This document shows positions 1-64,000 of a stretch of 64,000 nt of DNA, piece after piece; within the stretch, counting starts at the first letter, position 1; each line of letters begins with the position of its first letter. Origin of the DNA: a virus. The stretch lies in the IMG/VR virus record IMGVR_UViG_3300032220_000699, positions 32,001-96,000 of that record. One strand, given 5' to 3'. A program made the position numbers and the translations under genes. Below the pieces are notes generated by a model. The model was not told where the DNA came from. It searched no databases and saw nothing but the letters and a program-made list of their open reading frames with translations.

Positions 1-614
1 AAGATACGATCTCGATTTCTCATCAAGAACTCATAGAAGTTAAACTCGTCAATGCTTGGTTTCTCTTTGACGAATTCGGTCTCAAGAATCTCAATGATCT
101 TGAAGAAGTTTTGTACGAAGCTATTATAGCCACGTTTGATATTATTTTGTTCGAGCAGGAAATCTAGTTTTTCTAGCTGATCAATATTCTTACGATTCAT
201 ACGTTTATCGAACTTAAAGTTCGGAAGCATGATATACTTGATCAACTGTACATTTGGTTTTGTGATCTTGTAACGATTCAGAAGAATGTTCAAGACTTGT
301 GGCGAGATAAACTGTTCAACTTCTTGTGGCTTAGCAGCCCAAAGCAAGAAGGATATGTTGTCATCCAGATTAGATGAGACGTGTGTACCACACTTATGGC
401 AAACTTCACCAATATAATAAGCACCCTTCAGGTCACCACAGTTACATGACGGGATAATAGATAGATTGTCTTCCGAATAATTCTTAAGAATGATCGAGTC
501 AAGCTTTTCTTTGTTTTCGGTATTGAAAACATCCTCATGGTTAATAAGGATCTTAGGTGACTTGATTCGATTATAGATTGTATCAAAGTTTATCAACTTG
601 AGTGTAACTGGCAC
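1..614 (-). CDS. Non-virion RNA polymerase beta' subunit, N-terminal part (phiKZ gp55-like); runs off the left edge
   Basis: Not in the ORF track; translated by hand. AGGAG RBS, GTG at 614, MPVTLKLINFD...IPSCNCGDLKGAYYIGEVCHKCGT. The CxC...CxxC zinc site is typical of beta' N-termini, and the gene lies downstream of chimallin as in phiKZ. Confidence 0.85.
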   Translation of the reverse strand, partial: MPVTLKLINFDTIYNRIKSPKILINHEDVFNTENKEKLDSIILKNYSEDNLSIIPSCNCGDLKGAYYIGEVCHKCGTHVSSNLDDNISFLLWAAKPQEVEQFISPQVLNILLNRYKITKPNVQLIKYIMLPNFKFDKRMNRKNIDQLEKLDFLLEQNNIKRGYNSFVQNFFKIIEILETEFVKEKPSIDEFNFYEFLMRNRDRI

Positions 615-668
615 AGATCACTCCTTTCTGAAAATCACGATATTCACCTATCCAGTTTTTTATTAATA

Positions 669-923
669 TTAATCATTGCCAAGAATAATGTTACTTATCT
701 TCTTTAACCAATCTGGAAATTGTTCCAGTTCAGTGATATTAGTTATATGTTCATTAGCTATAGAGTTTATTTCATCCTGAAGTCTTGACCAGTGTATATG
801 ATCAAGCTCAGGTGCAGAAAACTGTTTGGATGAAATAATAGAGTCTAACTCTTTGGTGGATAAACCTTGTTCCTCAAAGATAGGTTTTAATTTATTAATT
901 ACATCAATGACATTACGACCCAT
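669..923 (-). CDS. Hypothetical protein, 84 aa
   Basis: AAGGAG RBS; CATATATA motif 28 nt upstream. Confidence 0.7.
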   Translation of the reverse strand: MGRNVIDVINKLKPIFEEQGLSTKELDSIISSKQFSAPELDHIHWSRLQDEINSIANEHITNITELEQFPDWLKKISNIILGND

Positions 924-950
924 AGAAATCTCCTTATATGCTACACATAC

Positions 951-974
951 TATATATGTGACTGTTTTAATTCT
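951..974 (-). promoter_or_regulatory. Early-type promoter core CATATATA
   Basis: 28 nt before 923; upstream GA at 13-nt spacing. Confidence 0.6.
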
Positions 975-1020
975 GGATGCAATAATAAGACTACCTACGA
1001 TTTACGTAGGTAGTCAATAT

Positions 1021-1197
1021 TTATTGTGTTTTTTTGTTACGATAATCGTACCGCATTTTGAGAATTATACATGAAGCACCCATTAAAATAGCTCCAGAGA
1101 AAAATCCTAACCAAAATGCTTCTAACCTCATTGCTTCTAGCCCAATAAGAGCGAGTCCATAAGGTTTTGATTCATACATCCAACCAGGTAATTCCAT
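1021..1197 (-). CDS. Small membrane protein, 58 aa (MELPGWMYESKPYGLALIGLEAMRLEAFWLGFFSGAILMGASCIILKMRYDYRNKKTQ)
   Basis: Below the ORF-track cutoff; GGAGGT RBS, hydrophobic core, basic tail. Confidence 0.65.
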   Translation of the reverse strand: MELPGWMYESKPYGLALIGLEAMRLEAFWLGFFSGAILMGASCIILKMRYDYRNKKTQ

Positions 1198-1240
1198 GTT
1201 ACCTCCCTTTCCAATACCTCAATATATGAAAAAAGAAAAG

Positions 1241-1258
1241 CAGACCCCGAAGGGTCTG
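1241..1258 (-). terminator. Intrinsic terminator after phuZ
   Basis: cagaccc/gggtctg stem plus U-tract on the minus strand. Confidence 0.8.
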
Positions 1259-1267
1259 CGTATCTTT

Positions 1268-2185
1268 TTACAGAACTACATCATCAGAATTGGAATTACT
1301 AACTTCCAGTTCCTTAAACTTGTTGATCTTCTTGTTGTCTTGAAGATCCTTGATTTCGCGTTCCATTTCTTCAACGATAATAGACAGCTTACCAAGGATA
1401 TTGTCAACACGAATATCTTCATTCTTGTATTGCGGATCGGTGACAACACAAGTAGACAGGTATTCCGGAACAACCGGCTTAATGGTCGAATGCTTATCGG
1501 TCGTCAGCAAAATACTGCTAACAATCGTTGTATTCTTTTCCGGATTAATAGTTTCGTTTTCATTGACTTCAAGGATCGAAACGGTTGGGGAATTATCCGT
1601 AACACGATCGAAGTTAATGAAATTAGTAAGATCAGTCGTATCGAATTCTTCTGTATGCTGCTTATTCACCAGCAGGGAAAGAAGATTGATGAACCAGACA
1701 GCCTTGTTATCGCTTTCTTTGCGATTGCTGTTTTCGATATAGAAAATGCTGATGGCTTTCTTGATACCATCGGAGATAGACTTGTAAGTCTTGAAAGTCT
1801 TAATCGTGTTGTCCAGTTCCTTAACGGAGTGCTTGGAATCGATTGCGATAACGATCGTATTGTGACCTTGACGAATCAATTCTTTTGCAACCAGCGGAGC
1901 GATAATGCTACCAGAACCACCGGACAACGAAGACACGACAACGTTCAGAGAAGGAGAAGGTTTGAATTTGATAACGACATCACCAGCGATGTCTTTGAAA
2001 TGTTCATAGGTCTTAGAACGATCTTTGCCTGCGCCGTCGATATTTTCGAGGACGAAGATATTGTCAGACTTCACACCCTTGAGGTTAGAGGTCGACGTGT
2101 CGATATAGTTGACTTCGATATCGAGGTCAGAAATTTGTTTTGCAATGTTACTACCACAACCGCCACAAGCGAATACAGAGATCAT
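1268..2185 (-). CDS. phuZ: Phage tubulin PhuZ/TubZ
   Basis: GGCGSNI nucleotide-binding loop, IDTS, DGAGKDR, tubulin-like signature SGGSGS, acidic C-terminal tail (NSDDVVL). Confidence 0.93.
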   Translation of the reverse strand: MISVFACGGCGSNIAKQISDLDIEVNYIDTSTSNLKGVKSDNIFVLENIDGAGKDRSKTYEHFKDIAGDVVIKFKPSPSLNVVVSSLSGGSGSIIAPLVAKELIRQGHNTIVIAIDSKHSVKELDNTIKTFKTYKSISDGIKKAISIFYIENSNRKESDNKAVWFINLLSLLVNKQHTEEFDTTDLTNFINFDRVTDNSPTVSILEVNENETINPEKNTTIVSSILLTTDKHSTIKPVVPEYLSTCVVTDPQYKNEDIRVDNILGKLSIIVEEMEREIKDLQDNKKINKFKELEVSNSNSDDVVL

Positions 2186-2251
2186 CTAAAGCTCCTGAGG
2201 AAAAAGGTTCTCACCTAATGTTTGTTTTAACCAAGACCAAAAATAAAAACA

Positions 2252-2275
2252 ACCGGAGAGGAAATCCCCTCCGGT
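2252..2275 (-). terminator. Intrinsic terminator after chmA
   Basis: accggag/ctccggt stem plus U-tract. Confidence 0.8.
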
Positions 2276-2292
2276 CATTTTGATAACGCCTA

Positions 2293-4137
2293 TTAGTACT
2301 GACGGTTGTAACCCTGCGGCATACCGAAGAAGCTGCCGTACATGTTGGAAGCACCCAGAACGCGAGCATCCTGGCCAAGCATAGCGCCAGTGAAGTCTGC
2401 AGTCGAACGACGCTGGAACATATCGTTCGTGGCACCCATGTTGCTGAACAGCGGGCTGAAGCCGACATTACGCAGAGCACCCAGCAGTTGCATCAGGAAC
2501 GGCGAGCTGAAGATCAGGCGGTCATAGTACTGCTTGTAGACGGCCGACTTGTTGCTCATTTCGTCCAGATACTTCTTACGCTCGGCGCAACGCAGCTCGT
2601 TCGGAATGCTGGTGTTGTACAGAGTGTTGGTGTACTGAGCGATCAGTGCAGGCGACTGATTGGTATCAGCGATAAAGTTTGCAAAGCCCAGGTAGGAATT
2701 CAGGTGACGAATATCCTTGTAACCACCGTTTGCCGACTTGTAGAAACCACCGTGGATCTTGTTGGTGATGCTGTCGAACATCTGGAAGTTACCGCCCTGG
2801 AAGGAACCATTGGTCATGGTGTTGATGTAATCCATCACACGACCGAAAGCATCCTTGGAGTTGCGGAACTTGATATAGGGCAGAGCGGACATGAACCAGG
2901 TTTCCGGACCAGCCTTGGGGACATCGATCGACACCAGGATGTTCGGACGAACCAAACGCTGGATGTAGTTGTTCAGATCGATCACGGAGAAGGTCTTGTC
3001 CTTCGTGTTGATCTTCTTGCCGAAACCAGTCTGGTTCAGCTCGATGTTGCCTTCGACGTTCAGGCCGCCGATATCGTTGAAGTCGATTTCATTCTTCTTA
3101 CCCGGAGTCGGACGGAAAGCCTGCATCCAGTTCATATCTTCATTCAGCGCGAAGACAGAAGCCACGCCGAGGAACATGATATCCGGAGTCGGAGCAACCT
3201 TGGATTCGATGTGGGTAATAACGAAGTTCGGAACAAACTTCTGGCTACCAACCATGCCGTTGACCATCGTCGGCGACCATTCGAAATCGATGTAACCATA
3301 GGTCTTCACGATGTCGAAAGCGTCATCACCTTGATTGATGGAACGCTGGTTCTGGCTGGTGTTCATCTTGTACGACAGAGCGATACACACGTCTTGACGA
3401 ACCGGCATACCGGTCTGGTCGAAGAACTGAGCATCTTCCTGGTTGAAGTACATGTTGATGAAGAACTTGCCATTGCGATTGTTGTTGATCAGCTCAGCCA
3501 GATTAACACCCTTGTAGTCATTCACACGGATGTTGATTTCCGAGTGCGTGGCGTTGAAGGTATTCTGGATCAGATCGTTCACCATAGCTTCGCTGGTGAC
3601 ATCGAATTCGTTCGGCACCAGGGTACCGTCGGTAACGATGACGGTGGACACATCAACCTTGAGGGCGTCAGCGACCGCAGCAGCAGCTTGAGAAACATAC
3701 TTGTCGTCGAGTGCGTCTGCCGGAGTACGAGTGATTTCGTAACGAGTACCGGCAACGGTTTCGATGAGCTTTTCCGGATAATCACCGGTCTTTTCGACCA
3801 TGAGGATATGTGCAGCAGTAACGCCGTTAAACGTTTCGGCGATAACGATTGCAGAGTAGTTCAGACCAGCATTCTGCTTCAGAAGCTTGACGGCAGCATA
3901 GGTTTCTTCCGTTTTGACTTCTTCATTCAGGAACTTGATCTTCTTGGAGATGTTTTCGTACAGCTTTTCGAACTGCTCACCGCCGGAACCAAATGCCGAC
4001 AGACGAGTTTGAAGACCGAATACCGGCATGAAAGCAGCGCCGGCTTGTTGAGTGGGTTGTGCAGCAGCAGCCGGAGCAGCGGATTGTTGTGCAGCGGCAG
4101 CCTTCTTGGTACCGGTGGAAGTAGCGTTAACGCTCAT
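2293..4137 (-). CDS. chmA: Chimallin, phage nuclear shell protein
   Basis: 614 aa with A/Q-rich N-terminal arm; segments DQTGMPVRQDVCI, DFNDIGGL, INTKDKTF...VRPNILVSID resemble recalled 201phi2-1 gp105 segments; strong high-expression codon bias; upstream of nvRNAP beta'. Confidence 0.88.
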   Translation of the reverse strand: MSVNATSTGTKKAAAAQQSAAPAAAAQPTQQAGAAFMPVFGLQTRLSAFGSGGEQFEKLYENISKKIKFLNEEVKTEETYAAVKLLKQNAGLNYSAIVIAETFNGVTAAHILMVEKTGDYPEKLIETVAGTRYEITRTPADALDDKYVSQAAAAVADALKVDVSTVIVTDGTLVPNEFDVTSEAMVNDLIQNTFNATHSEINIRVNDYKGVNLAELINNNRNGKFFINMYFNQEDAQFFDQTGMPVRQDVCIALSYKMNTSQNQRSINQGDDAFDIVKTYGYIDFEWSPTMVNGMVGSQKFVPNFVITHIESKVAPTPDIMFLGVASVFALNEDMNWMQAFRPTPGKKNEIDFNDIGGLNVEGNIELNQTGFGKKINTKDKTFSVIDLNNYIQRLVRPNILVSIDVPKAGPETWFMSALPYIKFRNSKDAFGRVMDYINTMTNGSFQGGNFQMFDSITNKIHGGFYKSANGGYKDIRHLNSYLGFANFIADTNQSPALIAQYTNTLYNTSIPNELRCAERKKYLDEMSNKSAVYKQYYDRLIFSSPFLMQLLGALRNVGFSPLFSNMGATNDMFQRRSTADFTGAMLGQDARVLGASNMYGSFFGMPQGYNRQY

Positions 4138-4261
4138 GTGAAACTCCTTCTTCTGTTTGATGGATGTGAAAAATTCGATGTCTCTAAGTCAGCTACAGGC
4201 GATCACCTGTAACTTTCTCACTCTATATGAATAATAGTAATTTTTTAATATTTGAAATTGA

Positions 4262-4744
4262 TTAATGCAGAAAAGGAATCAATCGTTTCAAACTGAATTT
4301 ACGAGCAATAAACTTGGTCTTTCTTTTATTGATGTAATCACGATAAGCTGAATTCACATGGATATGAACCGCCTCCAACCCAAATTTCTTCTTGAGATCC
4401 TCCGGGATATAAATGATACTACCGTTGAAGATAATGATTTTCCCCCGATGCGCTGCTGTGAGATTCACATAACGAATCAGAATGGACTTTTGTTCCTCGG
4501 CTAATTCAGCCGAAGACTTAATGATCACAAGATCATAATAATAATCAATCTTGCTATAACTCAGAATCTGTTTGATTTGAGTAATATAATCGATGTAAGT
4601 ACCGTTTTTAGTTCGAGCGATATTGCCGAACACAAATTCAGACAGCTGAGTAGACAACGTGTCTCCACGCATAAACTGCTCAGTTAAATTTTCTATATCC
4701 GAAACAACGGTATTGTTGGTTACTAATGCCTCCGGATAAAACAT
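4262..4744 (-). CDS. Hypothetical protein, 160 aa
   Basis: AGGAG RBS; early-type promoter 36 nt upstream. Confidence 0.7.
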   Translation of the reverse strand: MFYPEALVTNNTVVSDIENLTEQFMRGDTLSTQLSEFVFGNIARTKNGTYIDYITQIKQILSYSKIDYYYDLVIIKSSAELAEEQKSILIRYVNLTAAHRGKIIIFNGSIIYIPEDLKKKFGLEAVHIHVNSAYRDYINKRKTKFIARKFSLKRLIPFLH

Positions 4745-4779
4745 GTTTAAAAGCTCCTTTGTAGTTTAACTACAGATAC

Positions 4780-4803
4780 TATATATGCGGTTATTTCTCT
4801 TTC
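4780..4803 (-). promoter_or_regulatory. Early-type promoter GA-N14-CATATATA
   Basis: 36 nt before 4744. Confidence 0.75.
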
Positions 4804-4850
4804 CAATGCAGATTTTATAAATAGTGTATTAAAATAAATATCTTCTATTT

Positions 4851-4857
4851 TTTGACT
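4851..4857 (+). promoter_or_regulatory. Late-type motif TTTGACT
   Basis: 27 nt before 4878. Confidence 0.6.
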
Positions 4858-4877
4858 ATGAATTAAGGAAAGATATA

Positions 4878-5984
4878 ATGCTATATCTGGATATCTTCAA
4901 CCGGGATTATATTAATCGAACTCCGATAACCGGTATCGTACATCCAACTGACCTAAGTTATTTACGTCGTTTGTACATTTTTAATAAAGATGCAATCGAG
5001 CGTTATTACCAAGAAAGGAATTTTGCTGTTAAGAACACCCATATTCTTAGCAGAATCCTAGAACACTTCCCTACCTATATTCAATACGATACATTCCGTT
5101 ATATTGACTACGCTTTAGATAAACTAAAGTACCTAGCCAAGCATTTTCAATTTACAAGCGATATTGAAAAAGGTACTGTACATCCTGGTAATTTCTTCGG
5201 GAATGAAAACGAAGAGATTATTATAGCAAGTTATGAACTATTTGATGTCAGTGAACTAACACGTAATTGGCAACAAGCTAAAACAGTTTATACGTTAACA
5301 CATAATCGGAACGACCATAAGTTACTACTTCCGTTAGGAACAGACGACGAAAGTAAATCAGGACTTTGCAGTCTAATGATTAATATACCTAAACTTGCAG
5401 TTCAGTATCGTGAGTTTAATAAGCAACAAGCCCGTCATGAAGCCGGACAAGTTGAAGATGGAAGTTTAGTTTTAAATAAGAATCACTTTGTTATTAAATA
5501 TGTGATTAGTAACATGATGGACGATGTTATTGATCATATGTTTCTGAATAAGATCATTGACAAGTTTTATGGTATTGAAACACAGCAGCCTAAGTTTAAG
5601 CATCGTTTCAAGATCTTTGAACCCAATCTTCAGATAGAACGTTATGTCGAACAAACACTTGATGTTATCACAAGTAAGAGTTTAGACTTTATAAATATCT
5701 TACATAATATCCATTTAATGTTTAAGATTGATGCAAGTGAATTACTTGCTCTTCCTAACATTGGTTATACAAATCAGATCAAGTGGGCACTTTTTATTAG
5801 TCGTCTTGATTACATGATATTCTTGTACGATGTAGCAAAGAATAAATCTGGCAATAAACATTATATTAATGACTGGAAACGTTTAGCTAAACGAATCGAA
5901 AGAGACGGTCGATTAAACGATATGTTCAGTTATGAAACTGAAAAAGATATTAAAGAGAAGTTGTATAGAATTTCACAAATGTAA
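4878..5984 (+). CDS. phiKZ-like late/virion protein, 368 aa
   Basis: AAGGA RBS, late-type TTTGACT motif, bidirectional terminator after the stop; function inferred from context only. Confidence 0.6.
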   Translation: MLYLDIFNRDYINRTPITGIVHPTDLSYLRRLYIFNKDAIERYYQERNFAVKNTHILSRILEHFPTYIQYDTFRYIDYALDKLKYLAKHFQFTSDIEKGTVHPGNFFGNENEEIIIASYELFDVSELTRNWQQAKTVYTLTHNRNDHKLLLPLGTDDESKSGLCSLMINIPKLAVQYREFNKQQARHEAGQVEDGSLVLNKNHFVIKYVISNMMDDVIDHMFLNKIIDKFYGIETQQPKFKHRFKIFEPNLQIERYVEQTLDVITSKSLDFINILHNIHLMFKIDASELLALPNIGYTNQIKWALFISRLDYMIFLYDVAKNKSGNKHYINDWKRLAKRIERDGRLNDMFSYETEKDIKEKLYRISQM

Positions 5985-6015
5985 CTATCTGGCTACCTGT
6001 TTGGTAGCCAGATAG
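5985..6015. terminator. Bidirectional terminator
   Basis: 13-bp inverted repeat between convergent genes. Confidence 0.8.
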
Positions 6016-6016
6016 T

Positions 6017-6199
6017 TTATCTTACAACAATCGGATCTTTTCTTTGAAGAGTAGTCGTCATCTTTTTACGATGGGTCTCTTCTTTATAATCTTTACTTTC
6101 CTGGATGAATTTCTTTCTAGGACAATCTTTACAGTTTTCTTTGCAATCTTCTAAAGAACAATTAAAACATACTCTATCTGCGGCTGGTAAGTTACACAT
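6017..6199 (-). CDS. Small Cys-rich protein, 60 aa
   Basis: CxxC..CxxxCxxC; GGGGA-like RBS; ends at terminator. Confidence 0.5.
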   Translation of the reverse strand: MCNLPAADRVCFNCSLEDCKENCKDCPRKKFIQESKDYKEETHRKKMTTTLQRKDPIVVR

Positions 6200-6239
6200 T
6201 GCGAAAAGTCCCCTATTGGAAAATTGGATCTATGTCCAA

Positions 6240-6608
6240 TTAATTTCCATTTAAAATAGTCGCTAGTGCTCTTGCTTGATTAACTTTAGAGGTCGCAAAC
6301 ATATCTGTTAAAGTAAAATCGTACTTTGGTAGCAGACTTCTTAATTCCTCAATAAGCTCTGGATTATGAATAGCCCATTCTTTCCAAAGCTTTAGATACT
6401 CTTCCCAAAGATCCACAGATTCATTAAGAGGTGGTTTACCTTTACCTTCACTAATAGAAGGATAGCCCTTCACACCAACTTGATAATGATATTCTATTGA
6501 TTTACCATCGGGCAGTCTTGCAAAGAATGCAGAAAACCTTTTGTCACCTTTGGATGATACTTCATATCCAGGACGATGGAATCTACCCCAGTTAACAATT
6601 ACGCTCAT
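6240..6608 (-). CDS. NADAR/YbiA-like protein (divergent)
   Basis: FSAFFARLPDGKSIEYHYQVGVKG resembles the NADAR SNF...DG...SVEHYYQA.K segment; C-terminal NQARALATIL. Confidence 0.5.
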   Translation of the reverse strand: MSVIVNWGRFHRPGYEVSSKGDKRFSAFFARLPDGKSIEYHYQVGVKGYPSISEGKGKPPLNESVDLWEEYLKLWKEWAIHNPELIEELRSLLPKYDFTLTDMFATSKVNQARALATILNGN

Positions 6609-6879
6609 GTTTGCCAGTCACCGTGATAATCTCTGAGATATAAGAATTGAACTTGTACTGAAAATCTTCAACCCAGCACTTAGGTTTAGTTTCATCAAAG
6701 ACCTTCAGGATGACTTTGATATCTTTACCATTTTGTTCAACACCGATTGCTAAAAATTGTTCTTCTGACAATGAATGTGAAAGTTTATCTACTTTCTTAA
6801 TAATATCATTAACAATATTTTTAGTTATAAACAAATTAATAAGATATTCTGTAAGGCTGGTAATAGTCCATTCACCCAT
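6592..6879 (-). CDS. Hypothetical protein, 95 aa
   Basis: Tightly packed in a minus-strand run. Confidence 0.6.
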   Translation of the reverse strand: MGEWTITSLTEYLINLFITKNIVNDIIKKVDKLSHSLSEEQFLAIGVEQNGKDIKVILKVFDETKPKCWVEDFQYKFNSYISEIITVTGKHERNC

Positions 6880-6880
6880 T

Positions 6881-7096
6881 TTATTCTTTCTTTATATCGC
6901 CTGTCTTCACATCGACACGGTGCCAGTTATCAGTGCCGACTAGTTTCATTTCGAAAGTATCGTCTCTCATACAAACGGCTAACTGATTACCTTCTGCTGT
7001 TTCAAGTATAACACTGTTGAAAATTTCCTTCAATACTATATTTCGGTCTTGATCAACTGATACTTTCATTTTGTGCTCCAATGTAAACGTTATCAA
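6881..7096 (-). CDS. Hypothetical protein, 71 aa
   Basis: Abuts the next ORF; plausible composition. Confidence 0.55.
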   Translation of the reverse strand: MITFTLEHKMKVSVDQDRNIVLKEIFNSVILETAEGNQLAVCMRDDTFEMKLVGTDNWHRVDVKTGDIKKE

Positions 7097-7124
7097 ACTA
7101 ATTAAAGACAGAATTAAAAAATTG

Positions 7125-7131
7125 TTTGACT
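7125..7131 (+). promoter_or_regulatory. Late-type motif TTTGACT
   Basis: 25 nt before 7150. Confidence 0.6.
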
Positions 7132-7149
7132 TTATCGAAAGGATTTGAA

Positions 7150-7587
7150 ATGCCTACCTTCTTATTGAAAAAATACGACTCTGCTCCCACGGAAAACGTT
7201 AATCAAGAAAATCCGGAACAACCTTCTGAAAAGAAAGAAGAACAAGTTCCTGAGACAATGACTATCACTGTGTCTGGTTCTATCTCTCAGATTGTCGCTA
7301 CTGCTCTAAATAAAGTTCTTGAGAATACAGATGTTCAAGTAGAACAAACTGATTCTGAAGATCAGAACGCTGACGTGAAAGCTATTTCCACTGAAAATAT
7401 CAATGAAGAACCAGTTGATACACTCAGAAATATTCACGATAATGACTTTGTGTTTATTCACACACAAGGGTTTACAACTGCACAGGAAGAATGGTTCTTG
7501 ACAAATATGGCTAATAAAACCAACAAGGTTGTTTATACGTTGGAAAGCTTTATTAACCATGTTAAAGCACACTTTAAGCTGGGTTAA
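7150..7587 (+). CDS. Acidic late protein, about 145 aa
   Basis: ATG at 7150 chosen because TTTGACT lies 25 nt upstream; coupled to 7591. Confidence 0.6.
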   Translation: MPTFLLKKYDSAPTENVNQENPEQPSEKKEEQVPETMTITVSGSISQIVATALNKVLENTDVQVEQTDSEDQNADVKAISTENINEEPVDTLRNIHDNDFVFIHTQGFTTAQEEWFLTNMANKTNKVVYTLESFINHVKAHFKLG

Positions 7588-7590
7588 ACC

Positions 7591-8811
7591 ATGCACGTCA
7601 AAGAGGCTTTTGATAAGCTATTCGAAGGAGTTCGCTTCGACACTAGCTTTTACAAAAAGATCGTAGTTAACAATATTCAGTTTATTACTAGAAACACAGA
7701 GTTTAAGAATCTGTTTGGTTCTAAACTTATTGGAAATCATCTTGTTAAATACACTATGTATGACAAGGATATTTTCTATGATAATCTGTTCGGCATAACT
7801 GCTTCGGATGTTATTGAAACAATTGATAAGATTACTACTATTAACAAGAACTTCAAGATTGCTCGTGATGACGTCAACCTTGTTTGTTTTTATATAGCGC
7901 ATCGTTTCCTTTCGAATAAAGATCTTCCTAAAGAAAAAGCTGAAGAGTATGCTAGAGAGATTCTAGATTACTTTAATTATAGAACATTGGTTCTTATTTC
8001 AAGCAACTACTTTGTTTATCCTATTTCTGAAGAAAAAGCATTAACACTGATTGAACGCTTGAATAACAAATACATTATTAAGAAACTTAAGAACTGGAAT
8101 GAATATTGTCAGTATCGTAGTCAAGAGTATATCGATAGTAAGTTTCGTGATCTGTTAGTTAAGTTTAATCGTGATCCTGAACTTCCTAACGCTATTACTG
8201 ACTTATTTAATAGAACAAAAGACACAATCAAAAATATCTATAGTGAATTTATGGATATGGTTGAAAATGATGACATTATTAAGAGTCGAAAGAATATTAT
8301 CAATGACGTAGAAGGTGCTGAAGTTATTGTTGATAAACTAGATACTCCGGAAAAATACTTTATTAAGATTGAAAATATCTTAGTTGAGAAAAATACTTTT
8401 GTTAAAAAAGACTATATTAATGTTGTAACAGACATTATCAATAGTGTTTCTTATAAACAAGTGGAAGAAACACTAAGTTTAATTTGTGATTATAACTTCT
8501 CTACTCGTGAAAATAATCAAAAGGTTCTTGCTTTTGTTAACAGTGTTCTTGTTAATACAATTGATTACCTGAATAAGAATAATCTTTTCTTACATAATAA
8601 ATCTGACATTATTGATGTCATGAATACTATTGTCGGTAATGTTTTATATGCCCGTGGTACAGATATTGAAATCAATAAGGTAAAAGATCAAGGTGATAAG
8701 TTAATTAAAGAAATTTACAAATCACATAAAAAATACATTACGGATCGCAACATCAAGAATATTCGTAATGCTGTTTATATTTATATTGTATTACGAGCTG
8801 TAATCGATTAA
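7591..8811 (+). CDS. phiKZ-like virion structural protein, 406 aa
   Basis: Long ORF in a late operon; specific function not resolved. Confidence 0.55.
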   Translation: MHVKEAFDKLFEGVRFDTSFYKKIVVNNIQFITRNTEFKNLFGSKLIGNHLVKYTMYDKDIFYDNLFGITASDVIETIDKITTINKNFKIARDDVNLVCFYIAHRFLSNKDLPKEKAEEYAREILDYFNYRTLVLISSNYFVYPISEEKALTLIERLNNKYIIKKLKNWNEYCQYRSQEYIDSKFRDLLVKFNRDPELPNAITDLFNRTKDTIKNIYSEFMDMVENDDIIKSRKNIINDVEGAEVIVDKLDTPEKYFIKIENILVEKNTFVKKDYINVVTDIINSVSYKQVEETLSLICDYNFSTRENNQKVLAFVNSVLVNTIDYLNKNNLFLHNKSDIIDVMNTIVGNVLYARGTDIEINKVKDQGDKLIKEIYKSHKKYITDRNIKNIRNAVYIYIVLRAVID

Positions 8812-8815
8812 AAGA

Positions 8816-8844
8816 ACACCAGAGGGGAGTTACCCCTCTGGTGT
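8816..8844. terminator. Bidirectional terminator
   Basis: acaccagaggg/ccctctggtgt. Confidence 0.85.
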
Positions 8845-8849
8845 CTTAT

Positions 8850-11800
8850 TTATGCTTCTACGCTCTTTCTGGATAGGTTTACACCACCCTTAGGAATAGA
8901 TTTATCAGGCGCTGGCGGAGGAGTCTGTTGAGACTTTCCGGCGGCTAACTGTTTAAATGTATCAGCGTCAAATTTACCATCGATAGATGTAAGAATCTTA
9001 GCGATGAGATTTAACGCATCTAATTGATCTGTCATTAGTTTTTCTGAGTTCTTCGGATTCATAACTGAACTTTGTTGAGGCGCTGGTGCTTGTGCTGGTG
9101 CACTTGCTGGTGACGCTGTATCAACTGTTTTATACAAAGAACCTGATGATGTTTCAGGTTTATAAACGGCTTTATTAAGTTGTGCAACTTGAGATGAGTT
9201 AGAATTATTTTGTTGTTTAGGTGCATCGTTAGACGCAACTGTAATAGAAGGTTGTTTAGAAGTATCAGTAGAAGCAACTGTTGGTTTTGTTTCTGTAGCA
9301 GTAGTGTTACCTGCTGCATTTCCACCTCCACCTGCGGCTGCAATTTTCCCACTAACTTTCTGGACATATCCTTGAACACTAGCATCACCGATACCAGCTT
9401 TATTAGCAGCATAAGCATCACCACTAACAGCATTCTTCATCGGAGTATTTGGATCTTTCTTCAAGAAGTCGATAATCTTTCTTGCACCCGATGCACCGTA
9501 ATGATGTGCTAAGTAAATAGCTGTTGCTTCATCAATACCAGCAGACTGGTAATCTTTAAGACCTGCTAAGTTTTCCTTAGCGTATTCCATCGCCATTAAA
9601 GCATTGTAGTAATTATTATCCGGCTTAGCATCCGGAGGTAGACCATATTTAGGTCCATATTTTTTAACAAGTGCTTTCCATGTACCACCAACAATCTGGA
9701 AAAGACCTGTCGCAGAACTATTCTTGTTCTTAATGCTACCACCTTTACCGCTCGATTCCATTTGAGCGTAAGCTTTCATTGTTGCTTCATTCATTCCGGT
9801 CATCTTAGCTGCTTGTGTTATAGCGGCATCAGGACCAAGTTCAGCATACTTACCAACATCAGTAGCTGGGTTAGCCGGAGCAACATTTTCAGATTTCTCT
9901 AAAGGTTTATTAGAAGAATTAATTGTAGGTTTAGCTTCTGCGTCAGGATTACCACTACCTGTTGCTATGCTTCCAGCACTTCCGCCAGTTGTTGCAGCTT
10001 TAGCGTCAGTATTTGATTGTGTAGCTGTAGGAGAAGCAGCTCCGGTTATCTTTGGCTTATCACCGGGTGTTTCGCCAGGTTTACCACCCATACCAGGTTT
10101 AGGTTCTAAGTTAGGAGCTGGGCTATTCTTAATTGCCTTAGCAGGATCAATAGTTTCTCCACCAGCTTTGTTGTAAACAGAAAGTTGATATTGTACATCA
10201 CGTTTTTTAAGCGTAGAGTTATCTAAAGCACCATAACCGTCACCACCTTTACCAGGAGAAGACTGAATAGCACTAAATCTATAGTTTTGATCTTTCTTAG
10301 CTCTATTTGGGTCAAGAGAAACACCGATAGGTTCGATGTGCCACTTTTCACCACCGATAGGTCTAGTGAAACCATACTTACGCATTAAACCAAGTTTGTC
10401 AAGTTCATCAGCTTCTTTCGAGTTAATGTCAAGAGCCAAACCAAATTCATGTGTAGAATTACCAGGCTTAGCAGCTTTGCCAGGCATCTTAGCATAAAGT
10501 GCTGCTTGATCTTCGTATGATCTAAATGCTTCATTAACAGGAATTGTTTTACCAGTTAATGCGTTATATTCCTTAGCCATACCGGTAAAGAGTTCACGAA
10601 CATTAGGATCAAGATTATATATCTTTTCTTTTGCGAGCTTTGTACTAATACCTTCAAGAGAAGTAGTACCTGGATAAATTTCACCAGAAGCTTTAGTTAA
10701 CTTAGCAGCAGCCTTTGTTTCTGTCTTTTCACCAACACCAGTTTCAGTTTTTCCAGGAGGACTATCAGCTTCACCAGGAGACTGTTCTAAAGGTGGTTGT
10801 TTTGCAGGAGGAGGCGCTGGTTTAGTTTCTTCAGCTTTCTTCTGTTCTGGCTGTTGCTTTTGCGCAACTGCGGATTGCTTTGCTTTATTTTCAGCTTCGA
10901 TCTTCTTAGCCGTGTTAGGATCTTTTTGATTAGCTTGATCTTTACATTGATTAGTGATGTTTGTTAACATAGAGTCAACTTCATCTTTAGTTGAATAAAC
11001 CTTAGGATCATCAAAAGTCGGAACTTCTTGAATATCGTAAATAACCGTAGGAACACTGATACGTGTTACAAAGTTATAAACATCCAGAGGTTTCATCTTG
11101 TCAATTTCGTCAAGATAAATACTGTTATTAACACTATACAATGCTTGCATGAAAGCCTTATAAGCAGGCATAAATCTCTTAACAAACCATGTGTTAAGAA
11201 TCTTATATTTATCCTTTTCTTCGCGTTTTACCTTGAAGATATCTAGGATCTTATCAATATCATCGTTGTTAAGTTTATCTACTGTGACCTTATAGTCTTT
11301 AAACTTAACATAATCTTTCATCATCATTTCAAGATCGAAGACCTTGGAATAATGTTCTTTCTTCACATCGTTGAAACCATACATCAATAATCTTAAACGT
11401 GTTAACTTACCGCCAAGATCATCAGCCACATTGTTTCTTGTGAGATATTTATAAAGTTTATAACCGGCGTAAGCTGCTGTTGCGGCAGCTGCAATCCAGC
11501 CAACAGGACCTGTTGCTAGTGTTAAAGCGGCACGGCCTGCTAATTTTAAAGCTCCGCCAGCCATAGGTAACATAGCTCGGCCAGCGGTCTTAGCACCCTC
11601 CATAGCTACAGTTCCTATGGCTTTTAATCCACCACCAACTAACTTAGATGTTAATTTGGCTATAGTTGAACCAAGGGCTGGAACAAGACTCATCATGGTT
11701 TTGCCTAGGCCTTTAACAACAAAACCACCTAAATAACCAATTGACTTACCAAAGCCCTTTAAAAGAAAACCGCCGAGACCGCCTAGTGCTTTACCAATCA

Positions 11801-12398
11801 AACCACCAACAGCACCAACTGCTCCAAGAATTTTTCCAAGCCAAGAACTTTTTTCTTTCTTTTTGGAATTTTCTTGAACAGCCTTCTTTTCTTCCTCGAT
11901 CTCTTTCTTTCGCCTTTCGGCGCGTTCGTTTGTTTTACTGAACATTTTACTAAATGCAGATTCTTTCTTTTCAGATTTAGCTTCTGCATTAGCATTGTTC
12001 ATTTCTGTCTGGCTCTTTTCCTGCTCTGTTCTAGATTCTTCAGGAGGACTTACACCAGTTTCATTTTCCTTCTTAAATAGATTTGTAAGCTTAGATTGAA
12101 TATCTGTTGCCTTGGCTTTAGCTGTTTCTAAAAAGCCTTTTTGTTTGGATTCTTCTTTAAAGTTTTTAGCCTTTTCTAAAAACTCTTTTCCTTTTCCTTT
12201 TACATTTTCAATACTTGCACCAACGTCAATATTTCTTTTCTTAAGCATTTTATCAAGAGCATTAAAAATATTTTCAGCTCTTTCAATACTCTGTTTAATG
12301 AATATAACAACGTTTGAATCTTTGTGTTTTTTAAACACAGATTTGGTTGCACCTCTAAAGGCTGCATTCAAATCTTCAAATAAGCTTTTCTCAGCCAT
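8850..12398 (-). CDS. Tail-associated peptidoglycan hydrolase: M15 zinc peptidase plus lytic transglycosylase (C-terminal half of phiKZ gp181-like)
   Basis: FRSYEDQ...AKPGNSTHEFGLALD...EKWH (M15); AQMESS...SSATGLFQIVGGTW...IYLAHHYGASGA (SLT/GH23-like); P/A/T-rich linkers. Confidence 0.85.
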   Translation of the reverse strand: MAEKSLFEDLNAAFRGATKSVFKKHKDSNVVIFIKQSIERAENIFNALDKMLKKRNIDVGASIENVKGKGKEFLEKAKNFKEESKQKGFLETAKAKATDIQSKLTNLFKKENETGVSPPEESRTEQEKSQTEMNNANAEAKSEKKESAFSKMFSKTNERAERRKKEIEEEKKAVQENSKKKEKSSWLGKILGAVGAVGGLIGKALGGLGGFLLKGFGKSIGYLGGFVVKGLGKTMMSLVPALGSTIAKLTSKLVGGGLKAIGTVAMEGAKTAGRAMLPMAGGALKLAGRAALTLATGPVGWIAAAATAAYAGYKLYKYLTRNNVADDLGGKLTRLRLLMYGFNDVKKEHYSKVFDLEMMMKDYVKFKDYKVTVDKLNNDDIDKILDIFKVKREEKDKYKILNTWFVKRFMPAYKAFMQALYSVNNSIYLDEIDKMKPLDVYNFVTRISVPTVIYDIQEVPTFDDPKVYSTKDEVDSMLTNITNQCKDQANQKDPNTAKKIEAENKAKQSAVAQKQQPEQKKAEETKPAPPPAKQPPLEQSPGEADSPPGKTETGVGEKTETKAAAKLTKASGEIYPGTTSLEGISTKLAKEKIYNLDPNVRELFTGMAKEYNALTGKTIPVNEAFRSYEDQAALYAKMPGKAAKPGNSTHEFGLALDINSKEADELDKLGLMRKYGFTRPIGGEKWHIEPIGVSLDPNRAKKDQNYRFSAIQSSPGKGGDGYGALDNSTLKKRDVQYQLSVYNKAGGETIDPAKAIKNSPAPNLEPKPGMGGKPGETPGDKPKITGAASPTATQSNTDAKAATTGGSAGSIATGSGNPDAEAKPTINSSNKPLEKSENVAPANPATDVGKYAELGPDAAITQAAKMTGMNEATMKAYAQMESSGKGGSIKNKNSSATGLFQIVGGTWKALVKKYGPKYGLPPDAKPDNNYYNALMAMEYAKENLAGLKDYQSAGIDEATAIYLAHHYGASGARKIIDFLKKDPNTPMKNAVSGDAYAANKAGIGDASVQGYVQKVSGKIAAAGGGGNAAGNTTATETKPTVASTDTSKQPSITVASNDAPKQQNNSNSSQVAQLNKAVYKPETSSGSLYKTVDTASPASAPAQAPAPQQSSVMNPKNSEKLMTDQLDALNLIAKILTSIDGKFDADTFKQLAAGKSQQTPPPAPDKSIPKGGVNLSRKSVEA

Positions 12399-12427
12399 GG
12401 TAATCCTTTTCAGTAATAAGTGTACTG

Positions 12428-12434
12428 GGTCAAA
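12428..12434 (-). promoter_or_regulatory. Late-type motif TTTGACC inside an 11-bp hairpin
   Basis: 36 nt before 12398. Confidence 0.55.
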
Positions 12435-12457
12435 AAATGACCCAGTACACTTTATGT

Positions 12458-15400
12458 TTAAATAGTAGCTGCTTCAGCTGCCTTAACTTCATCCTCAAAT
12501 TCTTTAAGGGTCGCTTTAGCCTTAGCGATAAATGTTCTAAATGGTTGAATAGCTTGTTGGCTAAACTCAGTCATTGTCTGTACATTTGTATCGATATTAG
12601 CTATACCATTTCTACTTTCATGAAGAGTTCCTTTGAATTTCTTCAATAAGGCAATTTCTTTTTTCTTTGCCTGAACCATTGTTTTCGTACCTTCACGCAT
12701 AACACTATCTAGAGAATTCTCACTAACATTTTCTCTAACACTTGCTGCAAGTTCGCTTAGTTTAGCTTCTTCTTCTCGAAGAGTAGCTTCTTCAGCTGCA
12801 ATTAGTGAATCAATTTTTCTAATATAGTTGTCAGCCATTTCTAGCATTTTCTTTTTGGCGTTCTCTTTAACACCAGGACCATCTTTTTTAATTAGGTCAT
12901 CAATTTGTTTTTGTAATCCATTAAGAGACTTAGTCACATTCTTATAAGCTTCTTTAGCTGATTCTTGAGATTGTTCTGAAACAGATTTAAGCATAGATTT
13001 AACAGCACTCTTCATGCCATCGAAACCTTCAGCTTCATTAATATCTTTACTAAACTTTGATCCTATATCAGTAAACTTACTTAAATGTTTACCAAACGCA
13101 CTTTTTTCTGTTATATCAATAATATCTAATTTTGATCTTGCTTCTAAAGCTTTTTTAACAGCTCTACTACCTCGCTTAGAAAGTGCTTTAAGTTCACCAG
13201 CGTCAACTAAAGCTTCATCTTTATTATCTTTACCTAACTTACCTTCAACTAAATTAGTTATACCTAATTGACCTGAATCTTGAAGATCAGAATCATAGTC
13301 GTGAAGTATTTGGAATGTATCTGGATTAAATTCAAAACTATTAAATAAACTTTCATTAACCATTGAAATGAAAAGTGTTATTTGTGAATTTTTATATGTG
13401 TCGTCTTCAGCTTGAATTTGACGACACTGCGGAATAAATACTTCAAGATAAGGGAAACAAACGGACTTATCTTTTTCTGGTATAAAAGCAAAACATGTTG
13501 CATCACATATACTGCTTAAAGTTATTGGTTTATTTCTTCCGTGCATGTAAGCAACTAAAGCTTTAGAAATTAAGTTAGCTGCATCACCCTTTACATTATT
13601 AAGAGTTTTACTACCAACTAATCTGGAAGCTTCTCGGAATAATTCTATCACACCGAGAGTAGGATAAATTCTTCTAGAATCTTTAACTCTTTCATTAAGA
13701 TTAGAATTCTTTTTGGAAAGATTAAGGGATTGCAATGTTTCTACATATTGTTTTAGTTTTGGATTCTTTTCAACAATTGCTTTTAATCCTGGGTCTTTAT
13801 CTATATTTGTAACAACATTGTCATAATTGAAGTCTTTGGCATCTATCTTTGTACTTGCCATAGACATAAATTCTTGAAAGGATTTTTGATTTCCTTTATT
13901 AGAAAGGATTTTATATGCTTCTTTATCTGTCTTTTTATCGACAGAAGATAGAGCTAATGAATTAATATTATCAGCTGCAGAAGTAATCTTCTTAGATTCT
14001 TTACCAGTGTCTTTAAAAACAGCCTGATCTACAGCAGCTTTAAATTCAGCCTTTGTTGAAAGTTTTCTATCAACATAGTTATAGACTTGTTCTTCTTTGT
14101 CAGAAAAGTTTTTAAGTTTACCTAAGTTAACAGTTTTATACATTAATCTTAAATTAGTATTTTCACTTAAGATTTTAGCAAGATACATCGGTATAACTTC
14201 TGTGATACTACGATGAACCTTATTATCAAATATAGCAGGTTTATTATGGTCAAGTATATTTTTCTTCTTAACCTCAAATCTCTGCATGTTAGGATCAGTT
14301 GCGCTTAAGAGTTCATCGGCGCCGCCTAACAATTTACTAGCAAGGAAACGTAACGGTGTTCCTTCATCCTGATAATTTTCTTTAGCTGATTGTGTTTTAC
14401 CACGAAGCATAGAAAAGAAAGTTCTCGGAGAATTAGCCATCATGTTAAGATAGTTTCCACCTGCCTTAACATATTTATTATCTTTGGTCTTAGATCCAAG
14501 TTTATCGCCTAACCAGTTGCCGGCCTTTTCACCAAGAATACCGCCACCCATGCCAGACATAATACCACCGAGTACACGACCACCGCCGCCACTCATTTCA
14601 CCAGCCTGATTAATGCCTGATAAAGCATCAGTGACATTATCAACATTATCTGTTATACTACTAATTTTTTCATTAATAATATTAGTCATTCTCTTCTTTA
14701 CATTCTGCATATACTCAGAATTAGAAAAGAGTTGTTTGTATGTATTTTGAATGAACTGTGTTCTCATTAATTCAGAGACACGTTCAGATGTTTGAAGTTT
14801 AACAAAATCAGGAAGGGCTGTGTTCTTCTTAATTTCTTCAAACTGAATAGAGAAACCTTTGTAATAGTCTCTCATGTCTTTAAGCATATCTGCTTGAACA
14901 AAATAACTCTTGTATTGAAGTTCAAGTGACTTACGATAATATTCTTTACTAATCTGTAAAGTGAAAGCTGTTTGATTAGAAAGATTATTGTCAATACTAG
15001 TAAGAACATCTAGATTGACTTTACTAATTGCTAGATTTTGTTTTCTATCAGCTTGATCTTCTGCACTTCTCTTAGATTCAATAGCCTTGGTAATTTCAAG
15101 TTGCTTATCAAAGATAGAACTAAGATTAGATTGAATATTACCTTCACGAATTTGCTCTTCTGTCTGAGACTTAAATGCCTCAAAATCACTTTCATATTTC
15201 TGTAAAAAATTATCAAGCATCTTGGACTGGAATGGAAGAATCTTCTTAACTTCCTTACCAAGACTATAAAGGCTTTTATTAATTTTACCCTTACTTGCTT
15301 GAAATGTTTCTTTAGCAAAATCAGCATATTCTACTGCTGTATAATAATTATCTTTATAAGAATCCGGGAGTGCTTTCTCAGCAGCTTTTCTGGCGGTTGA

Positions 15401-15586
15401 GTCTAAGAAACCTTGACCAGCTTCTTTTGCCATTTCTTTGGCAATTTCACTAGTTGAAGGTTTTCTAGAAGACATATCAACATCTTCTAATCCTCCAAAA
15501 TCCATACCACCATCTGCTTCGAGATCGTCTAAATCTCCGAAATCTAAATCATTATCTAGATCTTTATTGCCTGACTTCTTCTTCAT
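12458..15586 (-). CDS. Large helical tail protein (N-terminal half of phiKZ gp181-like; tape-measure-like)
   Basis: Acidic D/F-rich N-terminus, coiled coils, Gly-rich segment; divergent from vRNAP beta' as gp181 is from gp180; start moved to 15586 (AAGGA RBS, late motif 26 nt upstream). Confidence 0.65.
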   Translation of the reverse strand: MKKKSGNKDLDNDLDFGDLDDLEADGGMDFGGLEDVDMSSRKPSTSEIAKEMAKEAGQGFLDSTARKAAEKALPDSYKDNYYTAVEYADFAKETFQASKGKINKSLYSLGKEVKKILPFQSKMLDNFLQKYESDFEAFKSQTEEQIREGNIQSNLSSIFDKQLEITKAIESKRSAEDQADRKQNLAISKVNLDVLTSIDNNLSNQTAFTLQISKEYYRKSLELQYKSYFVQADMLKDMRDYYKGFSIQFEEIKKNTALPDFVKLQTSERVSELMRTQFIQNTYKQLFSNSEYMQNVKKRMTNIINEKISSITDNVDNVTDALSGINQAGEMSGGGGRVLGGIMSGMGGGILGEKAGNWLGDKLGSKTKDNKYVKAGGNYLNMMANSPRTFFSMLRGKTQSAKENYQDEGTPLRFLASKLLGGADELLSATDPNMQRFEVKKKNILDHNKPAIFDNKVHRSITEVIPMYLAKILSENTNLRLMYKTVNLGKLKNFSDKEEQVYNYVDRKLSTKAEFKAAVDQAVFKDTGKESKKITSAADNINSLALSSVDKKTDKEAYKILSNKGNQKSFQEFMSMASTKIDAKDFNYDNVVTNIDKDPGLKAIVEKNPKLKQYVETLQSLNLSKKNSNLNERVKDSRRIYPTLGVIELFREASRLVGSKTLNNVKGDAANLISKALVAYMHGRNKPITLSSICDATCFAFIPEKDKSVCFPYLEVFIPQCRQIQAEDDTYKNSQITLFISMVNESLFNSFEFNPDTFQILHDYDSDLQDSGQLGITNLVEGKLGKDNKDEALVDAGELKALSKRGSRAVKKALEARSKLDIIDITEKSAFGKHLSKFTDIGSKFSKDINEAEGFDGMKSAVKSMLKSVSEQSQESAKEAYKNVTKSLNGLQKQIDDLIKKDGPGVKENAKKKMLEMADNYIRKIDSLIAAEEATLREEEAKLSELAASVRENVSENSLDSVMREGTKTMVQAKKKEIALLKKFKGTLHESRNGIANIDTNVQTMTEFSQQAIQPFRTFIAKAKATLKEFEDEVKAAEAATI

Positions 15587-15605
15587 GACAATCCTTAATT
15601 TCATT

Positions 15606-15612
15606 GGTCAAA
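15606..15612 (-). promoter_or_regulatory. Late-type motif TTTGACC
   Basis: 26 nt before 15586. Confidence 0.6.
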
Positions 15613-15671
15613 CGATAAAACAAAAAAAGAAAAAAAAAAACACCAGTGGCAAGCTGGTGTCCTTTAAACTG

Positions 15672-16121
15672 TTACCTCAGTTTCTTCAAAGCGTAGTTTT
15701 CCCAATACTCACGGTACTTACCACCTTTATCGGCAACAATCTTTTCCAGTTTCTTTTGGACTTCATTCCCACGACGCCACACAGACCCGTCATCAGAATA
15801 GTCATAATGCCAATCGTGGGCGAGACAGATGCGACGAAATTCATCAAACTCGTCGTCACCTGTTGCGAAAGCACGATCAGAAACTTGTTGCAAATGTTCA
15901 CGCTGATTATCAAGAGCTTTCTGAACAGCGTTGTTGATAACCGCACCCATTCGGTACTTCATGGTATGCAGAAAAATGTTGATGAAGTGAATACCACCAT
16001 GTTTGGCTTCAGTAAAGAGCTTATAAAACTCTTCAATATAAGCAAACAACGTATAGTAGCTGTCAGCTTCATGAGGCATCCTGCTTTGATTCATACGAGA
16101 GATAAAAGTATCACGGTCCAT
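15672..16121 (-). CDS. Hypothetical protein, 149 aa, with HDWHYDYSDDxxVWRRG motif
   Basis: GAGGAG RBS, own early-type promoter and terminator. Confidence 0.75.
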   Translation of the reverse strand: MDRDTFISRMNQSRMPHEADSYYTLFAYIEEFYKLFTEAKHGGIHFINIFLHTMKYRMGAVINNAVQKALDNQREHLQQVSDRAFATGDDEFDEFRRICLAHDWHYDYSDDGSVWRRGNEVQKKLEKIVADKGGKYREYWENYALKKLR

Positions 16122-16180
16122 TTGTACTACTCCTCGGCTCTAGGGATAAGAATTCTTAGCTGAGAGCCATGACTAAGAAT

Positions 16181-16209
16181 TAAGTTCAATAAGTATATAT
16201 GTAACTATA
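16181..16209. repeat. 29-bp exact repeat, copy 1
   Basis: taagttcaataagtatatatgtaactata, identical to 48206..48234. Confidence 0.9.
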
Positions 16210-16217
16210 AAAAATTC
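16194..16217 (-). promoter_or_regulatory. Early-type promoter GA-N14-CATATATA
   Basis: 73 nt before 16121; 9-bp leader hairpin. Confidence 0.8.
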
Positions 16218-16232
16218 AAAATGTGGTCATTT

Positions 16233-16239
16233 TTTGACT
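16233..16239 (+). promoter_or_regulatory. Late-type motif TTTGACT
   Basis: 25 nt before vRNAP beta' start. Confidence 0.6.
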
Positions 16240-16257
16240 GAATAAAAGGATCTAAAT

Positions 16258-17892
16258 ATGGATGCCACATCTTTAAAGAAATTGCCTGTCAACTTAGACT
16301 TACTTATGGTTACAGAGCAAGACAAAGTACGAGTCGGTGAAGTCACCGATATGCAAATTTTTGACAACACAAATAACTTTCACCCTCAAGGATTATTTAG
16401 TACAACTATTTTCGGTAACATCGGAACTGAATTTAGAAATAGAACATTTGGTTATATTGACTTAAAGACAGAAGTTCTTCATCCATTAATCTATTTTGCA
16501 GTTATCTCGTTAAAGGCTTTTTACAAGCAAATACTAGACGGCACAACAACAGCTGAATGGGATGCTAAGACAAAGTCTTTTATTAAATCAAATTCAGACG
16601 AAGCAAGAACTGGTTATACTTTCTTTGTTGAACATATTGAACAACTTGTCTTTGAAAAGAATGAATCAGAAAAACGTTCTTTCTTAATTGATCTATTTAA
16701 TAAAGCGATTAAAGAACAAAAGTATAAGATGCGATATCTTCTTGTTCTTCCTGCTGGTATCCGTGATTATTCTGTTGATGATAACGGTAAACCACAAGAA
16801 GATGAAATTAATAAGTTTTATCGTAAGGTGTTATTCCAGTCAAGTATTATTGATCCTATTATTTCTAAGAAGTCTCCTGAGGTTTATGACAATATTCGTA
16901 ATAGCTTGCAGAAGATTACACTAGATCTATTTGATTATATTAAGAGTTTACTTGAAGGTAAACACAAACTTATTTTAGGTAAGTGGTTAACTCGTAAGAT
17001 CTTTAATTCAACTCGTAATGTTCTTTCCAATCCGATCGAACGTGCTAACAATATTAATGATCCTAATCGATTAGGTTATAATGAATCGTATATTGGTCTT
17101 CATCAATTCTTGAGAGCTATTGCTCCTAAGACTTTATACGAGATCAAAAACACATACATTAAAGATATCTTTATTGAAAATAATAGTTTTGCTTATTTAA
17201 CGAATGTTAAAACACTGAAGCGTGAAGAAGTAATGAACACGCATATTCAGAAAGACTATGACCTATGGACTTCGTTAGAAGGTCTTGAAAAAGTTATTGG
17301 TAACTTTGCTAACTTAGATCTTCGTCATTTACCTATTACATTGAATAAAGGTAAACACTACCTTGGTCTTGTTTATAAGGATGGTAAGTATTTTAAATTC
17401 TTGCAAGATATAGATTCTGTTCCTGAAGGATTTGATAAGTCTAAAGTTACACCTGTCACTATGGCAGAGTTTCTTTACATGTCTATTTATAGTTTATCAG
17501 GTAAGTATCCTGGTCTCATTACTCGTTATCCTATCACTGGTTATGGTTCTATCTATCCTTGTTTCCTTAAACTCAAAACAACCAACACTTCTGAAAGTTT
17601 AGAAGAGCTTGATTTTGAATGGAAACCTACAGGAAGACTTGCATCGTGTTTCCCTATTAGAGATAAAGATTTCTTTAATACAATTGCGGCACATACTTCT
17701 CACTATAAAGCTATGACGGCTGACGTAGACGGTGACGCTCTTTCTATTATTGGCTTGACAACTGATGAAGCTATTCAAGAAGTTCAAGATTACTTAACAA
17801 GGAAGGAATACTACATTTCTTCTGACAATCGTTTCCACTTTAGTATTAGTCAAGACACTATTGACGCAGTACTGAACTATATGACAGCCTAA
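16258..17892 (+). CDS. Virion RNA polymerase beta' subunit, N-terminal/catalytic part (phiKZ gp180-like)
   Basis: FHPQGLFSTTIFG, FGYIDL, LLVLPAGIRD, ITRYP and catalytic ADVDGD near the C-terminus. Confidence 0.9.
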   Translation: MDATSLKKLPVNLDLLMVTEQDKVRVGEVTDMQIFDNTNNFHPQGLFSTTIFGNIGTEFRNRTFGYIDLKTEVLHPLIYFAVISLKAFYKQILDGTTTAEWDAKTKSFIKSNSDEARTGYTFFVEHIEQLVFEKNESEKRSFLIDLFNKAIKEQKYKMRYLLVLPAGIRDYSVDDNGKPQEDEINKFYRKVLFQSSIIDPIISKKSPEVYDNIRNSLQKITLDLFDYIKSLLEGKHKLILGKWLTRKIFNSTRNVLSNPIERANNINDPNRLGYNESYIGLHQFLRAIAPKTLYEIKNTYIKDIFIENNSFAYLTNVKTLKREEVMNTHIQKDYDLWTSLEGLEKVIGNFANLDLRHLPITLNKGKHYLGLVYKDGKYFKFLQDIDSVPEGFDKSKVTPVTMAEFLYMSIYSLSGKYPGLITRYPITGYGSIYPCFLKLKTTNTSESLEELDFEWKPTGRLASCFPIRDKDFFNTIAAHTSHYKAMTADVDGDALSIIGLTTDEAIQEVQDYLTRKEYYISSDNRFHFSISQDTIDAVLNYMTA

Positions 17893-17923
17893 AGAAGAGA
17901 GAGGGATATCCCTCTCTCTTCTT
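17892..17923. terminator. Bidirectional terminator
   Basis: Purine/pyrimidine inverted repeat between convergent genes. Confidence 0.8.
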
Positions 17924-17927
17924 ATTT

Positions 17928-18158
17928 TTACAAATCAGGTTGTTTGTGTTCTGGGAGAGCATCCATCTTATCAGCATGCTCTCTAGCAATTCTTACAATC
18001 TCAGGATCACCACCGTCTTTTTCTACTTCATCTGCCCAGAATCGGACAGTTTTACTTGCATGTTTATCTTTACCTAAAAGAAGAAAGACTGGCATGTCCT
18101 CAGGAATCTTGTTCTCAGGATCTTGAATACGATTGTAGTCTTCACGAGCATGTAACAT
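17928..18158 (-). CDS. Small helical protein with PVFLLLGKD motif (possible nucleotide-sponge family)
   Basis: AAGGAG RBS; family link is from memory only. Confidence 0.6.
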   Translation of the reverse strand: MLHAREDYNRIQDPENKIPEDMPVFLLLGKDKHASKTVRFWADEVEKDGGDPEIVRIAREHADKMDALPEHKQPDL

Positions 18159-18161
18159 GAC

Positions 18162-18359
18162 TTACTCCTTATCTTTTAAACTAGACTCATAGATAATTCG
18201 TTTACCTAATTGAATCAATTCTTCACCTAGTTCTTTTGGAGAAATTGTTTTTTTAACATTGATAGCACGCCACTGCTGATTATTGAACAAAACACGTAGA
18301 CTACTCATGTCGCCTGTCTTTACCACTTCAATATCTTCTACAACACTAATAGCAGTCAT
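18162..18359 (-). CDS. Hypothetical protein, 65 aa
   Basis: AGGAG RBS. Confidence 0.65.
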   Translation of the reverse strand: MTAISVVEDIEVVKTGDMSSLRVLFNNQQWRAINVKKTISPKELGEELIQLGKRIIYESSLKDKE

Positions 18360-18399
18360 TGTAATCTCCTAGTTAATTTCATAAAGTTTAGAATAAAAT

Positions 18400-18570
18400 A
18401 AAAAAAGAAAAACACTACCTGAAACAGGCAGTGTGAGTGCTTTTCATGTATTTAATAATTTCAGGGTAACGCCCTAATTCAAATCAGCTTAGGACTGACG
18501 ACCAGTGTGGTGTGTGCTAACGAGTCAGAGACTCTACCGCACACACTTCTCTTCCTACCTTAGTAGTTAT
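18400..18570 (-). ncRNA. Candidate structured small RNA
   Basis: ORF-free, GC-richer island with four hairpins; the wobble pairs work only on the minus strand; ends in a U-tract terminator with no upstream minus-strand CDS. Confidence 0.45.
18413..18433 (-). terminator. Terminator with no upstream CDS
   Basis: CACUGCCU/AGGUAGUG with a G-U pair plus U-tract on the minus strand. Confidence 0.75.
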
Positions 18571-18654
18571 AATCTTTGAATACCAAAACATTTTATAACA
18601 GTTTAAAATTAATCAATAAATAATTAAATAATTAAAAAATTAATGAAAGTATGA

Positions 18655-18661
18655 TTTGACT
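18655..18661 (+). promoter_or_regulatory. Late-type motif TTTGACT
   Basis: 27 nt before 18682. Confidence 0.6.
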
Positions 18662-18681
18662 AATAAACTAAGGAAATTCAA

Positions 18682-20946
18682 ATGGCAATAGGCGACTTAA
18701 TAGGTAGTGCTAAATCAGCCATGGGTTCTGTACAAGGTGCAGTTAGCTCAGCACAAAATATGGTTGGATCAGCTACTTCAGGTTTAAATATTACATCAAA
18801 AACAGATCAGTCAAGAGCTATCGAATCAATCGACTCAACTTTTGACAGAGAATGGTTAAAGAGTACTTTTATTCTTAGAGACGAAGATATAGTTTTAGGT
18901 GATGAATACAGTAAGTGGGTGAGAAAGAATCGTTACATTTCTTCAGCTGACTTTAAGTATACATCTACAGCACCTGGTATGAATATGGCTGTTAATCCTA
19001 AGCCACAATTCACACGTTATGCAGATCCTCGTGTTAGAGGTAAACTTGAATCAAGACCAGAGTTTATTTCTGTGGCAACAACAGGACATCAACATGGTTT
19101 AGGTATGGGTCGTTATTATTCGGAAGCTTTCGATGATAATCAACAACGTATCTTTATGAGATTCGGTGTACCTAAATATATCCCTCTTCTTCTTTGGATA
19201 TATAAGTCATTCGACGTTGATAAAGTTGTTCTTCAGAATAGAGGTGTTATTACTTCTACACTTATTGAAACAGTTGGTCTTATTGCTAAGATGTTTGCTA
19301 TTGCAACAGCACCACTGTTAGCTTTTGGTATGTTTGCTGCGAATGTCATTACTCAGAGTAGTCGTTTCTATTCTGTTAAAGATACAATGTATACTTATTG
19401 GTGTACTGTTGAAAACATCCTTAACCAAATGGCTGCTCGTAGAACAATGATTCCCCATGTTCTTCAAGACTTTACATTCCGTTTAGATAGTCGTATTGGT
19501 ACAGAACAGAAACCAACAGAGAAATTCTTAACTGGGTTTAATGAGATTCTTCCTGATGTTATTAATCCAGAAACTGGACGTATCAGTGTTTTTGCTTTGG
19601 CTTTAAGAGCACAAGCTGCTTTTAACAAAATGAAGAAAGCTGATGTCGAGAAGAATGAATCTAAAACTATCTCGAGTGATTTTACAGGTTATCCTGAGAC
19701 AGGTAATACTTCCCACGATACCTATTTCACGAATAAAGAAGGTAAGGCAACTTTGTTCACAGAGTTGTTATTTAAACGTGCCTATGATTTATTAATCAAA
19801 GATGATAAGGATAACACCGTAAGTCTTGATCAAGATAACAGTACAAATCAAAGTGGTCTTATTGATTTTGATCCAACATGGACTGACGAGAATGGTAAGA
19901 TCCTTTCTCCTAAAGTAAATAAGGATAATCCTGAAGACTCTGTTGAAAAACAAGTCATGGAAAATGCTGAAAAGAAAAAGGATAAATGGGGTAAGTATAA
20001 AGAATACATGATGGCAGAGTTATCTGAAGGTGCTGCCTTTGCTGTATTTAATGTTGAGTATACCGGTTCTATTGGTGAGTCATTTAGCAACTCTTTCGGA
20101 TCTAATCCATTAGAGTCAACATTTAATTCTATCAGTTCAAAAGCACGTAACTTAACTGACTTAATGTCTTCAGCTGCTAATATTCCTGTCGTAGGCGATG
20201 CAATGAAATTTGCAGCAGATGCAGGTGCTAAGATTCTGAGTGAGGCTAGTTTTGGTCTTGCTAACCCACTTCTTGCACTGGCTTATGGTGTTAACATCAC
20301 TATGCCTAAGGTTTGGGAATCTAGTTCAGCCACACTACCTAGAGCGAGTTATAAGATGAAACTTATTTCTCCTTATGGTAATGCATACTCTCAGTTATTT
20401 AATATCTATCTTCCTATGGCTATGCTTCTTGCCGGTAGCCTTCCTAGGTCAACTGGTAATACTTCTTACACCTATCCATTTTTCTGTCAGCTCTTTGACA
20501 GAGGTAGAACAAATATTCAGCTTGGTATGATTGAGTCTGTATCATTTACTCGTGGTACATCTAATCTTGGTTTTAGTCGTGCTGGTCATCCTAATGCAAT
20601 TGATATTGATTTCTCTGTTGCTAATCTTGACGAAATGATAGCAGTTGATGTTTCACAATCTGGTGTACTTGGTAAAGCAATGGCTGCACTTAGTCCAGAC
20701 TTTAGTGACAGTCCTTTTGTTTCTTATCTTAACACAATTACTGCTGTTGATGTTTATACACAAATTTACCGTATACCTATGCTTAGACTTAAACTCGCTG
20801 AACGTATAGCGACATTAAAATCAGTAGTAAATCCAGATCCAGCAGCATTTGCCGCTATGACAGTTCAAAACTTCCCAGGACTTGGTTTTGCTAGAAATGT
20901 TCTTGGTGATAATCACCAAGCGTTACAAGATATAACAATGCGTTAA
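18682..20946 (+). CDS. phiKZ-like virion structural protein, 754 aa (baseplate-region candidate)
   Basis: AAGGA RBS, late motif 27 nt upstream, NPKPQFTRYADP segment recalled from phiKZ-like structural proteins. Confidence 0.6.
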   Translation: MAIGDLIGSAKSAMGSVQGAVSSAQNMVGSATSGLNITSKTDQSRAIESIDSTFDREWLKSTFILRDEDIVLGDEYSKWVRKNRYISSADFKYTSTAPGMNMAVNPKPQFTRYADPRVRGKLESRPEFISVATTGHQHGLGMGRYYSEAFDDNQQRIFMRFGVPKYIPLLLWIYKSFDVDKVVLQNRGVITSTLIETVGLIAKMFAIATAPLLAFGMFAANVITQSSRFYSVKDTMYTYWCTVENILNQMAARRTMIPHVLQDFTFRLDSRIGTEQKPTEKFLTGFNEILPDVINPETGRISVFALALRAQAAFNKMKKADVEKNESKTISSDFTGYPETGNTSHDTYFTNKEGKATLFTELLFKRAYDLLIKDDKDNTVSLDQDNSTNQSGLIDFDPTWTDENGKILSPKVNKDNPEDSVEKQVMENAEKKKDKWGKYKEYMMAELSEGAAFAVFNVEYTGSIGESFSNSFGSNPLESTFNSISSKARNLTDLMSSAANIPVVGDAMKFAADAGAKILSEASFGLANPLLALAYGVNITMPKVWESSSATLPRASYKMKLISPYGNAYSQLFNIYLPMAMLLAGSLPRSTGNTSYTYPFFCQLFDRGRTNIQLGMIESVSFTRGTSNLGFSRAGHPNAIDIDFSVANLDEMIAVDVSQSGVLGKAMAALSPDFSDSPFVSYLNTITAVDVYTQIYRIPMLRLKLAERIATLKSVVNPDPAAFAAMTVQNFPGLGFARNVLGDNHQALQDITMR

Positions 20947-21047
20947 TAGATAGCTCTAGAAGCTTCGTAATCGCTCTGTAAGCGATTTAAAACACTAACA
21001 TGATGAATGTTACTAGCAAGAAAAATAAACGCTTAAAACACGTAAGA

Positions 21048-21078
21048 AACATCCAGAGGGAATAACCCTCTGGATGTT
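21048..21078. terminator. Bidirectional terminator
   Basis: aacatccagaggg/ccctctggatgtt. Confidence 0.85.
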
Positions 21079-21091
21079 ATCTTTTCAGATA

Positions 21092-22024
21092 TTACTGTGC
21101 AGCTACTTCGGCCGGCGCTTCAGCCAGGGATGCGGCAGCAGCCAAATCAGGATTGTCAACAGTTGCCGGAACAATTGCATCATTAGCTTGACCTTCGGCA
21201 GCCTTCTGAGAAGCTTCAGCCTCACGAGCCTGTTGTTTCGCAACAGCAACGCGATACAGATCATCATAGTTTACATCACGCAGGATAACGAAGATTTCCT
21301 TACGAACGATGTAGTCAAACATACGAACAGACCAGTCTTCAAAACCATGCTGTTGAACCAGTTGGTTCATGATCTTGCCATTGGTAGCCGAGACATCCAT
21401 TTCTTCAACGATGTGACGGATATTGGCAGTCATCTTATCCAGAACTTCAATCTCTTCCGGAGCAACAACAGCATTCTGGAAGAACAGTGCAAACTGCTCT
21501 TCAGTCAGACGGACAGGCAGACCCAGACCGAGGTGAACTTGGTTGACCGGATCACGTTGATCACCCATGAAGAATGCGGCTTCTTCAAAGTTCAGATCAG
21601 CACCGACAGCACCAAGAATGTCGCAACCCAGTTCTTCGACGAGTTCACGCTTAGCAGCAGCCAGGCAGGTGTCAACCAGGTCTTGCTTGGTCATAACGAA
21701 ATGATCAGTGGTGTCTTCAGCAGTATGCCTGGATTGACACTTGATTTCGTCAGCATCATCAATGTGACCACCGAAACCGATAGAAACCTTAGACAGCAGA
21801 CGATCATCACCACCCTTAGCAGCACGCTTGTACTGAGCAAACAGAAGTTTACCTTCAGCATGCTTGGGCGTATAGAAAACAACATAAGGAACAACTTGCA
21901 GGAACTTATTGTTCGGGTCTTCGCAGATATCACGTGCGACCATACAGCTGTCGATGGTCTCAGCTTCACCACGGATCAGAGCACCGATTTCTTCCATCGA
22001 ATTGATACAGAGAGCGCGCTTCAT
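21092..22024 (-). CDS. NUDIX-superfamily hydrolase (COG4112-like) with Ala-rich C-terminal extension
   Basis: LQVVPY, SIGFGGHID, AAKRELVEELG (Nudix-box-like), VHLG; AGGAG RBS at 22024. Confidence 0.8.
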   Translation of the reverse strand: MKRALCINSMEEIGALIRGEAETIDSCMVARDICEDPNNKFLQVVPYVVFYTPKHAEGKLLFAQYKRAAKGGDDRLLSKVSIGFGGHIDDADEIKCQSRHTAEDTTDHFVMTKQDLVDTCLAAAKRELVEELGCDILGAVGADLNFEEAAFFMGDQRDPVNQVHLGLGLPVRLTEEQFALFFQNAVVAPEEIEVLDKMTANIRHIVEEMDVSATNGKIMNQLVQQHGFEDWSVRMFDYIVRKEIFVILRDVNYDDLYRVAVAKQQAREAEASQKAAEGQANDAIVPATVDNPDLAAAASLAEAPAEVAAQ

Positions 22025-22137
22025 AAAAACTCCTAATTGACTTGTTTGGGAAATCCATACAATATAACTTGTCATTAAAAAATAAAAAAAAAAAATACAA
22101 CCACCGGTTAAGGTGGTTGTACTTAACTTCGAGGATA

Positions 22138-22842
22138 TTAAACCTGAGCTACCTCTTCGACAACACCACTCTCAGTGTTTTCGATAACAGGTTCATCTTC
22201 ACCGTCGGGTTTGACTTTCTGTTGAGGTTTGTTCGGCTTGGTTTTCGGTTGAACCGGTTCCAGGTTAAAGTTCTTACGAACCACCTGGTCGATCCAGCCT
22301 TGAAGTTTCTTCAGTTCGAAACCAGGAATAATCTTCTCGGATTCGATTTTACCAAGCCCGGAATGATTACCGTGCTCGATGTTCAGTTTGACAAGAGCCT
22401 TGATAATGTCCGCATTCTTTTGATTCTGCGGAAATTCTTTAAGGCCGTTAGCGTGGATGCGATATTCTGCCCAGGGAAGATCAAGCAGATTCACACCACC
22501 TGCGGTCGACTGCTTAACCAGCGCTCCGTGCAACGAGGAAAGCTGATACCATTTAGCGAGATACAATGCTTGTTGGTAGAGCACCTGCGTGTCGCGGTCA
22601 AGGTAAGGCAGACGAGTCGGCTTACCAGAGTGACGTTGAGTTTCATCACCATAGTGGAGCCAAGAAACAAAACTTTGCGGAGAAAGGAATTCCCCCAACT
22701 GAGGGATGAAGAAAGCGCGACGCCAATTCATACTGGCGTATTTTCCGATCTTGGTTTCGCCAAAAGGAGCAAGCAAAACATGATCAACACCGTCTTGTTT
22801 GAATGCAACCTTAATCATAGCCTCTTTAATAGAGAGTGACAT
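22138..22842 (-). CDS. Jumbo-phage protein with DGVDH motif (degenerate NADAR-like)
   Basis: DGVDHVLL...GETKIGKY...FFIPQLGEFLSPQSFVSWL; early promoter variant upstream. Confidence 0.5.
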   Translation of the reverse strand: MSLSIKEAMIKVAFKQDGVDHVLLAPFGETKIGKYASMNWRRAFFIPQLGEFLSPQSFVSWLHYGDETQRHSGKPTRLPYLDRDTQVLYQQALYLAKWYQLSSLHGALVKQSTAGGVNLLDLPWAEYRIHANGLKEFPQNQKNADIIKALVKLNIEHGNHSGLGKIESEKIIPGFELKKLQGWIDQVVRKNFNLEPVQPKTKPNKPQQKVKPDGEDEPVIENTESGVVEEVAQV

Positions 22843-22913
22843 TTTTATATCCTCATTAGCTCAGGTTGAAAAACTCCTAACGTAGAGCCATTGTTAAGAG
22901 TAGGGTCAAATAT

Positions 22914-22937
22914 TAAATATGTAACTGATAATAATTC
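22914..22937 (-). promoter_or_regulatory. Early-type promoter variant GA-N14-CATATTTA
   Basis: 72 nt before 22842. Confidence 0.65.
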
Positions 22938-23005
22938 AGCTGCATATCTGGGAATCTTGGTGTCCATGGAGGATTAACCTCCATGGACTTTATTTCTACC
23001 TTCCG

Positions 23006-23665
23006 TTAGTTAAGACTAAATGTCTCGAAGAAGGGTTTGATCATGGTTACGTTATCATTGGAGTCCATATACTGGATCTTACCAACAATGTAAATTTTCC
23101 CTTCGTCTACATCTGTATTGACTGAGAAAGGAACAATGTCGCCGTAATCAGAGTAGAGAGAATAGACCCTTTCAAGTTTATCATCCTCAATACTGACAAT
23201 AGCAAAAATATAGTTCTCGTATTCTTCATCATAACCAACAAGGAAGATACGATTTTTCTTTTGAATATAACTGAAAATGTCGATGGACTTAAGACAACTT
23301 AAACTATCAATAATGCCATCGGGTTGACGGTAAACAATCTGTTCAGTGTACTCGACTTCATCCTTATCAGTTATTTTGAATTTATAGGCTTTATCGTTAA
23401 ACTGGATAATTCCGATAAAGGTATATTCGTTGCCATTGTTGCAGAAGGGTTTAAAGAACTTAATACTGGTGAAGTTTTCAAAACCGTTAGGTGTCTTAAC
23501 TTCATCAATATTCTCGATCAGGAAAAACTTATCTGTGGTGATTTTGTAAAGCTTGTGTTCCTCACGATCAAAGAAGAAAAAGAAAATATTGAAACGATCA
23601 GAGTACACAAATAAATGTTCGCCGTTGAACTCAAGATCCGACAGCTTAATTTCTTTGTCTTGCAT
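23006..23665 (-). CDS. Acidic beta-rich hypothetical protein, 219 aa
   Basis: GGAGGT RBS; flanked by terminators. Confidence 0.7.
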   Translation of the reverse strand: MQDKEIKLSDLEFNGEHLFVYSDRFNIFFFFFDREEHKLYKITTDKFFLIENIDEVKTPNGFENFTSIKFFKPFCNNGNEYTFIGIIQFNDKAYKFKITDKDEVEYTEQIVYRQPDGIIDSLSCLKSIDIFSYIQKKNRIFLVGYDEEYENYIFAIVSIEDDKLERVYSLYSDYGDIVPFSVNTDVDEGKIYIVGKIQYMDSNDNVTMIKPFFETFSLN

Positions 23666-23729
23666 AACTACCTCCGTAATTAGTCCGAAACTCTAGGGAG
23701 ATTAACTCCCCCTAGAGTCGCGGCGCAAA

Positions 23730-24215
23730 TTACTTGCCGAACATGCCAGCAAATTCTTCCGACATGGAATCGCGGACAGCCTTCAGGCCGTTGCCCTTGA
23801 CAGAGGAAGAGGAGACGGTCGTCTGCATAACGAGATGCTTGACAACTTCCTTTTCATCCGGGTTCTTTGCCAGATGGTTCTGGAAAGTCTTGGTGCGAGC
23901 CACAGAAATATTGATGCTGTCATTCTTACCGAAGTAACCAACTTCAGCTTCAACAGCTTCAACAGCCTTGTCACCCTTGAAGATTTCGGCAGCCATTTCG
24001 CCGACAGCGATGTGCGTGGCGGTAACGAACTTACCGTTGTACTTCGACAGTTCTTCAACCGTATCAGCGGTGATACCTTCCGGCAGGTTTTCGACATAGG
24101 TCGAACGCGGCACAGTTTCCTTGATAGCGGAACCTTGGGCTACGAGACCACCCTTGATTTTTGCGGCGAGATCAGAATGCTTTTGCAGGTTTTCTGCTTT
24201 GAAATTGACGGACAT
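23730..24215 (-). CDS. Highly expressed early hypothetical protein, 161 aa
   Basis: AAGGAG RBS, chimallin-like codon bias, own promoter and terminator. Confidence 0.8.
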   Translation of the reverse strand: MSVNFKAENLQKHSDLAAKIKGGLVAQGSAIKETVPRSTYVENLPEGITADTVEELSKYNGKFVTATHIAVGEMAAEIFKGDKAVEAVEAEVGYFGKNDSINISVARTKTFQNHLAKNPDEKEVVKHLVMQTTVSSSSVKGNGLKAVRDSMSEEFAGMFGK

Positions 24216-24375
24216 CTTTTAACTCCTTGTTGATATGATCTGATTGATCACGGGTCTAGGTAGGGAATCTATTACTGAGATTAGGCACTGGATCAAAAAC
24301 TGCTTGATAACCAGATAACCAATTGATAGTGTTAATCAATAAAAAAATAATAACATTGTACTTAGAGACACTTAA

Positions 24376-24399
24376 TATATATGTTACTAATTTAGCTTC
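24376..24399 (-). promoter_or_regulatory. Early-type promoter GA-N14-CATATATA
   Basis: 161 nt before 24215. Confidence 0.7.
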
Positions 24400-24484
24400 C
24401 AAAACACAAACCACTTATGAAAATTTAAATAAATATGAGAATCCTTTTACAACTTACTTCCAACTATTCATAAAGGTGGGTTAA

Positions 24485-24970
24485 ATGCAAACTTTAACAC
24501 CATGTTGTAACAACAACACATTGATGAACAAATTTTATAAGAATCTGACTTTGTTCTTATTCTTCGTTCTTCCTTCAAAGATCGCAAACATCTTCATCAA
24601 TCTTTCTATCTTGGCAATTATATACGATATTCGGAATATCAATTTTTGTACTGACAAGATAAACACCGATCGCATCCACTCTTTATTGAAAGTAACTGTT
24701 AGCGAAGAAATTTTACTATTACCCAATTACACCATTCATTGGTTTTGGGATGAAAATTTCCTTAACACAAAAACAACAATCAACAATCAAGAATACACTC
24801 TGAAACAGATCATTTATGATTCTGGACTGTTTTTCAGTCATATGAGATTGGTTATCGATATGTTCCTTAACCATCTTCCGAACACAATGAAAATGAAGTT
24901 AGGTGTGAGTGACGCAAGAAAGCGCATTGCTGTTAAGCACAATTTAATGAACATCCTTATTTATAGTTAA
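24485..24970 (+). CDS. Hypothetical protein, 161 aa
   Basis: AAGGTGG RBS; terminator after the stop. Confidence 0.55.
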   Translation: MQTLTPCCNNNTLMNKFYKNLTLFLFFVLPSKIANIFINLSILAIIYDIRNINFCTDKINTDRIHSLLKVTVSEEILLLPNYTIHWFWDENFLNTKTTINNQEYTLKQIIYDSGLFFSHMRLVIDMFLNHLPNTMKMKLGVSDARKRIAVKHNLMNILIYS

Positions 24971-24977
24971 ACTGAAA

Positions 24978-25009
24978 ATACTAGAAGGAGCACTGGCTCC
25001 TTCTAGTAT
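24978..25009. terminator. Bidirectional terminator
   Basis: Inverted repeat of about 14 bp between convergent genes. Confidence 0.8.
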
Positions 25010-25017
25010 CTTTATCT

Positions 25018-25413
25018 TTAATCAAATGTAGCAGCAAGAATAAACAGATTATCAAGTTGCTCATCTGTAAGACCAAACGCTGAAGCAATCTGACCAAGTA
25101 ATGGCGCATTACGTTTTACAGTGGCAGCGTATTCCCATTCAATTCGAGCAGCCTGTCCTTGGACCCCAGGCATGTTAGCAATGGCTGTATCAACTTGTTG
25201 AAGCAGACCATATTGAAGCAGAGCAAGCTTAGCTTGTCGCATGGTTACTTCTTGAGGGACATTTCCATTAGCTACAATATCAGGAATAGGTTCTAAAGAA
25301 CCAATATGAAGCTCTATAGTAGAATATTGATCAGTTGTTAACGGTAGTCTTTGTGTAAGAATACCGTCATCATATACTTCAAAGAAATCTTCAAATACTT
25401 TAACTTTTCTCAT
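25018..25413 (-). CDS. Tail-fibre assembly/chaperone-like protein
   Basis: VPQEVTMRQAKLALLQ...ARIEWEYA...LGQIASAFGLTDEQLDNLF, a domain common downstream of proteobacterial phage tail-fibre genes. Confidence 0.7.
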   Translation of the reverse strand: MRKVKVFEDFFEVYDDGILTQRLPLTTDQYSTIELHIGSLEPIPDIVANGNVPQEVTMRQAKLALLQYGLLQQVDTAIANMPGVQGQAARIEWEYAATVKRNAPLLGQIASAFGLTDEQLDNLFILAATFD

Positions 25414-25421
25414 ATGTCCTC

Positions 25422-26021
25422 TTATTCAGTAACGTAAACGGCTGGTATATTACCAGTGTTAATTGTAAAGTCTTTAGGTGCAACAGCAGGTAAAACAGAA
25501 TTTGTCAAATTTCTATACAAATGAGTATAGATAGCTGTTGAATTAGCGACTCTTCCTAAATAAGGATAAATTGATGCAGATGCAAGTGCTCTTAATGTTG
25601 GAGCGCCATAGCAGATAATACCAATCCAATATAACAAATCTTTATTAAAACTAAAATCAATAATGGCTTCTTTATCACCAGTCGATGTTGTAATCAATGT
25701 ATCTACAAAATCTAATAGATTGCCAGGATTATCACTTCCATTTACTAATTTTGTATTATCATAAATACCAACAGAACAACCACTATTACTAGCTTGTGAT
25801 GTTACTGATATTTTTACTTTATCTGCTTTAAATTGCCTTGGTGTCTGGAATGGAAAAACATATAAACGTTTGGTAACCATAGCTATAGTTCCCAAAGCTG
25901 TGCCATTCATATCACCTAACACACGAGAAGATTCTTTACGTGTTATAGATGCTAAAGCACCGATACCATTATTACCAAGCTGTTCTTTATTTGTTAACAT
26001 GCTACTTTTAGTAGTTCGCAT
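25422..26021 (-). CDS. Fibre-associated beta-sandwich protein, paralog A
   Basis: Colinear similarity to 26030..26725. Confidence 0.6.
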   Translation of the reverse strand: MRTTKSSMLTNKEQLGNNGIGALASITRKESSRVLGDMNGTALGTIAMVTKRLYVFPFQTPRQFKADKVKISVTSQASNSGCSVGIYDNTKLVNGSDNPGNLLDFVDTLITTSTGDKEAIIDFSFNKDLLYWIGIICYGAPTLRALASASIYPYLGRVANSTAIYTHLYRNLTNSVLPAVAPKDFTINTGNIPAVYVTE

Positions 26022-26029
26022 AATTATCC

Positions 26030-26725
26030 TTACTCAACTAAATATATGGCAGGTATATTTGTTGTTCCGCTTAGTAAGTCAGTTGGACCTAAAGCAGGAA
26101 GACCAAATGTACCATAATCTTTATACAGATGACTTACACCTGTATTACTAGAAGGAACACGTCCTAACGATGAAGCAACAGAATAAATATTGACAGCTCT
26201 TAGTGTTGGAGCTGAACTACACATAATAGCAACCCAATAAAGTGTATTAGGCTGAAACACAAATGAGCTAGCAGAATCTTTATTGCCATTAGGTGCACCA
26301 GTCGACATTGTGACCGATGTCAGTAGTTGGTAAGGATTATCATTGCCGTTAGCAATCTTTATATTATTATAAACACCGATAGCAGCATTTCCTGCAGACT
26401 GACCAGTGACACTAATTCTAAAATTAGTTAAAGTTAATTCTCTCGGTGTGACAAAGGGAATAACATATAAACGTCTTGTAACCATAGCCTGTGTGGCTAA
26501 AGCATAAATATTATTATCTCCTACAATTTTAGGAGATTCTTTTCTAACAGGGAAAGGAATTAAATCACTACCTGTTCCTCCGCCTCCAGATAACTGAAGG
26601 GAGCTTATTCCGTCTTTGTCTGTTACGTGAACAGTTAAGATGCCAGCGGTGTTAACAAAATAAATGCTATCAGGTTCTAACACCGCTGGCAAACTGTTGA
26701 CTTTAAAGAACTTGATTGATGACAT
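26030..26725 (-). CDS. Fibre-associated protein, paralog B (N-terminus shared with 26728..27291)
   Basis: IKFFKVNSLPAVLEPDSIYFV N-terminus plus the paralog-A-like domain. Confidence 0.6.
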   Translation of the reverse strand: MSSIKFFKVNSLPAVLEPDSIYFVNTAGILTVHVTDKDGISSLQLSGGGGTGSDLIPFPVRKESPKIVGDNNIYALATQAMVTRRLYVIPFVTPRELTLTNFRISVTGQSAGNAAIGVYNNIKIANGNDNPYQLLTSVTMSTGAPNGNKDSASSFVFQPNTLYWVAIMCSSAPTLRAVNIYSVASSLGRVPSSNTGVSHLYKDYGTFGLPALGPTDLLSGTTNIPAIYLVE

Positions 26726-26727
26726 GC

Positions 26728-27291
26728 TTACCAGTCAGCTTGTTCTAAACGAGCACGCGGATGATTGCCAGCGTATTGCAGATCACCGTTAGCATCTTCA
26801 CCGATCTTATTCAGTTCGGTCATGTTAGCATGGGTGTGACGCTGAGCAACAGCAGAATCAATATCGGCAACAGAAGAAGCCGGCTTGTTCTGAATAGCAG
26901 CCCAGGTCAGTGTGACATCGAGTGACTCATATTCAGAAACCTTAACCCATGTGCTATTAGAAGAACGCCATGCATAGGTAGCAGCACCGCTAGCAACAGT
27001 TGCATCGCCAGTTGCATCCAGAACCAGAACAAACTTATTACCGGTTAAGGACAGAGCGTCACGAGCTGCAATATTATCAACGATTTCGAAAGCATTGCTA
27101 GCGGAAATCGAACTATTGATCATCGACTGGATGTCGTCGATGTTAACGATACGACGGACAACAGACGCATCAGCGCTGGTCACGTACATCTCAACGTGAT
27201 TAGGTTTGGCGACTGGTGCGACGTAGTAAACTGCGTGGCCTTCCAGGATTGCCGGAAGAGTCGTTACCTTGAAAAACTTAATAGCTGCCAT
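26728..27291 (-). CDS. Abundant virion fibre/decoration protein, 187 aa
   Basis: IAARDAL...VLVLDATGDATVASGAATY...WVKVSEYES and W..IQNKP fibre motif; high-expression codons. Confidence 0.65.
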   Translation of the reverse strand: MAAIKFFKVTTLPAILEGHAVYYVAPVAKPNHVEMYVTSADASVVRRIVNIDDIQSMINSSISASNAFEIVDNIAARDALSLTGNKFVLVLDATGDATVASGAATYAWRSSNSTWVKVSEYESLDVTLTWAAIQNKPASSVADIDSAVAQRHTHANMTELNKIGEDANGDLQYAGNHPRARLEQADW

Positions 27292-27316
27292 GTTTGTACT
27301 CCTTGTGAAAAAAAGA

Positions 27317-27892
27317 TTACCAGTCCAAATTACCAGTGATTGCTACATTATCGAGAGTTGAGTCAAATTGTTGTTTGGTAACAGGATGCATAGGCTGCGT
27401 CGCGTTATCAGACAGAATCAGCTCACCATAAAGTATATCACCAAATTTACTTATTTTATTGCCTAGTTCATTGTCAACATATAACTTTGTTGCCAACAAA
27501 GAAGTATCTACTTGTCCTATTTCAGCAACTTTAGAATCAACATAAGTCTTAGTTGCTATAAGTGACAGATCTAGACCATTGATCTCCGCAATAAGATCAT
27601 TAACATATTGTTTTGTAACGACATGATTATTATCAATAGGTGTAGTAAGTAACGCAAGATTACCAAGCATACTATCGCCTGATTTACTAACCTTTGAAAG
27701 TAATCTATTATCTACATAAGTTTTTGTTGTGTAACTGGTATTAATAGCATTTAAAGTATTTTCAATACTATCTAATCTAGTAGCTACTTCTTCAATATTG
27801 AAGCTACCAAGACCAAGAACACCCTCTATATTTTTGATCTTTTTAAATAGATCAGTCTTATCAAAATAGAAAGGATCTGTAGGTGTGTCCAT
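27317..27892 (-). CDS. Tail-fibre-like protein with internal repeats
   Basis: Two SKxGDx(M/L)xGxLxL...HxVTKQ repeats and several TKxYVD units. Confidence 0.7.
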   Translation of the reverse strand: MDTPTDPFYFDKTDLFKKIKNIEGVLGLGSFNIEEVATRLDSIENTLNAINTSYTTKTYVDNRLLSKVSKSGDSMLGNLALLTTPIDNNHVVTKQYVNDLIAEINGLDLSLIATKTYVDSKVAEIGQVDTSLLATKLYVDNELGNKISKFGDILYGELILSDNATQPMHPVTKQQFDSTLDNVAITGNLDW

Positions 27893-27965
27893 TTTAACCT
27901 CAGTTTAATATATAAATTCAAAAAATTCACTCTACCAGGTTATTAAGCCTGGTAGAGTGACTATT

Positions 27966-28955
27966 TTATGCAGGTAAAGCTGTCATCATATCAAGAAAAT
28001 ATGCTTGTGTTAAGCGGTATGTTGAACCGACAACACGATGATCGTTGTATAATTGAATGTCAGTAAATGACATATTAGAAATTAAGTGTTGATTGTAATA
28101 AGCATCTTGAAGATACACAGTCCATTTTGTATCATTATTTTTCTTTTTAAAGTATTCACCAATTTTACCATATCCAACAAGAATAGGCATTGTGGGTTCA
28201 ACTTCAGTTCTAAAGTTTCCCGGAACATTACTATGCTCTAGATATATTTTATTTAATGCAAGTCCATCAATTGGAAGACTAACTAAGAAAGAGTTAAAGC
28301 TAGTAAGAAATGCAATAACAGCTGCATCTGATCTAGCCATACCGGCATCAATGACAGAAGGATTATTAATCGATGTAGGAATATTCAGCTCAGTGAAAAT
28401 ATCTCTATAACGATTTAATTCATATAGCTTTTCAATATAATTAAGACGATCCAATCTTAAAGCAAAAGATCTATCTGAAACACGATAAAAGAACTCAGGA
28501 TTTTCAAACACCATATATCCACAAATCATAAGGATAGGTGATTGAATTTCTTCATCAAAAGTGATAATCGCTTTCTCGTAAAGAGTAAATGGTGCTTCAG
28601 GAGTCACCATGCTAATATTGATAGGTTTCTTAACCATAGGGTTATCTAACTTATTAAAGCTTATAATTCCGATATGATTGGAACGAGCTTTAAGCATAGA
28701 CTTAGTTGCGTTAGCAATAAATAATCTGTTATCAATAAGTTCAGTTGGATAAATATACCCATTGACACTTAATAAACATTTATTATGAAGATCAGCCATT
28801 TCCGTGAAGGTATTAGGACGAGTGATCTCAATGTCAGGGAAATTATCTTTATGGTAATAAGCTAACTCATCGTAATTGTTAAAACCAATCTTACAGATAT
28901 TAAACTTATAACCAGCTGTATTAGCAAGTTGGTAGTTAAAATGTTTTTGGGTCAT
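27966..28955 (-). CDS. phiKZ-like virion structural protein, 329 aa
   Basis: In a late operon behind a TTTGACT motif; function from context. Confidence 0.55.
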   Translation of the reverse strand: MTQKHFNYQLANTAGYKFNICKIGFNNYDELAYYHKDNFPDIEITRPNTFTEMADLHNKCLLSVNGYIYPTELIDNRLFIANATKSMLKARSNHIGIISFNKLDNPMVKKPINISMVTPEAPFTLYEKAIITFDEEIQSPILMICGYMVFENPEFFYRVSDRSFALRLDRLNYIEKLYELNRYRDIFTELNIPTSINNPSVIDAGMARSDAAVIAFLTSFNSFLVSLPIDGLALNKIYLEHSNVPGNFRTEVEPTMPILVGYGKIGEYFKKKNNDTKWTVYLQDAYYNQHLISNMSFTDIQLYNDHRVVGSTYRLTQAYFLDMMTALPA

Positions 28956-28963
28956 GACAGATC

Positions 28964-29332
28964 CTAGAGAGCAAGAAGTTTGAGAACATTACCGAACATG
29001 GAAATGAGTCCATTCAGACTGTCATTAACCTTAAATAGAGCAGCAACCAATAGAACAATAACAACAGTCAAAAAGAAAACATAAGAAATAGTCTTCAGTT
29101 TGATGTTATGAATTTGAACAATATTATCAGGATCTGTGATCATATTACGATAGTGCATCTGTTCAAGAACAATCTTAAAAACAAACAACTGTTCTTCTTC
29201 AGAAAGAGTGTTCTTAAAAACACCCAATAATCTTTTCAAATACTTGCGCTCTTTATCAGGCATGTTCATGTATTTGACATTTTGTTCTGTAATTTCTTTA
29301 AATGTATCTTTAATTTTTTTACTAACAATCAT
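28964..29332 (-). CDS. Membrane protein, 122 aa (holin candidate)
   Basis: C-terminal transmembrane helix; near the spanins; AAGGAG RBS. Confidence 0.5.
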   Translation of the reverse strand: MIVSKKIKDTFKEITEQNVKYMNMPDKERKYLKRLLGVFKNTLSEEEQLFVFKIVLEQMHYRNMITDPDNIVQIHNIKLKTISYVFFLTVVIVLLVAALFKVNDSLNGLISMFGNVLKLLAL

Positions 29333-29351
29333 GATGGGTTCTCCTTATATT

Positions 29352-29358
29352 AGTCAAA
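29352..29358 (-). promoter_or_regulatory. Late-type motif TTTGACT
   Basis: 26 nt before 29332. Confidence 0.6.
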
Positions 29359-29388
29359 AAATGCTTTGGTTCAACTAAGGAGATTAAA

Positions 29389-29709
29389 ATGGAGCTTTTT
29401 AATTATAGCGGTAAGGTAGCTAAAGTTGTTGACGGTGATACAGTTGATGTTGTTCTGGATCTAGGTTTTGAAGTTTATAAGAAAGTTCGTTGTCGTTTAA
29501 ATGGAATTGATTCTCCTGAAACAAATACAGAAGCTGGTAAAATTGCTAAAACTTTTTTAACAACAGAACTTCCTGTTGATACTCCTGTTAAAGTAGCAAG
29601 CAGACTGTATGATAAATATGGTCGTTCTGTTGCAGATATTTATAAAGGAGATGTCAATATTAATCAGTTTATGATTGATTCAGGTCATGCGGTAGTTTAC
29701 AAAGCTTAA
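29389..29709 (+). CDS. Staphylococcal-nuclease (SNase/thermonuclease) family protein
   Basis: KVVDGDTV...RLNGIDSPE...DKYGRSVA...INQFMIDSGHAVVY. Confidence 0.9.
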   Translation: MELFNYSGKVAKVVDGDTVDVVLDLGFEVYKKVRCRLNGIDSPETNTEAGKIAKTFLTTELPVDTPVKVASRLYDKYGRSVADIYKGDVNINQFMIDSGHAVVYKA

Positions 29710-29710
29710 A

Positions 29711-29741
29711 AACATCACCAGGGAATAACCCTGGTGATGTT
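29711..29741. terminator. Bidirectional terminator
   Basis: aacatcaccaggg/ccctggtgatgtt. Confidence 0.85.
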
Positions 29742-29746
29742 CTCAT

Positions 29747-30052
29747 TTATTTTGTTTCACCAGCCACGGGAAGTTTCCTAATCTTCTCCATTCGACCATT
29801 ACACTCTTTGATTGTTCCTAACAGACTAACAGAATAGTCTGTCATAGCTGCTTCACGTTCATGTGGTTTAAGCTTTAAATACTCTTCCTTTACGGGTGGT
29901 TTCTTGGGCACACATGGTTCTGTCAATTCTTCAGGAACTCTTTGTGTGACAACTTTTGTGTCTGTGAATTCAAGTTTGTCGTATTTAGGTGTTGATCCAC
30001 AACCAACCAACACCAGACTGAACAAAATAGTTACGAACAATTGCTTAAGCAT
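29747..30052 (-). CDS. o-spanin (Rz1-like lipoprotein)
   Basis: Signal peptide with LVGC lipobox, Pro-rich, overlaps the i-spanin 3' end by 22 nt. Confidence 0.8.
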   Translation of the reverse strand: MLKQLFVTILFSLVLVGCGSTPKYDKLEFTDTKVVTQRVPEELTEPCVPKKPPVKEEYLKLKPHEREAAMTDYSVSLLGTIKECNGRMEKIRKLPVAGETK

Positions 30053-30552
30053 TTAGGCTCCTTCAAATTTGGAAAGAAAGAATCAAAAACTTCATTAATG
30101 GTATCGGCGTTACTAGCAGATAGTTGGTCATACTCCGTAATAGGAATAGTGATCGTAGTATCTGTCACAACAGTCTTCTTGTTAAGTTGATCAATGGTTG
30201 CTTTATCTTTAGCTTCCTTTTTCTTCTTAGCTTCAATGATATCGTTCTGGATCTTTTCACGCTCTTTAGCAGAATCTACTAGAGCTTTGATCTCAGCTTT
30301 ATGACGAGTCTCTTGAGCAGCTAAGTCGCTTTGAAGATCTTTGTTAACACGTTGGGCTGTTTCAAGCTCGCCTTGCAAACGAGTAACTTCGGCTTTCAGA
30401 TTGGTAGCAGTTTCAAAACCAAACTTAGATAAAATGACACTGGAGTTAGAGAAGAGAAAAACACCGAAGATAATAGCAAAGATACCGATAAAGATACCGG
30501 TAGAACTCATTACTTTATCACCGAAGAAAGTCTTAATTGCTGTCCACCACAT
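30031..30552 (-). CDS. i-spanin (Rz-like)
   Basis: N-terminal TM helix followed by a long coiled coil. Confidence 0.75.
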   Translation of the reverse strand: MWWTAIKTFFGDKVMSSTGIFIGIFAIIFGVFLFSNSSVILSKFGFETATNLKAEVTRLQGELETAQRVNKDLQSDLAAQETRHKAEIKALVDSAKEREKIQNDIIEAKKKKEAKDKATIDQLNKKTVVTDTTITIPITEYDQLSASNADTINEVFDSFFPNLKEPKCLSNCS

Positions 30553-30573
30553 TCTAAACTCCTTAAAATTTGT

Positions 30574-31137
30574 TTAACTTGTCTTTTCTCCGTCAGCGGC
30601 ACGTTCTTCTAAGACTGACAGATAATGAACAAAACCGATTGCTATAGAATCAATTTCATGTTCAGACAAACCTTCTATTTCCTTAGTGATGATAATTTCT
30701 TTATCTTCACGCTTTTTGTACAAGAACTGCTTGATAACTTCTTTAGAAGCTAAATGTTGTTTAGCGAAAAGCTTTTTAACCAATAAAGGTTCTACAAGCT
30801 TCATTCCCAGTTGATTAGGAATAACAATAAGGTACTTAATCGAGAAGATAACTTCCAATAAAGAACCATATGCCATTGGAGTTAATGCATTATAAAATGG
30901 TGCTTCAATAATCAGAGCATCAATTTTAGGATATGTGGTTAAGATCTCTTTGATCTTATTGATAATCGCCATTACTTTAACTGTGCGATTACCGAAACGA
31001 GTTTCAACGACTTTCTCTTCGTCAGTGAACTTTCTGGCATTCTTAACAAGCCAGGTATCTTTTACTGTGAATTCTGCGTCTAAATCAAGAACGGATAAAC
31101 CGCAATTGTTTATGCCGGGGTCGATACTAAGAATCAT
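30574..31137 (-). CDS. ruvC: RuvC-like Holliday junction resolvase
   Basis: ILSIDPGINNCG, IIEAPFY, HEIDSIAIG acidic active-site pattern. Confidence 0.88.
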   Translation of the reverse strand: MILSIDPGINNCGLSVLDLDAEFTVKDTWLVKNARKFTDEEKVVETRFGNRTVKVMAIINKIKEILTTYPKIDALIIEAPFYNALTPMAYGSLLEVIFSIKYLIVIPNQLGMKLVEPLLVKKLFAKQHLASKEVIKQFLYKKREDKEIIITKEIEGLSEHEIDSIAIGFVHYLSVLEERAADGEKTS

Positions 31138-31232
31138 TTTAGAAACCTATTTTGGTGTATTTATCAAACAATTTTAGCAAAAATGAAAAATGCCTAAGAG
31201 ACTAGGGATTTCTCCCTAGTCTCTTTTAGTAT

Positions 31233-32078
31233 TTATACAGATTCATTAACCAATAAAGGCTCAACACTACCAATGTCAAGTTCAATCTGGACTTGAGTTG
31301 TATTAGCAGTAAGTGCATGGTATTGTGACAAGAAAGCAGCGACTTGTGCAGAGATAACGTCAGTATAATTACTAACGGTATTTCCAAAGTTACCTTGAAC
31401 TACTTTGTCAACACCATGAACCATAGCGATTTCATTAATAACAGCATAACGAGCATCACCGAACATAATGTCACAAGCTGTCAGAATTTCATTGATATCT
31501 TGTTGATTCAGTGTGAAAGTTGTCTTTGCTGTTGAGACAAGATAATCACCGTTTGGATTGTTCAGATCAACATTACTCAGATCTGGAGCAGTCGGAGAAA
31601 GATCAGACAGAGATGGTGAGAAAGAATTAGTAGTGATAACACCATCGTTGACATTACGCAGCTCAACAGCCGGAGAAATATCATCAATAGTGAGAGCACG
31701 CAGATAATAAGCAACGTACTGATTACCACCAATCGTAACAGGAACACGCAGACGATACTTCAGACGTTCTGTAGAACTCAGATCGTTAGCGATATCACGA
31801 ATCACAAAAGGAATAAAGTTATACAAGCTAGCGTGACGCGGAAGATGCGGAATAGGTGTGGTCAAAACAAAACCAGTTCCAGTTACATCGTAAGTCGCAC
31901 CTTTGTTACCGATACCGATATATCCCAGAACAGGGTATTCACCGACACCAGGAACTTCGCTTGCAAACAAGTTGAACTTCTGATTCAGCGTGCTGTTCGG
32001 CAGAATCGTAAACGGACGCTTTAACGATTTGCATGTTTGCAGGTGTGCTGAATAAATTGTTCTCTGAACACTATCCAT
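31233..32078 (-). CDS. phiKZ-like virion (baseplate) protein, 281 aa
   Basis: RTIYSAHLQT...NSTLNQKF segment recalled from phiKZ-like structural genes; coupled to the 724-aa gene. Confidence 0.6.
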   Translation of the reverse strand: MDSVQRTIYSAHLQTCKSLKRPFTILPNSTLNQKFNLFASEVPGVGEYPVLGYIGIGNKGATYDVTGTGFVLTTPIPHLPRHASLYNFIPFVIRDIANDLSSTERLKYRLRVPVTIGGNQYVAYYLRALTIDDISPAVELRNVNDGVITTNSFSPSLSDLSPTAPDLSNVDLNNPNGDYLVSTAKTTFTLNQQDINEILTACDIMFGDARYAVINEIAMVHGVDKVVQGNFGNTVSNYTDVISAQVAAFLSQYHALTANTTQVQIELDIGSVEPLLVNESV

Positions 32079-32088
32079 TTAATGGCTC

Positions 32089-34263
32089 CTAAAGGTTTAA
32101 GGCTAAAAACTCTAATTGGTCATCACTAGATTGGTTTACCATCCAGGCTGAACCACCTAAATCATTTACAACTTTATTATTAAATAAAAGGTCTACTTTA
32201 CTAGTAGATTTACTACCAAATTCTAGTTTAGGAAGAAGTTCAAGTTCATACTTTTCAAGATAACTAAATCCATGGTTAATAACCTGATCGAATTCTAAAG
32301 TTTCATCGAGAAGAATTTTATAACCCATATCAATATTTAACTTAAAGAAATCATAATAATATAAACGACTATTTATATCTTCGCTGACAGAACAGCGATT
32401 ATCTTTAGGTCCACACAAAGTAGGACTGCTGCTGTAATAGTCATTGATAAGTTGAATTGTATAACTATTAAATTTCTTAAATACTTCAACGAGAGCTTTT
32501 TGAATAGTCTTATAACTATTAATAAAGTCAAGTTTATTGTCATAAAGATTATTAAGAATTGAGTAACTCATAGATTCCATAGCACTTGAATCATAAGTCA
32601 TTAAATCACTGATACCGATACGAATTAAAAAGTTTTGAACTGTTTCATTATTAAATGTGTAGGTGTCAGACTTACACATTCTTTCAATCATATATTCAAA
32701 CTGACCATTGATATCTTTATCGCTATAGTTACATGTGAGCAACCATATTCCGATATTTAAGTTATAAATAGATGAAATGTATTCTTGACACTGTGAACTT
32801 GTTGTAACAAAGCTATAGGTAGGAATGCTGTTACGAATATCGTCAATAGTGTCATGGTACCAATATTGAGGATTATAACACATCCCGATAAGCTGCTGTG
32901 TCGTAGGAAGATTTTCCTTGAACACACGCTTAATACAGTAGTCTGGAAAATCTGTTAACTCAACATTATTAGATTTATAAAGAACAATTACAAACAACTT
33001 GAAAAGATCTTTAGTTGTTAATTTAAGTTCATTGTTAGTTACAGGGTCTACTATTGTAACAAGATAGTTCATCTTGTTAGTTTTCAATAAATATGCCCAA
33101 TAATCGATAAGCGTAGGAATAAGTTTATGACGAACTGTGTCTGTATTGTCAACAATGATTGTTTCTAAGTCTTTTGTAAGCAAAGTGCTAAATAAAGAGT
33201 TCTTAAATTTATGATCAATAGTTTTAATGTTATAAGTTAACTCTTTAGGATTGCCATGAGTCAATCCAACTTCCTTTGCCTTAATATTGTCCAATGAAAA
33301 ATCATTCGGAGAATAAACAAGGTCAGCTTTATTCAGAAGTTTTTGATTACAGCGATACTTAATGTAATCAGAATCATCTGTATCATTTTCTTGTTTATAG
33401 ATATAGTTCACGAGAGAAATATTTCTATCAGTGAATAACTTATCAATAAGAATATTAAATGTGCTATTATGTCCAGCGTGATTATCAAGATACAATAAGT
33501 TTCTATAAAGGAACAAAGACTGTTTCTTAGTTAGGTAAGTATAGCTTTCATCGAGATAGTGATGACTAGCTAAATAGTTTTTAATGTGGAAAGTATGTGC
33601 TTTCAAAGTCTTAGCATTCTTTAAACGAATAGCCAAGATTTTCATTAGAATGAAGTTATAGAATACGTGATACTGACTAGCTAAGAAAAGATTATCAGAC
33701 AACGTATAATAAGGAATCATACGAATGTTCTTATAGTTATCAATTGCTTGTTGAAGTTCATACATGAGATCATGTTCATTTTCTTCAACTAGCTCAGTAG
33801 CATACGACACAATACTAAAATTCTCTAAACCAATAACTTCTTGAATTGTGTTATAGCGTTTATCACAAATAACAGCTTTAATGTATAACTCTTGTTCTGG
33901 AAATAGATCAATAATCTGTTTATAAAATAAGCCGAACTTTAAAAGTTCTTTCTTCGTTTTACGATGGAGATTAAGAATATTGCTATCCAGAGGAATGGAA
34001 GTGCCATTGTCCAGAGAAGTAATAACAATCTGAGTGTCCACCGCATGATACTCGCCCATTAAATGCTTATAATAACGCCATGTTGTTTTGTCAGATAAAT
34101 CTACAACATATGAAGGATAAGCAAGTTTAATATAGTCGTTATAAAGTTTTGCCTCATTATCATTTTTAATATTGATCGATTTGGTTAAATTGATCGTGTC
34201 TTTAATATATGTGTTAGCTAAGATATTATTACCTAATATCTTTTCAATGATCGGAGTAGACAT
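32089..34263 (-). CDS. phiKZ-like virion (baseplate) protein, 724 aa
   Basis: TWRYYKHLMGEYH, HTFHIKNYLASH; near the portal; late motif 25 nt upstream. Confidence 0.6.
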   Translation of the reverse strand: MSTPIIEKILGNNILANTYIKDTINLTKSINIKNDNEAKLYNDYIKLAYPSYVVDLSDKTTWRYYKHLMGEYHAVDTQIVITSLDNGTSIPLDSNILNLHRKTKKELLKFGLFYKQIIDLFPEQELYIKAVICDKRYNTIQEVIGLENFSIVSYATELVEENEHDLMYELQQAIDNYKNIRMIPYYTLSDNLFLASQYHVFYNFILMKILAIRLKNAKTLKAHTFHIKNYLASHHYLDESYTYLTKKQSLFLYRNLLYLDNHAGHNSTFNILIDKLFTDRNISLVNYIYKQENDTDDSDYIKYRCNQKLLNKADLVYSPNDFSLDNIKAKEVGLTHGNPKELTYNIKTIDHKFKNSLFSTLLTKDLETIIVDNTDTVRHKLIPTLIDYWAYLLKTNKMNYLVTIVDPVTNNELKLTTKDLFKLFVIVLYKSNNVELTDFPDYCIKRVFKENLPTTQQLIGMCYNPQYWYHDTIDDIRNSIPTYSFVTTSSQCQEYISSIYNLNIGIWLLTCNYSDKDINGQFEYMIERMCKSDTYTFNNETVQNFLIRIGISDLMTYDSSAMESMSYSILNNLYDNKLDFINSYKTIQKALVEVFKKFNSYTIQLINDYYSSSPTLCGPKDNRCSVSEDINSRLYYYDFFKLNIDMGYKILLDETLEFDQVINHGFSYLEKYELELLPKLEFGSKSTSKVDLLFNNKVVNDLGGSAWMVNQSSDDQLEFLALNL

Positions 34264-34281
34264 AACAGTCCTTTTTCAAAT

Positions 34282-34288
34282 AGTCAGA
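34282..34288 (-). promoter_or_regulatory. Late-type motif variant TCTGACT
   Basis: 25 nt before 34263. Confidence 0.55.
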
Positions 34289-34352
34289 AAATTTGTTTAA
34301 AAAATAAAAAGAAACATCCAGAGAGTCTCCTCTCTGGATGCTCTTATATTAA

Positions 34353-37154
34353 TTAGTACTTGATGTAACTATAAGAACCAAATGGTTCATCGGCAGAAAG
34401 ATCAGGTAACAAGAATTTATCAGAATTATTTAAAGGAACTTCACCAAGTTGAGAACCATCAAAATAAGAAGAATAATCATTCATACCACTAGAAATACTA
34501 GCAGTAATAACAACACTAGTAGTTACATTACTACCAGATACATTACCACCCATTAAATAAATTCTATTTTTGGTAATAACAGAAGCAGAATAACCAATTG
34601 CTATAGAAATAGAACTGCCAGTTGTCCAAGTTCCAAGATTACCATTGTCATCAATAGGAGCAGTGTAAACAGCACTAGTTGCTGATGTATTACCGTTGAA
34701 ACCACCAAACATATAGAGACGATTCTTAGTCACAATACACTGTGAAGCAAGAAGACCTCCAGGCATTGTAGAGTGAACTGACCAAGAACTGATAAAACCA
34801 TCACTATTAATTGTAGCATAGTAAACAGTATTACTTAAGCCACCGTTCCAGCCACCACAATAATAAATTTTATTTTTAGTAATAGCAACACCACCTGTGC
34901 AGTAAGCTACAGGTATTGTTGTACCAGTAGTCCAAGTACCTAATGTACCATCACTATTAATAGGAGCAGTGTATGTTACACCAGAGTAACTACTATTGAT
35001 ATAACAACCAATTATATAAATTCTATTTCTAGTAATTACTGCAGTACCATAACCGGCAATCACTGGTAAAGCTGTACCAAGTACCCAAGTTCCTAATGTT
35101 CCGTCGGCATTGATATCAGCAGAATAAACATTAGCTGTACTACCACCTATGATATAAACTTTATTTCTAAACGCGATAACTTGTGACGCACTTATAGCTG
35201 AAGGTAAAATTGTACCGGTCGTCCAGTTACCTAATGTACCATCAGCGTTGATAGGAGCAGTATAAACTGTAGAAACAGATGTTCCACTAACATTACCACC
35301 AAGTAAATATACACGGTTCTTTGTGACAACAGCTTGTGAATTACCTAATTGACCAGGTAAATTACTAGAAGCAGAGGTCCAACCAGTTATATCTGTGGAT
35401 TGTGTAGTATTAATCTGATACTGTTGTTGCCATGGCTTACCAGCACCAGGTGTCAGATAGTTAGTTGTATCTTCACCATAATACGAAGAATAATCATTTA
35501 ATCCGCCATTAATAGGTGCAGAATAAATAGCTGATGTCAGTGTTCCGCCAGCGCCTTGACCACCAATTAAATATATTTTATTTTTAGTACAAATAACTGC
35601 AGTTGTTCCTAAACTAGTAGGTAAAGATGTTCCTATTTCCCAGGTGCCTAATGTGCCGTCGCTATTTATGGTAGTAGTATAAACAGTAGAAACATAAGAT
35701 GAACCATTATACCCACCAAGAAGATAGACACGATTCTTAGTTACGAGTGCTTGTGAATTGGCAAGTAGATTTGGTAAACTTCCTGATGTAGTCCAATTAC
35801 CAATTGTACCATCGTCGTTAATAACAGCTGTATGAATGTTATTAGATTGATAAGAACCTAACAGATATACACGATTCTTGGTAACAATGCATGAATACCC
35901 ACTTCCAGCTTGTGGTAAAGAAGGTCCAGTAGTCCAAGTACCTATAATTCCATCTGAAGATATAGATGCAGTATAAACTGTAGAAACAGAGACAGAACCA
36001 GCCGTATTTCCACCGCAAATATACACACGGTTCCTAGTGATAAAACCACTACTCCAGCCTAAAGCGACCGGTAACGATGTTCCAGTAGTCCAAGTACCCA
36101 AAGTACCATCGGCATTAACAACAGCGGTATAAACTGTTGAAACTTGTACAGAATTATCCGTGTAAGCACCAATTAGGTAAACACGGTTTTTAGTAATAAG
36201 AGCAACAGATAAAGACATAATACCAGGCAAAGCTGTGCCTGCTACCCATGCCCCTAGCGTACCGTCGGCGTTAATTGGTGCTGTTAAAACAGCATTAGTG
36301 TAAACACCATTCCATCCGCCAAGCATATAAACACGGTTCTTGGTAACGATAGCCTGAGAATAATATAATCCATTAGGAAGGGTTGAAGAATCAGCAGACC
36401 AACCTGTAATATCGTTAGACTGTGTTGAATTTATAAGATATTGTTGTTTCCAAGGCTGACCATTACCTACGATATTGTTATTTGAATATTGGTTACCAAT
36501 AACAGAATAAAGATTAGCGTAAGTCGTCTTATCAACTTCAGCGCCGTTACACTTCAAGAAACCGCTAGGTGTGGTCGAATAAGGTTTACGAAGAATATCA
36601 CCAACAGCAATACCACCATTACTGATAAGAGCATCAACATACTGCTTGGTGGCTATATGGCTACCAAGAGTAGGTTCATTTGAAATAGTTAAGAAACCAA
36701 GCATTGTAGCGCCATTAACACTGACACCATTAGTAATTCCGTAACCACTTAAAGTTGAAGGAAGTGATCCTTGATTAATTTTTGACCAGTTAAGTCCAAA
36801 AGGAATGTCAGAGTCATTGATATTTGACCCACCTGTAACAATACCTTTAGAATTAACCGTTACCTTTGAATATTCTCCAGCTATAACGCCGCTATTATTT
36901 AAAGTAAGTTGTGTTGTTCCAGGTGATGACTGAAGATCACCTGTGAAATTCGGAAGACGAGCAGCTGGTAAAGTTCCAGCTGTCAGATTACCGGCATTGA
37001 TACTGTTATAGTATGCATCAACATACTGTTTAGGAACAGCTTCCAGTGTTTGACTAGGATTACCAGCCAGCAGCAAAGGACCAGAAATATTACCACCATT
37101 TTCTGTGATGCCACCGCCAGAATAACCGCCCTCGGCATATAAATCTAATCTCAT
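34353..37154 (-). CDS. Tail fibre with tail-collar domain and two six-bladed Kelch-like propellers
   Basis: KVTVNSKGIVTG and PSTLSGYGIT fibre motifs; collar GFLKCNGAEVDKTTYANLYSVIG...FLLPDL; 12 TKNRVY..GG repeats. Confidence 0.85.
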   Translation of the reverse strand: MRLDLYAEGGYSGGGITENGGNISGPLLLAGNPSQTLEAVPKQYVDAYYNSINAGNLTAGTLPAARLPNFTGDLQSSPGTTQLTLNNSGVIAGEYSKVTVNSKGIVTGGSNINDSDIPFGLNWSKINQGSLPSTLSGYGITNGVSVNGATMLGFLTISNEPTLGSHIATKQYVDALISNGGIAVGDILRKPYSTTPSGFLKCNGAEVDKTTYANLYSVIGNQYSNNNIVGNGQPWKQQYLINSTQSNDITGWSADSSTLPNGLYYSQAIVTKNRVYMLGGWNGVYTNAVLTAPINADGTLGAWVAGTALPGIMSLSVALITKNRVYLIGAYTDNSVQVSTVYTAVVNADGTLGTWTTGTSLPVALGWSSGFITRNRVYICGGNTAGSVSVSTVYTASISSDGIIGTWTTGPSLPQAGSGYSCIVTKNRVYLLGSYQSNNIHTAVINDDGTIGNWTTSGSLPNLLANSQALVTKNRVYLLGGYNGSSYVSTVYTTTINSDGTLGTWEIGTSLPTSLGTTAVICTKNKIYLIGGQGAGGTLTSAIYSAPINGGLNDYSSYYGEDTTNYLTPGAGKPWQQQYQINTTQSTDITGWTSASSNLPGQLGNSQAVVTKNRVYLLGGNVSGTSVSTVYTAPINADGTLGNWTTGTILPSAISASQVIAFRNKVYIIGGSTANVYSADINADGTLGTWVLGTALPVIAGYGTAVITRNRIYIIGCYINSSYSGVTYTAPINSDGTLGTWTTGTTIPVAYCTGGVAITKNKIYYCGGWNGGLSNTVYYATINSDGFISSWSVHSTMPGGLLASQCIVTKNRLYMFGGFNGNTSATSAVYTAPIDDNGNLGTWTTGSSISIAIGYSASVITKNRIYLMGGNVSGSNVTTSVVITASISSGMNDYSSYFDGSQLGEVPLNNSDKFLLPDLSADEPFGSYSYIKY

Positions 37155-37239
37155 GTTAACTCCTTAAGTTAGCCTGTAAATATGGTTCACAGAATTCTTT
37201 TAATCAATTAGCTATATTAAAAAAATAAACCGAGAATTT

Positions 37240-37246
37240 TGTGACT
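37240..37246 (+). promoter_or_regulatory. Late-type motif variant TGTGACT
   Basis: 25 nt before the portal start. Confidence 0.55.
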
Positions 37247-37264
37247 ATATCAAGAGGAATTGCT

Positions 37265-39868
37265 ATGCCTGTCAAACCAAGCAGTTTAGTGTCCATTATT
37301 AATCAAAATAAAGACAAGAAACTTGTAGCGTCTAAGATTATTGAGACTAACCCTAAAGTCCTTCCTGTTCTTCCTAAGCTCATTGCCGATGCCGAAACAT
37401 CGAGAAGTATGGCTAATCCGGATAACAGACTGAACATTAATCGTAGTCTCTTAGAAAATATTTATCATAAAATCAAAAGTGTTAAACAGAATAACAAGAA
37501 CATTATCAAATTGTTTCCTGATATTGAACTTGCCATTCAGATTCTTGTGAGTTCTATTCTGTCTCCTAAAAAAATGACAGATATTCAGTTGAACTATAAA
37601 CTGGATAAGAATTTCGATATCAACACAGTTGTTGTTGCTAACATCATTGAAAAGGTTAAGACCTATATTAATGATGAATATGAGTTAGAAGAAAAGCTTC
37701 CTGAGATTCTTCGTGAAGCTCTCTTTAACTCTGGTGCATATGCATTAGCAGTGATTCCTGAATCGTCGGTTGACGAAATCATTAACACAGATTTGCTTCC
37801 GTCTTATTCTACAGAAGACTTTAAACAACGTGCTGATATTCTTATCAGTAACTTGGTTAAGCCTATTAATATTCTTAACACCCAAGATCGTGTCGTTCCT
37901 TTAGAAACAACTGGTAAACCGACTGCTGATAATCTTATTAAACATATGGCTTCGGAAGCCTTTGTTAGTATCACTGACAATATCGGTGTCCTAAAGTTTA
38001 GTAGTATTCGTGAGAAGATTAATAAGTCTCTTGTGAAGAATGCTATCAAGAGTAATATTGCTATTTCTACTGAGTCAAGAGAAAAGCTTGACTACATGGA
38101 TATATTCCGTCAGAAGAGTTCAATGTCTCAGATTAAAGATATTGAATTCATTAAGACAAAGACTGAAACAAAACGTAAGTCTGTCGGTAAACCGATGGTT
38201 ATTAAGATTCCGACTGAATCAGTTATTCCTATTTTTATTCCTGGTGATGAAACTGAACATATCGGTTATTTCATTCTGTTGGATGAAACAGGTAAACCAT
38301 TAAATACAGAAATTAAGGATACCGATTTAAGTCAACTTAATTCTGTTATTAATCAGAGTTCACAGGCTAGTCAGTTAACTCCTGTTCAGAAGGCTTACAA
38401 TAGTCTTGTAGGGGATAATACATCCAATGTTGATATCAATCAACTATTTAGTCTTTATAAAGATGTTCTTGAACGTCAAATCTATCAGTCCGTAAAGAAT
38501 AGTCTTTACGGTTCTAATATTGAAATTGCCAATAAAAACGATATCTATTTCTTGATGTTTACTCGTGCTCTATCAGAACAAAGGACTTCTGTTCTTTATG
38601 TTCCGAAAGACATGCTTATCTATTTTGCTTTCTATTACAATGAACTTGGTCTTGGTAAATCTCTTCTTGAGAACCTTTCTGTTCTTTGTAGTCTTCGTGC
38701 TATCCTTCTTTTCTCCAAGGTCATGGCCTATGCCAAGCAGTCTATTGACGTGACCAAGGTGAATATTGCTCTCGATCCGAATGATCCTGACCCTGAGAAG
38801 ACTATTGAACAAGTTCAAGACTCTGTTTTGAAACTTCGTCAGAATTATTTCCCATTGGGTATTAATAATCCAGCTGACTTGGTTAACTGGATTCAGAGAG
38901 CAGGTTTGCAGTTTAGCTATAGCAATAATCCATTGTTGCCGAATATTCAGATTGACTTTGAAAATGCTAATCTTCAACACACTGTTCCTAGTTCTGAACT
39001 GGAAGAAGACCTTCGTAAGCAGACTATTCTTGCACTGGGTCTTACACCTGAAACGATTGATAGTGGATTCACACCTGAATTTGCTACAACTGTTGTTAAT
39101 AATAACATTCTTCTCTCGAAGCGTGTTTCTATTTATCAGAAAGCTCTGATTAAACATCTATCATCTTTCTTGTCTGCTATTATCTATAACGATGAAGACC
39201 TTCGTAACGAGCTTCGTAAAGAAGTTCTGGAAAATGTTGATGCATTGAATGATCAACTTAGCGATGAAGAGAAACAACTTCTCACCAAGAGTAAAGATGA
39301 GTTTATCGAATACTTCTTGAATAAGTTTGGTGAAAGCCTGTATATCGAGCTTCCGAAGCCTGAGAATACTAATCTCACTAACTTGTCTGCTGAATACGAT
39401 ATTTATAAAGAAAATCTTGAGAAAGTTCTTGATTCCATTCTTTCTAGTGAAATCTTTACTGAAAATATTGCTGGTGAATTGTCTAATCATATCGACACCA
39501 TTAAAAATGTTTACAAACATCATTTGCTTCGTACTTGGATGGCAAATAACAACTTCTATCCTGAAGCTCTGGAATTTGGCAAACAGAATAATGAAACAGA
39601 TGACGCTGATAAGCTTCTCGAAATCATCCAAGAACACTTGGTTGGTACTTCGAGAAATGCTGATAAGCTTATTAATGTTCTTCAGACCTATAAGGATGCT
39701 CTAAATAAGGATCTTGAAAAGGTTAATGGTGAAGGCGGTGCTTCTTCCTCATCAGGTTCATACGGTGGCGGAGGTGGTGACGATGAATCCTCCACTGGAG
39801 ATAATCCTGACGGTGGTGGCGATGATGCATTCGGACTAGGTGCCGGTGATTTAGATCTAAGTTTGTAA
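37265..39868 (+). CDS. Portal protein (phiKZ gp129-like)
   Basis: LFPDIELAIQILVSSILSPK segment, about 867 aa, acidic Gly-rich tail; AGAGGA RBS at 37265. Confidence 0.75.
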   Translation: MPVKPSSLVSIINQNKDKKLVASKIIETNPKVLPVLPKLIADAETSRSMANPDNRLNINRSLLENIYHKIKSVKQNNKNIIKLFPDIELAIQILVSSILSPKKMTDIQLNYKLDKNFDINTVVVANIIEKVKTYINDEYELEEKLPEILREALFNSGAYALAVIPESSVDEIINTDLLPSYSTEDFKQRADILISNLVKPINILNTQDRVVPLETTGKPTADNLIKHMASEAFVSITDNIGVLKFSSIREKINKSLVKNAIKSNIAISTESREKLDYMDIFRQKSSMSQIKDIEFIKTKTETKRKSVGKPMVIKIPTESVIPIFIPGDETEHIGYFILLDETGKPLNTEIKDTDLSQLNSVINQSSQASQLTPVQKAYNSLVGDNTSNVDINQLFSLYKDVLERQIYQSVKNSLYGSNIEIANKNDIYFLMFTRALSEQRTSVLYVPKDMLIYFAFYYNELGLGKSLLENLSVLCSLRAILLFSKVMAYAKQSIDVTKVNIALDPNDPDPEKTIEQVQDSVLKLRQNYFPLGINNPADLVNWIQRAGLQFSYSNNPLLPNIQIDFENANLQHTVPSSELEEDLRKQTILALGLTPETIDSGFTPEFATTVVNNNILLSKRVSIYQKALIKHLSSFLSAIIYNDEDLRNELRKEVLENVDALNDQLSDEEKQLLTKSKDEFIEYFLNKFGESLYIELPKPENTNLTNLSAEYDIYKENLEKVLDSILSSEIFTENIAGELSNHIDTIKNVYKHHLLRTWMANNNFYPEALEFGKQNNETDDADKLLEIIQEHLVGTSRNADKLINVLQTYKDALNKDLEKVNGEGGASSSSGSYGGGGGDDESSTGDNPDGGGDDAFGLGAGDLDLSL

Positions 39869-39881
39869 AAAAAAAAATAAG

Positions 39882-39909
39882 ACTAGAGAGGGAGTGATCC
39901 CTCTCTAGT
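39882..39909. terminator. Bidirectional terminator after portal
   Basis: 12-bp inverted repeat. Confidence 0.85.
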
Positions 39910-39919
39910 TCTTTATTGT

Positions 39920-41230
39920 TTACATCTTCTTGATAAAGATCTGACCCTTAAGATTGCGGGACAGTTGGATAACATATTTGTCGATGCTAACCATATAACA
40001 AACAGCAGTGTTCTGTGCTTCAAACATAAACTCAGCAGCAGATAACAGGAACTTGTTAATTAGATTGTCTTCAATCACAGTGAGTGTAGAAGGAGCATTG
40101 ACAATACCAAGTTCATGTGAGTACTTATCGACATAAGCAATGGTGTAAAGTTCCGGAACATATGTAACGGCTTTACCTTCTTGCTGATCAAGTTGTTTCA
40201 AACTATCAAGAGCACCCTTAGTATCTTCAACAAAGGCATTCATATAGTTAATCAATTCGTCTTCAAGATCTTCATCAGTGTCTTCCAGATTACGGAGGAA
40301 CTTAAGAAGTTCATTGAAATCGGTCATGAAGGAATCAATATTGACCGGGACAGGACTGTTGACACCAATGAAGTCATTGATAGCTGTAGTCATGATTGTG
40401 TCAAAAGAATCCAGCAGATGGATATCGTATTTACTAGTCAATGTAGGCCACAAGGCTTTCATTGCTTTATAGATCGCCTTGACATCATTATCAAGGATCA
40501 GTTCGTTAAATTTAGCTTGTTCGAAAGACTTATAGAAGCTATTCTCGACAAGATAATTGCCAATGACCATCAGCTTATTGATACCTTCATCGTGAGCGTG
40601 ATCAATAGCACTTTCAACCGCTTCTTCAAAGCAATCGGTCAGCGTAAGCTTATCCTTAAGCGTGAAGATTTGGTTGGGTTTGATTTCATCATAAAAGCTT
40701 GACAGGATAACTTTTGTATTACCTGCAAACTTAACACCCTTACTTACATCAATGCTAAACACTGACGGGGGTTCTTGTGTTTCAACTTGTTGTTCCACAG
40801 CTTGTGTCCCTGTATTAGTATTCAATGACTGAAAGCGAGAATCGGACATCATTTCCATCTCGCCGCTCATAGTACCTGTAAGATGACCAGATAACGTTTG
40901 ATTTTGATTACCAAAACGTCCTGGGTTAGTAGGCATACCACCTTGCATCGGCATCATTCCGCCATGCATCGGCATTCCTACATTCATAGGCATACCCGTG
41001 TTCATGGGCATCATATTCATATTGTTCGGCATTTGCAAAGCTCCACTAGCTATCAGAGCCTGTGCCTGTTGTGGAGTTACTTGCTGACCATTAGGAAGTA
41101 CAATCAATCCATTCGGCAACTGAACCAGTCCGGGAACTTGTTGTTGCTGTTGCTGAACCATTTGCTGATGCTGTTGTTGCATCTGCATGTGGCCACCAGC
41201 TGGATGTGGACTAGAAAAACGATGATGCAT
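39920..41230 (-). CDS. Hypothetical protein with Q/M/P/G-rich low-complexity N-terminus
   Basis: AAGGAG RBS; directly downstream of nvRNAP beta. Confidence 0.75.
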   Translation of the reverse strand: MHHRFSSPHPAGGHMQMQQQHQQMVQQQQQQVPGLVQLPNGLIVLPNGQQVTPQQAQALIASGALQMPNNMNMMPMNTGMPMNVGMPMHGGMMPMQGGMPTNPGRFGNQNQTLSGHLTGTMSGEMEMMSDSRFQSLNTNTGTQAVEQQVETQEPPSVFSIDVSKGVKFAGNTKVILSSFYDEIKPNQIFTLKDKLTLTDCFEEAVESAIDHAHDEGINKLMVIGNYLVENSFYKSFEQAKFNELILDNDVKAIYKAMKALWPTLTSKYDIHLLDSFDTIMTTAINDFIGVNSPVPVNIDSFMTDFNELLKFLRNLEDTDEDLEDELINYMNAFVEDTKGALDSLKQLDQQEGKAVTYVPELYTIAYVDKYSHELGIVNAPSTLTVIEDNLINKFLLSAAEFMFEAQNTAVCYMVSIDKYVIQLSRNLKGQIFIKKM

Positions 41231-41250
41231 ATCTACTATTCTCCTTTGAC

Positions 41251-42993
41251 TTAATCAGTGTCAATTTGTTCCATCAATTCAAAATCGTCAGACGAACTAT
41301 CATCGTCTTCGAGTTCGACCCCTTCTGCTAACAGTAGATCCGGAACAAACTCGTCACCATCCTGAATGTCTTCCGACACAGTGATGTTAGCGAGCAGTCT
41401 ATCCGTTTCTTCAATAATGTTATTAAAGACAGGATGCGGGAGCACAGATCCCGTAGCCAAATCAATATTAACGTAAGGGTTAAGACGAACCACAGGAACA
41501 GGGTTCTTCTTACTCAGTCCGAGAATACTTCCAACTGTCGCCATACTAGCCACAATCTTCTTTCTCTCGGATGTATTTACGTCAGCATTATTAATGTTAA
41601 CGAAATCAGATTCTTGTTGAACAACCATAGCCGTATTTTTCGGATACAGATGATCACCAGAATACTCGATACTCGTTACATATTGTTTGTCTTTCTTAAG
41701 CGAAAATATCGCTCGAGTGACGAAGTATTTCTTAAAGATTTTATCAACAATCTTAGAGTCAAGCTTTTCGTTATTGATACGAAGCTCTTCTTTATTAATA
41801 TCAAGAACTATACGAGTGATACGAGAAGTCAGATGCGACAAAATAAACGATTCGATCTCATATGTCTTGTTATGATATAGACTACGAACTTCTGCATTCA
41901 TAATCCAGTTATTAAACTGTTTAAAGATAACACCAAGCAACCCGATCAGGTTGTTAGAGTCAACACCAATATCACGCAGTTTACCAATCGTAATCGTATC
42001 AAAGCTCGAGTTCAGATCGTTAAAGTGTGCATTGATTTTTTCACTGAGATAAGCAAGACCGTGATTACCAGAGTGGATGATCTCACCAAGCAAACGTTTC
42101 CAGATAAGCGTGTTATCCAGTTCGTCAATGCTAATAGCTTCAGGGAAGTTATCGATGATGTAAAACAGATTACCAACAACGTAAAGAACATCTTCGTTGT
42201 ATTTGTCTTCATCAACAACAAACTTAATACTCGTCTTCTGATAGAGTTGTTTGTTCCTGATATAACCATGAGGTGCGTTACCAGTGCTTGATAACACAAC
42301 CTTATCAGTCTTACTATAATCATACATCGGCTTAGGAACAAACCCAAGCAACATATGCATAGTCTTTGTGAAACCATAGTTAGCAAGCAGGTAATGCATA
42401 ACCGTAGTGTTAGCCTTGGTCGTATCTTCCAGCTTCTTAACTTGATTCTTATAAAGTTCAGTGTTCACAATAGAAACACGATTAAACACACCACTGGTTT
42501 GACCAGGTTGCTGAACTTGAATACTGAAGTAAGTACGAGTGAAACTATACTTAGCAGTCAGGATGTTAATGAAGATGATCTTATCACCGATACTGATAAC
42601 CTTATCCGATAGAACAGGCATCACAAGGAAGTTATTACCACTCAGATGAATGATGTTACCCTTGTTCATATACGGGATATAGAAATGATGACGACGAATA
42701 TTTTCTTCATCACCATACTTAAACATAAACTCAACAAGATAAATATCGTTTTCAGCGATATCGTGAATAACCTTGCTAGTCTTATTAAACAAAAACTTAT
42801 TTTCTTCCTTAGGCAACAGTTCCCTGTAGCCTAAGTATTGTAAATGGGTGTTCGTCTTACTGTTACATGAATACTTAATAAAGTTATCGATATATGCAAT
42901 AGCATTGTTCAATCGGTGGTAGCAGAGACCTTCTACTGCCTGTTGATTGAATTTAGGAGTTTTATCCGCGATAAATTGGGCTAGTGTTTTCAA
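41251..42993 (-). CDS. Non-virion RNA polymerase beta subunit, N-terminal part (phiKZ gp123-like)
   Basis: TPKFN, FYIPYM..GNIIHLSG...MPVLSDKVIS, LNPYV; position between MCP and portal as in phiKZ; early promoter upstream. Confidence 0.8.
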   Translation of the reverse strand: MKTLAQFIADKTPKFNQQAVEGLCYHRLNNAIAYIDNFIKYSCNSKTNTHLQYLGYRELLPKEENKFLFNKTSKVIHDIAENDIYLVEFMFKYGDEENIRRHHFYIPYMNKGNIIHLSGNNFLVMPVLSDKVISIGDKIIFINILTAKYSFTRTYFSIQVQQPGQTSGVFNRVSIVNTELYKNQVKKLEDTTKANTTVMHYLLANYGFTKTMHMLLGFVPKPMYDYSKTDKVVLSSTGNAPHGYIRNKQLYQKTSIKFVVDEDKYNEDVLYVVGNLFYIIDNFPEAISIDELDNTLIWKRLLGEIIHSGNHGLAYLSEKINAHFNDLNSSFDTITIGKLRDIGVDSNNLIGLLGVIFKQFNNWIMNAEVRSLYHNKTYEIESFILSHLTSRITRIVLDINKEELRINNEKLDSKIVDKIFKKYFVTRAIFSLKKDKQYVTSIEYSGDHLYPKNTAMVVQQESDFVNINNADVNTSERKKIVASMATVGSILGLSKKNPVPVVRLNPYVNIDLATGSVLPHPVFNNIIEETDRLLANITVSEDIQDGDEFVPDLLLAEGVELEDDDSSSDDFELMEQIDTD

Positions 42994-43088
42994 GGGAACC
43001 TCCTGGTGGCGACAAACTATTCTAGATTAATTATTAAATTATTAAAAAATAATGACACACCTGTACTTAACAGGTGTGTTATATGTTT

Positions 43089-43112
43089 TATATATGCGAT
43101 TGAATAGTCTTC
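43089..43112 (-). promoter_or_regulatory. Early-type promoter GA-N14-CATATATA for nvRNAP beta
   Basis: 96 nt before 42993; hairpin 43057-43079 follows. Confidence 0.65.
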
Positions 43113-43117
43113 TGTCA

Positions 43118-44578
43118 CTAGGCTTTCCCAAGCTGTTTGACAATAACAAAACCAGTAGCAACAACACCAGCAACGGCAGCAACAGTTTTAAGTGTTTCGA
43201 GAGACGAGTCTCGTTCATGCCGAAGATCATCTCGAGCATACTTTCTTTCATCGAAATGATGTTTCATAGTGTTACTACTCCAATCATAGGCTGCTTTAGA
43301 GTTAAGAGATTCTTGCTCTAATTTATGTTTAAAAGCCGCATGGTCTTCTTCCATTTTTCTAAGTTTAATCTTAGATTCATGTTCGAACTGTGCTCTTTCA
43401 AGCTTTAACTCATTCTCCCTTTCTCTGAAACTAGCTTCTCTATCTTTAAGATCACGCTCACGTTTTTCTCTCAAATTGCATGCATCTCGAGCTTCATCTT
43501 GATGCTCAAAAAGAAAGTCAACAGTGTTAATTTCATTTACAGGAATATGGTATGCTTCAACAACATCAAAGTTCTTATCAAATTTACCAATCCAGAGACC
43601 CCTTTCCCTAGACTTTGATTTGATCTTAGGTACAAGATGAACTTTGTTATGTAATGAATAATAACGAGGTTTCATTTCGTTATCAGGATCTACCATGAAT
43701 ATACAAGGAGACCCAGGGACTACATTTTCTTTTAACTCAGCAAAGTCAGAACTACGGCTACACGCTGGGTTAATAATAGGCACGAAGTTTTTACTCTTCG
43801 TAAAATATAAATCTAAATCACGGAAGAAAACAGAAACTTCTTCTTCAGTTGTATCATCTATAAACATTCTGGGCGTAAGAACACCCATAGTGATAGCTTT
43901 AATTTCTGGAACATCTGTATCTTCATTTTTCTCAATAAAACTATCCCAAGCCTGAGATACGAAATAACGAAGCTTTAAACTCTGATGAAATTTATCACCA
44001 GGCATTTTATCCATTTCAGATGGATTAAATTTATGATGATCCAGATAGTCTTTTAAATAATTACCGCTGATTCCAGTTGCTCTACTATGGTTAGTAGGCG
44101 TTGTTATACGATGAATTGCAAAAACAATAATTTTACCTTCAAAGGCTTTTGTTAGTCTATTCTGTTCTACTGGATGGAAAACAGTTGACCCATTTAGATT
44201 GTCATAAACAGTGATCGGTTCAGTCGTGAAATTAGCAACTATAAAAGCAGGACCTAGGGAGAGACCACCCTTTTCAATGATAAATTTATTTTCTTTACGA
44301 ACATTGATGTGTAGATTTTTTCTACTATTATTAGGATCATAGTCCTCGATATCTCTGCTAACATTTGTATGGATAACAGGAGAATCAGAATTTAAACCCT
44401 TTTTAACTTCATAGTAACAAAACTTAATACCAGCAGTTGGATTGATATCAAATTGTTGTATAACAGGAAGATAGTTTGTTTCGTACGTCTTATCGTTAAC
44501 ACCCAAGAATGCTTTATTGAGACTAGTTAAATAGGCAGCAACATTCACCATTCTTAGACTTTTTGTAACTACTTTCAC
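43118..44578 (-). CDS. Hypothetical protein, 486 aa, with C-terminal coiled coil and hydrophobic anchor
   Basis: ERERDLKDREASFRERE... coil; VAAVAGVVATGFVIV terminus. Confidence 0.75.
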   Translation of the reverse strand: MKVVTKSLRMVNVAAYLTSLNKAFLGVNDKTYETNYLPVIQQFDINPTAGIKFCYYEVKKGLNSDSPVIHTNVSRDIEDYDPNNSRKNLHINVRKENKFIIEKGGLSLGPAFIVANFTTEPITVYDNLNGSTVFHPVEQNRLTKAFEGKIIVFAIHRITTPTNHSRATGISGNYLKDYLDHHKFNPSEMDKMPGDKFHQSLKLRYFVSQAWDSFIEKNEDTDVPEIKAITMGVLTPRMFIDDTTEEEVSVFFRDLDLYFTKSKNFVPIINPACSRSSDFAELKENVVPGSPCIFMVDPDNEMKPRYYSLHNKVHLVPKIKSKSRERGLWIGKFDKNFDVVEAYHIPVNEINTVDFLFEHQDEARDACNLREKRERDLKDREASFRERENELKLERAQFEHESKIKLRKMEEDHAAFKHKLEQESLNSKAAYDWSSNTMKHHFDERKYARDDLRHERDSSLETLKTVAAVAGVVATGFVIVKQLGKA

Positions 44579-44608
44579 GTGAACTCCCTATGTCATATGA
44601 ACAAGTAC

Positions 44609-44632
44609 TATATATGGTATTAACATTTCTTC
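44609..44632 (-). promoter_or_regulatory. Early-type promoter GA-N14-CATATATA
   Basis: 31 nt before 44578. Confidence 0.75.
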
Positions 44633-44649
44633 AGAAACAAAAGATAAAA

Positions 44650-44679
44650 ATACCAAGAGGCATTGCTGCCTCTTGGTAT
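44650..44679 (-). terminator. Terminator after MCP
   Basis: 13-bp inverted repeat plus U-tract. Confidence 0.85.
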
Positions 44680-44695
44680 CTTATATTGCTACTGA

Positions 44696-46849
44696 TTAAA
44701 CAGTATGCATATTGACAGTAACCTTGCCAGTAACTTCCGGCAGACCGGTCACTTCGAGCATGGTCATCATCGGCAGATTGACAGTGTGCAGGAAGCGCGG
44801 AGAAACGATCAGTTCCTTAGAAACTTGACCATCGCGGCTAACCGGCATAACAACGGTCAGTTCCGGCGACCACAGCATGTTGCCGAAGTTCAGCGGATTG
44901 ATACCGGTGTTACGAGCAGAGTCAAACACACCGAAGGACACGAAGATCTTGCCCTTGACACGGCTATCCAGAGTCGAAACGATACGGACGTCGAAGGTTT
45001 CACCCAGCGTACGCAGATCGCCATCGGCTTGCAGATAGTTGTAGATCACCGGATCGGTACCAACGATAATGGTCGGCTTGAAGCCAGTGTTGCCAGTCAG
45101 AACAGCGGCAGCAGCCTTGTATTCCGAAGAGCGATACATTTCATTAGCGTAGTAACGCAGCTTTTCAACCAGAGCAGCACGGATGTCCTTGATCTTCTCA
45201 TGGGACTTCAGGCTGTCAACGGTGCCTTCCAGATTGATAGCTTCGTGGAAGTAGATCGGCTTGACATACAGATGACCGAAAGCATTGATTTCTGGCAGGT
45301 CGCCGTTAGCGTCAGCAACCGGAGCGTACGAAGCCAGGGAGACTTGAGCACGCAGCAGAGCTGAAACAGCTTCGTTCGAAACACGGATACCAGTGGTGGT
45401 GATCAGGGTTTGCAGAGCGGAGTTGTCATCACCAGAAGCATTAACAACCGGCATGATGATGGACAGCGGTGAACGGTACGGAACCGGAATCACACGGTAT
45501 TCGACTTGAGAGTCGAGCAGCTGACCACGTTGACGGATGTTGCTGTTAGCACGGAAGGCAGTCAGCGTATAGCCGATGACTTCAGCAGCAGCGATCTTAC
45601 CAGCCAGGGTGTTGAAGGTAGCACCAGAGACCAGCATGTCGGAAGCATTACGCAGAGCAACCAGACCCAGCGTACCACCAGAAACCAGGCAGTCACCCTT
45701 GTCCAGAGACACGTTACCAGAGATAGACAGCTGGATACGAGCCTTGTGAGTAGCCAGTTCAGGCAGAGAAGCCGGAGCAGCACCAGTGACGTCCAGAGTC
45801 GAAGCGTCCAGAACCAGAGCGTCCGAATCCATTGCCAACAGCATACGACGATAGTTGCCTTGCGGAGCATACGTGAACGTAGAGCCCGGCTTTTCGTCAA
45901 CTTGAACGCGGATGACATCGGTGTTGGTACCGTCGGTAACCTTCAGGTAAACTGATTCCAGCTTGATGAAGGTGTCCAGAGCGTCTGAAGGACCCATGAT
46001 ACCGCTGTTCAGCAGTTCGTTGGTCTGAGAAATACCGATCAGATCGATCTTGGTGTCAACCTTAACAGCACCAGTTTGGATACTGATACCACCGCCGACA
46101 GCAACAGTCCAGGCCGGAACATCAGCAACCGGAACGAACTTGTCAGAGTTGTCGTCAGAACCGCCACCGTTACGGAGAACCGGAATAGCACGGGTCATTT
46201 CGTTCTTCAGGATTTCAGCATCAGCATAGGCGCGGATAACACTCTTACGAGCATAGTTAGCCAGCGATCCGGTGACAGAACGCTTGAAGTCATTGAAGAC
46301 GTAGAACAGCTTAGCGGACAGGGTAACACCGACTTCATTCGGGTTAACAACGATCGTCGGGAAGAAGGTTTCGCCGAATTCGTCTTGACGTGAGGCCAGC
46401 AGATTGTAGATGATCGAGAACAGCTGTGCATTACGGTTGTCACGCTCGTCATAAGCTTCGGTAGCGACTTGCGGACGTTCCATGAAGCTATCAGCAACAC
46501 CAGAAACCATAACGATAGCGTCAGAACCAACGCTCTTCGGCTTGGTGCTCAGGAATTGCTTCGGATTGCTGCCCAGCATACCGGACAGAGTTGCAGCTTC
46601 CAGTTGGAAACCTTCAACAGCCAGACCGAATTGTTGAGCGATCGTCTTCATCGAAGATTCGATGTTGTTATAGACGTTCGTCAGGGCGCTTTCAGCAGCA
46701 GAGTCAAGGCTTTCAGCAGCCAGATATTGACCGATCTTTTCGTCATTGAAACTGCGGGAAGCAGTGATCTGACCAACTTGTTCAGTCAGTTGACCAATCG
46801 GATCAACAACCAGCGACTTACGACCAGCGAGAAGTTTGTGAATAGACAT
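44696..46849 (-). CDS. Major capsid protein (phiKZ gp120-like)
   Basis: 717 aa; ATEAYDERDN...YNLLASRQDEFGETFFPTIVV; AxE prohead-protease-type sites at residues 46, 53, 79, 131; strongest codon bias; strong terminator. Confidence 0.92.
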   Translation of the reverse strand: MSIHKLLAGRKSLVVDPIGQLTEQVGQITASRSFNDEKIGQYLAAESLDSAAESALTNVYNNIESSMKTIAQQFGLAVEGFQLEAATLSGMLGSNPKQFLSTKPKSVGSDAIVMVSGVADSFMERPQVATEAYDERDNRNAQLFSIIYNLLASRQDEFGETFFPTIVVNPNEVGVTLSAKLFYVFNDFKRSVTGSLANYARKSVIRAYADAEILKNEMTRAIPVLRNGGGSDDNSDKFVPVADVPAWTVAVGGGISIQTGAVKVDTKIDLIGISQTNELLNSGIMGPSDALDTFIKLESVYLKVTDGTNTDVIRVQVDEKPGSTFTYAPQGNYRRMLLAMDSDALVLDASTLDVTGAAPASLPELATHKARIQLSISGNVSLDKGDCLVSGGTLGLVALRNASDMLVSGATFNTLAGKIAAAEVIGYTLTAFRANSNIRQRGQLLDSQVEYRVIPVPYRSPLSIIMPVVNASGDDNSALQTLITTTGIRVSNEAVSALLRAQVSLASYAPVADANGDLPEINAFGHLYVKPIYFHEAINLEGTVDSLKSHEKIKDIRAALVEKLRYYANEMYRSSEYKAAAAVLTGNTGFKPTIIVGTDPVIYNYLQADGDLRTLGETFDVRIVSTLDSRVKGKIFVSFGVFDSARNTGINPLNFGNMLWSPELTVVMPVSRDGQVSKELIVSPRFLHTVNLPMMTMLEVTGLPEVTGKVTVNMHTV

Positions 46850-46893
46850 GGTTACTCCTGTTTACGAAAAAAGGGAAAGTTGAAAAATCTGTT

Positions 46894-47427
46894 TTAGTTA
46901 AAACGAGACTTGATAAGATTGAAGTAAGTATCATTCAGCTTCATGCTGACATAGGTCTTGAACAGAGAACTGAACAAGTTAAATTTATATTGATAACAGA
47001 GGCAATCTAGGATAAACTGTAAGAAGTTTTCCTTAGACTCTGTTACAAATGTCAAGAAGCCTTCTTCGACAACAATCAAAAGAGTGTTATCAGGAAGGAC
47101 AACAATTTCATAATATTTTTTATCACTGTAACATTCAGGGGTTACCTTGCCACAGAAATTGACCTTGAAGCTATCTTTTACATACTGACGTTCTTGAGCA
47201 CTCAGAAGAATCAGAGCGTCGTAGAAATCATCAGACAGTGATGAGAAGTACAAGAGTTTATTAAGTTCACGATTCAAATTAACAATAGAAGCTCTTGTCA
47301 ACAATGAAACATTAGGGAAGTCTTTATAGGGAATTTTAGAAACATCTTCGTTACTAAAACTTGCACCTTGTAAACTTTCATAATTAGTTCGGTCAACAAA
47401 GACCAAAGTTGTATATTTCTTTTCCAT
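46894..47427 (-). CDS. Hypothetical protein upstream of MCP
   Basis: AGGAG RBS at 47427. Confidence 0.65.
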   Translation of the reverse strand: MEKKYTTLVFVDRTNYESLQGASFSNEDVSKIPYKDFPNVSLLTRASIVNLNRELNKLLYFSSLSDDFYDALILLSAQERQYVKDSFKVNFCGKVTPECYSDKKYYEIVVLPDNTLLIVVEEGFLTFVTESKENFLQFILDCLCYQYKFNLFSSLFKTYVSMKLNDTYFNLIKSRFN

Positions 47428-47444
47428 GGATATTCTCCTATAGC

Positions 47445-47864
47445 TCAAAGAATATCGAACGGAATGCCTAGTAATCTAAGCTGATCACGGACAGCACTAT
47501 ATTGTGCATTAGAAATGTTGTTCAGTCTAATGGTGTAATTCAAACCAGATGACTCTTCAACACTACCACTGATAATCCAAACATCAGCAATCACAACATC
47601 CTTATCATTGTGTTTGAACAAGTAATAAGTATATTCAATGTGATTAGAATTTGTACCAGGAGGAAGATACGGATAGATTTGTTTATGCAGAAGTTCAATA
47701 TTAGAAAACTTCAACGCAGTATTGTAATCCAAAATAGAAACAAGTTTGGCATTCTTATAAACAGTACCCAGAACAGAGTTAGGATAAAGAGAGAAGCCGT
47801 AGTGCTTGTTAAGTGACAAAGTAGGCATATTTGTATCCCGATTGTAATTAATCAAAAAATTCAC
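47445..47864 (-). CDS. phiKZ-like small protein upstream of MCP
   Basis: FSLYPNSVLG...IYPYLPPGT...YTYYLF; recalled from capsid-gene neighbourhoods. Confidence 0.6.
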   Translation of the reverse strand: MNFLINYNRDTNMPTLSLNKHYGFSLYPNSVLGTVYKNAKLVSILDYNTALKFSNIELLHKQIYPYLPPGTNSNHIEYTYYLFKHNDKDVVIADVWIISGSVEESSGLNYTIRLNNISNAQYSAVRDQLRLLGIPFDIL

Positions 47865-47914
47865 CTAAAACCAAAAAAAAAAAGAACAGAGACTTAACTC
47901 TGTTCTTATATTAC

Positions 47915-48190
47915 TTACTTCTTTTTATTATGTTCTAGCATACATTCAGAAGTCATTACTCGAAGAGTGGTTTCATCACAAATGTCAATATACCAGACAG
48001 CCTTGCTAAATTCCACAAACTCTTTAATAAAGGTATGAACATGTTCTTTAGCTTTAGACATTAAATAATGAACCTGGTCATCAACTTCTTTGTCATCCGA
48101 CTGATTGATAATAGCAGAAACAACCGGGCGATTGTCCTGTAGATGACGAATAACAACAGCAATTAATTTACCATGATGACTATTACTCAT
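47915..48190 (-). CDS. Hypothetical protein, 91 aa
   Basis: AAGGAG RBS, own early promoter. Confidence 0.7.
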   Translation of the reverse strand: MSNSHHGKLIAVVIRHLQDNRPVVSAIINQSDDKEVDDQVHYLMSKAKEHVHTFIKEFVEFSKAVWYIDICDETTLRVMTSECMLEHNKKK

Positions 48191-48205
48191 AACTTTCTCC
48201 TTGGT

Positions 48206-48234
48206 TAAGTTCAATAAGTATATATGTAACTATA
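48206..48234. repeat. 29-bp exact repeat, copy 2
   Basis: Identical to 16181..16209. Confidence 0.9.
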
Positions 48235-48242
48235 GAAAAATC
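48219..48242 (-). promoter_or_regulatory. Early-type promoter GA-N14-CATATATA
   Basis: 29 nt before 48190. Confidence 0.8.
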
Positions 48243-48271
48243 AGAGACCGGTCACCCGGTCTCTGACTTGA

Positions 48272-48553
48272 CTATTTTACTTTAAGATTACCAGAGATAA
48301 TCTTTCCGCCTTTACGTTTCACCTTAGCTTCTGTGTCGAGAGGAATAGTTCCATATCGAAACACATAAGCTTTGTGCATACGGTTTAACTTCGCAATATC
48401 GTCATCATTAAAGACAGTCACGTTTAATCGACGAGCAGCTCGACTAAGCATCATAAGCTCATGATCATCTTTGAGCAAATGAACAAGTGACTTCTCAATA
48501 AAAACGACAGGTTTGAAACCTTGAGCTTGGACTTCTTGAATTTGTTGTTCCAT
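48272..48553 (-). CDS. Hypothetical protein, 93 aa
   Basis: AGGTG RBS; terminator after the stop. Confidence 0.65.
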   Translation of the reverse strand: MEQQIQEVQAQGFKPVVFIEKSLVHLLKDDHELMMLSRAARRLNVTVFNDDDIAKLNRMHKAYVFRYGTIPLDTEAKVKRKGGKIISGNLKVK

Positions 48554-48576
48554 TGCTACACCTAGTTAGGTGACAG

Positions 48577-49023
48577 TTATTTTTGTGCTAACAGTTTAAT
48601 TTCAAAAATCTTCAGAGGGAGAACAGGATCAGCGTCTGACAGATAATTGATTAAAAGAAGAATATTCTTTACAGGACTCTTGCCGAACATCTGGGTGTAG
48701 ATATTATCCTCATCACTGTGTTCGTCCAAATAAACTTCAAAATTGGCAAGGTTAACCGCGATCGGATGAACACGATCACCTTCCATCTTATCAGAGTAAT
48801 AAAAGTAATCAGGTTTCAGTGAGTTAGCATCAATCTTAGCAATAAAATCATTAAGATCGGTGACCCAGTTACCAGACACTTTATCTTTAATACGGTACTG
48901 TTCAATACCATCACCATGAACTTTACGTTCAATCAGACGAGTAAGAAAAGCTTGAATAGAGAAAATGCGATCATCGCCAAGATTTGCGACGATAACATCT
49001 TTTACTTGTGAGTTGGTCATCAT
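48577..49023 (-). CDS. Hypothetical protein, 148 aa
   Basis: AAGGAG RBS. Confidence 0.7.
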   Translation of the reverse strand: MMTNSQVKDVIVANLGDDRIFSIQAFLTRLIERKVHGDGIEQYRIKDKVSGNWVTDLNDFIAKIDANSLKPDYFYYSDKMEGDRVHPIAVNLANFEVYLDEHSDEDNIYTQMFGKSPVKNILLLINYLSDADPVLPLKIFEIKLLAQK

Positions 49024-49036
49024 TTAAAAAAACTCC

Positions 49037-49471
49037 TTACGAAATTTCAACAGGGTTAATCGGTGTCATGAACTCGTGAAAATCCTTAACAGAAATTTTC
49101 ATGCTGAGATCTATATTGTAAATAACTTCACGCATAGTTAAGCGAATGTTTACAATATCATTCACTTCATTAGTTTCAGTTTCAACACCAACAATATCAA
49201 AAGTCATGCCTTCAAGTAAAGCAGTGTTAAACTTATGACATACTCCTGGTATTTCTTTCACATTGAAATAGAACTGAGCTAATTTATTCAGTTCACCATT
49301 ATTTATGATTTCACCTTTTTTAAGACGATCAATCAATGGACCAATTTCTGGATCAAGATCTCGTTTAGCGTTTGATCCCTGAGTAGCATCTGTTGTCGTA
49401 GAACTAAACTTTTTTAATACATCTTTCTTACCAATAAGTCTTTGTAGAAATTTTTTCATTTTTAATCTCAC
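49037..49471 (-). CDS. Hypothetical protein, about 140 aa
   Basis: Coupled to the upstream 479-aa ORF. Confidence 0.65.
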   Translation of the reverse strand: MRLKMKKFLQRLIGKKDVLKKFSSTTTDATQGSNAKRDLDPEIGPLIDRLKKGEIINNGELNKLAQFYFNVKEIPGVCHKFNTALLEGMTFDIVGVETETNEVNDIVNIRLTMREVIYNIDLSMKISVKDFHEFMTPINPVEIS

Positions 49472-50883
49472 TTACTATTAACAAATACCTGTAAGGATGT
49501 GTGAGCAGTTAAACTAACAGTTTGACTGCGTTGAGACATAACAGGACTCGGATTTGGATTACTATAACTGATGATAGCCATATGAATAACGCCGAAGACT
49601 TCAGTAATACCACCACCTTTATCTTCGTACAAAATTTTACATTTAGCAGCTGGGTATATAAAATCATGGTCTAAGTTGCTAACCTCAACTTTAATATAGT
49701 TCCCATTCTTACGTAGAAGGTCTGCAGTCAATTTAAACTGATTACCTGACACACTCTTATTAGGTGCAAAATTAAGACCGTCAGAACGCGATTTAAAGAT
49801 AACTTCAGAGCTAAGTTCATTACGTTTAAACTTAGGACCAGATTCAGTCATTTCAACAGGTTTCTTCATAAAGCTATTGGCGTTAGACATTCTAAAACCA
49901 CTACCTGAAGACATCACAGAAGTTTCTTTGTTATCACTGATCTTGGATATGTTATGCGGCAATATTCTAAGAACTTTATCTTTATACTTATAGGTGTTAT
50001 CACCACCAGAGTGACTTGACGAAATAGGAGCAAAGAACATTGTCTTAAACTCTGATTTTTGATATTTGTCTCCATTGTAGAGACTATAAATAAACATATT
50101 CTTTTTATAAGTATAAGGGTCAGTTCCAAACTTCTGAACATAACATCCTATACCACCGTTATAAACACCAATATTCTTTTCTTGAATTAACTCAGGAAGT
50201 TCAATAATTCGTGTGAATGAAGGAACAGTGACTGCCTTTAAATTATCGGAGTTATCTGGTTCTTCAATATCAATACCATCTAGAGCTGGTTTATTTTCAA
50301 TAAGTATCTTATTGGATTGTTCTGAGATTAGACTCTTAAAGAAAGTCGCAATCCCCATGTCTTTATTACCATTGATACCTTTATCAAAGTTACCTTGAGT
50401 CGTTTTTATCCGCAATGTTTCAACCGAACGATCTAACAACTGAAAAGTAACAATCAACGGCATCTGATTATTTAAATCATCTTTTGTTTGTTTAATAGTG
50501 TTAGGAACAGAACTATTCTTTTCTAATAAGTAAACACCCTTATAACGTTCTTTAACAGTTAAAGGTGAACCATTGGTTTGACGAAGTTGTTTCGTCGTAA
50601 TAATAGTGATTTCGATATTATCGAGTTTATCGTAAACATCATATAAGAAAGTACCAGGAGGTATGCTCAGTTTAACTTCAATATAGTCAGAAATATTTTC
50701 AATATAATCTCTAACAATATAGATATCAACAAGAGCAATACCATCAGTATAATCTAAGTCTTTTTCATCTGTATGCAGTTTTGTTTCGAAAGCAAAAATT
50801 GCATCATAATCTTGAGCTGGATTCTCGATGATGTCCTGAATATCTGGATAGAGCATCGAGGATTCTACGGACATTGCAGACAT
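49468..50883 (-). CDS. phiKZ-like virion structural protein, about 470 aa
   Basis: Late motif TTTGACC 25 nt before ATG 50883. Confidence 0.55.
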   Translation of the reverse strand: MSAMSVESSMLYPDIQDIIENPAQDYDAIFAFETKLHTDEKDLDYTDGIALVDIYIVRDYIENISDYIEVKLSIPPGTFLYDVYDKLDNIEITIITTKQLRQTNGSPLTVKERYKGVYLLEKNSSVPNTIKQTKDDLNNQMPLIVTFQLLDRSVETLRIKTTQGNFDKGINGNKDMGIATFFKSLISEQSNKILIENKPALDGIDIEEPDNSDNLKAVTVPSFTRIIELPELIQEKNIGVYNGGIGCYVQKFGTDPYTYKKNMFIYSLYNGDKYQKSEFKTMFFAPISSSHSGGDNTYKYKDKVLRILPHNISKISDNKETSVMSSGSGFRMSNANSFMKKPVEMTESGPKFKRNELSSEVIFKSRSDGLNFAPNKSVSGNQFKLTADLLRKNGNYIKVEVSNLDHDFIYPAAKCKILYEDKGGGITEVFGVIHMAIISYSNPNPSPVMSQRSQTVSLTAHTSLQVFVNSK

Positions 50884-50901
50884 AATAATCCCAGAATGAT
50901 A

Positions 50902-50908
50902 GGTCAAA
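50902..50908 (-). promoter_or_regulatory. Late-type motif TTTGACC
   Basis: 25 nt before 50883. Confidence 0.55.
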
Positions 50909-50967
50909 TCATGAATAGGATAAGTTAAAAAAAAAAAAGCACCAGAGTGTTACCTCCGGTGTCTTTT

Positions 50968-51252
50968 TTATTCTGGTTGACTTAAATCTAAAGACTTAGG
51001 AAGTTTGATAGTTCCATTAGCAATAGCCTTAGACAACATATCGTCTATTTCCTGTAAATCTTTCCTACGTTCTATATCGTCAGGATGCATTGGTTTTTCA
51101 TCTTCCTCGATAGGAACAGGTTTCCAATCCATCCAGCTTTGTTCTCTATATTGAAGTTGATCATGATGAACCAATACATATTGAGTAGGTCCACCTAGTC
51201 TTCCATTCCTATCGGGAACATAAGACCAAGATCTAAAGATACGTATTTCCAT
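50968..51252 (-). CDS. Hypothetical protein
   Basis: TAATG stop/start overlap with the upstream ORF. Confidence 0.6.
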   Translation of the reverse strand: MEIRIFRSWSYVPDRNGRLGGPTQYVLVHHDQLQYREQSWMDWKPVPIEEDEKPMHPDDIERRKDLQEIDDMLSKAIANGTIKLPKSLDLSQPE

Positions 51253-51482
51253 TATCTTTTCAGCACACAAACTTCATAATCACCAATAGGATTAGCTTTA
51301 TTTAATTTAGCACAATCCTCTTCAGCTTCTTTAAAATCTTCGTAGCTTGGTTTGATATTTAGCGTCATAGCAGTAAAACTTCCATGACAGGAATACGATG
51401 CATGGACTGCATCAAGTTTTGGATCTTCAACAAAATAATGAACCCAAGAAGGTCCAGCATTTTTAACAATAATATATACCAT
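51252..51482 (-). CDS. Hypothetical protein, 76 aa
   Basis: AGGAG RBS, early promoter. Confidence 0.7.
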   Translation of the reverse strand: MVYIIVKNAGPSWVHYFVEDPKLDAVHASYSCHGSFTAMTLNIKPSYEDFKEAEEDCAKLNKANPIGDYEVCVLKR

Positions 51483-51507
51483 GTTTACTCCTGATTAGTA
51501 CAATCAA

Positions 51508-51531
51508 TATATATGTCAACCATTTATTTTC
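51508..51531 (-). promoter_or_regulatory. Early-type promoter GA-N14-CATATATA
   Basis: 26 nt before 51482. Confidence 0.75.
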
Positions 51532-51540
51532 AAATATAAA

Positions 51541-51569
51541 AAGAGCTACTGGTGATGCCAGTAGCTCTT
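51541..51569 (-). terminator. Terminator after nrdJ
   Basis: 12-bp inverted repeat. Confidence 0.8.
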
Positions 51570-51577
51570 CTATTTAA

Positions 51578-54088
51578 TTAACCACAGGTTCCTTCGTATC
51601 CACAAGCTTCGCAAATAGAACAACCATCACGTTTAACAAGATTATAAGCACCGCAGTCAGGACACTTTTTACCGGTTGGTGCAAGTTCCTTAACTTCAGA
51701 TGTCTCATTTTTGACTTCATTATTAGTAACAACCTCATCGACTTCATCAGTCATAGGTTCACCAGTGTCATTAACGATCTTATATTTCTTAGCCAATTTA
51801 CCTTCCTTGGTTAAGAAACCATCTTCAATCAGAGCTTGTTCAATAATATAACCCATAGCAGCGGCATCAGAACTATGCCACAGCGGAACAGGTTTGTTAT
51901 CCTTCATCTTGGTGCCATATCGAACAGTGCCATGTTCCCAACTGATCTCGCGCAGATTTTCAATCAGTTTAGTGACAGGAACACCGTAACGCGCACCAAC
52001 ACTCATCGTACGGAAAGCAGAGTCCCAAGAGGAACTGCTAACACCAAAGTTTGCTTCAAGAATAAATTCAACAGGACGACGAATAGTGATAGTACCAAAA
52101 CGAGTCTTGCGAATGATCTTCATGAAGCTAATAACAATCAGGAACTTCTTTTCACCATCGCTGGTATGGAAACGTTCCTTAATAGTAATGCTAGGCAGAG
52201 TACCATCTTTGCGTGACTCAAATGGTTGAGCATACATTTCATCGATGATCTGATCGAGTGTTTTGCCATTATCATCAAATTCTTCCTTGACGACAGGAGC
52301 GACAGTTGTCTCTTCCTTCTTAACAGAAAGAACCGCGCCCAGAATGTCATTCGGACGATAGGTGGCAAGACCTTTCAGACCAGACTTCCAAGCATACATG
52401 TACAGATCTTTAAACTTTTCATACGGATAATCAGCAGGAATATTAACTGTCTTAGAAATAGCTGTATCGATATAAGGTTGAACAGCCTTCATAATGTCAG
52501 TATGTGCTTCAACCGACATTTCCAAAGCTGTCACAAAGTTATCAGGCAACTTAGTCATGTCATGACCCATTGCACGATAATAACGCCAAGCATGGTCTGC
52601 CACTTCAAAAGTCTTCTTACTACCATCAGCCATACGCTTCAAACGGTCATAAACCCACGAGAACGGAGGTTCAATACCATTGGAAGCATTATCAGCAAAT
52701 GCCAAAGAGATCGTGCCGGTAGGAGCGATCGACAGCAGATGGGAGTTACGAATACCATGTTCAGCAATACGATCTTTGATATATTGCGGAAGCCGAGAAA
52801 TAAACTTACCTGACAAATACTTTTCTTTATCAAAGAACGGGAAAGCACCCTTTTCAATAGCAAGATCAATTGAAGTCATATATGCGGTGTCGCGCATAAC
52901 TTCAGAAACATACTTAGCAAAATCAACACCATCGGACTTGTTATACCACTTACCAAGCATGATGATTGCGTCACCAATGCCAAGGAAGCCAAGACCAATA
53001 CGGCGTTTATTCATTGCTTCTTGACGCTGCTTTTCCAGAGGCCAGGCAGTAGCGTCAAGAACATTATCCAACATACGAATAGCGATACGGACAGTATCCC
53101 TGAAGGCGTCTTCATCAAAGTAAGCTTCAGGTGTAAACGGGTTACGAACAAACTTGGTTAGATTGATGGAACCAAGATCACAGCAACCGTAAGGAGGAAG
53201 AGGTTGTTCAGCACACGGATTAGTGGCTTCAATGGTTTCGCAATAGTAAAGATTATTTTCTTCATTCATGCGATCAAGGAACAGGATACCTGGTTCGGCA
53301 AAGTCGTATGTCGACTTCATGACCAGATCCCAAAGATCAGATGCAGGAATAGTTTTCCAAACCCAGACACCTGTTGCTTCATCTAAGTAGCTATTGTTTT
53401 CTTCGATATAACCAGGACAAGGTTTAGCTTTGTGAACAAGTTGCCACATAGCTTTATCTTCAACAGCCTTCATGAACTTATCAGTCACACCGATAGATAG
53501 GTTGAAGTTATTGAATTCACCCTTGGTGCGTTTAGCTGTAATAAAACTAAAGATGTCTGGATGATCACAACGCAGAACACCCATTTGTGCTCCACGACGA
53601 CCGCCAGCAGATTCAACTGTTTCACACGAACGATCGAAAACACGCATGTAAGACAACGGACCTGATGCATGTGACTGAGTACCCTTGACGTACGCATCGA
53701 ACGGACGAATGCGACTAAAGTCATACCCCACACCACCGCCACGACGCATCGTTTCAGCAGCTTCACCCAGGGCAATATAAATAGAAGGATAACCGTCATG
53801 ATCAAAACCACTGACAGCATCACCAACTGGTTGGATAAAACAGTTAATTAAAGTAGATTCAGAGTTCATACCAGCGGCAGAATTAATGCGACCACCAGGA
53901 ATGAAACCATTCTGTTGTGCTTCAAAGAAAACAGGACCCCAATGATTAGGATCTTGCTCAATAGAAGCTAATGCAACCGCTACACGGCTTTGCAGTTGCG
54001 GAATATCTTGTTCACTACCTTTAGCATACTTCTCCATGAAGGCATCAATGCTAATTTCTTGCGGTTCAAGGTGCACAGCGGTGTTCAT
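51578..54088 (-). CDS. nrdJ: Class II (adenosylcobalamin-dependent) ribonucleotide reductase with C-terminal zinc ribbon
   Basis: FIPGGRI, LINCF, GGGVGYDFS, TNPCAEQPLPPYGCCDLGSINL, SIAPTGTISL, GLKGLATYR, CPDCG...CEACG; AAGGA RBS at 54088. Confidence 0.93.
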   Translation of the reverse strand: MNTAVHLEPQEISIDAFMEKYAKGSEQDIPQLQSRVAVALASIEQDPNHWGPVFFEAQQNGFIPGGRINSAAGMNSESTLINCFIQPVGDAVSGFDHDGYPSIYIALGEAAETMRRGGGVGYDFSRIRPFDAYVKGTQSHASGPLSYMRVFDRSCETVESAGGRRGAQMGVLRCDHPDIFSFITAKRTKGEFNNFNLSIGVTDKFMKAVEDKAMWQLVHKAKPCPGYIEENNSYLDEATGVWVWKTIPASDLWDLVMKSTYDFAEPGILFLDRMNEENNLYYCETIEATNPCAEQPLPPYGCCDLGSINLTKFVRNPFTPEAYFDEDAFRDTVRIAIRMLDNVLDATAWPLEKQRQEAMNKRRIGLGFLGIGDAIIMLGKWYNKSDGVDFAKYVSEVMRDTAYMTSIDLAIEKGAFPFFDKEKYLSGKFISRLPQYIKDRIAEHGIRNSHLLSIAPTGTISLAFADNASNGIEPPFSWVYDRLKRMADGSKKTFEVADHAWRYYRAMGHDMTKLPDNFVTALEMSVEAHTDIMKAVQPYIDTAISKTVNIPADYPYEKFKDLYMYAWKSGLKGLATYRPNDILGAVLSVKKEETTVAPVVKEEFDDNGKTLDQIIDEMYAQPFESRKDGTLPSITIKERFHTSDGEKKFLIVISFMKIIRKTRFGTITIRRPVEFILEANFGVSSSSWDSAFRTMSVGARYGVPVTKLIENLREISWEHGTVRYGTKMKDNKPVPLWHSSDAAAMGYIIEQALIEDGFLTKEGKLAKKYKIVNDTGEPMTDEVDEVVTNNEVKNETSEVKELAPTGKKCPDCGAYNLVKRDGCSICEACGYEGTCG

Positions 54089-54184
54089 TATCAGTCCTTT
54101 TCTTGTGTGAAAATTTGAAGAAATCTGTAATCCAAGTGATGGATGATAAAAATAAAAAAATGAATATTCGGGTAAAAATAAAAA

Positions 54185-54206
54185 GAGAGAGAACAAGTTC
54201 TCTCTC
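54185..54206 (-). terminator. Terminator in the nrdJ upstream region
   Basis: gagagagaac/gttctctctc plus U-tract, about 100 nt before nrdJ. Confidence 0.75.
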
Positions 54207-54344
54207 GGTAAAATACCTGTTTCAACTCATAGCGATATTACCAACTTTGAGTCTCAAAACATGAAAAAATAAACTATTCCTGAATCCTTAGTGTCGTTAT
54301 TTTTGTACCTGTGTACAAGGTATTTATAGTAAAATAAATAAAAA

Positions 54345-54369
54345 ATCAGAGGGCTAGATGCCCTCTGAT
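54345..54369 (-). terminator. Terminator after 54374 ORF
   Basis: atcagagggc/gccctctgat plus U-tract. Confidence 0.8.
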
Positions 54370-54373
54370 CTTC

Positions 54374-54577
54374 TTACGTTTGACATGTCTCGCAAATAGG
54401 TCTAACGATAATAAAGTACTCTTTAGTTGAAGAGTCTTGATAGTAAAAATTAGGTTGACAATTAGCCATATAAAGAAAATCTTTCAGGCTATATACTTTT
54501 GTCTTTCTTTTAATTTCAGTGTCACATTCAGCACACTGATAGATAACTATTGCCTCAATAGTCTGTTCAATTGTCAT
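54374..54577 (-). CDS. Small zinc-finger protein, 67 aa
   Basis: CAEC...CETC. Confidence 0.6.
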   Translation of the reverse strand: MTIEQTIEAIVIYQCAECDTEIKRKTKVYSLKDFLYMANCQPNFYYQDSSTKEYFIIVRPICETCQT

Positions 54578-54911
54578 TATGATAGTCTCTGAGATTCTTC
54601 AGACAATTATCACAGAGATGGTAAATAGGACCACAGGAACCTTCATCAGGATCTCGTGTAGCAGTTGTTTTACAATCAACAGCTTGACAATGATCACAAC
54701 TATAATTATATTCAGGATTTTCTTTAGCAGACAAGTACTTGTTATAACACTCGTCACACCAATCAATCAACTCACTACCGAATGAGTCAGTTTCCCCTAC
54801 TATACGATGTGTAGCAGGACGATCTTCATGATCATCACACATCATACCTTCAGGAACTTTAAGCTGTTGACCGGGAAGATAACTATTAGGTCCAATAACG
54901 TCAGCCATCAT
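54567..54911 (-). CDS. Cys-rich phage protein, 114 aa
   Basis: CDDH...GETDSFGSE...CDEC, CDHC...CDNC. Confidence 0.75.
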   Translation of the reverse strand: MMADVIGPNSYLPGQQLKVPEGMMCDDHEDRPATHRIVGETDSFGSELIDWCDECYNKYLSAKENPEYNYSCDHCQAVDCKTTATRDPDEGSCGPIYHLCDNCLKNLRDYHNDN

Positions 54912-55300
54912 ACTTCCACAGTAATGAGTTTATTTTCTATCAGATACTTGGTAACAAATACTTCTGTATCCAAATAACACTCAACATGTTCTTTATAAAC
55001 TCCTGAGTCTATTGTGGTTTCCATATTTTCATTTGTTTTATGTACCATATCTTTATTTTTTCTAGCAAAACTATCAAACAACGTAACCTGAATATTAGGT
55101 TGCTCGTGATTAAACGGTAAACGAAGTTTTCCAATTCTTTCATTTTTATAATAGATATAGGTCGACGAGTCAAACTTCAGTCCGATTTCGTTGGACATTT
55201 CATCTACAACAAAAGTACTGTCATCATTTAAATCAAGAAATAGACCAAAGCCTTCATCACCTACATCGAAAGCACGGACATTAATGCAGCGTTCTTTCAT
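54908..55300 (-). CDS. Hypothetical protein, 130 aa
   Basis: ATGA overlaps at both ends. Confidence 0.7.
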   Translation of the reverse strand: MKERCINVRAFDVGDEGFGLFLDLNDDSTFVVDEMSNEIGLKFDSSTYIYYKNERIGKLRLPFNHEQPNIQVTLFDSFARKNKDMVHKTNENMETTIDSGVYKEHVECYLDTEVFVTKYLIENKLITVEV

Positions 55301-55719
55301 TTTGTTACTCCTTTTTCTTCAGGGAATAGATATTCACGACACCAATCAACACGAGTTTGCATAAACTTGTGCATGTAATCAGCAATGATTTTATTATAGA
55401 ATTCTTCGATCGTAAACTTTTCATCAGGTTTAGGACCAAAGATAATACTTTCACCCAAAGGAACAATACCATTGAATGGAGCCATAATGATCTCAAGATA
55501 CAAAGTAGGTCGAGCACCTATCTCGAACTCTTTAATCTGAATCATCTCACGAAAAGCATTATCAATAACAATGAGAATATCTTTCAACCGCATATTGTTA
55601 TGGTATAAAGGACCTAGACACTCACGAAGAGATTCAACAGTAAAAGATTCTGCGTGACGTTTTGAGAAACGAAGAAGCTCGCATAAAGTTTCAGAAAAAG
55701 GTTTTTCTTTGGTTTCCAT
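55297..55719 (-). CDS. Hypothetical protein, 140 aa
   Basis: Translationally coupled. Confidence 0.7.
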   Translation of the reverse strand: METKEKPFSETLCELLRFSKRHAESFTVESLRECLGPLYHNNMRLKDILIVIDNAFREMIQIKEFEIGARPTLYLEIIMAPFNGIVPLGESIIFGPKPDEKFTIEEFYNKIIADYMHKFMQTRVDWCREYLFPEEKGVTK

Positions 55720-55997
55720 TATTTCACCAGTTCAATTTCGTGTTCTCTTACAAGAACGATGTCACTATTATCAGGATAGTTTTCTATCCCGCCCTTACCA
55801 AGTTTATTTTCAAAGAAATCTTGACTTAATAACAAGTAGACCGTAAAAGGTTTACGATCAGTAAAAATATTGGTGAAACCAAAGACATACATGGTTTCAC
55901 CACGCTGAGCGGCAGCCCAGCCATTTTCATTAAATAGAGTTTCTTTAATAATAACTTTATCGTTTTGCTTAAACTTAGTTTTGATCGGCGGATGCAT
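55719..55997 (-). CDS. Hypothetical protein, 92 aa
   Basis: Coupled; SH3-like strand pattern. Confidence 0.6.
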   Translation of the reverse strand: MHPPIKTKFKQNDKVIIKETLFNENGWAAAQRGETMYVFGFTNIFTDRKPFTVYLLLSQDFFENKLGKGGIENYPDNSDIVLVREHEIELVK

Positions 55998-56322
55998 TAG
56001 TAGCCTCTCTAGCTGCTTTGTTCAAAGCTTTAAGATATTCAATAATCTTTTCATCTGTCCAAGCATGAACCATAGTGTTATCTTTCGTAACATCATCTTC
56101 AGTGATAACTTTACGAATACTAGTATCAGACCAATCAATATTGACAACACGTTTGCGGTTACCAATCTCGATCAAACCAAGTGGAGTCTTAACTAACCAC
56201 CAAGGGTTAGCCATAATCATATCGACATATGCGGAAGGCCAATATTTGTTTTCAAGTTTCCATAATTTAAGAACTTTGATATCTGCAAGCAGGAACAAAG
56301 CCTTTACTTTTTCTTCAGTCAT
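55975..56322 (-). CDS. Conserved-looking phage hypothetical protein, 115 aa
   Basis: PWWLVKTPLGLIEIGNRKRVVNIDW; AGGAG RBS; early promoter. Confidence 0.75.
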   Translation of the reverse strand: MTEEKVKALFLLADIKVLKLWKLENKYWPSAYVDMIMANPWWLVKTPLGLIEIGNRKRVVNIDWSDTSIRKVITEDDVTKDNTMVHAWTDEKIIEYLKALNKAAREATNASADQN

Positions 56323-56352
56323 TTATTTCTCCTGTACGTTATATACAATTAT

Positions 56353-56376
56353 TATATATGGCATCATAGTACTTTC
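56353..56376 (-). promoter_or_regulatory. Early-type promoter GA-N14-CATATATA
   Basis: 31 nt before 56322. Confidence 0.75.
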
Positions 56377-56393
56377 TAAAACATAAAAAAAAA

Positions 56394-56417
56394 AACAAGG
56401 GACCGAAGTCCCTTGTT
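56394..56417 (-). terminator. Intrinsic terminator
   Basis: aacaagggac/gtcccttgtt. Confidence 0.8.
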
Positions 56418-56418
56418 C

Positions 56419-57255
56419 TTATTTGCAAGCAAGCGTTAGCAGAATTTCTTTCATCTGTGTAACACCGCCATTACAGAAGATCAGACCAGGATGTTCACGA
56501 ACACAATCTTGGTGACCGTGATTGATGTGACCAACAATCAGAACAACATAGTCACAGTGCTTTGCCTGAGAACGAATTAGGCTTAGGTTTTCTTCTTGCT
56601 TATAAAAACGCAAGTCGAGCATTTCGCCATATTCCGATTCAGTCTGGAAAGCAACTTCTCCCATAACACCAATCACCATGACTCTTGGCAGTTGTTGTCT
56701 CTTTTGCCCTGTGATCTTGCGAGCATCTTCCAACTTCTTAGCGAAGCTTCGTTCAACATTACCGAGGGCTGTGCTTAAAGCAGCTTCAAGTTCATTGGTA
56801 AGCTGGTCTTCAAACTGCTTTGCCAAACAGCTAGCCATTTCTGAGATCTTGTCACTGAAAGTAAAACGATCAAGAATACCAGGTATTTTCTTTGGCTTGG
56901 TATAATTAGGCATTATTGGCGGAGCAACATCAGGACCTTTGTAAGTCTGTGTTGGTTGAAAACCAGTACCTAGTGATGGAAGTTTGACTTCAGGCTTTTC
57001 AACCGTTTCCTTTGGCTTTTCACCATAGAACAAAGGGTTAACAACAATCTTACCCATGGAGGCTCTTTTCTTCAGATCTTCCGAAATATTGTAAAAAGTT
57101 CCTTTTGAGTAATGTTTTTCCTTAGGAAAAAGATCTGACTGAACTTGCATAAGACAACCGACCCAGGTTGCATTTTTATTTGCATTCTGAAGAATTGCTG
57201 CATTGTGAACAAGTCTGTCAAGATCTTCTTCAGACATTCTGTATTTTTTCGTCAT
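56419..57255 (-). CDS. Protein with C-terminal DUF2325-like Rossmannoid domain
   Basis: RVMVIG...CDYVVLIVGHINH...IFCNGGVTQMKEIL. Confidence 0.6.
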   Translation of the reverse strand: MTKKYRMSEEDLDRLVHNAAILQNANKNATWVGCLMQVQSDLFPKEKHYSKGTFYNISEDLKKRASMGKIVVNPLFYGEKPKETVEKPEVKLPSLGTGFQPTQTYKGPDVAPPIMPNYTKPKKIPGILDRFTFSDKISEMASCLAKQFEDQLTNELEAALSTALGNVERSFAKKLEDARKITGQKRQQLPRVMVIGVMGEVAFQTESEYGEMLDLRFYKQEENLSLIRSQAKHCDYVVLIVGHINHGHQDCVREHPGLIFCNGGVTQMKEILLTLACK

Positions 57256-57304
57256 TTAATGCTCCTTACTCATTTAAGAGTGTAGTGGTTAATATTCCAT
57301 TTAT

Positions 57305-57328
57305 TATATATGTAATCATAAAAAATTC
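57305..57328 (-). promoter_or_regulatory. Early-type promoter GA-N14-CATATATA
   Basis: 50 nt before 57255. Confidence 0.75.
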
Positions 57329-57366
57329 AAAAAAAAAAAGAACTAGGTGGTTACCCACCTAGTCTT

Positions 57367-57525
57367 CTATTTCTTTTTAGACTTCTTACAGTCACACTTG
57401 ATTACATCATATTCAGTCATCGATCCGATCTTATAGGCGGGTCGAAGTATTTCACCAGTATCTTTACATTTAGGACAAGGTGGTTTAGGTTTCTTTTTAA
57501 ATAGATTTTTCAACCAGTTAAACAT
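57367..57525 (-). CDS. Small zinc-finger protein, 52 aa (MFNWLKNLFKKKPKPPCPKCKDTG...KCDCKKSKKK)
   Basis: Translated by hand, below the track cutoff; coupled to 57527. Confidence 0.6.
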   Translation of the reverse strand: MFNWLKNLFKKKPKPPCPKCKDTGEILRPAYKIGSMTEYDVIKCDCKKSKKK

Positions 57526-57526
57526 T

Positions 57527-57940
57527 TTAATCATCCAGTTTAATTGTTTCAGGAGGAACTTCAGAAGGATTGAGAATTTTGTAAGTTAAAAACTCTTGAG
57601 CAGATTCTTTTATTGATTCACAGACACAAGAGATATTTCTATAGACTCCTGTGCCGTGCGATTTAGTATTATGCACACGATAAACAATATGTTCGTAATA
57701 ACCAAACCACCAATGTTTGCTAACAATTTCAATAATACCAATAGAACCATCTTCACGTTGGAAAGCAGTTCCAATAGCTGGATGATTTTTAATACGAGTA
57801 ATAAGTTCAGGTCTTGAAGTATCTTGACCTATGGCTTCTCGATATTTTCGATACTGACCATAGTTAAAACAATGCTTCATAATAACACCACCGATTAGCG
57901 GTGTTTCGAATGTATACATTTCACCATCTCTAGTTAACAT
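57527..57940 (-). CDS. Hypothetical protein, 137 aa
   Basis: AAGGAG RBS, early promoter. Confidence 0.7.
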   Translation of the reverse strand: MLTRDGEMYTFETPLIGGVIMKHCFNYGQYRKYREAIGQDTSRPELITRIKNHPAIGTAFQREDGSIGIIEIVSKHWWFGYYEHIVYRVHNTKSHGTGVYRNISCVCESIKESAQEFLTYKILNPSEVPPETIKLDD

Positions 57941-57967
57941 GATATCTCCTTTTTATTAGTCAGTAGA

Positions 57968-57991
57968 TATATATGCAATTATTTAATATTC
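57968..57991 (-). promoter_or_regulatory. Early-type promoter GA-N14-CATATATA
   Basis: 28 nt before 57940. Confidence 0.75.
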
Positions 57992-57992
57992 A

Positions 57993-58700
57993 CTAACCTT
58001 TAAGTTTAGTAGTAACAAGATATTCTAAAGCACCTAATACCTTCTTAAGAGAATCTACCATATTAAAAACATAAATAACTTCGTCTTTGTCAGGTGTTTT
58101 GGTCATGTAAGTAGACCAACCCTGAAGTGCTTTAACAACGTCCTCTTCTTCTGCTAAAGAAGAAACATTCATCGTAACTTTAATTTCTTTATAAAGAGCT
58201 ACAAATTGTGTTTTATTGATATCAAGTTTTACTTTCCTCATGAGTTGTTTAGCACGCGCATAGTCGTACTGTTCAATCATGGAATCACAATTAAATGTAA
58301 TTGGTTTTGTTTTTACAAACCAGTAAAAAGGAATTAATTTTTCAGAATTACTGTCATAGTTAGTTGAAGCATCTGCGTAAGATAAAACAGCATAACTCCA
58401 CTCGTCACAAATTTGTTTATAAAGTTTTAGTTCTTTATCTGTTGTAGGTTTTTTCGGAAGATAAACAAATGTAATTAATTCTGTTTGTAATTTATCAGAA
58501 GGATAAAGATAAGCTTTATATAGAAGATTATAGTTTGTTTGGCTATATTTCTTTGTTGGTGTAATAATAATAGGCGCAGAAGAAACAGTTGTTTCGCGTT
58601 GCATCTCTGGAGGTGATTCTAAAGTTCTTATTTCAGAAACTTTAGTAGCTGAACAACCTGTTATAAAAATTACAGCAAGAAATAAAATAAACTTAGTCAT
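57993..58700 (-). CDS. Lipoprotein, about 235 aa
   Basis: MTKFILFLAVIFITGC signal peptide II / lipobox. Confidence 0.75.
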   Translation of the reverse strand: MTKFILFLAVIFITGCSATKVSEIRTLESPPEMQRETTVSSAPIIITPTKKYSQTNYNLLYKAYLYPSDKLQTELITFVYLPKKPTTDKELKLYKQICDEWSYAVLSYADASTNYDSNSEKLIPFYWFVKTKPITFNCDSMIEQYDYARAKQLMRKVKLDINKTQFVALYKEIKVTMNVSSLAEEEDVVKALQGWSTYMTKTPDKDEVIYVFNMVDSLKKVLGALEYLVTTKLKG

Positions 58701-58962
58701 TTTCTTCTTTCTCCGCAAGTTGAGTTGGTTCTACCTTTTCTTGAGATAGCTCATAAATCTTTGCTAACAAAAGAAAAATGAAAATTGAAAAAAGAAACGT
58801 GAACATAAAGAAAAGAATAATCTCTTCCTGATCACCTAACCCATAATGCCTAACTTCAACTGCTGTCAGAATAATCGACACAATTAAAGTTAGTAACAGA
58901 CCTAAGGGTGCTACCTTCCCTTGAAGAAAACAGATTAATTTTTCTAACATTATAACTCCCAA
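58693..58962 (-). CDS. Two-TM membrane protein
   Basis: Two hydrophobic helices. Confidence 0.65.
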   Translation of the reverse strand: MGVIMLEKLICFLQGKVAPLGLLLTLIVSIILTAVEVRHYGLGDQEEIILFFMFTFLFSIFIFLLLAKIYELSQEKVEPTQLAEKEEND

Positions 58963-58997
58963 AAAGCTATTTACCCAAATTAGTTAGAAAAAGAAAA

Positions 58998-59024
58998 AAG
59001 ACACCAGGAGTAACCTGGTGTCTT
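58998..59024 (-). terminator. Intrinsic terminator
   Basis: aagacaccagg/cctggtgtctt. Confidence 0.8.
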
Positions 59025-59027
59025 CTA

Positions 59028-59264
59028 TCATTCAGCTGTAAGTATAAGCTGATAATTACCTAAATCAGAAACATCAACATTGACATTCAGTTTAGCTTCA
59101 CAAACAGGACATTCAGCTTTCACATTTTCTTCCCTGTCGAATGCCGGACTATATTCTTCCAACCTATCACAGAGTTCATCAATAATTGGACTCTTAGAGC
59201 GTTTGTCAGAAAGCAGCTGAAGAAGTTCTTTATCAGTGTAATTTGAATAGTTAGTGTGACTCAT
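59028..59264 (-). CDS. Small protein with CPVCEA zinc knuckle
   Basis: Start moved to ATG 59264. Confidence 0.6.
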   Translation of the reverse strand: MSHTNYSNYTDKELLQLLSDKRSKSPIIDELCDRLEEYSPAFDREENVKAECPVCEAKLNVNVDVSDLGNYQLILTAE

Positions 59265-59622
59265 TCTGGTTAGCTTCGCGGTAAGGTTCAAGAGAACTTG
59301 ACAGCAAAGACATAGTGGAAGTAATACTCTTAGCTGCCTCATTGTAAATGTTGATAGCCTTAGATAAACGAAGCAACTCGGCGTGTTGCGACTTCTTATC
59401 ATTTTCCAAAGTCTGAACTTTATGAATCAGAATTTGGTTATCCATCATTAACTTACCAAAAGCAATATTAGCTTGTTCAAGTGTAGCAAACTTACCAACC
59501 ATCTTATAAGGTAAGTCATGATCATTCGGATGAACTTTTGCACAATGTTGAAGAAGTTGATCTTCTTTCTCACACTCAAATCCACAACAGCTACAACGAT
59601 AATTCATTTTCTTCTTACCCAT
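59251..59622 (-). CDS. C2H2-like zinc finger plus coiled-coil protein
   Basis: YRCSCCGFECEKEDQLLQHCAKVH. Confidence 0.65.
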   Translation of the reverse strand: MGKKKMNYRCSCCGFECEKEDQLLQHCAKVHPNDHDLPYKMVGKFATLEQANIAFGKLMMDNQILIHKVQTLENDKKSQHAELLRLSKAINIYNEAAKSITSTMSLLSSSLEPYREANQNESH

Positions 59623-59839
59623 TTTCCTTCTCCCGGAATTTGATAAGAATTTCACAGGTCTTCATGTTGCAGAGCATGCCATCAACATGAGCACAACCTT
59701 CCTTCTTATAAACATCACAGTGTTTAACCGGATCGTCTTTACGACCAAAAATCGCATCATGTCGATTACCAAATTTCTCACGATCGGTAATAGGACGTTC
59801 AGCAGATCCTTTACCACCAGCACCAGTAACGATACCCAT
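59615..59839 (-). CDS. Small Cys-rich protein, 74 aa
   Basis: GKGSAERP motif and CDVYKKEGCAHVDGMLC; GGAG RBS. Confidence 0.7.
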   Translation of the reverse strand: MGIVTGAGGKGSAERPITDREKFGNRHDAIFGRKDDPVKHCDVYKKEGCAHVDGMLCNMKTCEILIKFREKENG

Positions 59840-59865
59840 TTATTTATTCTCCGTATTGGAAAGAG

Positions 59866-60156
59866 TTATTTAAAGTAGTAACTAATCACATCAAGTGCTA
59901 TTGCGCCATAGCGATAAATAATATAACCAACCAAAACAACAATGATTAGTCTAACAGAAATAAAAACGAGTTTATTGTCTACACCACAGTTAGAATCACA
60001 ATCCTCGTGATTTATATTTCTCTGTGTAAAAACAATAGCTGGTGACACACCGCCATGTTTAACAATAGAACATTTACGACATTTTTCACTTTGCTCTTTG
60101 TTAAATACAAAGAAGGATTTTATTTTCTCTATACCTCTGTTGATGAAGTTAAGCAT
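59866..60156 (-). CDS. Membrane-anchored protein, 96 aa
   Basis: AGGAG RBS, C-terminal TM. Confidence 0.6.
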   Translation of the reverse strand: MLNFINRGIEKIKSFFVFNKEQSEKCRKCSIVKHGGVSPAIVFTQRNINHEDCDSNCGVDNKLVFISVRLIIVVLVGYIIYRYGAIALDVISYYFK

Positions 60157-60204
60157 ATGCTTCTCCTAATTATATCATGATATTATTATTATAGTAAAAA
60201 ACTA

Positions 60205-60582
60205 TTATAAGCTGTCACGAATAATATTAAGCTTCTTAGTCATCTCGACAGCTGATTCTTTACCACCATGTTTATCAGGATGACAAAGTTGAATAAGAGA
60301 CTTTAGATCTTCTTTACTCAATTGAATACCTGCGGGTTGAAATGTTGCATTTTGAAGAAATTGTTCTCCGCCTTTTTCATTGATACGTTTAACTAACTTA
60401 TTATACTCATTAAGAAGTTGTTCATAACGAGCTTTATACATAATAGAATTAATAGTGTTATCAAAAGCTCTATTAGCTTCTTCTAACTGTTTCTGACGGT
60501 GTTTCTTTTCTTCTTTAATAGCGTAATGAGCTTCCTTGACAGCATACCAGACTCTCATAATTTTCTTAATAAATTCTACCAC
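60205..60582 (-). CDS. C-terminal J-domain (DnaJ-like) protein
   Basis: LIQLCHPDKHGG...EMTKKLN; GTG start with AGGAG RBS. Confidence 0.75.
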   Translation of the reverse strand: MVEFIKKIMRVWYAVKEAHYAIKEEKKHRQKQLEEANRAFDNTINSIMYKARYEQLLNEYNKLVKRINEKGGEQFLQNATFQPAGIQLSKEDLKSLIQLCHPDKHGGKESAVEMTKKLNIIRDSL

Positions 60583-60610
60583 GGTAATCTCCTAACAGAT
60601 ATTGTCAAGT

Positions 60611-60636
60611 TATATATGTGTAATTAAATTAACATC
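60611..60636 (-). promoter_or_regulatory. Early-type promoter core CATATATA
   Basis: 29 nt before 60582; GA at 16-nt spacing. Confidence 0.6.
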
Positions 60637-60642
60637 AAGAAC

Positions 60643-60672
60643 AAGATAAGGTAGCCTTAGCTACCTTATCTT
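60643..60672 (-). terminator. Intrinsic terminator after HNH
   Basis: 13-bp inverted repeat. Confidence 0.8.
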
Positions 60673-60674
60673 TC

Positions 60675-61157
60675 TTAAATCACAAAAGTTGCATTACCTT
60701 CATCGTCTAACTGTAACTCATAAATATCAACATCTACATACTTATTAGGTTTAGTGTAATCAATATTACCACGACGACGAAGATGCATGTCCAGCATATT
60801 ATCGTCATGAGTTCCTATTTCTAAATGATCAGGATTACAACAAGGAGGATTGTCACAAACTTTGTGTCGTACAATCATACCAGGAGGAATTTCAACACCT
60901 TCCGATAAAGTTTTAGCAACACGATGTGCTTTTAGATCATATTTGTTTCTACTTCCATCTGGGTTACGTTCTCCTTCAACCATGATGAGACCGTAACCAC
61001 GTTCAGACACACGCCCTTTCCATTCCCAGCAACGATTACCTTGCTGTATATCTACATTAGACCAGAAACGTTCTTTGTCATTTGCATCCATCTTATCAAG
61101 AATAGGAACTGTAACGTAGTGCGGGTCTTTTTCTTGGTTTTGTACTTCGTTTTGCAT
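60675..61157 (-). CDS. Free-standing HNH endonuclease
   Basis: CWEWKG..GYG..KAHRV..VRHKVCDNPPCCNPDHL..GTHDDN. Confidence 0.88.
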   Translation of the reverse strand: MQNEVQNQEKDPHYVTVPILDKMDANDKERFWSNVDIQQGNRCWEWKGRVSERGYGLIMVEGERNPDGSRNKYDLKAHRVAKTLSEGVEIPPGMIVRHKVCDNPPCCNPDHLEIGTHDDNMLDMHLRRRGNIDYTKPNKYVDVDIYELQLDDEGNATFVI

Positions 61158-61241
61158 TTTATACTCCTTTTTGCGTTGTATCAAAAAGTTTAATAAAAAA
61201 TAAAAAAAAAGACGAGAGTAACCCCGTCTTTTTTGATTAGG

Positions 61242-62168
61242 TCAATAGTACTTAACTTGACTATTTACGGAAAGTTTATCTTTCATAACTTTCGGTGCAT
61301 TGATTTTGAATTGTGTTCCATTAATCTCTACAGTCTGTTGACCGCGAAGATAAGATGTAACATCAATATCAATACCATTCTTCAGCCTACGTTTATGAGA
61401 CTCAATCAGATGCAGAACAGGTCTTTTACGACCAGTCTCTGTAACTGGCAGAGAGCGCGCATACAGAAGAGATTTTATTTCTTCCTGCATGCAACCAAGA
61501 TGAACTTTTGCCTTTTCTTCTTGAGCAGTAATTGTCCAGCAAAAACGACGGTCGGCCGAGATTTGCAAAACAACTGAACCCATCATTTCTGTTTCTTTGA
61601 GAATAACAGGTTCTGTTTCAATTACCTGGTGTTTGTAATAACCAGCAGGTGATTGAAATACTTGTTTACATGGGAAAACCATTCCGGTTTTATCAACCGT
61701 AATATAACGACGTTCACCCATAATTCCACCAGCTTTAAGGGCGTAAAGAAAAGTCAATTCATATAAAGTTCCACCACTTTGCTGCCGCCAGTATTTCCCG
61801 AGAATATTAGCTTTCTTGAAATGAACAGTGATAGCATAAGTATCGGGATTGGTTTCTGCAGTTTTCCCTTCTGGCAAAATAGTGTAACAACCAGACTCAG
61901 GCAGAACATCGTTTTGCATATCAAAACCCCAACGAGTTTTGAAGATGTCCTCTTCGTCATATGCTTCAGCAGTAAGAAATCTAGAGCTGCTTGCAATATA
62001 AGGACCTGATTGACGTATGGCAAAAAGACGTTCTTCCGTTAAACGATCAGGAGGCGGCGCTCCTTTTAACTTTTTAATCTTGGTTTCAAAACAAGATATC
62101 AAAGCACTAGATACAGTTTCTTCAAAATCTTCTTGTGTCCAAAAATCTTTATCAGTTGCAGTGTTCAT
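61242..62168 (-). CDS. Hypothetical protein, 308 aa
   Basis: AAGGAG RBS, early promoter; basic HLIESHKRRL motif. Confidence 0.75.
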   Translation of the reverse strand: MNTATDKDFWTQEDFEETVSSALISCFETKIKKLKGAPPPDRLTEERLFAIRQSGPYIASSSRFLTAEAYDEEDIFKTRWGFDMQNDVLPESGCYTILPEGKTAETNPDTYAITVHFKKANILGKYWRQQSGGTLYELTFLYALKAGGIMGERRYITVDKTGMVFPCKQVFQSPAGYYKHQVIETEPVILKETEMMGSVVLQISADRRFCWTITAQEEKAKVHLGCMQEEIKSLLYARSLPVTETGRKRPVLHLIESHKRRLKNGIDIDVTSYLRGQQTVEINGTQFKINAPKVMKDKLSVNSQVKYY

Positions 62169-62207
62169 TTATTTCTCCTTAAGGAATTGATAGGTTCCAT
62201 CTTTTAA

Positions 62208-62231
62208 TATATATGTATTTAAAAAAATATC
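62208..62231 (-). promoter_or_regulatory. Early-type promoter GA-N14-CATATATA
   Basis: 40 nt before 62168. Confidence 0.75.
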
Positions 62232-62245
62232 AAAAACAAAAAAAA

Positions 62246-62269
62246 AACACCAGGAGTTACCCTGGTGTT
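62246..62269 (-). terminator. Intrinsic terminator
   Basis: aacaccagg/cctggtgtt. Confidence 0.8.
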
Positions 62270-62282
62270 CTTCTTATCGAGC

Positions 62283-62873
62283 TTATTTGTTGTACAGAAT
62301 ATCTGCGCAAACAAGTTCTGCTTCACGAATCGGCATAACCCGTTTACTGGAACCACTGCCCAGATTCAGGTTACTGTTACCGACATACTTGGCAACAAAG
62401 TAGATCGGACGACCGACAGACACATTGTCACGCAACCACTTGGTTGTCTTAACGGTATTGAGCGAATAACCCCATTCACGAGAACCACCGAGGTTTGTCG
62501 TGCGGGTATAAATCTCACTACCGTTGACACCAATAATTTCCGTCACATCAGAGAACAACTGTCCCTGAGGTTGCGGCTTGATTGCTTCGTTGTTGCGCGT
62601 AACACTGAGACCGTACGGACGAGAGCCGATTTCAGAGCTGGGAATTTTTACTTCAGCAATATCGTTACACGACTTGATATTTGCATAGTTCCCTGCCATG
62701 ACTTGAGACTTCAGCGGAATCTTCTGTTTGTCGAAGAAGTCAGCACCAACTGCCGATTTCTTACCACCGACATAATTGTCTGCGCAGTCATCATCATCCG
62801 GATGACAAGCAGCGATAGCATTCCCACTAACTATCGAAAGAGCAAGAAAAACAATACTAATCAAATGTTTCAT
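62283..62873 (-). CDS. Secreted/periplasmic protein, 196 aa
   Basis: Signal peptide ending in AIA-A, Cys pairs, GAGGTG RBS, own promoter and terminator. Confidence 0.75.
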   Translation of the reverse strand: MKHLISIVFLALSIVSGNAIAACHPDDDDCADNYVGGKKSAVGADFFDKQKIPLKSQVMAGNYANIKSCNDIAEVKIPSSEIGSRPYGLSVTRNNEAIKPQPQGQLFSDVTEIIGVNGSEIYTRTTNLGGSREWGYSLNTVKTTKWLRDNVSVGRPIYFVAKYVGNSNLNLGSGSSKRVMPIREAELVCADILYNK

Positions 62874-62912
62874 TTTATCACCTCATGAAGGAATTGAATT
62901 TACTACACTTAT

Positions 62913-62936
62913 TATATATGTAACCAAGATTTTTTC
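62913..62936 (-). promoter_or_regulatory. Early-type promoter GA-N14-CATATATA
   Basis: 40 nt before 62873. Confidence 0.75.
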
Positions 62937-62981
62937 AAACGTATAAAAAAGAAAAAGGTAGCCGAAGCTACCTTAATCTGA

Positions 62982-63317
62982 TTAAATATCGTAATAATCC
63001 CAAGCATGTGGTTCATGCTTATTCATAAAGTCTTGAAAACCTTCTTCAGTGTCCACATACACTTCTTCTTCAAAGTTTCCCCACACTCGTCCGTAGACAG
63101 GATGGATTGCTTCAAAGTCATTAACCCAATAGTAATAATCCTCAACAATCCTACCAGATATGATCCAACCATCAGGATGAACTCTGACGAATGTACCAGT
63201 CTCACGGTTATGATTCTCAAGAACTTCTTCTGGATTTAAAGTATAAGCAGCGGCACTAAAGAATTTTTTCTGCTCTTCTTCAACAAAAAAATCTACACCA
63301 AGTTTTTTCGTAATCAT
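62982..63317 (-). CDS. Hypothetical acidic/aromatic protein, 111 aa
   Basis: AAGGTG RBS. Confidence 0.7.
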   Translation of the reverse strand: MITKKLGVDFFVEEEQKKFFSAAAYTLNPEEVLENHNRETGTFVRVHPDGWIISGRIVEDYYYWVNDFEAIHPVYGRVWGNFEEEVYVDTEEGFQDFMNKHEPHAWDYYDI

Positions 63318-63420
63318 GATATCACCTTAGACAGTTAAACAGCTGGTCTAAAGCTAAGATGATCACAATTACCACAATTACTATTTACTTAGTGTCAATT
63401 AATATAGATTTAAATAAAAA

Positions 63421-63446
63421 AACAAGGTGACCAAAGTCACCTTGTT
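63421..63446 (-). terminator. Intrinsic terminator
   Basis: aacaaggtgac/gtcaccttgtt. Confidence 0.8.
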
Positions 63447-63450
63447 CCTG

Positions 63451-63600
63451 TTATGCTTCTTTCTTTTTACTGAACTTCGCAGTGAGAGAATCCTTCATAG
63501 CTTTAGCTTTCCAACCAAGCCAGAAGAATAGGACACCAGTCATTCCCATTGCAAGAATAACGTCACCCCGTCCTGCGAATATACCAACCGCTGTGTTCAT
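63451..63600 (-). CDS. Small membrane protein, 49 aa
   Basis: Translated by hand; ATGA overlap with the upstream stop; TM plus basic tail. Confidence 0.55.
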   Translation of the reverse strand: MNTAVGIFAGRGDVILAMGMTGVLFFWLGWKAKAMKDSLTAKFSKKKEA

Positions 63601-64000
63601 TTACCGGTGAACGACTTGAATGGCAGCTTAATGCCGAGGTTACACTGCTTCAGCTCTTTGTAGAAAGCAGTATCGATAAAGTCCTTCTCAAGGAAGCAAC
63701 CCATCTGAGCAGAGTGGGTCGAGCAGTAAGCCTTGTACTTTTCGACTTCCTTGGTCTTCTCGTTCTTTTCACCCATGAACGAAACCCAGATCCAACCGGA
63801 ACCTTGCAAGCACTCGGATGTCATCATCAAATCAGGATGAGTCACAATCTTCATACCAGTAAGGCGTGGATTAGCATCACGATACTCACGTGCCAGTGTA
63901 TCGGCATTGCTGATCGTGGTGGCACGATAAGAGTCCAGGATATCAGCATTGCGGATAGCCAGTTCATCCTTCGTTGGTGCGCGTTCACCACAACCAACCA
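63597..64000 (-). CDS. Lipoprotein, 5'-truncated by the window edge
   Basis: The track ORF 63597..63854 is open in frame to 64000: ...VGCGERAPTKDELAIRNAD...; VGC lipobox at the edge. Confidence 0.7.
   Translation of the reverse strand, partial: VGCGERAPTKDELAIRNADILDSYRATTISNADTLAREYRDANPRLTGMKIVTHPDLMMTSECLQGSGWIWVSFMGEKNEKTKEVEKYKAYCSTHSAQMGCFLEKDFIDTAFYKELKQCNLGIKLPFKSFTGK

What the first reader, a model, noticed from the sequence alone, without database searches (positions are those of the whole stretch)
4851..50908. Late-gene motif TTTGAC(T/C) at a fixed 25-27 nt before structural-gene starts
Seen: TTTGACY, or a one-mismatch variant, precedes starts at 4878, 7150, 15586, 16258, 18682, 29332, 34263, 37265 and 50883 at 25-27 nt, and 12398 at 36 nt. 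It occurs on both strands. The targets are portal, baseplate/tail genes and vRNAP beta'. It is absent from genes carrying the CATATATA promoter. Established: phiKZ late promoters recognised by nvRNAP are defined by TATG. Inference: a new late-promoter specificity of this phage's nvRNAP, implying a divergent gp68-like specificity subunit.
Basis: partly seen in the sequence, partly recalled or inferred. Interest (0 to 1): 0.7.

Follow-up and report, generated by a model that had tools for sequence, protein, structure and literature searches.

The report
Late-gene promoter motif, giant phage
A short DNA word (core AT-N4-TGA, usually aATTTTTTGAY) sits about 25 bases before roughly forty virion and late genes of this phiKZ-like giant phage and its relatives, and is almost certainly the promoter read by the phage's own second RNA polymerase; it is an unusually well-defined relative of the four-letter phiKZ late promoter.

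Summary
TTTGAC is not over-represented overall. Its position is highly non-random: 10 genes carry it 25-27 nt before the ATG against 0.19 expected. The true element is A(-7)T(-6)ttT(-3)tT(-1)G(+1)A(+2)Y, with core AT-N4-TGA. On the 189-kb contig, 38 genes carry ATNNTNTGA 24-44 nt upstream (expected 0.8). Fifteen such sites lie in the window. The targets are virion, tail and head genes, all four virion-RNAP subunit genes and the terminase. No gene has both this element and the CATATATA early promoter. The element is kept in Bacillus phage AgentSmith (about 50% aa identity) and in metagenomic relatives while the flanks diverge. Inside genes the word is depleted 4-14-fold on both strands, only at the N4 spacing, and not in phiKZ. 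That indicates a DNA-level signal, not an mRNA-level one. Best reading: the post-early (nvRNAP) promoter, an extended relative of phiKZ T-A-T-G(+1). No start site has been mapped. In phiKZ, gp123 reads TATG, and the gp68 homologue lies off this incomplete contig. An earlier first-reader note from an overlapping window of this genome records the same motif. Verdict: a new variant of a known kind.

The parts
4847..4855 (+). Late-type promoter core ATTTTTTGA; T(-3) is 27 nt before ATG 4878. The gene is a homologue of phiKZ gp52, a head protein.
7121..7129 (+). Core ATTGTTTGA, 25 nt before ATG 7150 (operon 7150-8811). Conserved in L014 (ATTGTTTGA) and L015 (ATACTTTGA).
12430..12438 (-). Core ATTTTTTGA, 36 nt before ATG 12398 (tail lysin / transglycosylase gene 8850-12398). 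It lies in the loop of a perfect 12-bp hairpin, so the site is ambiguous. The same layout occurs in L014.
15608..15616 (-). Core ATCGTTTGA, 26 nt before ATG 15586 (tail-fibre-type gene 12458-15586). A terminator hairpin with T-run lies 22 nt upstream.
16229..16237 (+). Core ATTTTTTGA, 25 nt before ATG 16258 (virion RNAP beta'-N subunit, phiKZ gp180 homologue, 16258-17892). Kept in L014, L015 and L017; L012 and AgentSmith lose only T(-3).
18651..18659 (+). Core ATGATTTGA, 27 nt before ATG 18682 (virion protein, phiKZ gp182 homologue).
27918..27926 (-). Core ATTTTTTGA (+3 = A), 30 nt before ATG 27892. The T-run doubles as the U-tract of the upstream terminator hairpin.
29354..29362 (-). Core ATTTTTTGA, 26 nt before ATG 29332 (operon 28964-29332 and 27966-28955).
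31164..31172 (-). Core ATTGTTTGA, 31 nt before ATG 31137 (RuvC-like resolvase).
34284..34292 (-). Core ATTTTCTGA, 25 nt before ATG 34263 (phiKZ gp128 homologue, head protein).
37187..37195 (-). Core ATTCTGTGA, 37 nt before ATG 37154 (tail-fibre-type gene 34353-37154). It is divergent from the next site.
37236..37244 (+). Core ATTTTGTGA, 25 nt before ATG 37265 (phiKZ gp129 homologue, portal-type virion protein).
47445..47453 (-). Core ATTCTTTGA, 22 nt before ATG 47427. It overlaps the end of the upstream CDS. The major capsid gene 44696-46849 follows in the same operon.
47852..47860 (-). Core ATTTTTTGA, 28 nt before ATG 47828 (phiKZ gp49 homologue). A terminator lies 23 nt upstream. This site heads the operon that ends with the major capsid gene.
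50904..50912 (-). Core ATGATTTGA, 25 nt before ATG 50883 (gene 49468-50883, PHROG 3245). A terminator lies 26 nt upstream.
41251..42993 (-). Gene for the nvRNAP beta-N subunit, homologue of phiKZ gp123, which reads TATG in phiKZ. A CATATATA early-type promoter lies about 95 nt upstream. This is the candidate reader of the T-n-T-G half.

Best explanation
The element is the post-early (middle/late) promoter class of a phiKZ-like, nucleus-forming giant phage, and it is read by the phage's non-virion RNA polymerase (nvRNAP). The consensus is a-A-T-T-t-T-t-T-G-A-Y-T-a-A, with obligatory core AT-N4-TGA. About 40 strong copies, and about 10 weaker copies lacking T(-3), lie on this contig. Each is co-oriented with the gene it precedes, often just after the terminator of the preceding gene, and is followed by a short leader that carries the Shine-Dalgarno. 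Shown here: position, orientation, gene class, exclusivity with the early promoter, conservation across relatives, and selection against the word on both strands inside genes. Inferred: transcription starts at the G of TGA or within about 8 nt downstream, giving a leader of 14-24 nt. This follows from analogy with phiKZ T(-3)ATG(+1) and AR9 T(-1)R(+1). Also inferred: the gp123-like beta-lobe pocket reads the T-n-T-G half on the non-template strand. The upstream A-T would then lie near the upstream edge of the bubble, where the sigma-like fifth subunit (the gp68/gp226 family) acts.
For: Positional enrichment: TTTGAC at -27..-25 in 10 genes against 0.185 expected. ATNNTNTGA precedes 38 genes against 0.81 expected, P about 1e-50. 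AgentSmith has 21 against 0.36, P about 2e-30. L014 has 6 of 17 genes and L015 has 4 of 20. The top ~22 PWM hits in the whole genome nearly all lie 25-39 nt before a same-strand ATG. Every core position is preferred when left out in turn. Depletion inside CDS against codon shuffles: this genome, sense 20 against 90 and antisense 9 against 83; AgentSmith, 5 against 71 and 5 against 74. The depletion belongs to the composite word, not to sub-words. It occurs only at spacing N4 and is absent from phiKZ (ratio 1.08). Targets are tail fibres, virion and head proteins, the portal-type and capsid operons, the terminase and a RuvC-like gene. All four vRNAP subunit genes or operons carry the element. 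The nvRNAP gp123-like gene has CATATATA instead. There are 42 late-type genes, 30 early-type genes and none with both. 25 of 39 sites have a hairpin plus T-run within 70 nt upstream. Footprinting shows diverged flanks with a retained core. phiKZ TATG(+1) lies 26-47 nt before late ATGs, a comparable geometry. Of the gp123 pocket residues, F151 (stacks G+1), K158, K190, H331, S144 and Q466 are conserved.
Against: No transcript 5' ends exist for this phage or any relative, so neither promoter function nor the start site is shown directly. The contig lacks three of the five nvRNAP subunit genes; it is incomplete relative to AgentSmith, so the enzyme is inferred from relatives. Several pocket residues around T-3/A-2/T-1 differ (H185N, Y399S, Y406L), and the alignment is at 22% identity. 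There are always at least 6-7 nt between TGA and the SD. That would also fit a start site several bases downstream of the motif. In phiKZ the vRNAP genes are 'middle' genes, so 'late' may be too narrow a label.
Confidence: 0.8

Rival explanations
1. The element is a binding site for a phage-encoded late regulator (activator, repressor or DNA-bound sigma-like factor) placed next to an otherwise sequence-poor promoter, and is not the core promoter itself.
For: The data show a DNA-level, oriented, conserved site near gene starts. They do not show which protein reads it. phiKZ late promoters need undefined extra determinants besides TATG.
Against: The word is asymmetric, has strict internal spacing and contains the T-n-T-G start-site word of phiKZ. 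It lies at the very beginning of the transcription unit, directly after terminators. The strong depletion on both strands in genes fits spurious initiation better than spurious factor binding.
Confidence: 0.08
2. The element is a host RNA polymerase promoter element: the -35 or -10 of sigma-A, or the site of an alternative or phage-encoded sigma.
For: TTGAC resembles the -35 hexamer TTGACA, and TG-n-YTAAT loosely resembles an extended -10.
Against: If TTGAC were a -35, the start would fall on or after the ATG. If the motif were a -10, the start would fall about 8 nt before the ATG and exclude the conserved SD at -13..-8. No second hexamer is conserved at 16-18 bp. The obligatory bases A(-7)T(-6) and A(+2) are not sigma-70 features. 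The phage encodes chimallin, PhuZ and both RNAP sets, the hallmarks of host-RNAP-independent phiKZ-like phages (PMC4666361, PMC7598289).
Confidence: 0.03
3. The element is an mRNA-level signal in the leader, such as an RNase processing site, a translational operator or a ribosome standby site.
For: In this phage, half the sites have a tight 25-27 nt spacing to the ATG.
Against: The reverse complement is depleted inside genes at least as strongly as the sense word: 9 against 83, and 5 against 74. An RNA signal does not predict that. Spacing to the ATG ranges over 22-39 nt here and 24-39 nt in AgentSmith. Sites directly follow terminators, so many would not be transcribed from upstream.
Confidence: 0.04
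4. The element is a by-product of intrinsic terminators: the T-run is simply the U-tract of the preceding gene's terminator.
For: 25 of 39 sites have a hairpin plus T-run upstream. In about 5 sites the motif's T-run is the U-tract. The site at 12430 lies inside a hairpin.
Against: Most sites lie 16-30 nt beyond a separate T-run. Sites occur in divergent intergenic regions with no same-strand upstream gene (4847, 7121, 16229, 18651, 37236). Variants without a T-run (ATGATTTGA, ATCGTTTGA, ATGGTGTGA) are conserved. The depleted word AT-N4-TGA needs no T-run.
Confidence: 0.02

Closest known systems
phiKZ late promoter 5'-T(-3)ATG(+1)-3', read by nvRNAP (Ceyssens 2014; Yakunina 2015, PMC4666361; structure PMC12809450)
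   Same: It precedes virion and late genes of a phage with two multisubunit RNAPs. It shares T(-3), T(-1) and G(+1), and some sites here are literal TATGA. It lies a few tens of nt before the ATG (26-47 nt in phiKZ, 22-36 nt here). A gp123 homologue with a partly conserved pocket is present.
   Different: Position -2 is not A (T 26, G 8, A 4, C 1). A(-7)T(-6) and A(+2) are obligatory and the region between is T-rich. This gives about 14 bits against about 8, so the sites can be predicted from sequence. The word is purged from genes, which is not seen in phiKZ. The start site is unmapped.
AR9 late promoter 5'-A(-11)ACA-N6-T-A/G(+1)-3', template-strand dU read by gp226 (PMC5312081, PMC9209446)
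   Same: It is a Gram-positive-host phiKZ-related phage with only two evident promoter classes. The late element is bipartite: an upstream word, a fixed spacer, then T-purine at the start.
   Different: There is no AACA (positions -11..-8 are unconserved). The spacer is N4, not N6. There is no evidence for uracil DNA.
AT-rich vRNAP early promoters of phiKZ-like phages (about 10 nt centred at -10, TSS 6 nt downstream; PMC7598289)
   Same: This phage's own early class fits that description: TttGAAa-N12-aCATATATA-nTAnnTG. Like the late class, it ends in a conserved T-G.
   Different: The late element is a different word, precedes different genes, and never shares an intergenic region with CATATATA.

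Membership tests
phiKZ-type nvRNAP late promoter (TATG) | Lies upstream of late / virion-structural genes, and not upstream of early genes | tested here: met
   Targets are virion, tail and head genes, vRNAP genes and the terminase. No gene has both the strict word and CATATATA, across 42 late-type and 30 early-type genes.
phiKZ-type nvRNAP late promoter (TATG) | Consensus T(-3) A(-2) T(-1) G(+1) | tested here: inconclusive
   T, T and G are conserved (39 of 39 by construction; confirmed by leave-one-out: T 39 vs 16 other, T 39 vs 3, G 39 vs 11). Position -2 is T/G/A/C = 26/8/4/1, so not A.
phiKZ-type nvRNAP late promoter (TATG) | No conserved sequence upstream of -3 | tested here: not met
   A(-7) and T(-6) are obligatory. 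Depletion requires the AT-N4-TG combination.
phiKZ-type nvRNAP late promoter (TATG) | Transcription starts at the G; the site is recognised by nvRNAP (gp123 pocket) | not testable with these tools
   No transcript data exist. The pocket residues are only partly conserved at 22% identity.
AR9-type late promoter (AACA-N6-TR, template-strand dU) | AACA at -11..-8 with an N6 spacer | tested here: not met
   Positions -12..-8 carry under 0.3 bit. The spacing is N4.
Bacterial sigma-70-type promoter | -35 and -10 hexamers 16-18 bp apart, with the start about 7 nt after the -10 and upstream of the SD | tested here: not met
   There is a single element. Either assignment puts the start at or beyond the SD or the ATG.
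phiKZ-like (chimallivirus-type) phage with two multisubunit RNAPs | Homologues of the vRNAP and nvRNAP subunits, chimallin, and the phiKZ-type major capsid protein | tested here: met
   gp178, gp180, gp149 and gp80 (vRNAP), gp55 and gp123 (nvRNAP), gp54 chimallin and gp120 MCP are found. gp71-73, gp74 and gp68 are absent from this incomplete contig but present in AgentSmith.

The most novel reading that the evidence does not exclude
AT-N4-TGA is a two-part nvRNAP promoter in which two different subunits each read one half. The sigma-like gp68-family subunit reads A(-7)T(-6) at the upstream bubble edge, and the gp123-like beta-lobe pocket reads T-n-T-G-A at the start. That would make this Gram-positive-host clade the first phiKZ-like group whose late promoters can be read straight from sequence. 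The weaker form without T(-3) would serve as a 'middle' class for replication, nucleus and nvRNAP genes. Promoter words could then be traced against subunit sequence across hundreds of uncultured relatives, using the annotation-free both-strand depletion signature.
Probability: 0.35. Interest if true: 0.7.

Novelty: new variant of a known kind. Interest (0 to 1): 0.55.

Why it matters
For phiKZ-like giant phages it remains unresolved how a four-letter word (TATG) can specify late promoters. A 2020 review states that their middle and late promoters cannot be predicted bioinformatically (PMC7598289). In this clade, the nvRNAP-type promoter carries about 14 bits, is conserved across about 50% protein divergence, and leaves a strong both-strand avoidance footprint in coding DNA. 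Three things follow. Late transcription units can be annotated from sequence alone. The system is tractable, because AgentSmith is cultured on Bacillus, so it can be asked which subunit reads which half. The depletion signature gives a general, annotation-free way to map promoter specificity across uncultured giant phages.

Tried and rejected
The overall count of TTTGACY is not enriched, so only position matters. A megablast of the window against phage records found nothing. The sigma-70 -35 and -10 readings were rejected on geometry. The Bacteroidetes -7 box (TAnnTTTG, from my own knowledge) was considered because one homologue is labelled Flavobacterium. It was rejected because the A is one base out of register and the strong SD usage argues against such a host. 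The terminator by-product and mRNA-signal readings were rejected. I looked for the gp68 homologue on the contig. There is no BLAST or phmmer hit. The metagenome scan gave only near-identical relatives. Whole-locus depletion ratios on 21-kb loci are noisy. Only L047 stood out, and L055, L043 and L031 showed no promoter-like layout. AR9 was not fetched, so the depletion method has no positive control on a phage with mapped late promoters.


Full report
**What the window is.** The window is bases 32001-96000 of a single 189,134-bp contig. The contig encodes homologues of the phiKZ virion RNAP subunits gp178, gp180, gp149 and gp80. It also encodes the nvRNAP subunits gp55 and gp123, the nuclear-shell protein gp54 and the major capsid protein gp120. 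It is therefore a phiKZ-like, nucleus-forming phage. The closest annotated relative is Bacillus phage vB_BspM_AgentSmith, at 58% aa identity in the gp180-like subunit, with 91 reciprocal best hits. The contig is incomplete. It has no counterpart of AgentSmith ~131-183 kb, which holds the tail sheath, DnaB, and the homologues of gp68, gp71-73 and gp74.

**Checking the observation.** All ten sites are present as described. TTTGACY is not over-represented in the window: 25 copies against 28.5 expected. Its position is highly non-random. With my own gene calls (197 genes), 10 of 130 genomic TTTGAC copies start 25-27 nt before a start codon, against 0.185 in shuffles. K-mer enrichment over all upstream regions gave two classes. 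CATATATA occurs in 23 upstream regions out of 40 genomic copies. ATTTTTTG occurs in 16 out of 23.

**The real motif.** A PWM scan of both strands placed the top ~22 hits almost exclusively 25-39 nt before a same-strand ATG. It also revealed an invariant A four bases upstream of TTTGA. I number the G of TGA as +1. This is a hypothesis, explained below. On that numbering the matrix is a(-8) A(-7) T(-6) T(-5) t(-4) T(-3) t(-2) T(-1) G(+1) A(+2) Y(+3) T(+4) a(+5) A(+6). Relaxing each core position in turn shows each is a true preference: A 39 vs 3 at -7, T 39 vs 3 at -1, G 39 vs 11 at +1, A 39 vs 8 at +2. The word ATNNTNTGA occurs 75 times on both strands of the contig. Thirty-eight genes carry it 24-44 nt upstream, against 0.81 expected (P about 1e-50). 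The window has 26 copies, and 15 lie 22-37 nt before same-strand starts. The distance to the ATG is a sharp lower bound with a tail: 20 of 39 sites at 25-27 nt, range 22-39.

**Conservation.**
- AgentSmith independently shows both motif classes enriched upstream. It has 21 of its 34 ATNNTNTGA copies in promoter position (P about 2e-30).
- Orthologous genes carry the element with different variable bases, for example ATTTTGTGAA, ATTCTTTGAT and ATGGTTTGAC.
- The element recurs in metagenomic relatives L014 (89% aa), L015 (68%), L017 (53%) and L021 (40%).
- In aligned orthologous upstream regions the flanks have diverged while AT-N4-TGA stays in place. L012 and AgentSmith lose only T(-3) before the gp180-like gene.

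**DNA-level or RNA-level signal.** Against codon-shuffled versions of the same genes, the word is depleted inside coding regions on both strands.
- This genome: sense 20 vs 90, antisense 9 vs 83.
- AgentSmith: 5 vs 71 and 5 vs 74, with z between -7 and -9.
- Sub-words (TGA, TTGA, T.TGA) are not depleted. Any word that joins the upstream AT to the downstream TG is.
- Among spacings N1-N8, only AT-N4-TGA is depleted (0.58/0.41 here, 0.26/0.21 in AgentSmith). N3 and N5 are near 1.
- phiKZ shows no such depletion (ratio 1.08).

Selection against the reverse complement is what a promoter predicts and what an mRNA signal does not.

**Context.**
- The late-type genes with an assigned function are tail fibres, virion and head proteins, and homologues of phiKZ gp52, gp128, gp129, gp182 and gp49.
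- They also include the operon ending in the major capsid gene, the terminase and a RuvC-like resolvase.
- All four vRNAP subunit genes or operons carry the element. The nvRNAP gp123-like gene has CATATATA instead. This matches the phiKZ logic, in which vRNAP makes early transcripts that include nvRNAP genes, and nvRNAP makes the rest.
- Forty-two genes have the strict word in their own intergenic region, 30 have the early word, and none has both.
- Twenty-five of 39 sites have a hairpin plus T-run within 70 nt upstream, about 20 with 10-12-bp stems. In about five, the U-tract is the motif's own T-run. The module is terminator, then motif, then SD, then ATG.
- Sites also occur in divergent intergenic regions, where a same-strand terminator would have no function.

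**A weaker form.** AT-N4-TGA without T(-3) is also enriched upstream: 16 vs 2.75 here and 10 vs 1.28 in AgentSmith. Apart from a few copies embedded in early promoters, it precedes the gp55-like nvRNAP gene in both phages, plus PhuZ, a UvsX-like gene and a DNA polymerase. This may be a weaker or 'middle' subclass. I did not test that further.

**Relation to what is known.**
- phiKZ late promoters are T(-3)ATG(+1), with G as the start. All four bases are needed, and other determinants are undefined (PMC4666361).
- AR9 late promoters are A(-11)ACA-N6-T-A/G(+1) (PMC5312081).
- A 2020 review states that middle and late promoters of these phages cannot be predicted bioinformatically (PMC7598289).
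- A 2026 structure shows that phiKZ TATG on the non-template strand is held in a pocket of the beta-like subunit gp123, while gp68 distorts and opens DNA at about -11 to -8. In AR9, the gp68 counterpart gp226 reads the template strand at -11..-8 (PMC12809450).

The motif here shares T(-3), T(-1) and G(+1) with phiKZ, and the terminase site is a literal TATGA. It shares the bipartite layout with AR9. It adds an obligatory A(-7)T(-6) and A(+2). The window's gp123 homologue aligns to the solved chain 7OGP_E (E=1e-23). It keeps F151 (stacks G+1), K158, K190, H331, S144 and Q466. It differs at H185, Y399, Y406, S330, S334, N398 and N186. This fits a retained G(+1) contact and an altered reading of -3/-2, but the alignment is at only 22% identity.

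**The start site.** It is not mapped. Three placements are possible.
- The G of TGA, by analogy with phiKZ. The early class also ends in a conserved T-G, at the distance where AR9 and phiKZ early starts were mapped.
- The A at +5/+6 after T(+4), in an AR9-like register.
- About 7 nt downstream of the motif.

All three give 14-24-nt leaders that contain the SD. phiKZ TATG(+1) lies 26-47 nt before late ATGs, compared with 22-36 nt here.

**Verdict.** The late-promoter reading is well supported indirectly. The gp68 inference is not supported. No paper in the searchable library describes this motif. Two earlier first-reader notes from overlapping windows of this genome record the same late motif and the bipartite early promoter. 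I rate this a new variant of a known kind, of moderate interest.

Noticed in passing
window, 14 copies on the minus strand: 951, 4780, 16194, 24376, 43089, 44609, 48219, 51508, 56353, 57305, 57968, 60611, 62208, 62913: The early promoter class is an extended bipartite element, TttGAAa - N12 - aCATATATA - nTAnnTG (40 genomic copies). If the conserved G is the start, its TATATA lies at -12..-7, as in a bacterial -10. The TTGAAA lies only 14 bp upstream, too close for a sigma-70 -35. Both promoter classes end in T-G.
   Followed up: partly
whole contig G000:C1 (189,134 bp): The contig is incomplete relative to AgentSmith. It has no counterpart of AgentSmith ~131-183 kb, which holds the tail sheath, DnaB, and the nvRNAP beta-C, beta'-N and gp68-like genes. 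The gene order is otherwise largely syntenic, with some rearrangement.
   Followed up: partly
window 12418-12448, minus strand: There is a perfect 12-bp hairpin (GTGTACTGGGTC / GACCCAGTACAC) whose 7-nt loop ATTTTTT, together with the first stem bases, forms a complete late motif. The same design occurs in L014. L015 has a hairpin at the same place with loop ATGTTTT followed by GG. It could be a terminator and a promoter sharing one structure, or a structure-gated promoter.
   Followed up: no
window 27918-27926; genome 125468, 129907, 131154, 155992: In about five modules the U-tract of the preceding gene's terminator is the T-run (-5..-1) of the late motif, so termination and re-initiation signals overlap within about 10 nt.
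   Followed up: no
window 2211-2219 (before the PhuZ-like gene 1268-2185); genome 32639 (gp55-like), 158717, 186334: AT-N4-TGA without T(-3) precedes replication, nucleus and nvRNAP genes at 24-36 nt. It is enriched in both phages (16 vs 2.75; 10 vs 1.28). This may be a weaker or middle promoter subclass.
   Followed up: partly
window 24235-24243 (+) and 54254-54262 (-): Two intergenic strict-motif copies have no gene within 45 nt: one is 246 nt before start 24485 and the other 170 nt before my call for gene 51578-54088. They may mark mis-called starts, small unannotated genes or non-coding transcripts.
   Followed up: no
loci L027, L029, L032, L035, L038, L042, L051, L060, L075, L083, L084 and others, about 25 nt upstream of the gp180-like gene: More distant phiKZ-like contigs show a different recurring word, (T)CATA(G/T)(TTTTAG or AAATT), about 25 nt before this gene. 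These are candidate late-promoter words of other clades.
   Followed up: no
L047 (IMGVR_UViG_3300026382_000006, 28% GC, 36% identity): AT-N4-TGA is extremely depleted: 6 copies against about 58 at same-phase spacings. Two of the six have the promoter layout before long ORFs. The specificity may extend to another AT-rich lineage.
   Followed up: partly
window 39920-41230 and 43118-44578, minus strand: Two genes of 436 and 486 aa flank the gp123-like nvRNAP gene. They have no PHROG or PDB sequence match. The second has its own CATATATA promoter. By synteny they occupy the positions of phiKZ gp124 and gp122.
   Followed up: partly

What the first reader, a model, noticed from the sequence alone, without database searches (positions are those of the whole stretch)
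18400..18570. Orphan structured RNA with its own terminator between divergent genes
Seen (minus strand, in order): CUAC-UAAG-GUAG; GUGUGUGC[GGUA]GAGUC-UCU-GACUC[GUUA]GCACACAC (8-bp and 5-bp helices around a symmetric 4x4 internal loop); UCAGU-CCUAA-GCUGA; UAGGG-CGUUA-CCCUG; then a terminator CACUGCCU/AGGUAGUG plus U-tract. All three wobble pairs work only on the minus strand. The next gene to the right is on the plus strand, so no CDS can use this terminator. A following CACACU can pair in an alternative register with AGUGUG, suggesting a possible switch. Inference: an undescribed small RNA of about 150-170 nt, placed just upstream of two small accessory ORFs. Jumbo-phage sRNAs are poorly catalogued.
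Basis: partly seen in the sequence, partly recalled or inferred. Interest (0 to 1): 0.72.

Follow-up and report, generated by a model that had tools for sequence, protein, structure and literature searches.

The report
New four-way-junction small RNA in phage
Between two virion genes of an uncultivated phiKZ-like phage lies a roughly 185-nt non-coding RNA gene that folds into a four-armed junction, is kept by compensating mutations in related phages, matches no known RNA family, and has no known function.

Summary
The hairpins and the terminator are real, and they belong to a conserved RNA on the minus strand. The core (window 18589-18471) matches no Rfam family, tRNA or tmRNA.

Eleven further distinct copies were recovered from metagenomic relatives, about nine lineages in all. 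They show a four-way junction:
- three hairpins, P2 to P4;
- an A-rich linker and an intrinsic terminator (18434-18412, then a U-run).

In the alignment 95.4% of pair cells are paired, 18 of 40 pairs change on both sides, and slid controls give about 40%. There are 67 G-U cells against 6 A-C cells, which points to RNA on the minus strand.

The RNA heads a variable island between the phiKZ gp180 and gp182 homologues. Zero to three small ORFs follow it. Two relatives keep the RNA with no ORF at all, so a stand-alone gene is likelier than a leader.

Expression, the exact 5' end (18589 or about 18584) and the function remain untested. This is a new RNA family within a known kind: small terminated RNAs of phiKZ-like phages. 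Interest is moderate.

The parts
18590..18601 (-). Promoter-like AT box, CTGTTATAAAAT, directly upstream of the RNA. In relatives it reads TGATAAAAT, TGATATAAT or TGGTATAAT, which is extended -10-like.
   Evidence: Conserved in all copies. It is a perfect TGnTATAAT in L178 and L179. It is not one of the two common promoter motifs of this genome. Function is inferred, not shown.
18575..18589 (-). P1 5' strand, GUUUUGGUAUUCAAA. Nucleotides 1-5 are part of the RNA only if transcription starts at or before 18589.
   Evidence: It pairs with 18483-18471. P1 has 14 pairs with 97% of cells paired and 4 pairs changed on both sides. RNAalifold predicts 12 of these pairs, all but the two outermost. Relatives carry ATGTTTTGAT here, which matches the genome's promoter motif 2 and would put the start near 18584.
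18555..18566 (-). P2 hairpin. In the window it is reduced to CUAC-UAAG-GUAG. In relatives it is 8-10 bp, CUUARUUC-UACYAAR-GAGYUAAG.
   Evidence: 10 pairs, 95% paired, 3 pairs changed on both sides.
18510..18546 (-). P3 bipartite helix, GUGUGUGC[GGUA]GAGUC-UCU-GACUC[GUUA]GCACACAC.
   Evidence: The inner stem covaries: GAGUC/GACUC, GUGUC/GACAC, GUGC/GCAC and GUCC/GGAC, with 4 of 5 pairs changed on both sides. The outer stem has 3 of 4 pairs changed on both sides.
18484..18498 (-). P4 hairpin, UCAGU-CCUAA-GCUGA.
   Evidence: The sequence differs in nearly every lineage but the pairing is kept. All 4 modelled pairs change on both sides and 100% of cells are paired.
18471..18483 (-). P1 3' strand, UUUGAAUUAGGGC, including the conserved AAUCnGGGS motif.
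18435..18470 (-). A-rich, mostly unpaired linker between the junction and the terminator.
   Evidence: Present in all copies, with runs of 8-13 A in most. On the plus strand it supplies a U-run, so the hairpin may terminate in both directions. That is an inference.
18399..18434 (-). Intrinsic terminator: a 10-bp stem, ACACUGCCUG-UUU-CAGGUAGUGU, followed by a U-run.
   Evidence: Found by the terminator scan. It is conserved as a structure with different sequences in relatives. The changes between G-U and A-U or U-G fit only the minus strand.
18366..18386 (-). Separate promoter-like CTTTATGAAATTAA (TATG at 18383-18380) and a Shine-Dalgarno AGGAG in front of the first small ORF.
   Evidence: AACTTTATGArATTAA is kept between the window and L003 although the ORF behind it differs. 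It resembles genome motif 2, TTTTTTGAAT, and the phiKZ late promoter T-3ATG+1 (PMC7598289). This is an inference.
17928..18359 (-). Variable cargo of the island: ORF family A (65 aa, 18162-18359) and family B (76 aa, 17928-18158).
   Evidence: Three small-protein families A, B and C follow the RNA in the combinations AB, BC, ABC, C or none. None has a significant family hit.
17892..17923 (.). Bidirectional terminator shared by the gp180-like gene and the island.
   Evidence: The same hairpin follows the RNA directly, with no ORF between, in L178 and L179.

Best explanation
This is a stand-alone gene for a non-coding RNA of about 180-190 nt on the minus strand.

Transcription starts in the AT-rich spacer, at 18589 or near 18584. 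The RNA folds into a four-way junction: closing helix P1, hairpin P2, bipartite helix P3 and variable hairpin P4. It continues through an A-rich single-stranded linker and ends at an intrinsic terminator (18434-18399).

The small ORFs behind it are optional cargo with their own TATG-type promoter. The RNA does not regulate them.

Selection acts on the helices rather than on a long single-stranded seed, and no antisense target stands out in the phage. The most likely mode of action is therefore in trans through its shape, for example by binding a phage or host protein.

Shown here: the structure, its conservation, the strand, its non-coding nature and its independence from the ORFs. Inferred: transcription, the 5' end and the mode of action.
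For: - Fold statistics: z = -4.5.
- Model searches: a covariance model built without the window finds the window copy at full length (42.5 bits, E = 4.9e-7), and only once in the 189-kb genome. It also finds four loci that were not in its seed (three distinct sequences), at 55-96 bits.
- Covariation: 12 distinct sequences give 95.4% of cells paired and 18 of 40 pairs changed on both sides. None of 500 shuffles reaches this, and slid controls give 38-48%. RNAalifold returns the same four helices.
- Strand: 67 G-U cells against 6 A-C cells, so 95% paired on the minus strand against 82% on the plus strand.
- Independence from the ORFs: L178 and L179 keep the RNA, but no ORF lies between it and the gp180 terminator. 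The ORF set behind the RNA varies (AB, BC, ABC, C). A promoter-like TATG motif sits after the terminator.
- No switch: there is no conserved pairing partner for the terminator's 5' strand.
- No reading frame: the best ORFs read the conserved ACACACCCACC in different frames, and loop lengths differ by single bases.
- Precedent: short terminated RNAs are documented by cappable-seq and northern blot in phiKZ and 201phi2-1 (PMC10914365, PMC11512511).
Against:
- Only about nine lineages, all close relatives (neighbouring protein 78-96% identical). The alignment was fitted to the model, which favours the structure.
- The promoter is not one of the genome's two common motifs in the window itself, so its strength and timing are unknown.
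- The 5' end is ambiguous. Promoter readings put the start near G6 (18584). Covariation of P1 pair 1 and the conserved G-run argue for 18589 or further upstream.
- The trans-acting, protein-binding mode is a guess by exclusion. The host is unknown, so host targets could not be searched.
Confidence: 0.55

Rival explanations
1. It is a cis-acting leader, meaning a riboswitch or a protein-dependent attenuator. The junction would sense a ligand or a protein and decide whether the terminator stops transcription before ORFs A to C.
For: The order is promoter, structured domain, terminator, then ORFs on the same strand. Its size and four-way junction resemble aptamer domains. In phiKZ, many short RNAs arise by premature termination in 5' UTRs with some read-through (PMC10914365).
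Against: L178 and L179 keep the RNA with nothing to regulate. The gene directly behind it differs among relatives (A, B or C). A 25-35-nt A-rich linker separates P1 from the terminator. Truncated-transcript folds show no conserved antiterminator: the partner differs in each lineage or is absent. A separate promoter-like motif follows the terminator.
Confidence: 0.15
2. It is a cis-acting RNA that modifies RNA polymerase, like put or EAR (processive antitermination). The folded nascent RNA would make the polymerase that made it ignore the terminator and transcribe the island.
For: HK022 put sites have the same layout: promoter, then stem-loops, then terminator (own knowledge). The element lies next to a phage RNA polymerase subunit gene.
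Against: The RNA persists where no gene lies downstream. There is no similarity to any Rfam model, whichever antitermination RNAs that library holds. The terminator is strong and always kept.
Confidence: 0.07
3. It has no RNA function. The spacer would only hold back-to-back promoters and an insulating bidirectional terminator, and the hairpins would be incidental or DNA-level features.
For: The spacer does carry the gp182-like gene's promoter region and a hairpin flanked by A- and T-runs that could terminate in both directions. Some close relatives (L165, L170) do without the whole island.
Against: Compensatory double changes occur in all four helices, and P4 is rewritten in nearly every lineage while pairing is kept. 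G-U pairs far outnumber A-C. Core GC is 44% in a genome of about 35% GC.
Confidence: 0.05
4. It is a catalytic RNA or an RNA linked to a mobile element, for example a self-cleaving ribozyme or a guide RNA belonging to the inserted island.
For: The island is present or absent among close relatives like a cassette. Natural hairpin and twister-sister ribozymes use four-way junctions (own knowledge). L179 has a DUF723 gene (function not examined) beside the RNA.
Against: No ribozyme family matches at E up to 5-10. The internal loop of P3 is not conserved in sequence. No recombinase, reverse transcriptase or nuclease is consistently linked.
Confidence: 0.05
5. It encodes a micro-peptide that starts at the GUG inside P3, behind the purine-rich AAGAGG.
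For: Every copy has a GUG-initiated ORF of 14-31 codons starting at nt 46-54, and relatives have an SD-like AGAGG a few bases upstream.
Against: The conserved ACACACCCACC is read in different frames (EHTHQ, NTPT, AHTT). Single-base length changes in the loops shift the frame. Peptide ends and lengths differ. The substitutions are compensatory for pairing, not synonymous.
Confidence: 0.02

Closest known systems
Short terminated intergenic and 5'UTR RNAs of phiKZ and 201phi2-1 (ONT-cappable-seq candidates such as the 141-nt RNA upstream of PHIKZ302 and sRNA005 upstream of the gp182 homologue; PMC10914365, PMC11512511)
   Same: The phage group is the same (phiKZ-like, with split multisubunit RNA polymerases). 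The layout is the same: promoter, 70-200-nt structured RNA, intrinsic terminator, then genes. The function is unknown there too. By coincidence this RNA also lies next to the gp182 homologue.
   Different: Those RNAs were found by transcript mapping, and this one by sequence comparison only. The gp182-associated sRNA is described as derived from that gene's 5' UTR, so it is on the same strand as the gene. This RNA is divergent from the gene. No sequence relation could be tested because their sequences were not at hand. None of them is reported as a four-way junction with covariation.
phi29 prohead (packaging) RNA, Rfam RF00044
   Same: Both are phage-encoded RNAs with a core of about 120 nt closed by pairing of the 5' and 3' ends, a multi-helix junction and a 3' extension. 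Both act, or would act, through shape rather than antisense pairing (own knowledge).
   Different: Rfam gives no match. pRNA has a three-way junction with interlocking loops and belongs to small phi29-like podoviruses. Nothing here links the RNA to packaging.
Riboswitch aptamers with four-way junctions followed by a terminator (for example SAM-I)
   Same: Size, a closing P1 with three further helices, and an intrinsic terminator downstream on the same strand.
   Different: There is no Rfam match. A long unpaired linker separates P1 from the terminator, there is no conserved antiterminator, the downstream genes vary or are absent, and no conserved junction nucleotides of a known class were seen.
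Type III toxin-antitoxin loci (ToxIN-like)
   Same: The order is promoter, non-coding RNA, terminator, then protein gene(s) on one strand.
   Different: There are no tandem repeats in the RNA. The proteins are 65-96 aa with no endoribonuclease family hit. The RNA also occurs without any protein gene.

Membership tests
Any Rfam 15 family | Covariance-model score at or above the family's gathering threshold | tested here: not met
   The whole window has no match at gathering scores. In the region at E up to 10 there are only two chance-level hits, at 17.3 and 15.6 bits against thresholds of 54 and 127. Nine relatives' loci give no recurrent family.
tRNA / tmRNA | Cloverleaf with anticodon arm, or tmRNA tag, detected by ARAGORN | tested here: not met
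   0 genes in the window. Helix lengths of 13-14, 4-10, about 13 and 5-7 bp do not fit a tRNA.
Riboswitch / transcription attenuator | Mutually exclusive terminator and antiterminator that overlap the sensing domain | tested here: not met
   In transcripts truncated at the terminator loop, the terminator's 5' strand is unpaired in L003, L008 and L163, and pairs with non-homologous partners in the others.
Riboswitch / transcription attenuator | Consistent association with a regulated downstream gene | tested here: not met
   The downstream gene is A, B, C or none.
Phage small terminated RNAs (phiKZ-type ncRNA candidates) | A promoter and an intrinsic terminator less than 250 nt apart on one strand, in an intergenic or 5'UTR position | tested here: met
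   There is a promoter-like box at 18601-18590 and a terminator at 18434-18399. Both are conserved in relatives.
Phage small terminated RNAs (phiKZ-type ncRNA candidates) | An abundant discrete transcript with a mapped 5' and 3' end | not testable with these tools
No reads were laid.
Type III toxin-antitoxin antitoxin RNA | Tandem direct repeats processed by an adjacent endoribonuclease toxin | tested here: not met
   No repeat unit is visible in the sequence; a repeat finder was not run. The adjacent proteins have no significant PADLOC, Pfam or PHROG family. The RNA also occurs alone.
Structured RNA (general criterion) | Compensatory base changes that keep the helices, above controls | tested here: met
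   18 of 40 pairs change on both sides and 95.4% of cells are paired, against 38-48% in slid controls. None of 500 shuffles reaches this. RNAalifold agrees. Caveat: the alignment was fitted to the model and there are about 9 lineages.

The most novel reading that the evidence does not exclude
It is an autonomous structured RNA of nucleus-forming phages that works in trans through its four-way-junction fold. It could act as a decoy or sponge for a host defence or RNA-binding protein, or as a regulator of one of the phage's own multisubunit RNA polymerases, whose gp180-like subunit gene lies next to it. It would then be a non-coding accessory gene that is gained and lost like a moron.
Probability: 0.25. 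Interest if true: 0.75.

Novelty: new member of a known kind. Interest (0 to 1): 0.45.

Why it matters
Short terminated RNAs have been mapped in phiKZ-like phages, but almost none has a supported structure or a known function. This one has a defined architecture backed by covariation, clear borders, and natural variants with and without neighbouring ORFs. That gives a concrete candidate for asking what structured RNAs do in phages that bring their own transcription machinery.

Its reach is limited. The family is known only from a narrow clade of uncultivated phages, and neither expression nor function has been shown.

Tried and rejected
- **Rfam and ARAGORN:** Rfam at gathering and at relaxed thresholds, on the window and on nine relatives, gave nothing. 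ARAGORN gave nothing.
- **DNA similarity:** blastn of the region against 50,697 phage records found no match. blastn of the RNA against all fetched loci found only L008 weakly. Sequence alone therefore misses most relatives.
- **Alignment method:** plain MAFFT alignments misplace P3, P4 and the 3' end. I replaced them with covariance-model alignments.
- **Model R2 elsewhere:** it found no copy in 160 loci around more distant gp182 homologues, in four other IMG/VR records or in Bacillus phage AgentSmith.
- **Pattern scans:** scans of the genome and viral collections found only the known IMG/VR relative.
- **Switch idea:** no conserved antiterminator was found.
- **Antisense targets:** the best duplexes with the 216 phage 5' regions are no better than those of shuffled segments. 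A CUUAG/CUAAG match to the gp182 leader is absent in the window's own copy.
- **Coding:** frames are not conserved.
- **Small ORFs A, B and C:** there is no significant hit in Pfam, PHROGs, NCBIfam or PADLOC, and the Atlas shows only unnamed viral clusters. A word-index search for family C found only two close relatives.
- **Last contig look-up:** it returned no DNA.

Full report
**Observation.** The region is a 322-nt spacer between two minus-strand ORFs (65 aa at 18162-18359 and 76 aa at 17928-18158) and a plus-strand 754-aa gene (18682-20946). The minus strand of 18395-18575 folds at -57.5 kcal/mol, with z = -4.5 and 0 of 200 shuffles as stable. The plus strand gives z = -3.2. No Rfam family reaches threshold in the window, relaxed searches give only chance-level hits, and ARAGORN finds no tRNA or tmRNA.

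**Context.**
- The window is part of a 189-kb IMG/VR virus record, 94% complete and about 35% GC.
- The gene to the left (16258-17892) is the homologue of the phiKZ virion RNA polymerase subunit gp180 (34% identity, E = 8e-88).
- The 754-aa gene is the homologue of phiKZ gp182 (28%, E = 1e-70).
- The nearest isolate is Bacillus phage AgentSmith, at 59% identity.
- The genome is 93% coding, and this spacer is one of its longest.

**Relatives.** Homologues of the 754-aa protein were collected and the DNA around them was fetched. In distant relatives, and in two close ones (L165 and L170), the gp180 and gp182 homologues are adjacent on one strand. Only a terminator and the gp182 promoter lie between them. 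In a subset of close relatives (gp182 homologue 78-96% identical) an island on the opposite strand is inserted between these two genes. Its first element is always the sequence under study.

**Structure.** Single-sequence folds of the relatives showed what the window's own fold hides. This closes a four-way junction. The same fold is possible in the window at a cost of about 5 kcal/mol relative to the unconstrained optimum.

I tested this fold with covariance models:
- A model built from two relatives recovered the others at full length.
- A second model, built from eight copies without the window, found the window's copy at 42.5 bits (E = 4.9e-7), and only once in the whole genome.
- It also found four loci that were not in its seed, three of them distinct sequences (L176/L177 at 95.8 bits, L179 at 71.7 and L178 at 54.9).

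The resulting alignment has 12 distinct sequences from about nine lineages:
- 95.4% of pair cells form standard pairs.
- 18 of 40 pairs show changes on both sides.
- None of 500 column shuffles reaches these values.
- Sliding the 3' partners by 1-3 columns drops pairing to 38-48%.

Every helix contributes. P1 has 4 pairs changed on both sides and P2 has 3. The P3 outer stem has 3 and the inner stem has 4 of 5. In P4 all 4 pairs change. RNAalifold predicts the same four helices.

G-U cells outnumber A-C cells 67 to 6. The structure is therefore 95% paired on the minus strand and only 82% on the plus strand. Two caveats apply: the alignment was fitted to the model, and the lineages are few and close.

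- The fourth hairpin (UAGGG-CGUUA-CCCUG) is possible only in the window, L163 and L008. In all copies its 5' half is the 3' strand of P1.
- The proposed register switch has no conserved counterpart. When transcripts are truncated at the terminator loop, the terminator's 5' strand is free or pairs with a different partner in each lineage.

**Stand-alone gene or leader.** Behind the terminator lie three families of small proteins: A (65-74 aa), B (76-83 aa) and C (79-96 aa). They always keep that order but occur as AB (window), BC, ABC or C alone. In L178 and L179 no ORF follows, and the RNA is followed within about 60-100 nt by the bidirectional terminator of the gp180 gene. The RNA is thus the constant part of the island and is maintained, with compensatory changes, where there is nothing downstream to regulate.

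A conserved AACTTTATGArATTAA lies between the terminator and whichever ORF comes first. It resembles the genome's motif TTTTTTGA(C/A/T)T. Thirteen of that motif's 24 copies lie 11-38 nt upstream of a same-strand start codon, where 4% would be expected by chance. It also resembles the phiKZ late promoter T-3ATG+1 (PMC7598289). The ORFs therefore probably have their own promoter. These points favour an independent RNA gene over a riboswitch or attenuator.

**Promoter and 5' end.** Directly upstream of P1 lies a conserved AT box. It reads TGTTATAAAAT in the window, TGATAAAAT in L008 and L168, TGATATAAT in L179 and TGGTATAAT in L178. It looks like an extended -10 element and is not the genome's common early-type motif ACATATATA-N5-TG.

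A sigma-type reading puts the start 6-7 nt downstream, at about G6 or A7 (18584 or 18583). The relatives' ATGTTTTGAT also matches motif 2, read with the start at its G by analogy with the phiKZ late promoter, and this points to the same G. Against this, P1 pair 1 switches between G-C and C-G, and the four G opposite the U-run vary only to A. Both facts are expected only if nucleotides 1-5 are transcribed. I could not resolve this conflict.

**Coding and antisense tests.** Each copy has a GUG-started ORF of 14-31 codons inside P3. However, the conserved ACACACCCACC is read in different frames, and single-base loop length changes shift the frame. Duplex searches of the unpaired segments against the 5' regions of all 216 phage genes were no better than shuffled controls. 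The host is unknown, so host targets could not be examined.

**Comparison with what is known.** Cappable-seq and northern blots in phiKZ and 201phi2-1 revealed dozens of short RNAs delimited by a promoter and a nearby terminator. One of them is derived from the 5' UTR of the gp182 homologue and is conserved in EL and PA3 (PMC10914365, PMC11512511). The present RNA is of that general kind and happens to neighbour the same gene. It lies on the opposite strand, so I treat the position as a coincidence. It shares its general form with phi29 pRNA and with four-way-junction aptamers, but it fails the tests for membership of those families, and of type III antitoxin RNAs.

**Verdict.** This is a real, conserved, minus-strand structured RNA that founds a new family. 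It is most likely a stand-alone gene (confidence about 0.55 for the full statement; about 0.9 that the structured RNA element itself is real). Its function is unknown, and my best guess is that it acts in trans through its fold.

Noticed in passing
whole genome G000; in the window e.g. 16190-16257, 29333-29388, 57256-57366: Two promoter-like motifs recur. ACATATATA-N5-TG has 27 copies of its ACATATATA core, 17 of them within 70 nt upstream of a same-strand start. ATTTTTTGA(C/A/T)T has 24 copies of its core TTTTTTGA[ACT], 13 of them 11-38 nt upstream of starts, including the gp180- and gp182-like genes. They probably correspond to the early (virion polymerase) and late or middle (non-virion polymerase) promoters of this phage.
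   Followed up: partly
window 16258-17892 and 18682-20946: These genes are the homologues of phiKZ gp180 (virion RNA polymerase subunit, 34%, E = 8e-88) and gp182 (28%, E = 1e-70). In phiKZ the tail lysin gp181 lies between them. Here and in relatives they are adjacent or separated only by the RNA island.
   Followed up: yes
window 17928-18359; L166:1507-2192; L163:29-509: Three small-protein families A, B and C of unknown function form the variable cargo of the island. Family B (MLHARPDYNRIQDP...) resembles unnamed viral protein clusters in the Atlas (scores about 0.91-0.92).
   Followed up: partly
L179:338-1270: In one relative a 310-aa DUF723 gene (function not examined) is inserted between the RNA gene and the gp182 homologue.
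   Followed up: no
L171:2178-2500: A relative with a 73%-identical neighbour has a spacer of similar length at the same place. Its sequence is unrelated and ends in a purine-rich repeat (GGGGGAAAGGGGGAAAGAGAAGAGAGAGAG). It has no match to the RNA model.
   Followed up: no
window 17892-17923: A 14-bp bidirectional terminator, AAGAAGAGAGAGGGATATCCCTCTCTCTTCTT. Many terminators of this genome share the GAAGAAGAG...CTCTTCTTC stem sequence.
   Followed up: no
window 24216-24484, 58963-59250, 63318-63596: Three other non-coding spacers of 269-288 nt lie in the window. Further ones lie outside it, at genome 96092-96503 and 112463-113174; tRNA-like sequence was seen near genome 97-98 kb and 122-123 kb. 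None was examined for structured RNAs.
   Followed up: no
L167:2241-2347: A weak Rfam hit to the trpB motif (32.9 bits against a threshold of 59, E = 0.69) covers P4, the linker and the terminator of one relative only. I judge it a chance match driven by the terminator.
   Followed up: partly
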